Positions 1-64,000 of a stretch of DNA of 64,000 nt are shown here, piece by piece. A model generated the notes under the pieces. That model ran no database searches. It saw nothing but the letters and a program-made list of their open reading frames with translations, and was not told the origin of the DNA. How positions within the stretch are numbered: the first letter of the stretch is position 1; each line of letters opens with the position of its first letter. A program made the position numbers and the translations under genes. Source of the DNA: Ginglymostoma cirratum (taxonomy: Eukaryota); the NCBI GenBank assembly GCA_024137785.1, contig JAHRHZ010000019.1, forward strand, positions 26,158,327 through 26,222,326. The letters run 5' to 3'.

Positions 1-223
1 ACTGGTGTCACAGACAAATCATCCAGTCAAAGACACCACAGCCCCACAAAATTGTCATCCAAATTGCATTTCCCTTCCCCTTCATCTTTTCCTCTTCCTG
101 CTCCTTAGATACTCTTGCTGCACACCTGTCATAGCTACATGCTGACAATTTTGCGTAGCATGCAGCAGACCAACACAAATCTTGACATTCATTTAAACAA
201 GTACTATGGGCCTCTTGCATACC

Positions 224-431
224 AACAACAAAAACAAAGTTGCTGGAAAAGTTCATCTGTGAAGGAAAAAACAGAGTTAACGTTTTGTTGCCGTTCTGAG
301 GAACGGTGCCTGGACCCGAAACATTATCTCTGTTTTTTCCTTCACAGATGCTGCCAGACCTGCTGACCTTTTCCAGCAACTTTGTTTTTATTCCTGATTT
401 ACAGCATCTGCAATCCTTTCAGTTTTTGTCT
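224..431. mobile_element. Fold-back (inverted) Penelope-like terminal-repeat insertion with hammerhead-like motif
   Basis: Left arm (~228-285) is the reverse complement of the right arm (~319-389). Flanked by a 12-bp direct repeat CTCTTGCATACC at 212-223 and 432-443. Same family as the terminus at 6961-7108. Confidence 0.8.
293..329 (+). ncRNA. Degenerate minimal hammerhead ribozyme motif
   Basis: CTGAGGA (296-302), imperfect stem II CGGTGCCTGGACCC, GAAA (318-321), then CATT (consensus CGTT). Confidence 0.5.
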
Positions 432-1163
432 CTCTTGCATACCCAGCCAGGCAATGGAAGTATTGTGTCAGCACTATCAATGGTCTTCTTGAACATATTT
501 TGTGCGACATCATGGTTGTCATTGTGTGTATAGAGTCTACATGTGCAAAAATTATTGACTGGGGTCATTGTCTATTTTTGAAATTGGATAACCTTTCTTA
601 CTGAGCATCCACCATTTGATTTTGTGCGCTGGCTCGAATGTAGATGATTCAACTGCTGTAGATGAAAGCATCATGACTGCTGACATAATATCGAGTAGGA
701 TTCTTCACAAATGGTCACATATCAGCTGGATATTGAGCGACTGGAATCCCTTTCAGGTTTGGTTGATCTCAGAGTTGACACGTAGCACCTGCCAACTGAC
801 GTGTGCATAGGCAATGGTAGCCTGCAGATGGAGAAACTTGACTGCCCACTCTATGTGCTGTTCTCTGGCAAGAGAGAATGAATATTAGTTAGCTTTCTTT
901 GAATGGGGAGCTTCAGTGATCTCTCTAACACATTGGATGATACTGAACAGTGAAATGTTGCAAATATTCCGTTTCCAACCTGGAAGGGACTCAACATATA
1001 GAAGTTCATGGCTACAGTCATTGACAAAGTTATCCTTGCTTTGATATGTGATTGCAGCTATGGCTGCAATTGGTGGCAGATATCAGTGAAGAAATCCTTA
1101 ATGAAGCAGAGACAGCTTACACACTAAAATTAACGTAAAGTACTATAGATACTGGTGATAAGA

Positions 1164-1229
1164 AATACAAACAGAAAGTGTTGGGCAAATGAGATCTGTT
1201 GACTATCTCCAGCACTTTCTGTTTGTATT
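1164..1229. repeat. Short inverted repeat (21-bp arms, 1 mismatch), probably a PLE-terminal remnant
   Basis: AATACAAACAGAAAGTGTTGG (1164-1184) versus CCAGCACTTTCTGTTTGTATT (1209-1229). Confidence 0.65.
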
Positions 1230-2344
1230 ACACCTCTCATATCAATCCTCGCTATGATTCAGTTGAAGAATTTATCCCTGAACATCCTAGGCAAATGTGG
1301 CTTCTTGCTGAGAACTCGTCTCCCTCTTCCACTTCCACTTCCAGCAGTTGGACCTGCTGTATGTCACCTCTGCTCATTCTCCTTGTAATGCTGTAGCCAA
1401 GAATGATGCATGCTGCTGCATCCATGTCTGGAAGAAAGTAGGTTGTGTACTTTGAAGTCAGGCAAAAGTCCTTCATTATTTGCCACACCTCTCATTGTAG
1501 ACTGCAGCATCTCTAAAGAACTTCAGCGAGCACAAAACATGTGTATAATTCCAGCAGCAGTCAGTATAAATCAATCAGTAACTAACAAATAATGTTGCTG
1601 ATGATCCCTTTAAATAACTTTGGTTCCGGTTCCTTCCTGCTGTTGGACCCATGTTCAGCCTTATGTAACTGAGAGGTGACATTTGCCGCTGCCTTAAGCT
1701 TCAAACTGACAAGACTTATGTCACATCAGTCTTAGGCAATGATTGACTTCATGAGTTGTATACACTGCATACAACTGATTCACCGTAAGCACAATAACTC
1801 CCTCAACCTATTTGCTTATGAGGCAAATCACAGCAGATACGTGTGTGTAAACTGCAGATGCCATTTTGGATCTCTAACTGCACTTGTGGTGCCCAAAATG
1901 GATTGAACCTTTGTATCAGTTAACAGCATATATCAAATCTTATGGCATGAAAATGTAACACATTGATCAGAATTTTGTAGTCAGTGTTAAAGAAATAGCA
2001 ACTTTCTGTTAGTTATTCACAAAGTTTCTGAGCAGAGACTCAGTCTTATTCTGTACAGCAGGACTTTTGGGTTATCCATGAGCAGACGAAAACAGTGATG
2101 GTCGCGAATCAATAGAATTTTTCAACATTCTAGCTCTGGAGATCTTGCATGTTGGCCTTACCGTACCATTTGATTATTTTCATTATTCTATATCTGAACT
2201 ATTTGAACCTGTCAATTTGATCATTGTTTATGATTACTCCCAAATATCTATTGTGCTCTTCCAGCTGAAAATCGCTATACTTATCAATAGGTCACTCACC
2301 TGTCTTTTTTATGATGCAGATTTTGGACAGTAATTTTCAAATTT

Positions 2345-2680
2345 ATTTCTTGGGCATCACTAGCAAGGCAAACATTCATGGCCCATCCTGAATTGCCCTT
2401 GAACTGAGCAGCTTGTTAGACATTGCTGTGGGGCCTGTGGTCATATGTAGACCAGACTGGGTAAGGATAGCAAATTCAGTTTCTTCATGGGCATTAGTAA
2501 AACAGATGCATTTGTGTTAAATCATTGTCATTATTCAGGCTAGCTTTATATTACAGATTTATTGATTAATTTTAAACTCCACTCATCTTCATGGTAAAAT
2601 ATGAACCTACATCCAAACAGCTTTAAGTTGGGTCTCCGGGTTACTAATTCAATGACATTTCCACTACACCACTACCTGCA
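2345..2680 (-). mobile_element. Old SINE/LINE tail fragment
   Basis: Resembles the start of the element at 26745 (GC..CATTT/CATTCATGGCCCATCC..AATTGCCCTTGA). Heavily decayed; family not assigned. Confidence 0.4.
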
Positions 2681-3489
2681 ATTCACAGCGTCAGTAGATT
2701 CAGTAAGGGTGTTATTGTAGACACAGTTAGCAGCTACCAGATGTATGCACAGTTGACAGATTGTGACATCAGCCAGTGTGGAATAGAGATTTGATGCCAG
2801 GGCTGCTTTCTAAACTATCAATGCTCATTTTTAACATGGAATAGAGAAGACAGCAACTTCCTAGTACAAGCCTAAGCAGTTAAATGGACCAGAAAGGAAA
2901 TTGCTGTGCTGGTGTTACCCTGCTTGCCAACAGTTTGCACTGTAACAGAATCTTGCTGATAGGCATACATTTTAAGGAATGCAACGGCCAACCTTCCCAT
3001 TGATGAGTTGCTAAGGAACACTGATTTTGAACTCACAGTTTATCAACAGAAAGTAACTCAGATTCAGGCTTCAATACAGCTCAGGCCTCACTGTGGTAAC
3101 AAGGGGCAGGCAGCAGGATAACTTTGCCTGCTGACTGTTAAGGTAAAATAAAAGATTAGTTCCAATCTTTTATATACATTTATCATAACCCTGTTACTCT
3201 AGAGCTGATTAATATATGCCAAGATTCTAGTGATCTTGTGATGGCTTTACCTCTACCAGCATGTGTACTTTTGGCTAATCGAGACTCATGGAAGCTAATT
3301 GGAATTTATCCTTGTTCTACTGCAGAAAAAGGAGCTAGCTATTTGATGAGTCTTTGGTAACTGGTGAAGGTCTTAGTGTTTTTATACTTTAACTTAGTAC
3401 ACAAATTGGTGGTCAATGTAACAAAATGCATAAAAGGCAACAGAAATAAGTGAATAATAAAACCAATTAATCAATTAAAACACATTAAG

Positions 3490-4360
3490 GATGGCAAGAC
3501 AGGTGATGGATCACAACTGCAGCATGTGGGAGTTCCTGGACGCCAATTTGTTCCACAGCATACCAATATGCAGCACAAGAGTTTGAAGTTTGAGCAGTTT
3601 TACAATGCATCAGGAAAGGGAAAAGTTATCTAGATTATTTGGACCAGGAGGCAGTCACACGTTTAGGGTTGAGACATCTGATTTGGCCAGTGTTCAGTGA
3701 TCAGAGACACTAACTGCAAGTAACCCAGCTAAGAGGACCCAGACAGCAGAAGCACAGGACCCTTGGCCTTTGCAATTGTTCAACATGTTTGAGATTCTTT
3801 CAGATTGTTTGGATGGGAGGGAGGGTTGCAGGGTGAATAAGCCAACTGATCCATTGCACCATGTAGCACAAAGTCATTTAAGAGGGGGAGTAAGAAGGAA
3901 TATAAAAGTAGTAGGAACAGTATAGTGAGGAAGATTGACACCATAGCAATAAATAATATTTCAGATGGCTATGTTTCTTGCCAGTGCCAGGATTCAGAAC
4001 ATCTGCTCCGGGCTGGGGAGGAACTTGCACTGGGGTGTCAGGGTGGGAGTAGAGGGATCCAGTCATTAGGGTCCATGTAGATACCAATAACTTAGGCAGG
4101 ATAAAGAAGGAGGTTCTTCATGTCAATCAAATCAAGAAACAGAACCTCCATGCTCATATTCTCTGCATTATTCTCTGATTCACATACAAACTGCTATTGG
4201 GCAAGTCAGATTAGAGACAGGAATGTGTGGTTCAAAGGCTGAATTGGGAGAAGTGAGTTCCAGTTCCTGGGGCACCAGCACCAGTACTGAGTAAAGTGGG
4301 ATCTGTAATGGTGGGATGGTGACCATTAGAACCATGCCGGGCCAGTATTCTTTCCAACAT
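3490..4360 (+). mobile_element. Decayed CR1-type LINE ORF1 (Cys-rich N-terminus plus SGNH esterase)
   Basis: CSMWE near 3518, LPxARIQNI near 3978 and DPVIRVHVDTNNLGR near 4056 match the esterase blocks of CR1 ORF1 (LPGA..; VHVGTND). Confidence 0.55.
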
Positions 4361-5877
4361 AATGCTGGAAGTAGAATGGATTTTAAACTTAACAGTGGGA
4401 GCAAGGAATCAAAATTGGGAAGATAATGTAAATCGAATAATGGAGTTAAGGCCAAAGAGAAAGATATTAAAATGGGAAATAATAAACAGATTATGATAGT
4501 GGGGGATAGAGAATATGAACCTAAAGGTCATATTCATAACCTAAGAAGAAGTGCCAAAGTAAGGAGAAAACAGCTCCAAGCTTCTGTCATTGTTTCTTGG
4601 CTCAAATGATCTGTGATAAGACAACTGCAATTGAATCATCTGCAGAATGAATTACATGCTGGTTTATTTATGTATTAGGATGAGAATTTATTTGCAAAGC
4701 TTATAAATAATGGAGTATGAGAGCAGGAATGGTATGGACATTACATATTTGGCATTTGCCTTCTTATTTTCATCTTCTAAGACCTCCACTTTTGACTTGT
4801 ACAGTGGTTTGCCAGCATCCTCGTCATAAGTAACTAGAAACCAGAAACTGAGGGAGGCCAACATCTATTTCAGTTCTCTGATCCAAATTATCAGATTTTT
4901 TCTCCTTGAAGAAGGAAATGAACAGTATGACCTCATCTGGTTGCCATGTTGCGTGATCTCACATAGCTGGCAAGAAGCATTGGGATGGGAGAGAGCAATC
5001 GTGCTTATGGAACAAGTTATTGTGTGAGGATTTAGTGTATCCTTTCATGTTAGATATTGGGGGAAAGTGCAGCTGGGGATGAAAGAAGAGGAGGTGATAA
5101 GTTGTACATAACCTCTTCTCCCATGATAGTGGTAAATTTAGGAGCACTTAAATGTAGTGAAAAATAATTTTAACTGTAAATGATTATTGTCATTACAAGG
5201 TACCACTGTCTCCTCTTACTTTGGCTGCCTTAGGTAGGTTGTTACCTTAACTTTAATTGCAGTGCAGGGGTATTGAAGACGGCATGAATTGCTCCATCGC
5301 TAATAATTTCCACTGCGCCTGGATATTCCTTGTTGATAAGTGCTTGTATTCAATGCCAAATATTTCTTCCAAATCCTGTTTATTTTGGACAAGTAATCCC
5401 TCTGGTAATCGTTTGAAGGATCAAGGTGCTATAGCTCTACTTATAAACATTTTTAGAGAAACTTTCAAGTAGGATTCAACTATTGAAATATTGTCATCTG
5501 TATACTTAAAATATTCAGTAGTTTAACTACAAACAGCTTTGGATTTCCTGGCACCTTGTAGCCAGCAAGTGGTATTATAGTTGTGAGATAACAAACAAAT
5601 TAAAATGATCCTCAACCCAGGAACCCAGCCAGACTAATAGGGAGTCATATCGGGAGGCAAATGATCTGTCTCATTGCACGACCACCAAATAGCCGGATAA
5701 GAACATAAAACATAGGAACAAGAGTAAACCATACAATTTCCCGAGACTGCTTCAAGATTAAATATCAGAACTGATCTTTGCCCTGACCTCCACTTTTCCA
5801 TTTGATCCCATATTCCTTTATTCCACTAGAGGCCAAAATTCCAAGCCTTGAACATATTCAACAACTGAGCTTGCGCA

Positions 5878-7108
5878 TTTCTGTTTCCATTTCTGGAGAT
5901 AGACTGGCCACTAATATCCACTACAAACCCATTGACTCCCACAGCTACCTGGACTATACATTCTTACACCCCAACTCCTGTAAAGACTCCATCCCATTCT
6001 CTTAGCTCCTCCATCTCAATTGCATATGTTCAGAGGAGGCCAACTTTGACAAGGGAGCCTCCGAAATGTCCACCTTCTTCCTCAACCAAGGATTCCCCAG
6101 CTCCTTTGTAGACAGGGCCCTCAACAAGGTCGGACCCGTCTCCTGCTCTTCCGCCCTCACCCCTTCTCTTCCCTCCCTCAACAGTGATGGGGTTCCCCTT
6201 GTCCTTACCTACCATCCCACCAGCATCCACATCCAGAAGATCATCAGGTGCCATTTCCACCACCTCCAGCAAGATGCCACTACCAGACACATATTCCCCT
6301 CCCCTCCTTTGTCCGCCTTCCACAGGGACCGTTCCCTCCAGGACACCCTGGTCCACTCTTCCTTCATCCCCAGCACTTCCCCACAGCCCTACTGCACCTT
6401 CCCTGTAACCGGTGAAGGTGCAACACCTGCCCATTTACCTCCTCCCTCTAGTCTATTGCATTCACTGCTCACAATGTGGTATCCTCTACATTGGGGAAAC
6501 GAAGCGTAAAGTGGATGACTGCTTCGCAGAACATCTGTGTTCTGCTCACAAAAAAGATGCTGAACTACCCATTGCCTGCCACGTTAACGCACCACCCTGT
6601 TCCCTGGCCAACATCTCTGTCTCTGGGTTGTTGTAGTGTTCTAGCGAAGCTCAACGCAAGCTGGAAGAACAACACCTCATCTTCCACTTGGGGACCCTGC
6701 AGCCCTCTGAACTCAATATCAAGTTCAATAATTTTAGGGCCTAAACTCGACCATGGCCCAGACCGTACCCCACACACCAGGCCTTGTTACCACATAGCCA
6801 GCCATTACATACTACCTATAATTAGTCACTAATAGTCCCCATTAACACCTATTCACCCTCCCAGCCTGATCGTCATCAACCCTTTAGGCTCCATCCTATC
6901 GTTTACTCCCTACCCCATCCCCCTCCCCTTTTTTCTGCATATAAAATGATGTTTTCCCAGCCACCATCAGTTCTGAGGAAGGGTCACTGGACCCAAGACA
7001 TTAACTCTGATTTTTCCTTCACAGATGCTGCCAGACCTGCTGAGCTTTTCCAGCAACTTTGTTTTTGTTCCTGATTTACAGCATCTGCAGTTCTTTCGGT
7101 TTTTATTC
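5878..7108 (+). mobile_element. 5'-truncated Penelope-like retroelement (RT thumb, linker, GIY-YIG endonuclease, terminal repeat); pseudogenised
   Basis: Pieces IHYKPIDSHSYLDY, FFLNQGFPSSFV, PLVLTYHP, VYCIHCSQCGILYIGETKR..FAEHL (GIY-YIG) and EEQHLIFHLGTLQPSELN, with stops and frameshifts. TSD AGCTTGC(G/A)CA at 5868-5877 and 7109-7118. Confidence 0.9.
6969..7006 (+). ncRNA. Hammerhead ribozyme motif in PLE terminal repeat (core mutated)
   Basis: AGTT-CTGAGGA-A-GGGTC ACTG GACCC-AAGACATT-AACT. Perfect 5-bp stem II and 4-bp stem I (AGUU/AACU); GAAACGTT has decayed to AAGACATT. Confidence 0.6.
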
Positions 7109-7696
7109 AGCTTGCACAGACTTTTGTGACAGAGAATTCTAGACATTCATAAGTCTCTGAATGAAGAATTTCCTTCACATCTAAGTATTAAATGATCAAC
7201 TCCTTACCCTGTTACTATGTCCCCAGTTCTAAACTTTGCAGTTAAGGGAAACAATCTTTCAGTATCTATCCTGTCAAACCCGTATGTTATATATTTCAAA
7301 GGTAAGTAAGTCCTTCCTTTGGAACAGAGACCAAAAGTGTGCACTGTATTTCAGGTCTGGTCTCACCAACATTTCATTATTCTTGTGCCATAAACCTCAG
7401 CATGCTACTTGCTGAAGTATTTGCTTGCTGTATCTTCCTGCCAAATGTCTGTGCTTCTTTGAAGAGGACACTAAATGCTACTGAAAAGCAACATCTATAA
7501 TTTCTCATCTCTTTAAAAAAAAGTCTGTCTTTCTATTCTTGCTACTAAAGTGAATTAACTCACGTTTAACTATGTTATCCACGAAGAGCTACCTTTCTGC
7601 CACTCACTTAAACTGTATATGCCATTTTACAGGTTAACGGTGTTCTCCTATCCCACACAGCTTTGCGTGATCAGCAAACTGGATACCATTACTTTA

Positions 7697-7759
7697 AGTT
7701 TTCCTGCTCCTATGATGCTGCTTGACCTGCTGTGTTCATCCAGCCCCATGCTTGTTATC
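7697..7759 (+). mobile_element. 63-bp PLE-terminal micro-insertion with 12-bp TSD
   Basis: TSD ACCATTACTTTA at 7685-7696 and 7760-7771. Insert is near-identical to the arms at 47230-47292 and 47697-47749. Confidence 0.85.
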
Positions 7760-7869
7760 ACCATTACTTTATGTGTTATTTAATCTAAGTCATAGGAAAA
7801 CCATGAGGTTTCTTGCAGCGATTCACTAGTTATACCACAGAAGGCATACTAATTTGAAAATGTTTCATT

Positions 7870-9065
7870 TAGTTGTGTGGAAACATGAGAGCAAGAGTAG
7901 ATCATTCAGCACATTGAAACCACCATTCAATACTAGCTGATCTAATATTATTTCAATGCTTTTTATCCACCTCATCCCCATACCCTGTATGCCACTGGTA
8001 ATTAAAAATTTATCAATCTCAAACATACTCAAAGACTGAACTTCCACAGCCTTCTATGGTATGGTTCACAATCCTCTGAGTAAACTAAATTCTCCTCATT
8101 TTGAACCTAAGTAACATCCCCCTTATTTTTGAACTGTGCCCCTCGTTCTAGACTGGTTCCCAACTAAAAGAAACATCTTTCCTGCATAAACTCTACTTAT
8201 CCCTTGAGGTACTTTGTAAGTTTCAATAAGATCACCTCTCATTCTTCAAAACACTAGAGATGATAGACCCAATTTGCCCCTTTTCTCTTCATAGAACAGT
8301 CCTATCATCAAAGGAAGAAGTCTGGTGAACCTTCATTGCACTCCATCAAGACATGATAATAATGTCTTTCCTGAGAGCAGGAGACCAAAACTGCACACGG
8401 TACTCCAGATGCAGTCTAACCAAGTGCTTATACAATTGAAGCAAGAATTCATTACTTCTGTACTCATTCCATTAGCTTTCCAAATAGCTTGCTGAATCAG
8501 CATCTTAGCCTTCAGTGACTTGGGCGACACGCTGGCTCATCGGTTAGACTGCTGCCTCACAATACCAGGAACCCAGATTTGATTCCAGCCTCAGGTGACT
8601 GCCTGTGCGGCATTTGCACATTGTCTCTGCGTCAATGTAGGTTTCCTCCAGTTTCCTCCCATAAACACATGCAGGTTAGGTAGATTGGCCTGCTAAATTC
8701 CCTATAGTGTCCAGGGATGTGTAGGCTAGGTGGTTTAGCCATGGGAAATGCAAGGTTATCGGGTAGAGGGGCAGGTCTGGGTGGGCTGCTCTTCAGAGGG
8801 TTGGTGTGGGTTTGATGGGCTGAATGGCCTATCTCTATAACTTATTGATCAGGACAAGTATGTCCTCTCTTAAAGCTACACTTTCCAAACTCTTATGGTT
8901 TAAGAAATACTCTGCACATCTAATTCTCCTAACAAAGTAGATAACATCAGATTTTCCACATTATATTCAATCTGCCTTGTTCTTGCCCACTCATTATGCC
9001 TGTCCAAACCCTGCTGGACTCACTTTACATCTTCCTCACGACATACTTCCGCACTTAGCTTTCTT
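7870..9065 (-). mobile_element. CR1-type LINE 3' fragment interrupted by a SINE (8522-8840)
   Basis: Antisense CR1 RT/tail hallmarks (AGATCACCTCTCATTCTTC, GGAGACCAAAACTGCACACGGTACTCCAGATG). The minus-strand ORF 8333-8530 is CR1-like. Confidence 0.7.
8522..8840 (+). mobile_element. HE1-type tRNA-derived V-SINE
   Basis: GGGCGACAC..TGGCTCA..GGTTAG head, B-box-like TTTGATTCC, V-domain GGTTTCCTCC..TGCAGGTTAGGTAGATTGGC and CR1-like tail GGGCTGAATGGCCT. Confidence 0.85.
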
Positions 9066-9436
9066 ACCATTAATCAGTTTTTTCTTACATTACAACTACT
9101 CCACTCCCCTAACCATGTATTCTAACTTTCAGGCAAATGTCCTTTCCAGAGCTAACCAAGAGAGGCTGCAGTAAATATTGTACTGAATTTCCAGGACCTG
9201 TTGGAAAATGGATAGGGGGCAGTAACTCACCTTGAACAGCGAACGAAGACCTGCTATCTCCGAGTCATCTTCGCTGTGACTAGGGTAACATTTAGTGGGG
9301 CCTTGCTGGAGTCATGCAGTGGATAGGTTTAAAAGTGGAAATTGAAAACTCCATTGCCATTTTTGGTCTGAACTGCCTACACTTGTATTCAACCAGTATT
9401 TGCTGCTAGTCCAGCCATAGACAGAATGACAGGCTT

Positions 9437-9523
9437 CTATGATGCTACTTGGCCTGCTGTGTCCATCCAGCTCCACACCTTGTTATCTCGGATTCTCCAG
9501 CATCCGCAGTACCTATTATCTCT
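9437..9523 (+). mobile_element. PLE terminal-repeat fragment
   Basis: GATGCTACTTGGCCTGCTGTGTCCATCCAGCTCCACACCTTGTTATCTCGGATTCTCCAGCATCCGCAGTACC, same family as 21662-21850 and 41989-42172. Confidence 0.8.
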
Positions 9524-11119
9524 AACAGTAAGTTCTGATGTCTTTGACCTCTTACGATGGGAATGAATACGTTTCCTCTGCGTGTTGAAAGTTTACGCAT
9601 GCTCAAGGGTAAAGATTCTAGTCATACTACCCCAGTTAAACAGAAAATGTAGGTTTATAAAATAAAACTCGTAGTCTTACCCAAAATGTATTGAAAAACG
9701 ATGATCATTTTCTCAAACATGGAGCGTCTTTGTGTCTAGGCCTGGAAAGGCTTCATCTGACATGGCGTACGTGCTCATCTTTAAACTTTAGTGAAAGTTA
9801 AAGCCTATTACATACAAGATTTTGAAACAAAAGGCTTTTCTTATCATATACTGAGAATAACTGAAGTATTGTCTACACGTGCGATATCCACAACACATTT
9901 AAACGTTATATCACACAGTATAAAAACAATTGTGCAAAAACATAGTTTATTGATTCTTCTGGGAGTTTCTGATAAGTTGTCACGCTTCTGATTCCTGAAT
10001 GTCTTTCTTAATGTGTGGGTGGGTGAAAAACAACATTTTTTTTCATTCCGCACTGGTCTTTTGCTAAACGTTTGCCTGTCAGTAATAATGAACAAAATGA
10101 ACTTGCCCAACCAAGTACTGGAATCTGCTGTTTATCTTGGTATCTTTCTGCCAAACAGCAGGTGGAGCTGCTGCTTTTTTCGTGTCCGTTGTGTTGATTT
10201 CAGGTGAGAAGATGCGAGAGGAGAATTAATAAAAACGGCAGCAAGGACAAAGACGCCAAAGGAGACGGACATGGAGAAAGGACCTCCCTGTGTTTCGTGT
10301 ATACTATTAAGTCACACCATTACTGAGGAAATTACATAAATCGGCAATGACTTGGAACAAGCAAAAAGATGGTCTAAGTGCATGAAGTGATTAAGTCATA
10401 TTTCCTTATAGATGTGAGTAACCACGTATTATGTAAATTACCCAGGTTCTAGTTAACTGGCTGCAGTAGTCACCACTTATGCGCTGCACTGTGTTTATAC
10501 CGTGTTATGTTGTAGTTAATACCGTGTAACGTTGTATTTTGTGTAATATTGTCTAAAACATTGCAACTTGTTTGTTAATGTAGATTTGCAGTTTTGTCAT
10601 TGAACGCAAAGTTATCGAAAAACATGATTACAATGCATATGTGTTTACTCGGATTACAAAATCGTTAGCAGGGACTGTCTTTGTTTTTTTCTTCCATCCA
10701 GTTAGTAATTCAATAGACATTCAGTATACTTACAGTTTAAATATATGCAATTAATTTTGCGGGTTGCACAACCAAAACCTTTTCTCCGTTGCTGTGTTAA
10801 GGAAAAAAAATGGTGTTCATGTACAGTTCAGAATAAATTCCTGGCCTGTGTGAGGCCCAAACAAATATCTTTAAGCGGTTTTCGTCCACTTTAAAGCTGA
10901 GTTCCGAACTCAGAGCCGGATCTTGTTTCCGAACGCGCGGCATCGCCGGTACTTGCCATGTCCTCAAATCATTTTCTGATTGATTTCTGACTGATCACCG
11001 TTATCAGTGTTTAAGGAAAGCTTACACCAGGAAAGGTAACGCCGGAAATACCAAATCCAATTAAAATAAATATCTGAAAATCCTCTACCTCTCGGCTATG
11101 CGTCTACACAAGCGAAACA

Positions 11120-11200
11120 CTGCAGACGCTGCAAGTCTGAACAAAACTGAAAGCGGTGGAAATACTCAGCAGATCTGGCAGCGTCTGTGGAGAGAAACTC
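11120..11200 (-). mobile_element. PLE terminal-repeat fragment
   Basis: Antisense of the ACAGATGCTGCCAGACCTGCTGAG..CAGCATCTGCAG terminus. Confidence 0.65.
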
Positions 11201-11870
11201 AGTTCCTGTGCTGGGTTTTTAGAAGAGCACGGTCTGTGTCCCTGCCCCAGTTGAAACATGGGAGGTAGGGTCCTGCCAACAGCAATTTAACGTTGAGAGC
11301 AGCTTTGATCGCTCTAAGGTGAGATTTCAGCCCCCTACCTCGGGATGAACTCCAGTCTTTGAGAGCTTTCGGCCAATTGGATGGCCGGCAGCTCTGTAGT
11401 CCCAGCAGCGCCAACCTGGGCTGGCGGTCACTGCTGGAACTACAGGCAGCAGTGCCGCATGGAGAACCCAGGTAAGTCAGGGTCGAGGGTTTCATCAAGA
11501 GAGGTGAGGGCGGTTGGGTCCAAGAGGCTGCTGGGAGAGTCAGAGGGCAGTGGGGTTGGGAGGGAATGACCTTGTGTAGGAGTGCGTCCGATGGGTCAAA
11601 GTATGCTGAATAAAGAGCTCCCCTCAAACTTGACTGATACCAGTCCACGTTACCAACTTTCCCCCATGAGATGGAGTGCACTCATCAAATTAAATACGGG
11701 AGCTGACCCCGTCAGATAAAATATGGGAGGGGGTGACATCGATAGATGAGACTTCTCATACCAAATAAAATCAATGTTTGATGCGACAACTCCTTAAAGG
11801 GGCACTGTAACAAAAAGTCAAGATCTCAAAGGAAGCTTATTTAAACCGATGGAGAGGGATTGATGATGTA

Positions 11871-12330
11871 TAGAATTCCTACAGTGTGGAAACAGGCCCT
11901 TCGGCCCAACAAGTCCACATTGACCCTCCGAAGAGCATCCCACCCAGACCCGTCTCCCTACCCTTTCCCTGTAAACCTGCATTTCCCATGGCCAACACGT
12001 TTAGTCGACAGATCCTTAAACACTATAGGCAATTTAGTATGGCCAATCGACCTAACCTGCACATTTTCGGGCTGTGGGAGGAAACCGGAGCTCTGGAAGA
12101 AACCCACGCAGACACAGGAAAACGCGCAAATTCCACACAAACAAGTCGCCCGAGGGTGGGATCGAACCCAGATCCCTGGCACTGTGAGGCAGCAGTGCTC
12201 ACTACTGAGTCACCCTGCGGCCTCAAAAACACATTTTTTTTTACCCCTGTGGATGTAGAAGGAATGGAGAGATTAATCGAATATATGGCTCCAGCTACTA
12301 CCTAGGACCAAAAGTGGAAAGATTATTTCA
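11871..12330 (-). mobile_element. HE1-type V-SINE (11871-12224) plus ~100 bp of 5' flank, bounded by a 32-bp direct repeat
   Basis: Antisense SINE. Direct repeats at 11839-11870 and 12331-12362 (3 mismatches). 12225-12324 matches 15039-15135 in inverted orientation. Confidence 0.85.
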
Positions 12331-12659
12331 ATTTAAATCAATGGAGAGGGATTGACGATGTACTTCAGTTACCGTCGTGGAAGGATGAGACCCTAAATAA
12401 GGGCCTCAATAGGCCCAAGACTGGGAGGCTGCACCTAAATACCTCAGCCTAAAACATGTTGGGGGTAGGGAGAAGGACACCTGCTGGATTCCGCCCTCGC
12501 CTCCACTCCCCCACCTTCAAAGCCTGATGGCTGGGCGTATGTGAAATCCTTCCTTTCCACAGATGCTGAACTTTCTGAGCATTTCCTGTTGTTACATCCA
12601 AAGTTAATGTTTTGGAGAATCGAGTCTATTGTCATTAAAGAGAAGGTTGAGAGGGTTGG

Positions 12660-12920
12660 AAGATAGAGAATCACGAGAGGGTCTGGATAGAGTAAACTGG
12701 AGAGGCTGCATGAGGAACATGCGTTGGTTGGGATATCCAGTGCATTTTTTAAGAATGTTGGGAGTTGGATTTACTAGTGACTTTCAGATGAGAATTGGAT
12801 AAATATATGAAGAGAAAAGATATTTAAGCGTCATAGGGCAGAGAACTTGCTCCGACAAAAAGCCAGCACAATTACAATGGGTCGAGTGACTTATTTCTGT
12901 TTTGTAACCATTTCGTGATT
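12660..12920 (+). mobile_element. Decayed CR1 3' tail fragment
   Basis: GAGAGGGTCTGGATAGAGTAAAC..GAATTGGATAAATATATGAAGAG..ATGGGTCGAGTGAC..TTCTGT..TGTAA. Confidence 0.5.
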
Positions 12921-13243
12921 TCTCCATTACAGTAGAAATGTAAGTAAATTGATATGTATGCTTTAACGTTGGAAATATCCCTACAGTCTATGCGCCGGGA
13001 CATTATATAAATTAGAATTTTGAAAACCTCAAATAAAGATAATCCACCAATCAGAAGCAGCGTTTTAATTTGTTGGCTCTTTGGAACGTGTTTGCAATGC
13101 GTGTTATGCGTATTTTTAAGTTTAGAGGATATATTGTAATATTCAGTGCACTTTGTACTTCTACGAAGTTTAATTTGCTCTCAATATTATTTTTCTAGTG
13201 CAGATTCCCGAGGTGACTTAGCACAAAAAAGTCTTATTTTGAT

Positions 13244-13531
13244 TCATAGAATCATAGAATCCCTACAGTGTGGAAGCAGGCTGTTCGTCCCATCGAGTCC
13301 ACACCGACCCTCCGAACAGCATGCCACCCATACCCATCCCCTGTCCTATCCCTGCATTTCCCACTCGAGACACTGTGAGCAATTTAGCACGGCCAATCCA
13401 CCTAACCTGCAATTTTTTGGCCTGTGGGAGGAAACCCACGCAGACACGGGGAGAATGTGTAAATTCCACACAGTCACCCGAGGCTGGAATCGAACCTGGG
13501 CTCCTGGCGCTGTGAGCCACCGTGCCGCCCC
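13244..13531 (-). mobile_element. HE1-type V-SINE
   Basis: Antisense tail TCATAGAATCATAGAATCCCTACAG, V-domain, B box (GGAATCGAACC) and head CACCGTGCCGCCC. Confidence 0.9.
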
Positions 13532-14086
13532 GAATAAAGTTAGTTGACTCATATTGTGTCTTTTTTTATAATTGCCCCTTGCTTTGAGTAAATGTTTGTA
13601 TTCACCTTTCCTGACAGCGTCGGGTATGCTTATTTTGAAAGCGTTTGGTTTTCTAATGTCCCCGAATAAAAGTGTAAAATGGCCTGATTAGCTCCAGGCT
13701 ATGATCTATCTGTTGAGGCTTTACATTACGGTATATTTCTTATCAAAAGGCAATTCTTTTATTTCTCAGTGTTATAGTTCGAATTTGCTAGGGAACTTCT
13801 GCAATTCTTGTAAACGGTAATCGCAATTCGCAATTATCCACTTTAACTAAACCAGCCGTGTTTAACTTTCGCTGACTGTATTGTCACGCATCTATTTTCC
13901 ATTGGGAACTTCGAACAGCTTCGATGAAATGACTCCTCGTTCAGACTGGCCTAAGACATCGTCGCTTATTTTTCTGTGACTTTTTATTGATAAATACTTT
14001 CCTGAATAGCTCACCTCTGTAACCTCTGTCATGACTTGTCTCCCTTACTAAACGCAGAATAAGATCTCTTCAGTCTTGTTTCTTTT

Positions 14087-14363
14087 GGGGCAGTACAGTG
14101 GCTCGGTGGTTAGCACTGCTCCGTCAGAGTGCTAAGAAACCGGGTTTGATCCCACTCTCGGGCGACTGTCTGTGGAGTTTGCACGTTCTCTCCCAAAGAT
14201 GTGCAGGCTCGGTGGGTTGGATGTGTTAAGTTGTACATAGTGTTCAGGGATGTGTAGATTAGGGGGGTTCTAGGGGGATGGGCCTGGGTGGGATGCTCTG
14301 AGGGTAGGTGTGGACTTGTTGGGCCGAAAAACCTGTCCCCACCCAAGGATCCTATCATCTATT
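14087..14363 (+). mobile_element. HE1-type V-SINE (internal deletion)
   Basis: GGGGCAGTACAGTGGCTCGGTGGTTAGCACTGC..GGGTTTGATCCC..TGTGGAGTTTGCACGTTCTC..TTGGGCCGAA. Confidence 0.85.
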
Positions 14364-14863
14364 CTGTTCATTAATCAGACATGATCTAAAACTGTACGAA
14401 AGCTGGGTAGAGCCTTCTGCGTGTTAAATATACCCTTCTCTTTTTCTTCAATGTTTAACCCAATTGACCAGTCGTCCCAATAATAACTTCCTTTTTTCGC
14501 GTCTGAAACATAGAACTTCCGAAAGAACATAAATTCGTTCAAATAATGTCACTGAACCTAATGACACTTCGGGACAGGGGATCAAAGGCCTGGTCAAAAA
14601 GGGTAGGTTTTCAAGAGCGGAAGGTGAGAACAGAATGTGGTTAATGAAATCACAGTTTGGAAGAACTAACGGGTTAGCTTTTAGTGCAACATACTCCTGC
14701 CGATACAGTTTAATTAACTCCCATCACATTCACCCAATTTTTCGACCTTTTGCCTACACGCGGTTGTTTTACCTCAAAAATTGAAAGGGCAACGCACTGT
14801 ACGGACAACTTAAACATTTGATGTATCCTGTTTCCTACGAGGAAACAACCCAACTCTAAATAC

Positions 14864-14884
14864 AGCATCTGCAGTACCTTTTAT
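14864..14884 (+). mobile_element. 21-bp PLE 3'-end micro-insertion with 10-bp TSD
   Basis: AGCATCTGCAGTACCTTTTAT (reverse complement of 47197-47217) between two CTCTAAATAC repeats at 14854-14863 and 14885-14894. Confidence 0.7.
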
Positions 14885-15135
14885 CTCTAAATACGCACAG
14901 ACCTTTTTACAAAAAAGTTTTAATAAACACAGCCAGCTCCATTGAATTGCAAACTTGTTGCCGTTTTATTTTTATCCGTACAGTTAGGCGAAGACCAACA
15001 TTTACAAACTGAAAAACGTGCGGGCATATAGATTGCATATCTTTCCACTTTTGATCCTAGGTAGTAGCTGGAGCCATATATTCGAGGAATCTCTCCATCT
15101 CCTTCTACATCTCCGGGAGGGAAAAACGTGCCTTT

Positions 15136-15470
15136 GCGGCGGCAGAGTAACTCAGCGGTTAGCACTTGGCTCACAGCGCTAAGGACCCAGGTTCGATTCC
15201 ACCCTTGTGTGTGGAGTTTGTATGTTCTCCCCGTGTGTGCGTGGGTTTCCGCCAAGTGCTCCGGTTTCCTCCCACAGCCCAAAGGTGTGCAAGTTAGGTG
15301 GATTGGCCATGCTAAATTGCCTATTCTGTTCAGGGGTATGCGGGATAGGTGGATTAGCTATGGGAAATGCAGGGTTACAGGGATAGGGTGGGTCTGGGCG
15401 CGATGCTCTTCGGAGGGACTGTGTGGACATGATGGGCCGAATGGCCTGCTCCCTACTCTAGGAATTCTTT
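15136..15470 (+). mobile_element. HE1-type V-SINE, full length
   Basis: A-box-like AACTCAGCGG, B box GGTTCGATTCC, V-domain and tail GGGCCGAATGGCCTG. Confidence 0.9.
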
Positions 15471-17651
15471 GATAGATTTACAGATACATCTGATACCTCA
15501 TTATGTCCCACCTCTCAATCGTCATCTTGAATATACCAGAGCCATGCGATTATCAATATTGATAATCATTGAACTAAGCATACCTGCCTATATAGCAAAT
15601 TAATCATCGTGTGAAATAATTTGTATTGAAAAATAATTAATTGGAAATAGTTTGTTACTTGCTGCATACTTAAATGTCCTTCCAGCTAGGAAGACAGTTT
15701 TATAAAGCAAGCGGTTGAAAACATGCCTTAAACTTGCTGCCTTAGGATTTTTTGAAGAGTTGTCGTCGGCAGAGCTTGTTTGATGCAGAATTGCAATTGT
15801 TTTGGGATGTTGAGCACTTACAGATGCTGTGTAGGGTACAAGATCACATTTTCAGAAACCTCTGAAAAAATGTGTAAATTTTAACATTGGGAAACCGGGA
15901 GAAGGGGCAAATCACATATCCTAAAACACCCATCGAAAGGGGTAGTGTAGACGTTGAAATAAATCAGTAAAAAAAAGCCGCTTTTTGTAACACCGACCGA
16001 TAGTCCTAGGCAGCGTGAAATTTAAGGAAACAAGTTGAGGAATGTGAAGTGAAGGGAGCTGTCCTGAGAAGGGCTTCGTGTGTCAGCGGACAGTATACTT
16101 CTATCTTCAAACATCAAGTGACCCTGCAGAAGCTGGATAGCTTGAATCGGCGAGCAGTGGGTTGTTGCAAGTCTTCAAGTCCTTGTAAAACAAGCAACTA
16201 CTTCTGGTGTAATGAAAGTAATGACTAACAACACAATCTTAAGCGAAAAACCCCGGCGCAACTTTTCCTCATAGTTTGCTGTATTGTTAGCGTTAAGTCT
16301 GGTCGCTTGAATGTTCCATCAGCAAGCAATTAGATGAACGCCACTAGCGGCAGCAAGTATGAGTGTCCCGCCTGTGGAATATACACATGTCTGATCAAAC
16401 CAGACAAGCAGTAGATAAGGGGATGATCTGAATCTTTTCTGTTCACACTGGTACGTAAAGTGTCATCCGAAAAGTATGTTCTGTTTGGATTAAGGTGAAT
16501 CACATTGTTGGATTTGCCACTGAGCGGCTCTGAGAACATCAATTGAAAATTAGGAACGCGGTGTCCCATTAACTAGGCAGCATATACAACACGTGAGTTA
16601 CTTTACAAAAGCAAGTCGACTGTACCATCAGTGAATCTGGCCAAAAGACCCCAACCAGCCCAACAGCCCCGTTTTCAGAAACACGCTGTGTTTTCTGCTT
16701 TGGTTGTATGTTTAGACTAACTCCCAGCTCCCTGTAGTAATTAATGATGCAGTAAAGTACAAAATACATGACCACCCGCTTCTTAAAAAGAAATCTGCGT
16801 TTTCGATTTTACGAAGTAGAGAATAACACTCCAAGCCACACAATGCACATATAAAACATCAAAAGGCATTTAAATGTATGTCCGTTTATGTATTTGCGGA
16901 AGGCTTCATTCCGAGATCTGAAAATCTTGCTACCTGCCGGATAGTGGCTTCGAAGCACCCGCCACTATTTCGTTTGTCCAGTTGACAGCATTTCAGAGAG
17001 AGGACCCAAAAGTGATATCGAATACAATCACCGTTTATCTCCATACCAGCCAGGAGCTGTGAGACTCCTCCAGACCCAACCCCAATGAAAACTGCATCCA
17101 GTCAAGGACACTAAAGGCACAGCTGAAATTTCTCTGGGACAGCGACATTGGGTTAACTTTTGCCGTTGTGTTTGGCGACTGGAGATTGGCAATACAGCGG
17201 CGATTTTTTTCTACGAGTTGCTGTTTTGAAGACAACCAACATTAAATCACAGCAGTTTCATTATACACTGGAAAAGATAAATATAAACTGAAACGTGTGA
17301 CTGATTTTGCAGTGCAGCTTTGAGACGGTCCACACCAGGGGTTTGCGAGAAAAAGTGTGAGAATAAATGCTGATTAATCTGGGGCCAATGATCGAAATAC
17401 AATGCTGTCTTTCTATTATGATTTATTAATAATGCAACAAGTAAAAATTAGAGTGTGAATATGTTCCGGAGCAGCTATTTTAAAATATGGCCGGAATAGA
17501 AAGACACCGTACAAAACTGTTAATTCTTATGATGCGAAAAGGTAATAAATATGTGTATGAATGGTGCCGCCAGGCGTGTTCCTGATTTCTAAAGCCAGAT
17601 AACTTTCCAGAACCCCAGCCACTAATGAAAAACAACACCCTCGCACAATGA

Positions 17652-17701
17652 GATAACAAGGTGTGGAGCTAGATGATCACAGCAGGCCAAGCACAATTTT
17701 A
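17652..17701 (-). mobile_element. 50-bp PLE-terminal micro-insertion with 15-bp TSD
   Basis: GATAACAAGGTGTGGAGCTAGATGATCACAGCAGGCCAAGCA flanked by ACCCTCGCACAATGA at 17637-17651 and 17702-17716. Confidence 0.85.
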
Positions 17702-18254
17702 ACCCTCGCACAATGAAATGTTTTCTCATTTAAAGACCATCGAGGTCCCAATGAGATTAAAGCTAAACAATTCCACCCGCTCTTAATTTGACAACGTTAA
17801 AAGTTGTTTCCATATGTACTTTGGTGTTACAATCGAGCGGTCTTCAACGCGGGGATATGGCACGAAGGATCGAGAAGTAAAATCCGCCATCATGGTCAGT
17901 CAGGTTATTTCTAAGCATATCATTTCTTTTGCACGTGTATCAGAATTCACTCACGGAGCTCAGGTGCCATACCAACATGCACTTTTCGCATGTATGCAAT
18001 CTGAACCAGGTGGAGGGTTGTGCTTATGTCTGTCATATATGGCTGTTCTGACTTTTGATTGGCCACCTTCCCTGGGCTCCAAGTCCTGGGATGGGACTCA
18101 TTCCTCGCGCTTCTGCCTCAGAGGAAGTACTAGCCACTGTGCCATAGACATGTCCTGTCTTTCAGATGTGCACAGATTCCACAAATAATCATCAATGATT
18201 CTATCTCGAACCCTATATCTAGTTTTAGTTTTACAAATCTATGGTAGTCTTACT

Positions 18255-19650
18255 TTGTGATGGGACCTCTATTGTTTCTGAGCCACAAGGTCCTGAGTTC
18301 AAGTACCACTCCAGGATTTGAATCCAAAAATCAAAGCTGGTACTCCAGTGCAGCAAGGAGCATGCGGCAAGAAGAATATCACGAAGTTCCGAAAAAATAT
18401 CAAGAGCATGTGGATAGGTTAAGTGAATGAGTCGCAAAGCGGCAGATGGAGTATAATGCAGAAAAAAGTGAACTTGTTCACTTTAGCAGCAAGCTTTTTT
18501 TAAAATGTACTGTTTAAATGGAAAGAGATCACAGAACTGTGAAGCACAAAGGGATCTGGGTGGCCTGGTACACTAATTCCAAAACGTTAGTTTGCAGCTA
18601 CAAAAAGTGGTACATTGAATGTTACTATTCACTGCAAGGGTACTGGAATATTAAAAAAAAAAGCAAGGTTTGCTGCTGTTGTATGGGCTGAGATCATATC
18701 TGGACCACGGTCTTGCTCTGTCTCAATGGACGCTGTCTGTACCGTGATTTCCAGCATTTGTTGTTTTCACTACAGTTTTGGTCTCCTTATTTAAAAAAAA
18801 GACATAATTGTGTTGGAAGAATTTTAGAGAAGATTCACTCCACCGACTCCGGGCTGAGGATGTTATCCATTAGAGAAGAATTGGACAGGTTAGGCCTGTA
18901 TTCATTAGAGTTTAGACAAATGAGAGGTGTTCTATTAGAAACTACCCTGAGGAAATTTGACAGGGTCGAAGCTGAAGAGATGTTTCCCCTTGTGGGAGAG
19001 ACGAGAACTGGAGGAAACAGTTTAAGCATAAGGGATCTTCCATTAAGAAAGATTTGAGGATTTTGTTTTCTTTCCGAGTTGTTCTTCAATATTCGGAACT
19101 CTCTTCCGGAAAGAATGGAGAACGGTGGAGGCGGGACCATTAAATATTTTCAAGGAAATAGGAAGTACGTTTTTGACTTACGTGAGGGGAGGGGGGGCCC
19201 GCGGTCTGGTCAGAGGGTAAAGGGCTAGGCAGGATAGGGAAGTTAAAGTTACAATCAGATCAGCCGTGAGTTTATTGAATGGAGGACCGGGGTCAAGGAG
19301 CTGAATGGCTTATTTCTGCTTCTAATACTTAGTCGTTAGATATGTTCATTGGACAAACTGTCTGCCAGTTAGGAAGTTTAACCAAGAGGTCTGAACATTA
19401 AGGATCCTATGACACAATTCCATTACAGGCCCTGGAGTTATCCCAGACGTCATAACCAAATTTATCGTTCAATAAACATCACCAAAACAGATGTTCGAGT
19501 CATTATCACCTTGCTGTTTGTGGGAGCTTGCTGTATACAAGTTGGCTGTCACCTCCACTATCCCATATCGCCCACCCACCACCACTACACTCCTAACGTA
19601 CTTCATCGGCGCTAAAGCCCTTCGAGCGGTTCGGTTGTCCTAAAAGACTG
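18255..19650 (+). mobile_element. Deu-domain (SacSINE1-like) SINE split by a CR1 insertion: head ~18255-18365, tail ~19350-19650
   Basis: Head GAGTTCAAGTACCACTCCAG..CTCCAGTGCAG; tail AACATCACCAAAACAGAT..GTCATTATCACCTTGCTGTTTGTGGGAGCTTGCTGT..GTACTTCATCGGC. Family name is from recall. Confidence 0.55.
18385..19335 (+). mobile_element. CR1-type LINE 3' RT fragment
   Basis: ORF 18713-19057 contains LQFWSPYLKK..LDRLGLYSLEFRQMRG..FPLVGETRTGG, typical of the CR1 ORF2 C-terminus. Confidence 0.85.
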
Positions 19651-20362
19651 CTGTTTGTTTTCCGTCTCTCTACCTTGACAACAATATGAAAACCAGTATT
19701 AGTTCCAGACAATTTCCAAGAAGGACTTGAATGCATACCGTTTTGACGTTTACCTAAATTCTAAAGGTAATGTTTTAACTGGCACTTGGAGCTCTTCACA
19801 AAGGTGACACTAATTACGCTGGCACATAACTACATTTATATATCAAATCTCATCCCCAATTTAGACACGTCCAAGGTTACGTGGGATTTATTCCAGTGAA
19901 CACCGCAGCGAAGCTTTTTTATACTGGAATCACGTCTGTTCTCGCAGAGTATATGGGGACATGGAGTGGGTGGGGGCACAGATGTGGCGGAGGCGGGGGG
20001 TGGGGGGGGGAGTACAACAGCGATACATACACAAACCAGTGACAACCGAATAAAAACTTCATACCAGAATTCTATTAAGCATACTTTAAATGTTTGCCAA
20101 CAAAACGATCAACAAATGAAAATGATGAATTCACTGCAATTTATCTTGAGATTCCCAGTCAAGGCGAATTGCTTCACTGTTCTCTAACACGTTCAATTCC
20201 GCCGTCAACTTTTCCTTTTCAGCTTTTAACGCGCGCTCGGTTGTCTTTATCCCCAGCAAAAATTGCGACAACGGCTTTCTGGAAATAGCTAATTTTCTGT
20301 AAACAGCGTACAGATCTCAAAAGAAAGTGTTTTGCATCTGAATGTCTCGTAGCTATCAGAAT

Positions 20363-20396
20363 AAAAAAAAACTGCGGATGCTGGAAACCAGAATTT
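20363..20396 (-). mobile_element. PLE 3'-end micro-insertion with ~13-bp TSD
   Basis: AAAACTGCGGATGCTGGAAACCAGAA between TAGCTATCAGAAT (20350-20362) and TAGCTTTCAGAAT (20397-20409). Confidence 0.6.
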
Positions 20397-21661
20397 TAGC
20401 TTTCAGAATGTTGTGACATGTAACGGCACATTCCACCCCAAACTTTAACTGAAGTTGTTCACGATCCACAGGTTAAAGCCATGCCTTTCGCTACATTCAC
20501 TCAGGCGGCTCACTACATTGGTTTCCAGATAAGGACGCACGATTTCCTAGTTTCAGGATGATAGCACGGTATGATTTCTACTTTTAAGTTCAAAATGTCG
20601 ACAGCAGAGGCGTATCTGGGGCACAAACAATCGTCTCGATTGCTCACAATGGAGCCGATTGTGCTGCTCCTCCTCGTTTGTGACACCTTTTCCCACGGGC
20701 GCCTTTCAGAGCAACCCCAAAAGCTGCTTCTCCTTTGTCCACTTTCAGGCGGGTGTACAATGCGGAGGGCTAGAGTTACAAGAGTTTTCTGTAATGGATA
20801 TTTGCCACTGAACCAGCTGAATTCCTGGAGATCAGGCAGCACTTACATAGCTCGTTCTACCTGTTTAGCTTGAATTGATACAAATGAAAGTTCCTCCCTC
20901 ACCCCTCGGGGGAACAGGCAAAATTCTTTGTTCTCGCCCGAAGTAGTGTTACAGTAGAAGTGACGGCCTTTCCCAAGCGTGACTCGAGACGTGACCTGAT
21001 CTTTCTGGGAAAAGGAGAGCTTCAAAACGCCTTGACGGTGGGCACTCGAAAGTGCAAATTCCAGACAAAAGGCTCCACAAAACTTCAGTCAGCCACATCG
21101 ATGTAAACAAAGAAGCTCAAAGTGATCCAAAATATTAAGAGTCCCGCTTCTTCCACTTTAATGCACACTTTAGTCCCAACTTCATAAAGGCTGCCTTTGT
21201 AGACCCCTTTTAAAATCATCACTTTGGTCAAAATAAAAACGTTTTTGATTTGAGGTTTAAAGTTTCTGGGGAAAACACGCAGGTGTGCGTGAGCTTGGAA
21301 AACATTTTGAAGAGAAAGTACACGGTATCAGGCGGCACGGGGCTGAAAAGACTTCTGGTATCACTTTCAGGAGCGTCTGCTGCAATATTTAGTGAAAACC
21401 CTTTGGAAGTGGCAAATCCTAACCCGACCAGAGAATGCGACTCTTCCGACGAGCGACCAAGAACAAAAAAGGCACCATTGTTCCTGAATAAACAGCTCTT
21501 CGGTGGAATGAGTGTGTAGTGGAGAATTAAGTTTCTTCAGAATCATACTTGAGCACCATGTACTGAACACAGAACATCTGCACGTTTGGTTCGCGTTCTC
21601 GACAAATAGTGACATATGTGGAGATCATTGGCACTTTGATTTCCGACACTATTAGCAGTCA

Positions 21662-21850
21662 GAGATAGTAGGAACTGCAGATGCTGGATAATCTGAGATA
21701 ACAAGGCGCAGAGCTGGATGAACACAGCAGGCCAAGCAGCATCAGAGGAGCAGGAAGGCTGACGTTTCGGGCCTAGACCCGCCTGAAACGTTAGCCTTCT
21801 TGCTCCCCTGATTCTGCTTGGCCTGCTGTGTTCATCCAGCTCTACACTCT
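21662..21850. mobile_element. Fold-back PLE-terminal insertion with 14-bp TSD
   Basis: Arms ~21707-21773 and 21781-21846 are inverted. TSD ACTATTAGCAGTCA at 21648-21661 and 21851-21864. The minus strand reads GGGTCTAGGCCCGAAACGTCAG (3' half of a hammerhead). Confidence 0.9.
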
Positions 21851-22299
21851 ACTATTAGCAGTCAAAGAGTTTTATCAATTACTGGTGATTCTCGTCGCTC
21901 ACCGTGGTCTGTTCTGTTAAAATATCCAAAAGTATTTTAAAGAGTTGCCAGCAGCAGTTTAAGGTTACGGCTGAAAGAACTTTAGCAGGTGAAAAGTGTC
22001 AAACATGTCACAGAGCAGACTCCGGAAATGAATGGACTGTGATGTTACAGAATAAACCTTTTACATCTGGTTTGTTAATCTGTTAAAAGCTTAAAAAAAA
22101 ACTCGCTAGATGCTGTTCATATGATATTCCTTATGCTCATGGCGAGTTTCAATAGTAGTTCCTTTGCCTGTTGTTTTCGACTAGTCTCCGCTTTCTTTAT
22201 TAGAAGAACAAGTCTTTCATTCTGTTCAATTGCTGTTATATATTTGTCATACCTTCGCAATGAAATCACTGTCTGGACTCAAAATATGATTTTGCCTTA

Positions 22300-22610
22300 A
22301 GGCTGTGTGCGCGCACGAGAGAAAATAAAATACATTCGCCCAAGTGTGTGCATGAGACAGAATAAGTATGTGTCTGAGAGATTAATGCGTGTGTTTGTGT
22401 ATGAGAAAGAATATATATATATGAGAGAGAGCTGTGTGTGAGGATGACGGAGGGAGAGACGGAAAGAAATGTGTCTGCATGAGAAAAAATGGGTGTAAGA
22501 AGTGAAAATGTATGCTTTAGAGAATATGATAGAACGCATAGAACATATACTATTTCAAGCAGTAGGTGTTTAGGGGAACATGTTTGATGTTTGCACATGT
22601 GTGAGGTGTA
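22300..22610. repeat. Degenerate (TG)/(GA)/(TA) low-complexity tract
   Basis: Mixed TGTG, GAGA and TATA runs. Confidence 0.6.
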
Positions 22611-23539
22611 GTCCCAGTTCTATCAGGCAGAAATAATATGATAATAACATACTGTCAGTTCATCGAAGTGTGACAGTTTTGAAATAGATCACAGTTTCCT
22701 GATCCACCAACCATGTTGGCAGTTTGTTCTACTGTGTAAAAAAAGGTCCTCCAGCATGTCCTCATTCCCTGCAATGTCCTAAACATGTGCTTGCACAACT
22801 GCCAGCATTTAAGTTTTGCGTACGAAGATGTAGATCCAATTTGTCTGTACCTTCCAATTTTAAACACATCTGCTACCTTTCCTTTAAATATTCTTATTTC
22901 AAGAAAGAGAAGAAAAACAGTGATCAATCTTTCTTATGCATAATTCCCTGATGTTTTGAGATCAACTGTGTAGGTCCCTCTGTACCACATCCAAAAAAAC
23001 TGAACAATCTTTCTGAAATAGGAAGATCAAAACTATATGCAGCATTCCAGATGTGATCTCACTAGGCCAACAGCTTTAAAATGAACATTCTGAATCTATA
23101 TGTCAATCCCCTGCTATGTATTTTACCAGTTTCTAGCTTTCATTTTTTAGTTGTATAGGAACCTACCGGTAATAGTTTTAATGAGCTGTCCACTGAAACA
23201 AAAAAGATTTCTCAATCTTCCCTCTGTTACATCTCATAACCTGATATTTCCTTGCATTAAGCTGACTCTTCAATCTTTCCATCCACTAATCAGGCTTGGT
23301 AAAGTTCTTCTGAATGTATGCGTATTGATTTTCATTTGACCCTCCTCCCAACTTGTACTTTCAGCAAATTTGTTCAGGTAGATCATTTCTGACACTAGAA
23401 ACTATCATAACTCCAACTGATCATTGCAGCATGCATCTGGTAACTGGCTGAGAAACAACTATCTGTCCATATTTTGTTACATGTTAAAATTTATTTTACA
23501 GGATATGGGCCCTGTAACTAACTATGCCAGCATGCACTG

Positions 23540-24000
23540 CTCATCTCTAATTGTCATTGAGAAGCTGCGAGTGAGAAATCACCTTGATTCACTACAGTCC
23601 ACAGTGTGGGTATACCTCTAGTGGCATGAGGGAGTGGGTGCCTGGTCAGAATGGTTTGTGGTTTGGACGGGAACTTGCAGGTTGTGGTATTCTTATATAT
23701 CTGCAGTTCTTGTGAGAGTAGATGTCAAGGATTTGGAAGGTATAGTTGAAGGAGCCTAGCTGAGTTTTTGCAGTGCACATTGTAGATGATATACTCTGCT
23801 GTGCCATGTGTTAGTGGTGTTAAGGTTGGAGTATGAATTGCCAGTCATGTAGATTGCTTTGTTAAGTTTCTTGAGTCTTATTGGAGCTGCACCCATCCAG
23901 GGAAGTGAGAACTATTCCATCATAATTCTGCCTTCTGCTTTGTAAATAGGTCGACAAGTTATGGGCGTCAAGAGATGAGTCGCTAACTGCAGAATTCCCC
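23540..24000 (-). mobile_element. Decayed LINE 3' fragment (same family as 26745-27500)
   Basis: GGGAACTTGCAGGTTGTGGTATTC..GTTTCTTGAGT..TTGGAGCTGCACCCATCCAGG parallels 26969-27230. Confidence 0.55.
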
Positions 24001-24649
24001 ATATATTCCACTACCTATTATAAATAAATCTTTGCCAATCCAATTTAATATATTTTCATCTGTGTCTGCTTTTTTGGGACCTGATTATGTGAGACAGCGT
24101 CAAAGCCCTCCCTAATGTCCAATGCAATTACATTCTCCATTTTCACTGGAGTTATGGGGAACAATGGCTGTCAGCGTTCATGTACACAATCCTAGTCAGT
24201 ACCTAGGGGTTCTGTGGAAGCAAATGATCCTATCAGCAGGAAATTCAGAGAAAATATGTAAGGATTCCAAAAGAATCCCCTGCAGAATTTCAGCCACCAC
24301 AGAATTACCACCTTCAACACTAAGCAAATCTTGCGTTATATGCAATAGGGCAGCATCTCCAAATCTTACAACTTAATATTGAGGGCCTATCAGTTATCAA
24401 GCAAAATCTCATTGAATGTTTTGCCACTCAACACTTCATCGACATCATTTGCCCACAAGAGACTAATATTGTAACTGAAGAAGCAAGTCACTTTTACATC
24501 AAAGTCTTTAACCTGCTGTGTTATTCCGCTCATGGTAAACACAGGCATGTCAGTATCTGATCTGACATTACTGTGCAGCCAATCTGTCATCAATCCCATT
24601 CTGTGACACAAGTCAGGACTGAAGTTTCCATATTGAAAATGTTTATATG

Positions 24650-24950
24650 ACCACAATGTCCTCAAAGAAATCCAGCAAATTATTTAAGCATGATTTTGCA
24701 CTCCCACAGCCATTTGGGCTGTCTAGGCTTAGCTCAGGCCTCTTATATTACCATTCATGATTCCTTGAATCATTTTTCAAGCAGTTGGAAGTATATAATC
24801 TAATGGTTCATCACTGATCGAAATTGGGGTCACATTTACTATTTTCCAATTCCCTGCGATATGATTTGATTCTTGGCTATTCTAAAAGATGTGAAAAGAT
24901 TCACAATCATTTAAGATGGTTCCTTCAGAACCTTCAGAATTAAAGTTATG
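24650..24950 (-). mobile_element. Decayed CR1 reverse-transcriptase fragment
   Basis: Minus strand encodes NWKIVNVTPI (~24853-24822) and KSCLNNLLDFFED (~24697-24658), matching the CR1 motifs DWKxANVTP and KSCLTNLLEFFE. Confidence 0.6.
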
Positions 24951-26609
24951 GGTTCAAAGAGTCTTGCGAACCTTGAGTTTCAACCACCTACCAACATGTT
25001 GACCACAAATAATTGGTTTCCTCAGTCTTCTCCCACTTTTAAAATGTACCCCAACCTACAGCAGTTTGTCCCAATTCCTTCTGTGAATATTACTTCTTTT
25101 AAAAAAAAGTTCATTCATTTTTGTAATTTCCTTATCTTAGTTACGTAGAGACAGAACATTTTTCTTTGGCGAGGAAACTCAACAAAAAGACATGAATCTC
25201 AAAATTAGAGCTGAGCCAGTTATGGATTTAATCAGGAAGCATTTTCCATACAAAAGATTGTAAAAATCTGGATTCATGCTAAAAAAAAAGTGCTTTCTAG
25301 GATAATTCAAATATTCAGGACTCAGATAGCATTTTTTTGTTTATAGGTAGGGTTATCATAGTATTTGAATTGAGTTAAGATGCAAGACCACCACAAAATA
25401 CTGAAAATGAGTTAATGGCTTGAATGACTTATTTCTGTTCTTATGTTCATACACCTAAACTGCTCAGGAAATCATAGCAATATCACAAGTATCACAAGTA
25501 TCAGATTTGAAATACTGTGCTTTCTTCTACTGGAGCTCTTTAGATGTTTGTGGATGATGACTTCTGGTGTCTCAAACTTGAGAGTGCTGGCTGCACACTG
25601 AGTGGTTTCAGTTACAGCTGTGATAGTCTATCCCAGCTAGCTTTCTGTCCTTATAACAAAAAATGGTTGGAATGGGGAGGTGGGAGAGCAGATGCAGAGA
25701 CATTTCGAATGTGGGCAATACAAATACGTCCAGAAGACCATTGCCAATTCCAAGAGGTTGAGGCCCATCTGTGTCCCAGACCTACAGTAGGTTAGTCTTC
25801 AAAAGATAAATTATACCTTAAATTCCTACCCATTTCATCCTTTAAATTCAGAGACTGGAAGCAGCTATTTGAACTTTTATTGAAATTGCAAATGCTGGTG
25901 ACATAGTTAACAACAGAAATGTGCATGTGTATAGCACTTTTCTGTAAAATATCTCAAGTTTCTTCTCAGGTGGGTTATAGAACAAAAATTATCGCTAAAC
26001 TAAATTAGGACATAGTAGGGCAGATGACAAAATATTTGATGAGATGTTAAAGAGGAATATTGCAGGAAAAGGAAATAACTTTTGGCAATTCCTTTGGGAA
26101 GGAATTCCAGACATTAGGGCCTCAGCATCTGAAGGCAGAAAAGCCAATGGTGGAACACTTAAAATGTGAAAGAGGTCAGCACTGCAGAAGTACAAATATC
26201 TTGCAAACCTAGAGGAATATTGGCCAAATGCAGGCAAATGGGACTAAATTAGTTTGGGAAAGCTGATCAGCATGGACGAGTTGGACCGAAGGGTCTGTTT
26301 CTATTATATGTAATTATATGACTCCCCAGGGCCCTGCCAATAACTGTATAAATCCTGACCTTAATTGCCTTACCAAAATGAAACACCTTATATTTATCTA
26401 AATTAGACTCCATCTGCCACTTCTCAGTCCATTGGCCCATCTGATCAAGTCGTTATATAGCACTGTTTATATTCAATTTCACTGACAATTAATTAAGGTT
26501 TGAATTGTACTTACTGTTGAAGTAAAATAGCCATAGACTTACCAGACTATCAGGCTGCTGTTTCATTAGAGAAAGATGACTTATTTTTAAGTGGTAATAA
26601 GAATTTCCA

Positions 26610-26737
26610 GTGTGGAGCTGGAGGAGCACAGCAGGCTAGGCAGCATCAGAGGAGCAACAAAGTTGATGCTTCGGGTCAGGACCCTTCTTCAGAAATAGGG
26701 GAGGGGGAAGGGAGCTCTGCAATAAATAGGGGGAGGT
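26610..26737 (-). mobile_element. PLE terminal-repeat fragment with hammerhead-like motif (26662-26694)
   Basis: Minus strand TT-CTGAAGA-A-GGGT CCTG ACCC-GAAGCATC-AA; remainder matches the 41989-42172 family. Confidence 0.75.
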
Positions 26738-26744
26738 ATTTATT

Positions 26745-27500
26745 TTTAATTCACTCATGGGACACGTATGTTGCTTATTGGCCAGTATTTATTGCCCATT
26801 CCTCGTGGCACTTGACAACTGGTGGTGATGGTGCTTTATTCAGCAGCTGCAGTCCACATGCTGTAGGTTGACACAAAATGTCCTTGGGGAGGGAAATCCA
26901 GGGTTTTGACCCAGTGACAGTGAAGGAATAGCAATATATTTCTAAGTCAGGAAGATGATTGGCTCAAAGGAGAATTTGCAGGCGGTTGTGTTCCCAGGTA
27001 TCTGCTGCCCTGACCTTCGAGATGGAAAGGGTTGCGGGTTTGGAAGATGCTGTCTCAGGACCTTTATTAAATTTTTGCAGTACATCTTGTACATAATACA
27101 CACAGCTACTAGTGACCGTGTTTGTTGGCGGGAGTGGGGAGGAGGTGGATGCTTGTGGGTGAGGTGTCAATCAAGTGGGCTGCTTTGTCTTGGATGGTGT
27201 CAAGCTTCTTCAGTGTCACTGGAGCTGCATCTATTCATCACTCTCCTGGCTTGTGCCTTCTAGATGATGGACAGACTTTGGGGAGTCAGGAGGTGAGTTT
27301 TTTGCCACAGTATTCCTAGCCACTGTCCCACTTTTGTAGATGCTGTAACTATGTAGCAAGTAATGTTGAGTTTCTGGTCCGTGATAACCTCAAAAATGTT
27401 AATAGAGAGGGATCCAGTGATAGCAGCACCATTGATTGTCAAGGGGCAGTGATTAAATCATCTCTTATCGGAGATTGACATTGCCTGGCATTTGTGTGGT
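26745..27500 (-). mobile_element. LINE 3' fragment (L2/CR1 group)
   Basis: Minus ORFs 27260-27442 (INIFEVITDQKLN..KVGQWLGILW..LLTPQSLSII) and 26964-27170 resemble a LINE RT C-terminal region. Confidence 0.65.
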
Positions 27501-27506
27501 GGTCTT

Positions 27507-27979
27507 CTATAGGAAGGATGTTGTTAAACTTGAGAGGGTGCAGACAACATTTACAAGGATGTTGCCAGTTTTGGAGGGTTTAAGCTGAAGGGTGACCTTG
27601 TAGAGGTTTATAAAATCATGATGAGCATGGATGAGGTGAATAACCAAGGTTTTTTCTTCCCTAGGGTGGGGGAGTCCAAAACTAGGAAGCATATTTTTAA
27701 GGTGAGAAGGGAAAAGTTTAAAAAGGACCTGAGGGGTAACCCTTTTACACAGAGGGTGGTGTGTGTACGGAACAAGCTGCCAAAGGAAATGGTGGAGACA
27801 GGTACAACATTTAAAAGGCATCTGGAGGGATAAATGAATAAGAAGGGTTTAGAGGGATATGGGCCAAATGCTGGCAAATGGGACTTGGTCAGATTGGGAT
27901 GTCTGGTCAGCGCAGATGAATTGGACCAAAGAATCTGTTTCCATGCTATATGATTCTAGGAGTCTATGACTCTATGACT
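27507..27979 (+). mobile_element. HER1/CR1 LINE 3' end
   Basis: YRKDVVKLERVQ.., FFPRVGESKTRKHIFKVRREKFKKDLRGN; ends in the tail repeat CTATGACTCTATGACT. Confidence 0.9.
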
Positions 27980-28219
27980 AGTTCTTCATGTATATGCATG
28001 AGTTATATATTGTCATGTGGTAATAAGAAGAATAGTGTATAAATGTGTATGAAATAGCATTTGCTCATGTATGTCTGTGTAAATGGGATATATTAGTATA
28101 TGTTGAGTAGTTCTATGAAATCCTGCAAGATAGTAGATGTTACCTATCCTCATGAAACTGCCCTCTTTTTTATCCATTTTACTCACTACAAACTCACCAA
28201 CTCCCACAGTTAACTTTGA

Positions 28220-29390
28220 CAATGCATTTCACACCTTGCTTCTGCAAAGACTCCATTCCATTTTCCCAGTTTCTATATCTCTGTCCTAACTGTTCTGATG
28301 ATTCCACCTTCCATGGGAGGGCTGGGACGGGGGTGGGGGGAGATGACAAGTGGTGGGTGTGGGTGTAGGTGGTCACAAATGTCCACCTTTTTCCTCACGG
28401 AAGATTCCTGCCTCTGTGGTTGACAGGGCCTTCAGCCACCTCTGATCCATTTCCTGCAGTTTTGACTCACCTGTTCTCTCCCCTTAAACAATACAGTTCC
28501 CCTGGTCCTCACTGTCCACCCCATCAGCCTTTGCGTCCAAAGGATCATAAGCACCATTTCTGTCATTTCCAGATACATATTCCCCTCCCCCTCCCTTGTC
28601 AGCATTCTACAGGGACCATTCCCTCCTGAACAGCCTGGTCCACTATTCCTCCTCCACTCCCAACACCTCCCACACACCCATGACACCTTTCCATGCAATT
28701 ACAGAAGGTGCAACACTCCCCTTAACCTCCTGCCTCCTCACTATCCAAGGTTCCTGACTGACCTTCCAAGTGATTCAGTGACTAGCTGCACCTCATTCAA
28801 TCTAGTCTGCTATATTCACTGCTCACAACTTGGTGTCCTATACATTGGAGAGACCAATCACAGAACGGGTAACCATTTTTCCGAACACCTACACTTAGTC
28901 AGTAAGAATGACCCCAAGTTTCCAGTTGCCCACCACTGCAACACCGCACCACGTTCTCATGCCGACAAATTCTGTCTCGGGCCCGCTGCAAAACTCCAGT
29001 GATGTTCAGTACAAGCTGGAGAATCAAGACTTGATATTCTGCCTTCGTATCTTATAGTCTTCTGGGCTCAACATTGAGTTTAACAGTTTCAGAACATGAA
29101 CACGCTCCTCCACGGTGGTTACTGTCCCCCACCCCTCATTCCCTGTATTATATGAGATTCCCCTGCTCAGCAAACCCATTTTCAAATGTTCGTATTTCTC
29201 ATTAGCACCCGACCCAGCATTAATGTCTCCCTAGGCTTATCACCAGTTTTCTCTTTGTTTGCCTTTTTTTCTCTCTCTTTGCCCTCCATATCCATGCACT
29301 CTACTTACAGAATCAATATCCCCCTTTCCCCGCTACTTTCAGTTCTAAGGTTCACTGGACGTAAAATATTAACTGTTGAGTTTCTCCAGT
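28220..29390 (+). mobile_element. Older decayed Penelope-like element (RT thumb to GIY-YIG plus 3' region)
   Basis: CKDSIPFSQFL at ~28243, NLVCYIHCSQLGVLYIGETNHRTGNHFSEHL in ORF 28778-29002 and GLNIEFNSFR at ~29064; collinear with 5980-6740. Confidence 0.85.
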
Positions 29391-29504
29391 ACACCCTGTT
29401 TTTGCTCCTTTTTGTTTTGCTAACTTGTTGTTTTGCTCTACCTATCGATCAGGTTGAAGAACTTGTTAAACTTTGTCTTCCCCAACCATTAAATTCTATC
29501 CCCT

Positions 29505-29605
29505 AGTTGTGAGGAAGGGCCACCAGACCCGAAATATTAGTTATGATTTCTCTCTACAGATGCTGCCAGACCTGCTGAGCTTTTCCAGCAATTTCTGTTT
29601 TTTGT
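29505..29605 (+). mobile_element. PLE terminal repeat with degenerate hammerhead motif
   Basis: AGTT-GTGAGGA-A-GGGCCACCAGACCC-GAAATATT followed by ACAGATGCTGCCAGACCTGCTGAGCTTTTCCAGCAA. Confidence 0.75.
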
Positions 29606-30947
29606 ATGTGCTATCCTCTGTTACAGCAACAGCAACAGCACGAACGACGTACCAATCAGAAATAAAATGTGGATAACTAGTTGGTCATTTTTAAAAATGG
29701 TATTTGTTCCATGTAAGTGATAGTGGCAGAAGTGCACATATTCCACATTCGGTCATTTGGAAGAGAGCAGAGTTGATTTCATAGAAATCATACAATCAAC
29801 ATAAACATTCAAATATAGAGCACACGGAATTCACAATCTAACAATACGCTCGCAATGTAGATGTACACTCTAAATCCCAGTTGTTGTTATGTGTAAGTTC
29901 AAGTTTGCAAAGTTTACCGTAGCCAATGAGTAATTTTAGATACTTTTAAAATTCTGACAAGGGCTACCTTAGTTAAATCATTATGTTCCAAGTTTAGCCT
30001 CCTGACTGTTGCAACTCCCTTACAGTTTGCTAGGAAATTTATGATCTTCATCCCCCGAATTGCTCCTGACCTGCTGAGTCTGTAGGGAGAACATTATTCA
30101 AATGTTTACCTTTAATGAGCGACACTTGTCAATCGCAAATCGTCACGGTGCCACGCCAAATATTTAACAGAGAGCTGTAGCTCTGGGACACAACTAAATA
30201 TTCGTGTGCAATCTTGCGCAGCCTTGCTTCAACACCCCAGCAGTCCGTTAAGGTAACGTTGTTCGTCCTCAGAACTGCTCTCGTCCTCAGAAATTTATTC
30301 ACATTGCATGGCCATCAGCCCAGTGTAGCAATTCACCAGAGACCAGACAGCAACAGCTCCCTTACACAATCGAATGACAACATCTACATCTTTTCCCTTC
30401 ATTTGACTCGACATTGGAAATGTACTTTAATAGTTTAGCGGCTGCCGTCGGCTATATCTAGGATGCAAAAAACCGTCGGGTACTGAACAGACGTTAAATT
30501 GTTCGAAAAGAACAATCTACTTCCTAATGTGTTGACGGACACAATATTGGATAACAAAGGTAATGACATGCTGTTTGCCTAAACGACCAGTGCTGGTTTA
30601 CACTACTGTAGTTGTTTTATAAACCCACATTCGCATGGTATAATGTTACTGGCCATTTTGGTAATATAATCGCACCATGTTACTGTAGGGCCCTATCAAC
30701 AAGTTAGAGTTGATTGATATTTTAGCATTTTCCAATAGTGGAAGAGCAGGGGAACATTACAGATACGAGGTAGGAATAGCGGAGAAGACGAGGTCATACA
30801 ACTACCATATTTATCACTCACGCAGCAGCATCAACGCCAAACTCGGAATTATAAATATTGAAGCTGGACTCCGAGTTGTTTGTTGAATATGCCAAGAGGG
30901 ATGTGAGAAGGAAATGAATTAGGCTCTCTAGCTCTCAAGTGACGCGA

Positions 30948-31196
30948 TATAGAGTCATAGAGATGTACAGCGTGGAAACAGAACCTTCAGTCCAACACGT
31001 CCATGCCAACCAGATATCCTAAATTAATCTAGTCCCACTGGTCAGCATTTGGACCACATTCCTCTGAACCCTTCCTGTTGATATACCCATCCAGATGCCT
31101 TTTAAATGGTGTAATTGCACCAGCTTCCACCACTTCCTCTGGCAGCTCATTCCATACACATGCCACCCTGTGCATGAAAAAGTTGCCCCTTAGGTC
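30948..31196 (-). mobile_element. HER1/CR1 LINE 3' end
   Basis: Antisense match to 27730-27979 (AGAGTCATAGAGATGTACAGC..CCAGATGCCTTTTAAATG..AAAAAGTTGCCCCT). Confidence 0.85.
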
Positions 31197-33369
31197 AATT
31201 CAATCCTTAATCAATTCAATTAGTAACGAATAGGTAACTTTTTGTTTATAGTTCTTACTTCTCAACAAAATGTATACTCATTGAGATTCATGATATTTTC
31301 CTCAAAATGTTTTCCAATGTTTATCTACTTTCATACCTTTTCATTTAATTTTCCACTTTATCTTAGTCAACTTCTTTTTCACCTTTAAGTAATTGGATTT
31401 ATTCAAGACTGAGGCATTGGTTTCAGACTCATGGTGCACATCAGACCACATTATTTCCAAACTCAAAGTGAAATTATATTGTATTGTGATTATTCCTCCC
31501 CAAAGGATCCCTTACTAAAAGATTACTTATTAGTCCTGTCTACTGACCGGTCATATGATCTAAAACAGTCTACTCACTGGTTAGTTTCACAGTCTTGTGC
31601 TTGGATTCTTCAAACTATTTTTGGCAATTTGAGTTATGCAGTCTATGTGACTATTAAAATCTTCCATGATTACTGTCACCTTTGTTACAAACGTTTCTTA
31701 TTTCTAATCTATCAAACTTTATAGTTACTTTATAGCTCTAAAATCTACTTCTACCAATATCTTCAAGCTCTGAATACTTTTTACCTCCACCGAACTGATT
31801 TTGCTTCTTGCTCTTTCTGTTAAAACCTTGCCTCCCTGCTGTCTTTATGACATCTTTATTATCAGGGCAATTCCCACACTCCACACTCCTGCCTAGCCTT
31901 TTCAACCTTGTCTGTGTTTTCAAAGTGCCAATGCACTTGTGTATTTTATCAATTTGTCACCATACTTCTATAGTGGTTAATAGATTAAGCCCATTTATCT
32001 TGATTTGTGCCATTAATTCATTTACCTTTTACAAATATTTGTGCATTTAAATGCAGTACCTTTTTTTAGCTTTTTCCCATTTCCTCATATTCACTAATGT
32101 ACTTTTACTGTCATACTCTTTATTCATTCCTGTCATAATCTACATATGTTCACTCAAATCAGTACACTCATCTTTGACCTTGCCTTTTATCTTTGGATTT
32201 ATAAATTTTCACTCACATGAATCTTCTCTCCATTTTTAGTTTGGAGTACTATTCACAGCTCTAGTTGTTCATTCCACTAGCACACAGATCATAGCCCAGT
32301 TTAACTGGTGCCTATCCCCATGAAAGAGCTGTGACTTTTCCAAGTATTGATGTCTGCACCCCAAGAAAGTTTCTTCTAAGCCCACATCACTCTTTGAGCT
32401 ATGGTGTTAAACTTTCTGATCTGTTAGAGATTTCACCAATTTGTGAATGACTTTGTTAGTAATTCAAAGTTTAATCCAGGCTCTGCTTATTAATTGCTAT
32501 CTTATTTTCTCAAGCTCTCTCAGCAGAATCTTGTAATTCTACTGAAAACATTAGTTATTCCAATATCCATAACAATTTGATCCTTCTCTTCCCACTCCAA
32601 GTTTCATGATACGTTATCATTAATCATGGGCAGGTAACACATCCTTTAAGATTGAAGATTGCAGCTATAGAGAATAGTATCTATTTGCTTCCTCTATTGC
32701 TTTCTTTTTGACTAGTGCAGGGCCACCTGCACTATACTGCCTTCCTCACATTTGAAAACCTCCATTCATTCTTTGCTGTCATCCATTCAAGTAGTAATTT
32801 CCCCAAACCTGCAGGATAAGATCAAAGCTGAGATCCCTCCATCACAGCATGTCAAGTTGGCATATCTTCCTGATTTGCAGTTATGCCTTCTTCTCCCGGA
32901 TCACAGACAAAATCTCAGCTATGATGGAATCTCAGTCATCTGCAATGTTGTAAAGGTAATAAAATTGTCACATAAAGAATCTGGATTGATTATTCCACAC
33001 TTGTCCCTATACACAAGCAATGATTTCATTGTAACGAAAACATCACATTTATAATAGGTGATGGGAACATAGATATTTTCTGCCCTATTAGATGTAATTA
33101 GTATCAGTGTTCTTTGCCTTCCATGAACCACTTTTTGAAAGGATAGTGGAAGAGTTGTTTGTTACACAAACACTTCTGCCAATCTTGGAATAAGTTTGCT
33201 AAGTGCTTTGCTTCATTACTTATGGTACAGTCACTTGGAAGAAAAGAAAAAAATGAATGCTGAATTTTTGAGAACAGCTGTGTTGACTAATTATAAAGTT
33301 GTACTGTCTATGATGTGGAGTATTTTTGTGTTCTGTTCAGAAAGGATCATAAGGAAACTAGAGAGATCT

Positions 33370-33710
33370 TAGAGTCATAGAAATCTGTGGCTCAGGAGGA
33401 TGTTAGTGAGCCTGTTATCTCTATTCCAGCTGAGACACAGCAGTTCAGCCTTTTTCCACTTTCCAGTTTTTGGTCCATCACTTTGTAGGTTAGGGTACCC
33501 GAAGCATGTATCAAAGTACTTTTTAAAAGCAATGCAGGTTTTTGTCTCAGCGACTTTTTGAGGCAGTGAGTTCCAGAACCCACCCTCCTCAAAAATAATC
33601 CCCTCAGCTCTACCCTAATTCTCTTCCAATTATTTTAAAACCCTCGGTGTTTTTTTAATGTTTCTGCTGAGGAAATAGATTCTTTCTATCCCCTTTTTAT
33701 AAATCCCTCA
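33370..33710 (-). mobile_element. Decayed CR1 3' tail
   Basis: AGTCATAGAA..TCAAAGTACTTTTTAAA..GGCAGTGAGTTCCAGA..ACCCTC. Confidence 0.55.
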
Positions 33711-36700
33711 CATCTAGCACAGAATTTAATGGAAGTAGGAAAGGAGAGAACTGCTCACTGCCACCCACTTCAGAGGAAGGTTAGTGGCCAATCATCAGAC
33801 AAGTAAGAAGCCTGCCTTGCGACTATAACCTACCTGCACAGGCTAAGTTATTGCAGAATAGTGGGGTGTCACACTTTCTGGAGCTACAATCCCAGAAGCG
33901 TCAACAGCCTGTGAGTGCACACTGCTGGCCTGCAAACAGGAAGAAGGCTTCAATGAGATCAGTATTCAGGTAAGTCAGAGACATTGAGTGGGGGGAATTT
34001 GAGCTTAATTATTTATTTCAATATGTGGGTGCCAATTTGGCACTTTTTCTGTACCATGGGGGTCAGCTCAGGGCCCAGCATCTACCTGATTTATCCACTC
34101 CACCAAGTGAAAACATACTCAGTAAGTAAAATCAACCCCTTGTTAAGTCCCTCCTCAGATTCTGCTGTTCCCAAAGAAATGCCATTTAAGCCTTCCACAT
34201 TGCTAACTTCTCCTTTCCTGGCAAGATACTTTCAAATCTCTTCTTATCCTTTTATAGCATGATCACATCCTTTCATGGATTCCAGTAAGCAGATGTCTGT
34301 ACTTTAACATACCGTGTTTTATACCATTCTAAGATAACCTTACAGAGGTATGAAATTCTTTTGTCGTTCTCTGCCCCCACAAATTATTCACAAAACTATA
34401 GATATGCGTCATGTTTACTTTTAATATGGAGCGGGGCAAGGAAGCAGGTCTAACTCAGCTGAAATGGCTATGAGCCCCATGTTGATGGGATTAGTCTGAC
34501 CTGGATGCTAGCCATTTAACCAGCTGAGCTAACTGATCCTCCATTTATGTTCTGTCCCTCAACAAATTAAGCGAAGAAACCCGAAGGCCTTGTGAACCAC
34601 CTCATCCACCTATCCTGCTACTTTCAGAACTCTATGGACATGTACTTTAGGTTCTTTACCGTTTTATGTTTCCTAAAATTTCAATGTGCATTCCTTATCT
34701 GTTTATGCTCCCCAAATTGTATTCCCTCACTCATCTCCGAATTGAATTCTAGTTGCTACTTTTCTGCCCAGCAGACCAGTCCATTGATATCTTGTGCTAT
34801 TAAAATGGCCAAGTTTTGTATTATCCAGAAAATTATTAATCATACGTGTTACATTTAAGTCTAAATCATTGATCTATGTACATAACTTCAACAGCTAGGA
34901 ATTGAGCTCTCAGCCCTGTAGAACCTCAATAGAAACAATCAATTATGATATATTTATGTCGATATATATTTAACAATTCTTTGGTCCTTTTGTGTAATTA
35001 CCTCACTGAGCTGTGTTAAACATCATTTCAACAGAAGGGGTGAAATTGGAGTGACATATGAATTGCGTTTCCTTGTCAGGTAATAATATCAAGAAGCTAC
35101 CTGCTGAAAAAGAAGTCTGTAAGCTGATTGCCTTTTAACATATCCTAATTTAATTCATTCATTTTATGGCAGTTAGCTATTAACACACAAATAAACTCCC
35201 CAGTTGTTCTGCCAAAAGCAAACCTTGATTTGTTAACAAAATGTCTTAATGAGAAACATCATATATTGATATTTCTTGCTTCCTTTCCATTTTAGTCAGC
35301 AGCGGGCAGCCTCCTGCTATCATCACTTGTTGACAAAAAAAAGGCTTTAACAGCTTTGTTGCCATACATTGATGCTCTAGCTGCTTCCTGCTAGTTCTAA
35401 TTACTTGAAACCTTTGGAGCTCTGCATGATCATGCTTTTCATATCATTGGGGTATGCACCCCCAAGACACACACATTAACACATTTTGTGTTTAAACATA
35501 AGTTAAACACATGTTTTTAATGAAGCCTCCTAAATTAAGGAAGAAAACTGCATTGACATTTATTGTTTCCTTATGCACTTTTGAAAGCAGCAACATCATG
35601 ATATTACTTCCGGCGACAAGGGATTTGATAATGATCTCTGTAAACTTGTTTTTCTGCACGGATATGATAAAAGATAATCAGTCTAGCAAACAAAATATTG
35701 GAGGAGTTATTTGACTTTTACTTTAAATGATGGTTACAAAAAAGTGTGAAATCACTTCTGTTTACCTGTGAAAGCGTTTTTAACCATTGAGCACTTTTGG
35801 CCTACTTTTCCAACTGGGAACACACACACACACAATTAAAAAAATAGATTTCAGAAGGTTTTCAAATGTTGTGGCAAAAACAAAGGGATGAAGGCATTTT
35901 AGATGAGAATTCCAGAGAATAGACTGAGAGGCTGAAAGTTCACCCATTAGTGGTGCAGCAAAGAGAATCAAGGGCTAGAGCAAAAGTGATGTCAGGATGA
36001 AGGACGTTACAGAAACATGGGTATGGTAAGGTAGTGGCAGCATATGAAAATTGTCATAAGGATTTAAAATTCAATGTAATTTTGTTAATTATTTTGTGCT
36101 CTTGAAGATAAAGATGAATAACTCTGGCGAAGGGAACACTTCTTGAATCTCAGCTGTCAATAGTTAGCATCAGGTATTTCTAGGAAATATACAGCAAAGG
36201 CTGTTATGTATCACCTACAATCGTATTTGGCCCAATCTTAAAGTGCTACTTGTATTTTGCTAGCATACTATTGCTATTTACTACATCAGCCATTCTTGTG
36301 ACTTTTGCCCTTAGTGACTGCCAATACATGAATAATTTTATGTTATGGCACCTTGTTTGATAATGGTTAATAATGCTTGTACTAAATTAAGATGCAGGTT
36401 TATTACCTGTGAACACAAGAACATACAAAATAACAGTGTCCCCTCAAACTTGTTTCAACGTTCAATACAATTATGGTTTCTAGTCTGCCAGAACATCACC
36501 ATCTTAACTGCTTCTCATGTCCCCGAATTATTTTTAGGTTCCAAACATCTGTCTATCTCAGGTTCAAATGTATTTGACCATAGGATATCCAAAACTCCTT
36601 GGCAATGAAAATTCCAACAATCCAGAATTTTTTTTGTGACCCATGTTCTAGATTCTAACTGGTCAAGTTCCTTCAGAATCTTATATGTTTTAATTATAAT

Positions 36701-36842
36701 TGGGAATGGGTAATTTTTACAGGGTTGAGGGAAAGTGACCGAGACAGCAGACTTTATATAGTGCTGATTGTACTCAAAGCCTATGTTAGGAAAACAATGT
36801 GTTAACATACTGGCCCACCCTGTCTCTTGATCCTTTGATTTA

Positions 36843-37261
36843 TATAGGGTCATACAGCATGGAAACAGACACTTCAGTCCAACGCATCCATGCGACCAAG
36901 TTTCTGAAACTAAGTTAGTCCCATTTGCCTGCTTTTGGCCCATATCTCTTTAAACATTTCCTATTCATATACATGTCCAAATGTCTTTTAAATGTTGTAA
37001 CTATACCTGTAGCTACCACTTCCTCTGGCAGTTCGTTCCATATATGAACTACCCTCTGTGTGAAAAAGTTGCCCTTCGGGTCCCTTTTAAAGCTTTCTCC
37101 TCTCACCTTAAAATGATGCCATCTAGGGAAAAGACCTTTACTGTTCACCTTAATATGCCCCTCATGGTTTTATAAACCTCCTGCGCTCCAGTGAAAAATG
37201 CCCCAGCTTATCCACCCTCTCCTTATAACTCAATCCCTCCAGTCCCGGTAACATCCTTATA
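36843..37261 (-). mobile_element. HER1/CR1 LINE 3' end
   Basis: Minus ORF 36915-37148: FKVRGESFKRDPKGNFFTQRVVHIWNELPEEVV..FKRHLD..YGPKAGKWD. Confidence 0.9.
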
Positions 37262-37599
37262 TCTTAAACATACCTTTGTATCAGAAATGTATTAATATTT
37301 CTGCACATACACGGGTCATAAAACAGCTTCAATCTTAATACAATCTGAGATTAGTTCACAACAGAGAAAAAAAATCCGATTTTTAATTGCTCTGCTTTTA
37401 ACCAACAATCATTGTTACACCTCTTTCTCCAAATGAAGACCATCTTTTTAATGGTTTTCTGTAGTCTGTTGTCTATTCTCAGGCCTCATTCTTTTTGTCC
37501 ATGTGCGTGGGAGTCGGGGTTGGACAGGGCAGTGAGCAGGAAGCGGCTTGGGAGAGATGTTCTAATTTAGCTGTACTTTGGTATCCAAGCACTTTGCAT

Positions 37600-37750
37600 A
37601 AACAGATTAGCTGTTAATTATCACATTGCTGTTTGAGAAACTTTGCTTCGTGCAAATTGCCTGCTGAATATCTCACATTACAGAATTAATTATACAGCTA
37701 AAGTACTGTAGTCCATTGGCTGCATAGAACTTTTGATATAATTAGAGGGA
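37600..37750 (+). mobile_element. Deu-type SINE tail fragment
   Basis: AAACAGATT..TTATCACATTGCTGTTTG..TGCAAATTG, homologous to 19484-19550. Confidence 0.5.
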
Positions 37751-38919
37751 CAGCTTTTCTATTATTCTTTTTATTATTTTGTTCACAAGCACTCTACTCA
37801 GCATAGCACAATAATATAGGATTTTAGACAAATTATCTTCTATATTGCTAGTAGTTCTTCCTTCTGATGTCTTTCCCAGATTTATTTTAACAAATTTCCA
37901 ATTGATGTTTTTGCACAAACCTGTAAATGTTGTTTCTGATCACCAATAAAATTTGTTTTGGCTCAAACTCTGAGTGGACCATTTTATTTATGAAAATATT
38001 GGTTCTAAAATTCAGCAACATAAAATAAACAAATTAGGAAATGCCTCAGCGCTGTTTTCACTCCACCAGCGTAAGAAAATGCATGAACATCTCTATCCTG
38101 AATAGTTTTAGTGACCCAATTACAAGCGGGATATGCCAAGAATTGAAAGGTACATCTATTGAAGAGGTAGTCACTACGGCTATGGAGATACCATAATTAA
38201 GTAAAATTGGAGATATTAGGGTTTATATCACTGAAATGGTTAAGGGAGACCTGACAAGCATTTTCAAGTTGTTGAAGGCTGTAAGATATATAAGAATAGA
38301 TTATACCTCTGAGGCTGTAAGATTTCAATGAGACAGAATTTTAGAACAATGGCAAGAATAATTTAAAAATAGGCAGAACTGAGGATGAAGAAAGATGGAA
38401 TTGATTTAATTTTTTGAGACTAACAAAGAATTTGGAAAACCAGTATAACAAACATGCATGACAGAAATACGTCAATTGAATCAATGTGACTTTTCTGGTG
38501 TTTAGTTTCCAAATGTCTCTCATCCCATTCCATTTGCCCCATCTTAGGTATTCAGCATATCTTTCCAGTCCTTTTCTCTCTTGTACTCATCTAGTTTATT
38601 TCTGAAAGTATCCAAGTTATTTGCCACAACCACTTCCTGTGCTGGTAAGTTTCATGTTCTAACTAATCTCTGAGTAAAGAAATTTCTCCTTGATCTGGTA
38701 CGCCTTGAAACAGCTGCCAGATTGTTGGTCTGCTCCACCTTTTCTGTGCCCCGATCCTGCTCCACACTTCTGGCTGGGTCTTCCATTCTGGGCTGCTTCA
38801 GAATATTGGGTGTACAATCTCATGAAATGCTCCATCATAGAAGCAAAGCATCAAGGGGAAAACAAAGCACATCTCTGCTTAACAGCATTTGCTGCAGTAA
38901 GATAGTAAGCGCTGTTGGT

Positions 38920-39460
38920 GAATGGTAAATGGGTGAGTGGATGCAAAATGGAGAGTGATCGAGGGGATGTGGGGGTGAGGCAAGTGGGTAAGTGAGTGGT
39001 GTGGTAGGTGGGTTAAGTAGTAAGTGAGTAGGGTGGTTAGGATGGAAGGTTAGTAGAGTGAAAAATGCTTGGGATGGTAGGCTGACAGGTGGGTAGGAAG
39101 ACAGGTAGATAGGATGGTAGGTGGATTAGGTGACTAGGTGCATGAGTGAGTAGGTAGGTAGGGGTTAGCCGGGTTGGGTCAGGTGGGGTTGTCAAATCTG
39201 GGTCTAATCAGGTTGGATCATAGAGTGGTTTGGCTGTCTGATGGGAGTTAGTAGGTTAAATCAGGAGGGTAGTTGAGTGGTGCAGGGTAGTCAGGTTGGA
39301 CCAGCAGCTATTGGTTCAAGTCAAAAGTGTTGTTAGCTCAGATTGGGCTGGATGACTTAGAAATCAGGGTACTGGGGGACTAACTGAGTGGGGGGCAGGT
39401 CAGTTAGGAGTGGAGTGGGGAGTCAGGGAATGTCAGTGTGAGTTTTGGGTGGAGTTAATT
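38920..39460 (+). repeat. G/T-rich, C-poor low-complexity tract
   Basis: Dense GGT/GGGT/AGGT units with strong strand asymmetry. Confidence 0.6.
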
Positions 39461-39729
39461 GAATAGGTTCCCACGAGTTACACTAGGATATTTCTGTTCA
39501 ACATTTCCTGGGTAACTACCAAGTTAAGTAATTAAAAAAAGTGTGAAGTTTCTGACCCTAACTCAGTGACGGAGACTGCTTTGCAGGATCTTGGAGAATT
39601 GGGAAATTGCCCATCAGAAGTTCAAACATCCAATGAACTGGAGACTGGAGAATAATTTCCCAATTAATTTCATTAATAATGATTGCATATTTATAGCTAG
39701 TTTAGGTTGTTTAGTTTTTTGTTTTGGAT

Positions 39730-40610
39730 TTTCCTAGAACTAAAACATTCTCTCCTGTCCAACCAATTCATAATTTCGAATACCTCCATCATCACCTATA
39801 AGTGATCTCTTTCTACAAATGCCCCAAACTCTTCAATACTTTCTAGAGATCTATCTTGTATCATATTGGTAAATAATTAATGCACTTTCCCCCTATGTAC
39901 TGATGTCCTTTTAATAGCAATGGTGCATAATATTTCAAGTGGAGCATGAGCAGGTTTGCAAGTTTAATGCAATTTCTCTGATTTTGAGTTCTCTGCTCCA
40001 GAATTATATCCTCATGCTTGGTTTGGCATTGAAACTATTTTGCTCACTCAGGATGCTGCTTTACACAATTTATCCTTCTGAATCCCTAGATTTCTTTCCT
40101 GTTATATACCATTCAGATTTTCTTTTTAAATTGTTTAAGAAGCACCTGTTGCTTCTACTTCTATGTCCAAAATGCATCACCTCACATTTATCAAAGTTAA
40201 AGCTCATCCGCCAATTAAGTTCCAAATCTGCAAATTTTTCAATGTTCTTGCATTTTGTATGTATTTTTCATTAGGGTTAGCCGTACTCCAAGTCTGGAAT
40301 CATCTACAAAATTTGAAACCGAATTAATTTTTCCTAAGTGTTTACCATTAGATAAAATTATGAATAGCAGTAGCTCTGCCATTGATCCTTGTGGAAAATT
40401 GTTTCCTATTTTCCTTCAATCTGAATAACTACCTTTTATCCCTATTATCTGTTTTCTATGTTTTAGCCAATTTGCTATCTGTTCAACTATTTGTTCCCTC
40501 ACTTCAGATACTCTGGCAATTTTTTTTTCAGCTGACTATGTGGTATCTTATCAAAGACCACTTGAAAGTCCAAAATTTGATTTCTATTACTTTACCCTTG
40601 TCTATGAAAT
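39730..40610 (-). mobile_element. Old CR1 RT fragment
   Basis: CCAAAATGCATCACCTCACATTTATC, TCATCTACAAAATTT (antisense of a KFVDD/KFADD motif) and TGTGGTATCTTATCAAAGACC (antisense of FDKIPH). Confidence 0.6.
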
Positions 40611-41349
40611 GAAAATAATTAGGAAAAAGTGTTAGTATGAACCTTTCAAAAGGAAAGTGGATAACCTTTTAGACCAGAAGAATATCCAAGGCAACGCTAT
40701 AGAGCAGGCCAGTGAAATTAGATTGTTCTAAATGTTTCTATGGTCTGGTACAAGCACCACAGCCCCCCCCTGTAAACTGAACCAAATGGCAACAAGCCAA
40801 AGATTAAGTTAAGAATAGGTGGCTCATATGGAAAGAAATGCTAATATTCCCACCCTTTTATCACCTCTCCAAATTTAGAAACAATATGTGTTAGAAATTA
40901 GTTTAATATTTTCTTCAGGCACAGAGTTGATGCCACTCATAGCACAGCTCCAAAACATAACCATGGTTCCCAATTGGTCCCCAGTGTACATTTCAATATA
41001 TTGAAAGCCTTAGGGTTTGGGTGGGGGGGAAGGTGTCTCAGTACATTTCTGACACTATTTAGAAGCAGTTTGTACCTCTTAGGGAAGTGTATTTTGGTTG
41101 CTGACAATGATAACTGAAGATTATTGACTGGGGCAAGCTGAGTCAAGCCTTCAAAGTCCCACTAGTTTTTGACACTACATTTATACTTATATTCTAAATT
41201 TGCGTGCAATATTAAAACATCTTTTTCAATTGGGTGAAGGATAGTGCACAATAGTTTCCATAGTCTGTTTATTTGACCATTTATGAAGAATTAATAGAGC
41301 TTCTGACTCCCAATCAGAAAATAATGGATTCAAGCCCTACTCCAAACAA

Positions 41350-41516
41350 TGGAGATGAACAGGAGGCTGGAAGAACATAGCAAACCAGGCAGCATCTGGA
41401 GGAAAGGAGAAGGTAGTGTTTCTCTTCTCCTTTCCTCCTGATGCTGCCTGGCCTGCTGTGTTCTTCCAGCCTCCTGTTTGTCTACCTTGGATTCCAGCAT
41501 CTGCAGTCTTCTTTCT
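41350..41516. mobile_element. Fold-back PLE-terminal insertion (third subfamily)
   Basis: AACAGGAGGCTGGAAGAACA..GGAAAGGAGAAG (41358-41412) is inverted to CTTCTCCTTTCC..CCTCCTGTT (41424-41478). Degenerate TSD CTACTCCAAACAA / CTATTCAAACAA. Confidence 0.75.
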
Positions 41517-41988
41517 CTATTCAAACAAAAGGGTTGATCAGAGATCAGAACTCTGCTCCTGAATTCTGCTTTGAAACCCAGGGAAATGTTCTTCTTTTCT
41601 GGATGTGGGTGCCTGCTTTGTCCTCCCATATTAACTAAGGTTGAGGTTTTGGTCTGCAGAACTGTTTGTTATCCTATGAAACCCTTCCACTAATTTGCAC
41701 TATTGTGCAAAGCAACAGTAGGAGATTGGGCAACAATCATCTGTAAACATGTTAAAACAGGGAAAGAAAATAGAAATATTTCACAGAAAATTCGACAACA
41801 ACAATTTGCATTTACTAATCCCAACATATTTGGATTAACATGTGCAATTCTGGTCTCCATATAAGAAAGGGACATTGAGGCACTGGAAAAGGTGCCAGAA
41901 AGATTGATAAGGCTGGTACCAGAAAAGTGGTTATGCCTGTCAACACGGGCTAGATCTCTACACTTGAAAACAGAAGGAGAGATGACCT

Positions 41989-42172
41989 GAGATAATAGGT
42001 ACTGCAGATGCTGGAGAATCTGAGATAACAAGGTGTGAAGCTGGATGAACACAGCAGGCCAAGCAGCATCACAGGAGCAGGAAAGCTTGAAGTTTCGGGC
42101 CTAGACCCTTCATCAGAAGTGGGGGAGGGGAAGAGGGTTCTGAAATAAATAGGGAGAGAGGGGGAGGCGAAT
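41989..42172 (-). mobile_element. PLE terminal-repeat insertion nested in a CR1 fragment
   Basis: TSD ATGACCT at 41982-41988 and 42173-42179; carries the hammerhead motif at 42086-42119. Confidence 0.85.
42086..42119 (-). ncRNA. Minimal type I hammerhead ribozyme (best-preserved copy)
   Basis: Minus strand CUU-CUGAUGA-A-GGGU CUAG GCCC-GAAAC-UUC-AAG: intact core boxes, 4-bp stem II, 3-bp stem I (CUU/AAG), loop-less stem III and an NUH cleavage triplet (GUC in sister copies). Confidence 0.75.
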
Positions 42173-42492
42173 ATGACCTAACATGTTTATTTAAACGTCT
42201 GAATAGGCACTGAATAAATAAACTGTCTAGATATGACACAATGTGACTTAAACCTAGGCCTTCCGGCACAGAGTAGGGACACTGCCACCTCACCAAAAGG
42301 CCCCTTGAATAGACCCAGAAAGTGCATTTGTGGAAAACAGCATATCTAAACATCATCAATACGCAATAGTCATCGATAAATCAATTATATGTATTTGGAA
42401 GACAACTTCATTTTCAGAGAGTGATGAGAACTTAAAACCGGTTGTCACAGGGAGTTGGTGAAGGAAGTAGTGTAGGTGCACAAAAGGAAGGG

Positions 42493-42630
42493 GCAAAATC
42501 AGAAATTACTAGAAAAGTTCAGCACGTCTGCCAACGTCTGTGGAGGGAAATCGGAGTTAACGTTTTGGGTCCAGTAACCCTCAATTTGGTCTCTAATTTC
42601 CAGCGTCCGCAGTTCTTTCTGCTTTTATTA
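42493..42630. mobile_element. Inverted/rearranged PLE terminal fragment
   Basis: Antisense terminus to GTTAACGTTTTGGGTCCAGTAACCC (stem II GGGTT ACTG GACCC on the minus strand), then sense CCAGCGTCCGCAGTTCTTT. Confidence 0.7.
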
Positions 42631-43821
42631 ACAAAAGAACGGGGGTGGCCTACATAAGATTATGAGGGAATAGGAAACATCGAGTTATGTTGATGGTTAG
42701 ATTAGGAAGGACTAGAATTCCAGCGAACTTGTTGGCGTTCCCTGATTGGGTCTAATGCCCTGCTTCCATGTAATTCTACCTAAGTCGATTAAATGCTTTC
42801 AGATACCATTGAATACGACATATGAATACGATTTTTTTTCTGATTTTCTTTCAGGTTATAGTCAACTCAATAATATTCGGAAAGAACGTTTAACCTTTGG
42901 CATGAGAACTATTATCTTCTGCTGATCACTTCGTCACTTTTGCTCGTTGGATGTGTATGCTTGAGGTCCTCAAGCTCTCTGTAATAACGCGCCTCACTGG
43001 CTTGTGGCAATGCGACGACAACAAATGTTGGAGACTTCCAGGGAGATATATTGGCTTTCAGCCTAGATTCTAAGACATTTCAGACTCAATTACCATGGCA
43101 CTATGAAGTTACTGCTGGTTCAGGACAGGAAGCGCACTACTGTATTCACGGACATGAAAGATTACTAACCTGCCAAGTGTGTACCTGGGGTATTTTTAAA
43201 GTGGTCGGACTCCTTTTGGGAATGAACTTGCAGCCAAAAACGTACAGTACATTTCCACTGGTTATATGGTCATTTCCATTACGCTTCAGCACAGAGAAGG
43301 GCCATTAGTTCAGTCTGAAGACAGAGAATTAATCAATGTCTTTTCATTTGGATCGCTTCACACAAAAGCCATTTTGGGTCTCTCTAACTCAAAAAAGCTA
43401 TGACCAAAATAATGAAGTTTTTCTCACTAGATTTCCTCTGAGCTTCATTTCTGTCATGATCGTATTTTTACTCGTATTTTTATGTAGATTTTAATGTTTA
43501 TTTTTCGTTGATTATCCACAGGAACAATGAAAGGAATTGTTTCGTTATCCCTATTTTAAATTAGCCACATTTTAAACAAAAAAGTTATCGCTAGCGTGAA
43601 ACCAATTGTGAAACCCTGACTAATTATTTTACTGAAAATTATTTGCATACTCAATAAACAGTAATAAATAAATATAAATATTAATCAATAAATATTCTTC
43701 TGTTGCTCATTAAGCGAAGAAGAATATGACAAACGATGACAAACAACGTGTTGCCATGGATCAACATGTCACAGCGTAAGGTTCAGTCTTTCTCGCCTTT
43801 AGGGGTGTGAGACTACTGCAG

Positions 43822-43840
43822 TGCCAGCAGATGGCAACGT
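43822..43840 (+). promoter_or_regulatory. Candidate CTCF site, forward orientation
   Basis: CCAGCAGATGGCAA (43824-43837) matches CCRSYAGRKGGCRS at 13 of 14 positions; lies in unique, CpG-rich sequence. Confidence 0.6.
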
Positions 43841-45914
43841 GTAGCGTTCCTTGCTAAATTTGGGTAAGGGGGTTGTGGTGGGGGGGGGGATGTCGGGAGG
43901 GAAGGGTCTTAAGGGTGTCGTGTAAATGTTTAATAGCAATGTGCCCGTAAAATAAGGAGTGATATTTAAATCCAAAAAAAATCGGGAATGGGTGCTTATT
44001 TTTCTTCTGGTCAATAAACCGATACTGATTATGCTTCAATGTAATGAAATAAGCTAATAATTAATAGAAATATGAAAGACGCATGAATCATATCAATAGA
44101 GAAATCAAATGCAACGTTGGGAAATCGCAATTAGCGAAATCACGTGGTTCAAGATATAAAAACTGTTTGAGTACAAAACTGCACAATCGCAACAATATTT
44201 CGAAATTGCATGATCTTTTAACAAGAAACAAGCAACATTAAAATATGCCATACTGGTCAGACAAGAATTCTTGTTTTCGGTTTTGACTCTCCCTAGATAT
44301 CCCTGACTGCGATAATACTATGAGGAAGTTAGAAGAGGCTTAATAGTATAGTTAATTCGCCCTAACTAACCAGAAGACATTCTACTCACTTTTGAGTTGA
44401 GAAAGATACTCCCGTAACTATCGTTTTAACAATGCGCCGTTACTCCTTCAGGCACCGATGTGGTCTACTTTTACAGACGAGATAGATCCGTCAATGTAGA
44501 GCTGATTGACCTCTTGCATCAATGCACCATGTATCCGATGCAGTGCAGCCCAGGTAAGACCCGGGGGGGGGGGGGGGTGCGGTTGGATATGATTACTGAA
44601 AATACCAGTTCATTACTGGACATGGAGAACATTCAGTAATTTGATTTACTACCTTACTAACACAGGCCAAGACATTGGAAGTCTTTGCTATATACGACCT
44701 CATGTCAGCGTTACATTAAGCGCCTCCGTAGTTCTTTGTCTAAACCACGACAACAACTGCATTAAAACAACAGCACCCTAGCCTGACTTGGTCGACATTT
44801 CATTTATTTTGGAGTATTTATCGTGCCTAAAACCTAAAAATTGGAGTCCAAACAATTCTGGGCGCGACCTTGGGTTAGTAAAAAAGTCGATAAATTCGAT
44901 GAAAATCCAGTACTGCTGTGTCTCTCGTCCGATATCACGTTACTTGTATGATTAGAAACTCAAAAATCTAATTTCTTGTATCAAACTTAAAAATATTGGT
45001 GATCTTTTACAAGTTCTAAGACAGTCTGTTTTACCAACTAGCTTGAAAATACAGATGCAATAAATGCACGCATTTTGATCTTATGCCTGAATTGCGTCCA
45101 TGTCTTTTCACAAGCTTTCCAAAAAGGCATGGATACATTTCTCATACAATTGTTGTTGCGCTACAGATATGACTAGGAGGCAAGATCCCATGTAGTTACT
45201 GATATATGGCGAAGTCAGGTGGCATGGCGTGTCTACGTTGGTACAGATGGCATTTCTACCGAGTGAACAATAATGATCCAAACGTAATATAGATATTTTG
45301 CAGATAACATTGTGCATGGCGGCAGGCGAACAGAATAAGCCAGAAGAGAACATTTGTGGTTACTATGCTTGCCGATTCTGTTGGTTAATTGTGACGTACA
45401 GACGGCAGAGGCTCAACATTTTTCTTCACTGAAAGTGAAACAGCGCGCCTTTAGATAAAATTGCACCGCGTCATGAAGAATTGATTTCTTTGAACCTAAA
45501 CGATTTTTTGACAAATAAACTGATCAACGAACTCCAGTATATATATTAATGAGACTTCAAGAGTGAAAAAGAAATTGAAACATTGAAAATTGGAGCAGGA
45601 GTAAACCATTCGACCCGTCAAATCTGTCCCAACATTCAGAATGATCCTCTGTCTTTAAATCTGAGTTTTTTATTTGTTAAGCAAAGGTATTGAGGGATAT
45701 GGGCTAAATGCAGGTAAACGGACTTAGATCACAGATCAGCCCACCATCCCATTAAATGGTGGAACGGGTTCGAGGGGCTGAATGGTCTTCTTCTGTTCCT
45801 ATGTTCCATTTTTCTCCATGGTCCCACTCTCTCTCCATATCTTTACTCTTTGGTGTCCTGAAATCTACATTTTTGTTACTTAAGTACATACAATGATTTG
45901 GCCAACACCATTAT

Positions 45915-46385
45915 AATAAAACAAAGAGCTGTGAATGCTGGAGATCTGAAATGAAAACAGAAACAGGTCTGGCATCTGTGGAGTGATAAAAACAGAGTTA
46001 ATATTCAGTCCAGTGGGCCTTCCTGATAACTGAAAGCAGCTGGGAAATGGTGATATTTGTGCTGACAATGGTGGGGTTGTGTGTGTGGAGGGGGAAGCAT
46101 TGCAAAGAGTAAGTCAAATATATGGAGAGGTGGAGTTTGTGTGCAGAGACAGAGAGAGAGAGAGTAACAAGAAATAGACAAGGGGATTGCTGATGATAAG
46201 TTGGGAGAAAGGTAAATGCTGAGTGGGTGCTAATGGGAATTGTGAAGTCAAAAATGGGTTGGCTGTGCTGGGAACAACACACACAGAAGAGGATCTGGGG
46301 GTCAGAGGGTGAGTCACAAACATGAAGTGAGGTGTTCATGCTCCAAAATAGTCAAACTCAATTTTGAGTCCTAAGGATTGTCAGC
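45915..46385 (-). mobile_element. Decayed PLE 3' region
   Basis: Antisense terminus (GAATGCTGGAGATCTGAAA..TCTGGCATCTGTGGAG..ACAGAGTTAATATT) and ORF end (AACTCAATTTTGAGTCC). Confidence 0.6.
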
Positions 46386-46416
46386 AACAGTGGAACTCAA
46401 AAAAGAATTCCACAAA

Positions 46417-46680
46417 ATCATAGGAGCCCTACAGTGTGAAAGCAGGCCATTTGGCCCATTGAGACCACACCAACCCTCCAAAGAGAATCTCATCCAGACC
46501 TGCATCCCCACTACCCTACAACCCTGCATTTCCCATGACTAAGCCACTCAGTCTGCACCGAATGCGCAATTTAGCATAGCCAACCCACCTAATCTGCACA
46601 GTTTTGGACGATGGGAGGAAACCAGGGCACTCAGAAGAACTGTGAGCTAGCAGTGCTAAGCACTGAGCCACCATGCTGTC
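46417..46680 (-). mobile_element. HE1-type V-SINE (internal deletion)
   Basis: CCCTACAGTG..CCCTGCATTTCCCATG..CAATTTAGCAT..GGGAGGAAACC..CACTGAGCCACCATGCTG. Confidence 0.85.
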
Positions 46681-47192
46681 TGTCCTAAATAGCCTACTCA
46701 GAGTCCTGATACTAGAGGGAACATAATTCCTGCATCTAGTCTGTCCAGCCCTTACAAAGTTGCAGACATTTCAATGAGATCTCCGCTTTCTCTTCTAAAC
46801 TCCAGTCAGTACAGGCCTAGTTGACTCATTCTCTCATTGTGCAACAAGCATGCCACCCTAGGAACCAGTTTGGTGAACCTTTACTGCAGCAAGGATATAT
46901 TTTGTTATGCAAGAAAACAAGTGCATGCAATACGCCAGGTGTGATCTCAACAAAGCTCTGTACAGCTGCAACAAGACATCTTTGCTCCTGTCCTCTAACC
47001 CTTTTGTAGTGAAAGCCAATAAACCACTTCTTAACCACTTACTGCATTGCATGCTTACTTCCAGTAACTAGTATACGAGGACACATGAGTCCTTTTGTAC
47101 ATCAACATTTCCCAATCTGTCACCATTTAAAAAGTATCCTGCTATTCTGTTTATACTCCCAAAGTGGACAACTTAACATGTATCCATGTTGC

Positions 47193-47749
47193 AGAAATAA
47201 AAGGTACTGCAGATGCTGGAGAATCCAATATAACAAGCATGGGGCTGGATGAACACAGCAGGTCAAGCAGCATCACAGGAGCAGGAAAACTTGACGNNNN
47301 NNNNNNNNNNNNNNNNNNNNNNNNNNNNNNNNNNNNNNNNNNNNNNNNNNNNNNNNNNNNNNNNNNNNNNNNNNNNNNNNNNNNNNNNNNNNNNNNNNNN
47401 NNNNNNNNNNNNNNNNNNNNNNNNNNNNNNNNNNNNNNNNNNNNNNNNNNNNNNNNNNNNNNNNNNNNNNNNNNNNNNNNNNNNNNNNNNNNNNNNNNNN
47501 NNNNNNNNNNNNNNNNNNNNNNNNNNNNNNNNNNNNNNNNNNNNNNNNNNNNNNNNNNNNNNNNNNNNNNNNNNNNNNNNNNNNNNNNNNNNNNNNNNNN
47601 NNNNNNNNNNNNNNNNNNNNNNNNNNNNNNNNNNNNNNNNNNNNNNNNNNNNNNNNNNNNNNNNNNNNNNNNNNNNNNNNNNNNNNNNNNNNNNNNGCTC
47701 CTGTGATGCTGCTTGACCTGCTGTGTTCATCCAGCCCCATGCTTGTTAT
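47193..47749. mobile_element. Young fold-back PLE insertion with 16-bp TSD, centre unresolved
   Basis: TSD CATGTATCCATGTTGC at 47177-47192 and 47750-47765. The visible arms (47230-47282 and 47697-47749) are exact reverse complements. Confidence 0.85.
47297..47696. other. Assembly gap (400 N)
   Basis: Run of N. Confidence 1.
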
Positions 47750-50700
47750 CATGTATCCATGTTGCCTTGCATTTGCCATATATTTTCCCACTCGATGAAC
47801 TTGTCAAAATTGCCTTGAAAAGTTTTCATTCCCTCCTCACTACTCACATTTTCACGTGGTTTTTTTGTCATCAGTAAACTTAAAAACATTTCATTTGACT
47901 CTTTCATCCAAATTATTGAGACACAAGCACTAATTGCATGGACACCCTGCTAGTCACCCCAACTTCTACTCTTGTAAAAAAAAATCATTTTTCCTACGCT
48001 ACCTCCAACAATCCTTCAGTTGTATTGCCAAACTTTTACTTCTTTCCTCCATATTTAATAAAGTGTTTCACCTATGACTTCATAGGTGGGATTCCAGGTG
48101 TAGATTTTAGATCATCTTTTAACATACATCATGATACTCTGGAATGGTTTATAGCAAAGGAGAATGTCCATTTTTGATATTAAAATAAAGATATGGATAT
48201 AAGATTTTGAACTGACAGACTTTTGTGTTTTAATATGTGGTTAATTGCCATAGTGAGTTTGTAAGAATTACCTGTAAGAGGTTTATAAGAATGTAATTGT
48301 TACATATGTGATTTACTGCAAAGAACAATTTAATTATATCCACGTGGAACAGTCATGTTGTTAATGGATCATGCATCATGGCGTTTAGTTGTGAAATTGA
48401 ACCCTTGTGACTCTGCTCCTAATTGACTCTTCTTATATTAAATAACCCCGGAATAAACCCATACCGACTGAAATGCATTTCTGTTTACATAGCTATAAAA
48501 TTAAGTTTACATAAAAAGTGCTCTAGAAATGCATTCAACCACATTGTTACTGTTGCTGTTGTTCCAGTTACTTATACATTTTTTTTTGATGCGTGAACAA
48601 GCTTACACAAACTTACTTAAACCTGTTTTCAATCCAGAGCCATCCATTCTGTCTGCTTTCATTTAACACCCAACCTATATGTCATATGTTGATAAATCAA
48701 CACTGTTGGTGAGCACAATGCCAGTTGGTCAGCTGAAATATTGAAATATTCATCCTCCATGAATTATGTGTTATTTTGTTTCAAGCATTTTTGATCAGTT
48801 TTTTTTATTAGAAACATCGGCTGCTTTGATAAAATGTATCAACCAGCAGTCAGTCGAAAGTGTATCACGAGTAATGCAGAAGTACTCGGTACACTTATGA
48901 AGCTGTCTGCAGCGTTTGCGTTTTCTCACTAAACGGCACAATAACTTTAAAATGAAACAATGGCTCATCACTCCAACAGACAATTTCAAAGGAACGTCTT
49001 CAGGAAAGCATGACAAAAATGACATTTCCAATGGGAGCATCCTACCACGTGGAGTAGCCGAGACAAATAGTATGGATACCTTTTATGGGAAACTAGAGAA
49101 GTTCACGAGGGAGAATGTAATAGAAGGACATGTTGATACGATCAGATAAAATATGTGGGCATGTATTGAGTAACTACTTGGATAGTCTAATTGGGCCGAA
49201 TGGTCTGCTTCTCTGCATAACATTCAAGGACACACAGCAAAAAAAAACTAAATATTGACTTCACAGACGTATTGCCTGAAAGTTCGCATCTACACACAGG
49301 ATGAGAAAACCTTTAAAAGGCCAAAATGATGGACCAGGGAGGACAGTTCTTTCAGCGATCCACTTAGTCTCTTACACTGCACAATTAGATTCAATCAAAT
49401 GACTGATTTTAGCCGGTAAACGTGATTTTAAAAATCCACGATAGTACCTTATTTTTATACTTTAATGGATTAACTCACTCAGCAAAAGTCAATATTGCCA
49501 AGGCCTAGTTATGTATTCAGGATCAGATCCGCATTTATACTGTAATTTTAACATCTAATTAAAAACCGATATCTGCCAGGACCTTGCTAAACTTGTTGTG
49601 CAAATTCGGTATCAGGTCTTGCACCGAATCCCAGGAGAAACAGACTATCAATCACTATTCTTAGTTTTGGCACTGCTTTCAGTGCAAAGCAAGCACATTG
49701 TCAAGACCAGTTCAGACAGTCATTTGGGCACTTTTGATATCCGTAAGATGTCATACAGGCAAGTACAGAGGAGGGATTCACCACACCAGTCTCTAGTTGA
49801 AATGCTAGCTATTGGGACAGAACTTCCTCAAAACAGACAAGCAAAGGTTCCAGCCAAACAGGAGCCAAGGAACGTAGCGGGTTCTACTTGGTTAGTACCC
49901 CAACTGCATCTGTCTGTCGCGGACCAGATGCATATTCAGCTTTAATTTCCATCCAAGAAAAATTGCCCAACTGTAGGATTATAAACGTAATCATGTAGTG
50001 TTGTTCCGAACATAAAAAGGATATTGCCAAAGTAGACTGGTTTGTGCTGTGCATCCAACTCCGTTATTGAATGGTCGGGCTGTGTATCCCTTATTTCATC
50101 TCGCTGCCTTACAAGCACCAGTGTCAATGTGACCTTAATTCGAAAACGGTTTGAAAAACAAATGAAAGACAAGTAATTGACGCCACTGGAGACCCGATGT
50201 AAATGCAACAGGTTAATTACAAAGCCTTTCCTGCAGGTTGTACTCATAACGATAATAATTAATAAGGTATCCTACTTCAATGCCTAGCAACAATTAAACA
50301 GCAAGTAAGTGAAAACTCATACACGCTACAGGATTTAAAGATTAGTTAGAAATATATTCATGTAATTGGGGTTTGGGTAGACTGAACTGAGACCCAGCTG
50401 AAGAACCTCTTGCACTCTTATATGGAATTATATAGAAATTACAGCACCCAAACAGATCATTTGGCCCAACTATTGTGCGCTGGTGTTTATGCTCCATATC
50501 ACAACATCTTACTCCATTTCATCCTACCGTTTCTGCACGAATTATTTAAATAGACCTGTGTTAGAGAAGAGGTATGCCCGAAACGCTGCAAAACTACATA
50601 CACTACAGTATAAACGGAACAAAATAAAAACAGATGATTTCAACAAAGCTTGGATGATAAATCAAACCATTGATTCTTTCTTTGCTTTACTCCTGGATAT

Positions 50701-51874
50701 TATATAGCACAGTAGCGACAAGCCTTTTAAATTTTAGCCAAGTAAATTCACAGTGAGCTTGACGGCTAATTCTAAAAATAATGCAATTCAAGGGTTAGCC
50801 AATTATGCAATTGTATTTGTGAGGAGGGCTGTGGGGCTTGGGAGGTCGAGTCAGTGTTATGGGTGGTGGGTGGATAAAATAACTTATAAATGCATACACT
50901 AACACTTTTATTGGGTTTTTTTCGATATTAGAGAACCTAGCCTATAGTTCTGACCTCTACTTATTTGTCAGAGTACATTATTATTGAGGCAAAAGAGATA
51001 ATTCAGGATGTCTGGTCATGTATCATTCACTCAGAATTTAGAAACTTTGCATTCCTAGAAAGAGAGAAGAGAATCTTTGTTTTCTAAGCATTTAAATTAA
51101 TTTCAGGTACGTTTATGAAACTTCCACGCCGTAGCAATCAGGTTTGGACCGCAAGAGATTTGCACTTGCCCCCTGAAAAACTATAATCTGTGAAATTACT
51201 CTCTAACATCGTTTGTTCCCCATTTCTCCTTTCTCGAGATTCTCAGTCCGCTTACCACAGTATTCAGGTCTGCCCTGACTCCTGATTTACATTGCCTTTA
51301 TACGATTTCATTTTCACTCTTCTGTTTCATGATTTATGAATATCTGAATAGGTTTTTAGTTATATTATTATTGTTGCATATTGTCATATATTGCCTAAAA
51401 AGGCAAATGAAGACAAATCGTTCCCTATAACAGTAAATTTGAGCAATGAACGTATCCTGGGATTTGAAATGCAAATATGCGCATAAATCTAGATGTCTTC
51501 CTTCATTGTTAAATATGCCGGTGCATAGTGTTTTTGTCATCTACTAAGGCGGTGGAGATATTGCAACAATGAGACGTATCTCTCCTACATGCATTATGTG
51601 CGTAATATCAGCGCTATAAATATGCATAAATCTGAATTCAATATTTGTTCTTCAGAGTTAATCAACTGAAAATAAATATTCTTATAATAATTTGTTTAAG
51701 TGCGGTTTTCCATCGGTTAGCAGAATTGTCTAAACATATACCGCATATTTAGGGTAAAAGCATTTACCTGAAGCTATTAGCCGCGTTACACTGACACTCG
51801 AGGCATTCCATTTTACAGGCGTCAACGCCTCAATAAACAAGCTACCGTTAATAAAGGAGGCAAGAAGTAAGGTA

Positions 51875-52150
51875 GAATATTGCGAATGCTGGAAATATTG
51901 GATCAAAAAAAGAGAAAATACTGGGATTGCTTAGCAGGCCTGGAAGCATCCATGCGGAAGGAGAAATGGTTTAAGTCTTTAAAAGAATTAACAAAGTTTT
52001 GAAGAAGTGTCAGTATGGATTCGAATTTCTGTCTCTCAGTTTCCCCTTAGTAACCTAGAATTTCTAAAAAATGTAGAAAATAAATAGCAGCTGACATTTG
52101 CTCAACATTTTCGAGTTTTAGCTACAGATTCCTAGCATTTGGAATAATCT
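51875..52150. mobile_element. Highly decayed PLE-terminal pieces
   Basis: TGCGAATGCTGGAAAT..AGCAGGCCTGGAAGCATCC; TTTTGAAGAAGTGTC..; AGATTCCTAGCATTTG. Confidence 0.4.
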
Positions 52151-55100
52151 TTCCCGCCGGACCTAGTGATTTACATTCCTCTCGAGTTTAGCTACTTTCG
52201 CACTAAACTCCAAATGGTACAAATGGATTCTGCGCTGTATAATGCCAATAGATTATTGGACAAATCAACTAATCTTTTCGGCAAGACATCTGGGAGAGCT
52301 AGAAGTATATAAAAGGGAATATATCAGGTTTTTATTATCAGTGGTATAAAACTCCGGAGCACGCAAATTAAATGAGGCTTGTTGATTTGAATGGCGCATT
52401 GGACCTTTCCTGTTTACGAAGTACAGAGAATATAATTACTCTATATAAAACTGTTATCAGTTGTACTACTTATTACATTGATCGTTATTTGTGTATTCAG
52501 TAATTCCTGATTTTAAAGAGATGCTTGGCCTGTGTTCTTGCCTCGAATAGGGTTTAGTAGCTTACGTATTAATTACACTTTTAAATTCCTATTGTGACTC
52601 TCGACTGACAGGTTACCTGCTGTCTGACCCCTAGGTCGGCATCTCAGCTCAGTCACTTTAGTTCTGTTCTAACTTTCAAAGGCTTCTAAGCACAGCTGTA
52701 AAGCTCTGCTAGATCTTAGCTTTCATATTTGATCGCAAATGTGCTGGGTATTGTAGTCAGTCCTCCGAATAGAGAGAAAAAATCCTGACATGTTACTCAA
52801 TTTTCTTAATTTGTTTTTGCCTGCTGAAGTCAATTCAACGAGTCCTGTTTACTTCCCCTTCACCGGGTGATGCTAGTCCATGCGTTAACAACACTTCTGA
52901 AAGTTACTACAGTCGGTTCCAATGCCAGACTCGGAGTCTGGAGAACACTGGCAAATTTTGCTCTGACATTTGCTGCGACGAGGAAGATTTTTAAATGGAT
53001 CATCTCACACGTCAAAACAAGCCTTGTATTAGATATAAAGGATTCTTACTGACAGATTTAAAGGTAACCCCTTCGAAAATATGGTCAAATTTAAAATGGA
53101 AACATCGCGTTTCCTAACTTTTAAGATATAATTGCACTCGGAAGCCAGTTTCATCTTCTTGAGCCATTTTATAGACCTACATTGAAATCGATAAAGCACA
53201 TATATAGTTTTAAATATTGGTGGCTGCATTGCCCTTCGATGCTCTCACGGCAATTCGTTTGTCGTCAATGACTTTTAATTTATGAAATTGACTTGTAATA
53301 TTTAAGCAGATAGATGGTAAAGGGATAGGTTAACAGCATTATAAGATATTTTCTTACAAGAAGAGAATGTAAATTCAGTGTTATTTAAAATATCCAACAC
53401 CGCTAAGCCTGTAAGTTTACTGCTAGATTAACGGAGAAAACCGCTAGAGACGGAGGAAACGGCGTAGCGAGACGCTTTGTAAACTGAAATCTGAACGACA
53501 AGGCCAAAACGTCAAGTTTAGCTTAACGTGGATAAGTCAGAGTTTAGAATTGTTTTTACCGGTTTAAATTAACAAGTGCAAAAATCAGTTTAATTTCCAC
53601 TAAAGTGACTTCTATGCCTTGATCCAGTATCTTAACTTTATTGAAAATGTGTGCTTTTGCATTAGTTATTTTAGTTTACAAACATAATCAATTCAATGGC
53701 ATACCGTCGACAGCATAGCATTTGGATTTATGTTAAAACAGTTTTACCATCCGAACAACGTGAGAGACAGCTTAGAAGTCTAGTCTAAAATAGAGTCATA
53801 AATGCAACTGAATAAACGACATTTCTTTAATATGACAAAGACGTTTACTATGTATTGTGTTGCATGAGAATACAAAATCCAAACAGGTCTCAAGCTTACT
53901 AATAAAGCTGGCCGAATTCAAGCGTCAACATGTTCATCAACCACACAAATCCGACTACGTGTTATAACATTTGATTTGTGAGGTTATATTAATTGTTTAA
54001 AACATCACATGCGTGATCTTAACCTATGCTTGTTTAAATAAATCCCAGTCGGGAACAATGGAATAAACTAAGTTTATCTGTGAACACTTGAATTATACCG
54101 ATTGAACTGTGTTATATCTGGGGGCTGTTTTTTTTCTACTGCTGATCCAGCCGTTCTCTAAATCTCTTACAATTAAAACAAATCAAAATTAAAAGATTAT
54201 TAAAATCACTCGATGGGCTCGAGTGGAGCGACATCCCCTGGTGCAATTTAGGAAAGGCAAGGGAATACCATTAGGGTAACCTAATGGTCCACCTGTAAAT
54301 GTACTGCTTCTCCTTGGGGAAACCAAGCAGCGCAATAAGGAGATTTCTCTTTTTTTAACTGTTGTAGCGACACGACTTTATGTGGTCCTTCGCAAACTGA
54401 TTTTTCATTTATAAAGAATAACCAAACAGTGGGCTATTTTCAAGGGGATACATGCGATACAGTCTAAAGAGATTTTTGGTTGATTGAGCTTTCCAACATT
54501 GATAAAATGAGTACTGCATGTTTAAAGAAGCGAATATTTCATGCTGCGCGGTCACGCACCCTGGGCTGCGAATCAACTTCACAGTGGAAATTGAGAAAAT
54601 CCCATAAATTAAGTAAAATTCAAGTAAAGGACGAATCGCCAAAGAACTGTGCGAACAAGTGACAGTGCAAGCCTATAGAGGGCTCTGGCAGTCAATGTTC
54701 ACTTTCTGAAGTGACTGAGAGTCAATTTGGGCAGAAATTTTGTATCTCCAAATAAACGATCTGCTTCCTCCCTATGCTGTAAACGGCTGACAAACAGCTA
54801 GACGTCCGGTTCCAGCAGAGCAAGTCTTTCTTCTTAATGCGGTTCTCCCTTCGATTTTACATAATCTTATGTTCAGCCCCAAGTTACGCAGGGTGTTGCG
54901 AATCGTGATTTTGTTTTACTAAATCACTGACCCCCATCCCACCCCCCACCCCACTCCCAGCACAACACATTGCTGTTATTTGAACTTGTGGGTCAGATGC
55001 CAGCCTGTCAATGCGTGCACTTCTCTATTTGTCCGTGTGGGTAAGAAATAAAAGGCAAAACAATTTGAAACCAACTCATTATTAAATAATGCCTGCTTAC

Positions 55101-58100
55101 CCCTCCAGTTCTTTTAATTTGACCCATGCAACAAAATTAAGGTCGCTTTCTCAAGTTTGATTGGCACCTTTTTGGATTAGTAAATAATTTACTAATTTAA
55201 ATAGTAAATAGTAAATAATAGTAAATAACCGCACTTTTTGGACCACATAGAACACCCTCGTTTGTTTCGACTGTAGATCGACAATACTTAATTTGAAATT
55301 ACAGAAGATTATCATTGTTAATCAACGCATGAAGAAATAATAAATTCTGTTTATCCAAAATATGAAAAACAGTTATTATTTGTCGTGTGCAACCATTTCG
55401 TTTAATTGCTCACTACACCTAACTGGTGACTTTGATTAGCAGTTTCACCTCTGTGGTAAGACGTCTTTCCTGACAGTCTCAATCGAAATGTTGGCTCATT
55501 GAAAAGGCATTAACTCTCTTGGCCTCTTGCATTCTATCAAATTATTTCACCGCAAACGTAACAATAAATAAAATTCAGATCAGGTATAAGTGATTTTAAA
55601 TACAGTTACAGACTTTGGACAAATAAACAACTGTAACAAAGAAAGGTGCCCCAAGACATTTAAAGACAAACCTCTGAACAAAATACAACCTGATTATCTT
55701 GCATTTTGCTTCTATTCTATATATGTATTTATATCATAGCAGGATTAATGAAAGAGTTAAACGTACGGGACTGTTAAGAGAAATATATGTAATATTCACC
55801 CATTTATGCATATTTACTTTTTAGAAAAGGAACAACTCGGAATTGCTCATACAAAAGTACAAACTACAATAAGTTGTGGCACAGCAAAAGGCATTGTGGC
55901 GCTAAACGTCCTGAGTTTAAAGTATTATTCCAAATTACTCCAGGTATTAGCGTGTGAGTAAATGCTTAAATATACTTCGCAAAGCCTGTCAAAGATGGCG
56001 AACGCCAGTGCACTAATGCAACTTTAAAGCTAATTACTTCCGAATGAGCACGCACAATTAAACATGGCTCACGCTTCTGTGTCAAGGCAACAATTCCTCC
56101 ACTCTTTACTTCCCTTTCTCTCAAGTAAATACGTACTTTTAATTAAAAGAAACGTTTCACAGTTCCGGCAGTAACAAGCAGCACTGAAGGCAAAGGATAA
56201 GGTCATGTAACCTGTTTAGTTAACTGCAGAACAATTGCATGATTATGAGCTTGTTGTTTCGTTGCTAACGTTGCAATATGGCACTGGAGTCCACTTAACG
56301 CGTATATAAATATTAAAACCGCAGTACCTTCAACTGAATCATAGTATGAATGAAGCAGTAAAGTAACATAGGCTTTAGGCTACCATGCAAGGCGACGGTT
56401 AGTCTAATAAACGGCAACACTCGTGTCTGCTATTTTGAGTTAACTTTTATAAACCTATCCCGAATATTAGGTTACAGTTATGTGATACATAGAGCGCTCA
56501 TTTTCAAGTTGTGTCACCCTTTCCAAACCTGCTTGTAACTCCCCTCCATCGTTATCTGTGACTACGTCACTGCAACTATTTCTTTTCTGTAATGCAGTTC
56601 TCTTTTATTGCAGTAGTCGATTAACGGATAAAATCGCCGTGGAAACAATTGGGTTACTATCATCATTGGCAACTATGTGAGCCTTAACATGATACATCAT
56701 TTCATTAAAGACAATCACGATATCCTGAAAAAAATAAAAACGTGGCCATGGAGGATGCCTCGTAAATATTGCATCATAACGTGGCTTTATAATCAGACAC
56801 CCAAGATTTTTTAAAACAACGCAAAGATTATCAATGCAATGACTTCCTGAGATTACGCTATGTCAAAAGAGGCTTTTCAAGTCGGTATTCTAATAGACAG
56901 GCCGACAAACAGATAAATAAATAGGCAGATAGATTTACAATCGCCACCAGATACCAAAATAAAAAAAAGCTCTCAAGCCTCAAATGATGTATTGCAAGAG
57001 TCTAAGAGAACAAATGGTTGCTGTTACTAATGCTTTTTCGTTTTTTATCCCAGGAGTCACATTTGTTATAGACTTTATTTGCCCAGTGCAGATATAAACA
57101 TATAATTAATTTACTTCGCCATTGTATTTTACTGCAGCGAAGACTATTGACTATAATATTTTAAATTTTAATTAAGAGCACTTCACTTGCAAGATGCGCA
57201 TAGCGCAATTGACCGAGACTTCTATATCACAGACTGTACATTGCTCAATGTAATTTATTTCAGTATAAGGAAAATAAGAGAAGCCAGATATCGCAGTTAT
57301 TTTGGCCCATGGACATATAATCATGTTGGATGATTGTGTTATATTATATTATCACGTTCATCAGTTATCGTAAGAGGCTTTGCGAATAACGTTACAGCGA
57401 AAAGGATTACGTTTCTGGAGCATTCAAATTACATTAAAAGCAGTCTGACTCTACACCAGTCAGACTGACATGTGAGCACAATATATTTAGCTGAGCAGAC
57501 ATTGACAATTTTGGAATAACGCCCCATACCCAACATATCCACACTTAACCTTTAAGCATATTCTTCTTTCCGTTTTATATAGTTAAAAACGGGGACAACG
57601 GTGTGGGCTATACTGTTATGTTAAACAAAAACTATGAAACGGGCTACATTGGGGTTAAATAGCCGTCTGTATTTTTGTACTGACGTAAATCTGTAGCTGC
57701 ATGAGATTGAGAAAGGAAGGGAGCCTCAAAACGTTTTAAATTTCACTGGCATAACTAGTAAACGGATTTGTGTGGATCGTTTTCTCATTTTGGACAGTGA
57801 TTTTTTTAAACAAGCAGCCCCCATCAAGATTTTTAAAGGCCCATTGTGCACTGTTTTCTCCAGCCACTTTTCTTTATCTGTATTACACTGGCTTCATGGT
57901 TAGACCAACAATAATTACCTGGAACCTGTACATAAACCCAGTGGCAAATTTAACATATATCTCAACGGCGTCATATTAAACATGTACCTATGGTAAGCGC
58001 GATAGATGGAAGCTGCGCCATCCTTTGTGTAACGAGCACATTCTAGCGGTTAATGAATAATCGTGTAAGACAAAACCGTGCCGAAGTAAATGTTAAAAAA

Positions 58101-58181
58101 TATTAAATTAAATTGTTGCTAAATATTTGAAGGGACGGGAGGGAAGAAAGCAAACGTATCAGATAATAGCTGTGCTCTGAT

Positions 58182-58187
58182 TTTATT
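58182..58187 (-). terminator. Candidate SIX2 polyadenylation signal AATAAA
   Basis: First canonical AATAAA on the minus strand ~690 nt after the stop, followed by a pyrimidine-rich tract (TTTGCTTTCTTCCC, 58155-58141). Confidence 0.6.
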
Positions 58188-58879
58188 ATAAAATAAGCAG
58201 GATTTCGCCTCCAAAGATTGTAGTCACGTAATATAAAGAGTAATAAAACAATTTTTATGCAGCGTGAGAGCATTCCTTCTTGTAGGCGGAGATAATTTTT
58301 AATGCTTGATGAAATGACATTATATGTTTACGGATTGTTTTCAGTTCAATATAGCTGCGATTACACGTTCCACGCATTCTACTACAGGAAAGCCAGCTTT
58401 CTGTACAGTTTTCATCTACATGTAAATGATCTTCCTATAGCGTGTTTTTAATTTTTTAGCATATTTTATCAAAACTTAAAATGCTCATTATGCACGCAAT
58501 TACAAATCTACTCACTCTTGTAACCTGTATATAGTTATGTATTTGTGTGCATGTGACTGTATGTGCTGTCGTGTAATTTTAATTGAGAGCAATACGTCGA
58601 GATTGTGATTTTGTGACCAGTAAAATATTAACTTTTCTGTCTAAACAAAGACATCCTCCGTTATATAAAACCTTAAGACTTTGCTACATCAATCTCTTAT
58701 GTGATCTAATACAGTACCTTATAACTCGAATAGCTATATCCTTCTTTCCTTCCCATGGTTGACAAAATATCCACTAACGCTTTTTTTATGTACATCGCTT
58801 AATTGTCAAGTAAAATATATAAAGGATAATCTTGAGAGTGTCTTTAATTATTCGCAGGTAAAAGGAAATTGTTCTTTTT

Positions 58880-59210
58880 TTACGAGCCAAGGTCAACTAA
58901 ATTGGATGACATGGGGTTGAGCATGGAGTCCTGTAATGCATGATGATGTATAACATCTGAGTTGGGTACCGCAACGGCGCTAGGACCCGGAGGCGCGGCC
59001 AGAGTGTGTAGAGGCTGCAGGCTGGTGTTGGAGCTCTGGCCCAGGGATCCTAAGAGTAGCGCTGGGCTGCCCGATGTGTGATCGGGGGTTTGAGACGGAG
59101 TCTTTTCCTCGTCTGAGCTCGCTAACATATTTTTGTTCCCATTCATCGAATGATTCATTTGGTTGTGGCCGCCGGCCGTAACGTTGGAATTCGAGTTCTC
59201 GCTGTTTTCT
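58880..59210 (-). CDS. SIX2: SIX homeobox 2, coding exon 2
   Basis: Acceptor TTTCTCTCTCTTTGCCTCTGCAG|A at 59211/59210. Encodes (R)[54 protein letters not shown], with TAA at 58882-58880; the phase matches exon 1. Confidence 0.97.
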
Positions 59211-60008
59211 CTGCAGAGGCAAAGAGAGAGAAAAGAAATCAAAAACATGTGAAAGAATAATCGAATAAGAATCAAGGAGCAACTCTATTTAAACGTGGGA
59301 GCCATTCGAAAAATCAGGTTAGAATATCTTCAATGCCAAAAAAAGGCTTATAAAAACTTCAATTTCAAGTCAGTCTTCTCAACTTTTCTGACAACACTGC
59401 AGCTGGGGGCTGACTGACGGAGTAAGTCCTGAAGGCACTGAACAAGTTATAGTTAACACCATTCCGATTTCTAAACCGTTGCTTTATTTTTAAAGTATCC
59501 TCAAGGAACTGGCGCCAAAGAATAAACCAGACTCTTTTGCAAAATTTCACTTTTCCATAAACAAAATCAACGGCGCTCCGCAGCGACCGGCTGCAGAAAA
59601 CACACTTTAAAATCAATCACCGAGGAGCGAATGTATCCACGGACAGGTTATGTTCGGAATCTTTTCATCCTCTACTTAACGGTTCGAGGCATTTCGAAGC
59701 CAAATGAGAAGTTAAATTAAAACTTTTTTTTCCCGCAGCCGCAGCTTTCGCTTCTCGCCACCCAGGCGCAGCCTGCGCTGCATTTCGATGTCTGAGGTTA
59801 TTGTCAGTTCAAGCGTACTTGTCCCAAAAAAAAGTCACAATTTAAAACAAACGCACTTCCAGCTGGTGAACGGGCCTCGAATCGATGATAGTGGAGACTC
59901 ACACATCGATACGATTGCTGCAAACTAAAGATGCCGCGGTTTGTACTCGGTGAGGTGAGTTAAACAGCTCTATTTAATAATAGGAGAATGATGTATTTGT
60001 TTTACTTA

Positions 60009-60713
<705 letters not shown>

Positions 60714-60779
60714 TCACAGGAGACCCAACATACTGCACTTGAAGACGTCCAGAGTGCTTTCCCTTCGTTTTTAATAATA

Positions 60780-61160
60780 TTATTCTAAGTTGGCATGAAT
60801 AGTCATTATGTAGAATTTGATTGGTTGGTTATCTGACCTACGGATGGTGAGGATAAGACAATAGTTAGTCAAATTATTTACCATGGAGACGCTGTCACTC
60901 AAAGTAACCCGATCCCCTTTGAGGTGTCTCCCTCGCTGAGCGAACAGCTTCCAGCTCCAGACCTACCTTGTAACACTGCACTACGTTATATGATTCTAGT
61001 TTGACAATAGAATCGACGAAAAGAAGGACAAGCCGCGCTTTAATGATTCTAGTGCACTTTTTTCGCTTCTTGTTCTGTTGTTGTCTGCCTATATATTTAT
61101 TTGTTTCAGCTGCCTTGACAAGAACCTCGTGGAATCTCTTCAATGATTGACATCGCAGTA
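60780..61160 (-). promoter_or_regulatory. SIX2 proximal promoter region
   Basis: CCAAT box (minus, 60824-60820), SIX/MEF3-like TCGGGTTAC (minus, 60912-60904) and PBX-MEIS/PREP-like TGATTGACAT (61144-61153). The TSS cannot be determined from sequence alone. Confidence 0.55.
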
Positions 61161-64000
61161 AGCCGCACAGGAGAGCTTTTTTTTTCTTATTTGCAGCAAC
61201 GATATAAAAGAACACAAGGGTGGCGCCAGTGATCTGGAAATAACGCGTGGCCTTGATCGCGTTGGGCTCTGGTACCTGTAGTCACATTTCTAACACTTCG
61301 CGAAACTTTGACCATGGTTATTGAACTACAGCTCCCACAATGCTTTTCTGCCCAGTGTTGCGGTTGCGTGGGAGGGGAGCTTGGTGGGGGTTGGGGGAAC
61401 AGTGGAGAGGGTGAAAGTATGATTTGGTTTCCATCTGATTGAGATTGAACAGAAAGTACTGTATTAATAATGCGGTTGTCGCCTCACGACCTTATAATGA
61501 AATATGCTTTTATCATCATCCAACTTTAAGCAAATAGATGGGATTTTGATAACGCACAATCTCAACAGGATGCGAACTCACATACTTATCACTCGTTGGA
61601 GGACTGTTGAGAGGATGCTTTTACATAGACGCATTATTTTGTTTACGAATACCTGCATTAATCAGTCGGACAGAATTAACTGTGATTTTGAAAATACTTA
61701 ATCACAACGTAATTTTTGCACCACAATGTCAAATAATGAAAGCTAATTTCAGAACCGAAATTTGCAACATGTGATTGATCTTGGTGCGAAAGGAGATAAG
61801 AAAGCAGAACTGATTCAAGTAATCCAATGCAATCTTAAGTGTTTGTTGTGTCTAATTTTCGAATTTGCAAATCCTGATTTCGTAGTTTAAATAACAAAGG
61901 TGAGGTATTAACAAAGGTGAAGAAGGGATCGCAGTAATGACGGTGTGTGCTTTGCGTGTTTATTTTTCGGGGCGGGGGTCGGAATAATCAAACAGATGCT
62001 TCTCTTTGCCGCGAGCAATGTCACAAATGTGAGGTAACCAGTCACAACTTCAGCAAATCCCAGAACGTTGAATCGGCCCATTGCTTCATTATACGACTCT
62101 TCCAACAACTTGTGCGTCAGCAACACTTTGGATCAAAACAAGTCAGAATGTACCTATCGAATTAACAAAACAAAGCGTGCATCCCCAACCTGACGGGCTT
62201 TACTTTCAAAGCCAAGTCTAAATCTTGCTTATACTTTCAGTACATCTTTCACTCGGGACTGTGTTTTGCTACGTAAAGTTCGCTATATTCTCAACTATTT
62301 AGTAGGAGTTTGAAAACGTTCCATTTCCCGCACCTCAATTAACAGACTGAGCTGCTTAGAAGAGTTTATTAGAAAACAAGGCCTTAAACAGCTGTTAGCG
62401 AGTTGTCAATTTAATCCACACCCTCACCTTGGGGAACTGTTGTAATAGAAACTTCAAAGTTTTAATACAACGAGGTTAAAGCTGTTCCTAATCATTCGAG
62501 CCAGCATTTTAACAGTGTAAAACAGTAAACCGTTACCGATAACATAATATTTATGTTGCGTTCTGAGTGCGCAACAAATAAATTTTATCCTGTGGTTACA
62601 GCTTAATTATCCATATTTATTTAACTTCTGGCTAGAGTGTAAAATGTACCTGATTTAAGTTTCCGCTCCGCTTCCCTCGTTCTCAACTGATCCACCACAT
62701 CCTGTTCATTTATCTTAACTAAATTCGGAAACTCTTTTCTTTTCATCCCAAATTATTCATTTTTGTTTGTTTTTAAAGGCACTGTTTTTCTTTAGGCTTT
62801 ACAGAAACTCTCCACTATATTTACCAGTAATAAGCGGTTGTACGTCTTAATTTGACGTGATATAAGATAACTTACTATTAATCTCAAGAAGTATGCGTTT
62901 CATTAATACCACACTTCCTTAGTCAACACAAGCTACAACTTGTGCGCAATTTTGTTACATGGGAGAATCTTTTCGGGTCTGTGGTGAATTAAGATTCTGT
63001 CGAAGTGGATCGCCCCCTTTGTATGAACAATGCAGATTAATTCCATTGATAATACTCCCGGAAACCCGACGGCTGAATCAAATTACGCAGCCTTTCATGA
63101 CAAGTGCAGTTGGAGAATATTTGAGGATACTTTGCGTTTATGTATTCCAACATTGCACATACGTTATTCAATGAATTTCCTTATCTAAAGTGCTAGTTTT
63201 TATTAATGGCGAGACTCATTGTAACATAATGGAAATCAACCTCTTTCTTTTTCCGGAAGAGAGGGAGAAAAGGAAGGAGCGAGAGAGAAGAACGATACGG
63301 TTATTTCCGCATTAGCTCTGTCACTTACACCAATTAGGTTTGCTTATCGTGAGTTTAGATCTTAAAACAACATTAAGGCATATTCACCTTAATTCAGTCC
63401 ATACGTGGGGCGGTTTGTTTCACTCTTTTCCACTGCAATAAGAAAAGCGAAAAATTCAAATAATATAACTATAATAAGGCTGACACAATAGAAAGAACTC
63501 GGATGTCTAAATTATTAGGCACTGAAAACAAATGAAATCTGGAAACAAAAATAAATCAAAATATATTTTAAATTATTGCCCATGATTCAACATTATTGAT
63601 TAGCGAACACTATTTTGGAAAAACGTGATAGGTATTTTAAAAGGTGGAAAACTGCATCGGCGTCTAACAGTTACTATTTAATTGTGATTCAAAGTTAATC
63701 CTCGTATTTGAGCGGAAAACAATATTGTCGCCAACGAACAACCATCCAAGGGAACGAAAAGCTTCAGTGGCCAAGCAGCGAATGACAGACTCAATGACGG
63801 TACAAGAATCAATTTGACAATATTTGTAAACTCCTTTGTGCCAGGGTTGCATATCTGAGAATGGAAAGCTTGAGGGTTCGGCGGAGTCTGACCAGTGATT
63901 AGACTTGCTGATGAATGGATATCACGTTTCTACTAATGGCTGCCCCGTATTTTGACAACCTCCCACTACTAACCCGAGAAGCTGGTAGGTCGACCGGCCT

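Follow-up and report, generated by a model that had tools for sequence, protein, structure and literature searches.

A 64-kb window of Ginglymostoma cirratum DNA (the whole stretch analyzed, 64,000 nucleotides) contains motifs resembling hammerhead ribozymes, which raises the questions of what elements they belong to and what their many short copies record. What the hammerhead does in EN+ Penelope-like elements (PLEs) is described as unclear (PMC8557442), and the regeneration of the terminal repeats (pLTRs) is said to have no obvious mechanism (PMC2377424).

Hammerhead repeats in the window

All seven motifs of a preliminary description were confirmed in place and strand. The window holds 19 pLTR copies, i.e., 12 beyond those described earlier. 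The features, in which short copies are called stubs, are as follows.

208..426, head-to-head pair: family B stubs (minus arm 287-208, plus arm 293-426), with a decayed hammerhead at 293-329 in the plus arm and a flanking 12-nt target duplication at 212 and 432
5871..6741, plus strand: 3' portion of a family B PLE ORF in decayed form, spanning the C-terminal part of RT, the Cys linker and the GIY-YIG region
6940..6945, plus strand: TATA-like box read from the sequence, of putative function, 29 nt 5' of the putative transcription start at 6969
6969..7108, plus strand: hammerhead of family B at 6969-7006, with its core decayed at GAAAC-GU, downstream hairpin and tail, i.e., the 3' pLTR of the element at 5871
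7695..7763, plus strand: family A stub whose start lies at about the predicted cut site, with a 12-nt target duplication (7685, 7760) that overlaps the junction
9433..9524, plus strand: family A stub, portion 3' of the hammerhead
11117..11204, minus strand: old family B-like stub
17648..17693, minus strand: short family A stub with a 15-nt target duplication
21661..21855, head-to-head pair: two stubs of family A that meet within stem II (half motif 21759-21780), with a 14-nt target duplication at 21648 and 21851
26604..26735, minus strand: family A copy with a TATA-like box and a decayed hammerhead (26662-26694)
28184..29096, plus strand: old and broken remnant of a PLE ORF, with the C-terminal part of RT and the GIY-YIG region (36-41% identity by tblastn)
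29325..29606, plus strand: two decayed family B-like hammerhead repeats (29325-29392, and 29478-29606 with the motif 29505-29541)
41343..41507, fold-back pair: old stubs without hammerhead
41986..42173, minus strand: best-preserved family A copy of the window, with a TATA-like box, hammerhead (42086-42119, a single core change, G16.2 to U), hairpin and full tail
42486..42581, minus strand: family B stub beginning in stem II (half motif 42555-42580)
45919..46243, minus strand: old family B-like pLTR with a decayed hammerhead, missed by the preliminary description
47194..47772, head-to-head pair: family A copies surrounding a 400-N assembly gap, with a 16-nt target duplication at 47177 and 47750

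An intact catalytic core was found in none of the 19 copies, a hammerhead descriptor gave 0 matches in the window, and an Rfam scan of the window returned no hammerhead family at E values up to 5. The window copies are predicted to be inactive ribozymes. The core that the seven motifs were said to share was overstated here: CUGANGA is present in four of the seven, GAAAC-GU-H in one, which lacks the 5' half, and both in none. Rfam matches to miRNAs in the window were rejected, as they are produced by the fold-back stubs at 41343..41507. Pfam found nothing in the ORF pieces of the window. The window also contains a SIX1-type homeobox exon.

Core and stems across families

One tight intact-core pattern had 85,807 exact matches genome-wide (4.36 Gb) and 0 for the reversed control, which is a lower bound on intact copies as it represents a single pattern. 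As a family the repeats are thus far beyond chance, and they are very common, as the preliminary description had said. The descriptor that failed in the window gave 139 matches vs 0 reversed in 1.25 Mb of sampled DNA enriched for the family by search. The 457 kb lying outside one dense contig held 121 copies, from which a rough extrapolation gives about a million stubs genome-wide.

Eight representative natural copies, from families A, B, C, D and F, were compared. The core CUGANGA / GAAA / UH is fixed in seven, and the eighth carries a CpG-type change. Pair 1 of stem I is U-A, C-G or A-U and pair 3 is U-G, G-C or C-G, while stem II pairs 2-4 are swapped on both sides among the five families. 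Stem III is loopless and palindromic in all eight copies (ACGU in seven, AGCU in family F), all eight have an unpaired extra base after A9, and G10.1-C11.1 is G-C in 7/8 and G-U in one. The pair counts were taken from motif-parsed copies; in the MAFFT alignment, family F was shifted by one column.

The existence of several families with covarying stems, the palindromic stem III and the extra nucleotide after A9 therefore agree with the preliminary description, but two of its details do not. CUU/AAG, taken as a stem I subfamily state, is private to the copy at 42086; in the family it is UUU/AAG, which includes a U-G pair. Most of the stem II variants that were cited as covarying reflect decay or a change on one side (U-G to U-A), and two-sided change occurs only between families.

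Within family A (86 copies), N7 (A in 44, U in 36) and loop II are variable, and the core positions show CpG-type decay only. Intact copies amount to 48/86 in family A and to 16/77 spanning copies in family B. Stem I is merely 2 bp long in subfamilies A2 and A3, and the predicted minimum-energy fold differs from the hammerhead fold. Because stems I, II and III covary across five families around a fixed core, the hammerhead reading is valid for the master elements.

Parent elements

Families A and B each have their own RT and GIY-YIG ORF, which ends 240-310 nt 5' of the hammerhead. Remnants of the ORF occur in 22 of 32 long copies and stop no more than about 110 nt from the modelled repeat. Pfam recognized RVT_1 (E 1.9e-5) followed by GIY-YIG (E 0.0019) in the ORF, both below the curated cut-offs, and a CX2-5CxxC linker between RT and EN, as defined in PMC8557442, was read in natural ORFs of both families. 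The window remnant at 5871..6741 has a frameshift near 6410 and 76-81% identity by tblastn to the natural 515-aa ORF of locus L044, with which a PDB sequence search returned nothing relevant. Every ORF copy seen was broken, and no intact full-length master was found. The junction of a 5' pLTR with the ORF is present at loci L206, L216, L228 and L230 (partial tandems), and inverted copies occur at loci L183, L190, L192 and L196-L198. Two contig sets of presumed RNA type cover the element, in which transcript starts, strand and level are unreadable.

We interpret the motifs as minimal type I hammerheads, now decayed, that belong to the pLTRs of two related autonomous Penelope-like families. Their assignment to Penelope-type terminal repeats, made earlier, is supported by the link to the ORFs and by the family sequences.

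The 5' ends of the copies

The ends were analyzed in 826 kb, which remained after 400 kb of all-N sequence was dropped from a random request of 1.2 Mb and which is weighted to one dense contig. The 5' ends lay within -8..+1 of C3 in 50/150 copies of family A and 60/144 of family B, spread across about 6 nt. In both diverged families, the commonest start is the same spot 4 nt 5' of CUGA, on an initiator consensus. A TATA-like box lies at -31 in 53/54 (A) and at -29 in 45/47 (B) of the copies matching the search pattern, and 5 of 8 long ORF-bearing copies share the start site of the stubs.

There were 2,592 exact start-site junctions. Scored by eye, G occupied position -1 in 58 of 100 listed junctions vs 20 of 100 at -2 (p about 1e-8 to 1e-10). 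When 20 G-type loci, chosen for their G, were inspected by eye, the G lay outside the target duplication or arm in 8, was templated by microhomology in 6 and was ambiguous in 6. In a small sample, G was found in only 6/24 (A) and 2/14 (B) copies, and C was commonest. An untemplated 5' G has been described as a cap mark in L1 and SVA (PMC3287187). The fixed initiator start together with the G at -1 suggests that the main template was capped, uncut RNA. Genome-wide, what the copies preserve is thus likely the capped 5' end of the element RNA, with only a small excess beginning at the predicted cut. A literature search covering sources other than subscription journals, Repbase and Dfam found no start-site or cap signal reported in PLEs.

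The same pile-up could arise if the RT dropped off or switched template after unwinding the hammerhead, or through microhomology to AT-rich targets. The 6-nt spread of the ends fits such an origin, as do several junctions that share 1-4 nt with the target. It is nevertheless improbable, since in two diverged families the mode coincides with an initiator consensus that keeps a fixed distance from the TATA-like box, the G excess is confined to -1, and five of eight long ORF-bearing copies begin at the same place.

Junctions at the predicted cut site

In family A1, 622 junctions fell at the predicted cut, compared with 180, 126, 148 and 230 at -7, -3, -1 and +4; after normalization, the values were 1020 at the cut vs 259-337 at the control sites. 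Exact-cut junctions of this youngest family are therefore 2-4-fold over four control sites and represent <1% of copies. Of 21 cut-site matches checked, 16 were real junctions and 5 were indel variants; several others showed 1-4 nt of microhomology. Family B gave raw counts of 48 vs 15, with no clear excess after matches of the deletion type and those due to stem I microhomology were removed by eye, and the 826-kb sample showed no cut-site peak (11/150 A, 10/144 B). The end histogram overturned an early impression of inverted arms ending mostly at the cut. Locus L213 was rejected as a cut-site start, as it begins 2 nt before the cut.

The small excess at the cut suggests that cut RNAs are sometimes copied, and the hammerhead likely cuts only a minor fraction of the RNAs, either as a dimer or aided by the element protein. 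Alternatively, it is retained as a fold or as a motif overlapping the promoter, never cuts in vivo, and the excess is a junction artefact. In favour of this, the anole PLE did not need cleavage to insert in vitro, and none of its RNA reads stopped at the cut (PMC11167929); stem I complementarity itself produces microhomology at the cut, and family B lacks a clear excess. We consider this rather unlikely, given the fixed core, the covariation of the stems over five families, the A-run control at -7 without a peak and the predominance of real junctions among the matches checked.

A proposed insertion route

The short copies lack the TATA-like box, have target duplications, begin at the putative transcription start and are often arranged head to head (116/303 copies). 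Their other ends lie some 66 or 100 nt 3' of the predicted cut: among 20 copies, 6 ended near +66 and 9 near +99, and 39 young sample copies terminated at +100..104. The optional 30-40-nt tail characteristic of EN+ PLEs is found in these copies.

We propose, with a probability of roughly 0.8, that the motifs are decayed hammerheads of two autonomous PLE families and that the short copies are run-off products of reverse transcription on the capped and mostly uncut RNA of the element. From a TATA-initiator promoter in the pLTR, transcription would begin at the first stem I nucleotide. The element protein would bind the hairpin 3' of the ribozyme, nick both target strands and prime internally there. 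Most cDNAs would extend 130-140 nt to the cap, gain a cap-templated base and be sealed into the target singly or as head-to-head pairs. The abundance of pairs agrees with the two-strand priming and internal initiation known in the anole PLE (PMC11167929). A solo stub would lose the TATA-like box because the box sits upstream of the putative start, and such stubs are predicted to be dead on arrival.

The preliminary description had regarded the short repeats as ribozyme-bearing, PLE-mobilised and retrozyme-like RNAs. In its full form, this reading makes them a non-autonomous family whose transcripts would cleave themselves, circularise and be mobilised by PLE protein. Their very high copy number and the derivation of retrozymes from PLE pLTRs, with a case in one chondrichthyan genome (10.64898/2026.07.22.740005), speak for this, as do 22 cases in the sample of two same-family copies on the same strand less than 1 kb apart. 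We nevertheless regard it as very improbable and do not retain it. Each of the two main families has an RT/GIY-YIG ORF of its own, into which long copies continue; stubs without a TATA-like box start at a fixed place with a G excess, unlike the permuted points of a circle. The 22 close pairs are unequal in spacing and ends, and a tandem hammerhead array without ORF was not seen in the 826 kb.

At eight loci, a start-site stub is joined to a 1.0-1.6-kb 5' piece, in three of them via an oligo-A linker. Such loci lead us to suggest, tentatively and as a doubtful extension of the run-off model, that the pLTR acts like a retroviral U3-R-U5: a strong-stop cDNA running from tail to cap would jump to the 3' end of an element RNA. 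The RNA would start at the hammerhead, and a cut by the 3' hammerhead could define the 3' end that receives the jump, which would regenerate the partial tandems and the promoter. Stubs would then be failed strong-stop products, and the eight joined loci and the cut-site excess would be fossils of the process.

Comparison with known systems

The ribozyme class is already known: minimal PLE hammerheads were described in 2014 (PMC4209133). They share with those of G. cirratum the type I topology, the absence of loop III, palindromic positions 15.2-16.2, the extra base after A9, G10.1-C11.1, the pLTR position, mostly solitary truncated copies and several families per genome. At least 85,807 intact copies (one pattern) compare with about 4,000 in coelacanth and 9,000 in Xenopus (PMC4209133), counts obtained by different methods. 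No shark name occurs in the text and two searchable supplements of that paper, and no prior shark report of these hammerheads was found in a literature search of sources other than subscription journals, Repbase and Dfam. Tandem retrozymes that carry hammerheads are described for one chondrichthyan genome in a 2026 preprint (Li et al. 2026, 10.64898/2026.07.22.740005). These non-LTR retrozymes are likewise pLTR-derived and PLE-dependent with a type I hammerhead (see also PMC7229834), but are defined as tandem hammerhead arrays, whereas in G. cirratum the stubs stand alone or in inverted orientation.

The families resemble Neptune-clade EN+ PLEs, as presented by Craig et al. 2021 (PMC8557442), in having an RT with GIY-YIG at its C-terminus, the CX2-5CxxC linker, partial tandems, inverted copies truncated at the 5' end, and tails. 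In contrast to the accounts of that clade in PMC8557442, no microsatellite targeting was noticed in the junctions read here. The transcript of Drosophila virilis Penelope also begins inside the upstream pLTR (Schostak et al. 2008, PMC2377424); its promoter is internal and TATA-less, whereas here a TATA-like box lies 5' of the putative start.

A close mechanistic parallel is the Poseidon PLE of green anole (Frangieh et al. 2024, PMC11167929), with two internal RT initiation sites 3' of the hammerhead, a 30-40-nt tail, priming on both strands and uncut RNA as the main template. In contrast to Poseidon, as portrayed in that source, the families here have the Cys linker typical of Neptune, a hammerhead at the putative transcription start, 5' of the likely start codon, and a small genomic excess at the cut site, where that paper found no anole RNA reads to end. 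A stub-rich genome is a natural record of template ends, and this one suggests that the start site is defined, that the template was capped and uncut, and that cut RNA was rarely used. Compared with the known systems, the fresh point is this likely fossil record of the insertion mechanism and not the ribozyme class itself.

Hammerhead copies in the window and the genome

The seven motifs of the preliminary description were all found in the window:

293-329, + strand, related motif
6969-7006, + strand, related motif
21759-21780, - strand, half motif
26662-26694, - strand, related motif
29505-29541, + strand, related motif
42086-42119, - strand, best window copy, with a single core change
42555-42580, - strand, half motif

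The common intact core claimed for them was not recovered: CUGANGA is kept in 4 of the 7, GAAAC-GU-H in 1 and both in 0, and a relaxed descriptor, a check proposed there, gave 0 matches within the 64-kb window. Profile models made from natural copies detected 19 related copies in the window, with a complete hammerhead core in 0/19. The window feature is real and of a known kind, and its copies are predicted to be dead.

Genome-wide, the repeat family is real and huge. Exact matches of one intact-core pattern numbered 42,695 + 43,112 in the 4.36-Gb genome (control, 0), and a 28-letter pattern spanning the predicted cleavage site (cut) of A1, the youngest subfamily of family A, gave 90,314 matches. 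An 826-kb sample of the genome contained 303 copies of the hammerhead repeat families; among core-spanning copies, the core was intact in 48/86 of family A versus 16/77 of family B. Gaps of 400 N lie inside head-to-head pairs, i.e., short copies (stubs) arranged as inverted arms (window 47297-47696; many genome matches ~450 nt apart). The assembly therefore breaks at these palindromes, and some copies may be counted twice.

Judged by its sequence, the motif of the master lineages is a hammerhead. The core positions of 86 family A copies show CpG-type decay only; loop II varies, as does N7 (A, 44 copies; U, 36 copies). Among eight natural representatives of five families, the core is unchanged, stem I pairs alternate between U-A, C-G, A-U, and G-C, and stem II pairs 2-4 are swapped, so that the covarying stems proposed earlier are borne out between families. 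The example of stem I compensation offered with them rests on a private change; the family stem I is UUU/AAG. In all five families stem III is palindromic, whether as ACGU or as AGCU. Because it is AGCU in family F, families with differing palindromes would not pair in trans. Further hammerhead-bearing repeats with different stems were located outside the window:

L135:3376-3421, L135:1884-1929, L068:4420-4465; L081:44-82; L194:2584-2624, families C, D, and F

The element that carries the motif

A broken ORF at 5871-6741, upstream of the 6969 motif, shares 76-81% identity with longer natural ORFs at other loci. The latter have RT and GIY-YIG matches, with scores below the Pfam cut-offs, and a CX4CxxC linker, a type that PMC8557442 gives as a Neptune trait. 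Another remnant is present in the window:

28184-29096, second, older ORF remnant

A separate ORF belongs to family A and shares ~60% identity with the family B ORF. ORF remnants end just upstream of the repeat in 22/32 long copies of the two families together, and at several loci the same repeat is also found at the 5' end, continuing into the ORF. Inverted truncated copies are common. The hammerhead repeats are the terminal repeats (pLTRs) of autonomous EN+ Penelope-like elements (PLEs), which upholds the Penelope-type assignment of the preliminary description.

The family B 5' region (L206, L228, and L216; roughly positions +40 to +175 relative to the start) contains a 30-codon upstream ORF and, directly before the likely start codon, a pyrimidine tract followed by CAG that resembles a splice acceptor; a convincing splice donor was not seen. 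Downstream of the cut, families A and B share a conserved GAUGCUG/CAGCAUC inverted pair, which frames the hammerhead-to-tail region and is a candidate protein-binding hairpin.

Copy ends and the start of the RNA

Counted from the predicted cut, copy 3' ends cluster around +66 and +99. The 5' ends in the sample lie within -8..+1 of C3, a core position of CUGA, in 50/150 family A and 60/144 family B copies. Most often the 5' end falls on the A within an initiator-type motif (consensus YYANWYY). This A lies downstream of a TATA-like box, by 31 nt in 53/54 pattern-matched copies or by 29 nt in 45/47. Genome-wide, 2,592 copies begin exactly at this A, with foreign DNA preceding. Among 100 matches listed and counted by eye, the base at -1 was G in 58 and at -2 in 20 (expected, 28%), and 19 of the non-G junctions resemble palindromic head-to-head joints. 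In L1 and SVA, a copied cap is generally recognised by an untemplated 5' G (PMC3287187). When 20 G-type loci were checked, the G was outside the target duplication or partner arm in 8, templated in 6, and ambiguous in 6; the small stored sample showed no clear G excess at -1. Head-to-head pairs hold 116/303 copies of the sample, and target duplications of 12-16 nt flank those in the window. On the simplest interpretation, the RNA would start at stem I, stay uncut in most cases, and be copied from tail to cap, using one or both target strands.

Partial tandems were seen in a small, query-biased set of 30 loci chosen for the 5' ORF segment. In 8 of these, a 1.0-1.6-kb 5' piece is joined to a second start-site stub, with an oligo-A linker at the joint in 3 of the 8; 5 of the 8 themselves begin at the start site. 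The joints fit RT jumping from the cap end to the 3' end of another RNA, a jump that bears on the rebuilding of pLTRs (PMC2377424).

Trace of cutting

A cut-site peak was absent from the sample histogram, with 11/150 (A) and 10/144 (B) ends within 4 nt. Exact genome-wide patterns are more sensitive for cut-site junctions. They gave 622 A1 copies in which three foreign letters immediately precede the cut, versus 180, 126, 148, and 230 in the controls at -7, -3, -1, and +4; normalised for base composition and decay, the count was 1020 versus 259-337. Reading of 21 matches identified 16 junctions and 5 indel variants. The purged excess is ~2.3-fold relative to unpurged controls and concerns <1% of copies. 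The raw family B counts were 48 versus 15, an excess that was gone once ~15 matches of deletion type and 9 with stem I microhomology were removed by eye. As a trace of cutting, the excess of cut-site junctions is suggestive, not proof.

Other features of the window

The remaining features were as follows:

58880-60713, - strand, exons of a SIX1-type homeobox gene (matches to SIX1_SD, E 5e-50, and to the homeodomain)
8548-8835, 11870-12200, 13254-13436, 14083-15453, 46420-46631; 26210-27967, 30949-31196, 36844-37126, other dispersed repeats, SINE- and LINE-end-like
12264-12323 and 15039-15098, inverted pair of 60-nt segments with 95% complementarity, separated by 2.7 kb

The stubs are found past the 3' side of the SIX1-type gene, at a distance of 11-60 kb, and no sign of a link between them was seen in the window. 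The SINE- and LINE-end-like repeats are unrelated to the hammerhead repeats, and the 60-nt inverted pair adjoins inverted repeat copies.

Comparison with known systems

In a limited literature search, no publication was found that deals with PLE hammerheads of sharks or with a cap or start-site signal at a PLE hammerhead. The motif class, its pLTR position, and weak dimer activity are already known from fish, coelacanth, frog, and reptiles (PMC4209133), and the min-HHR traits listed there (kept core, switching stems, palindromic stem III) are those found here. Tandem retrozymes derived from pLTRs are described for one chondrichthyan genome in a 2026 preprint (10.64898/2026.07.22.740005); the short repeats studied here, initially called retrozyme-like, are judged not to be retrozymes. 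Their interest lies in a mechanistic fossil record, not in the ribozyme. Their 3' ends match the two-site tail signature of an anole element, which PMC11167929 explains by internal initiation.
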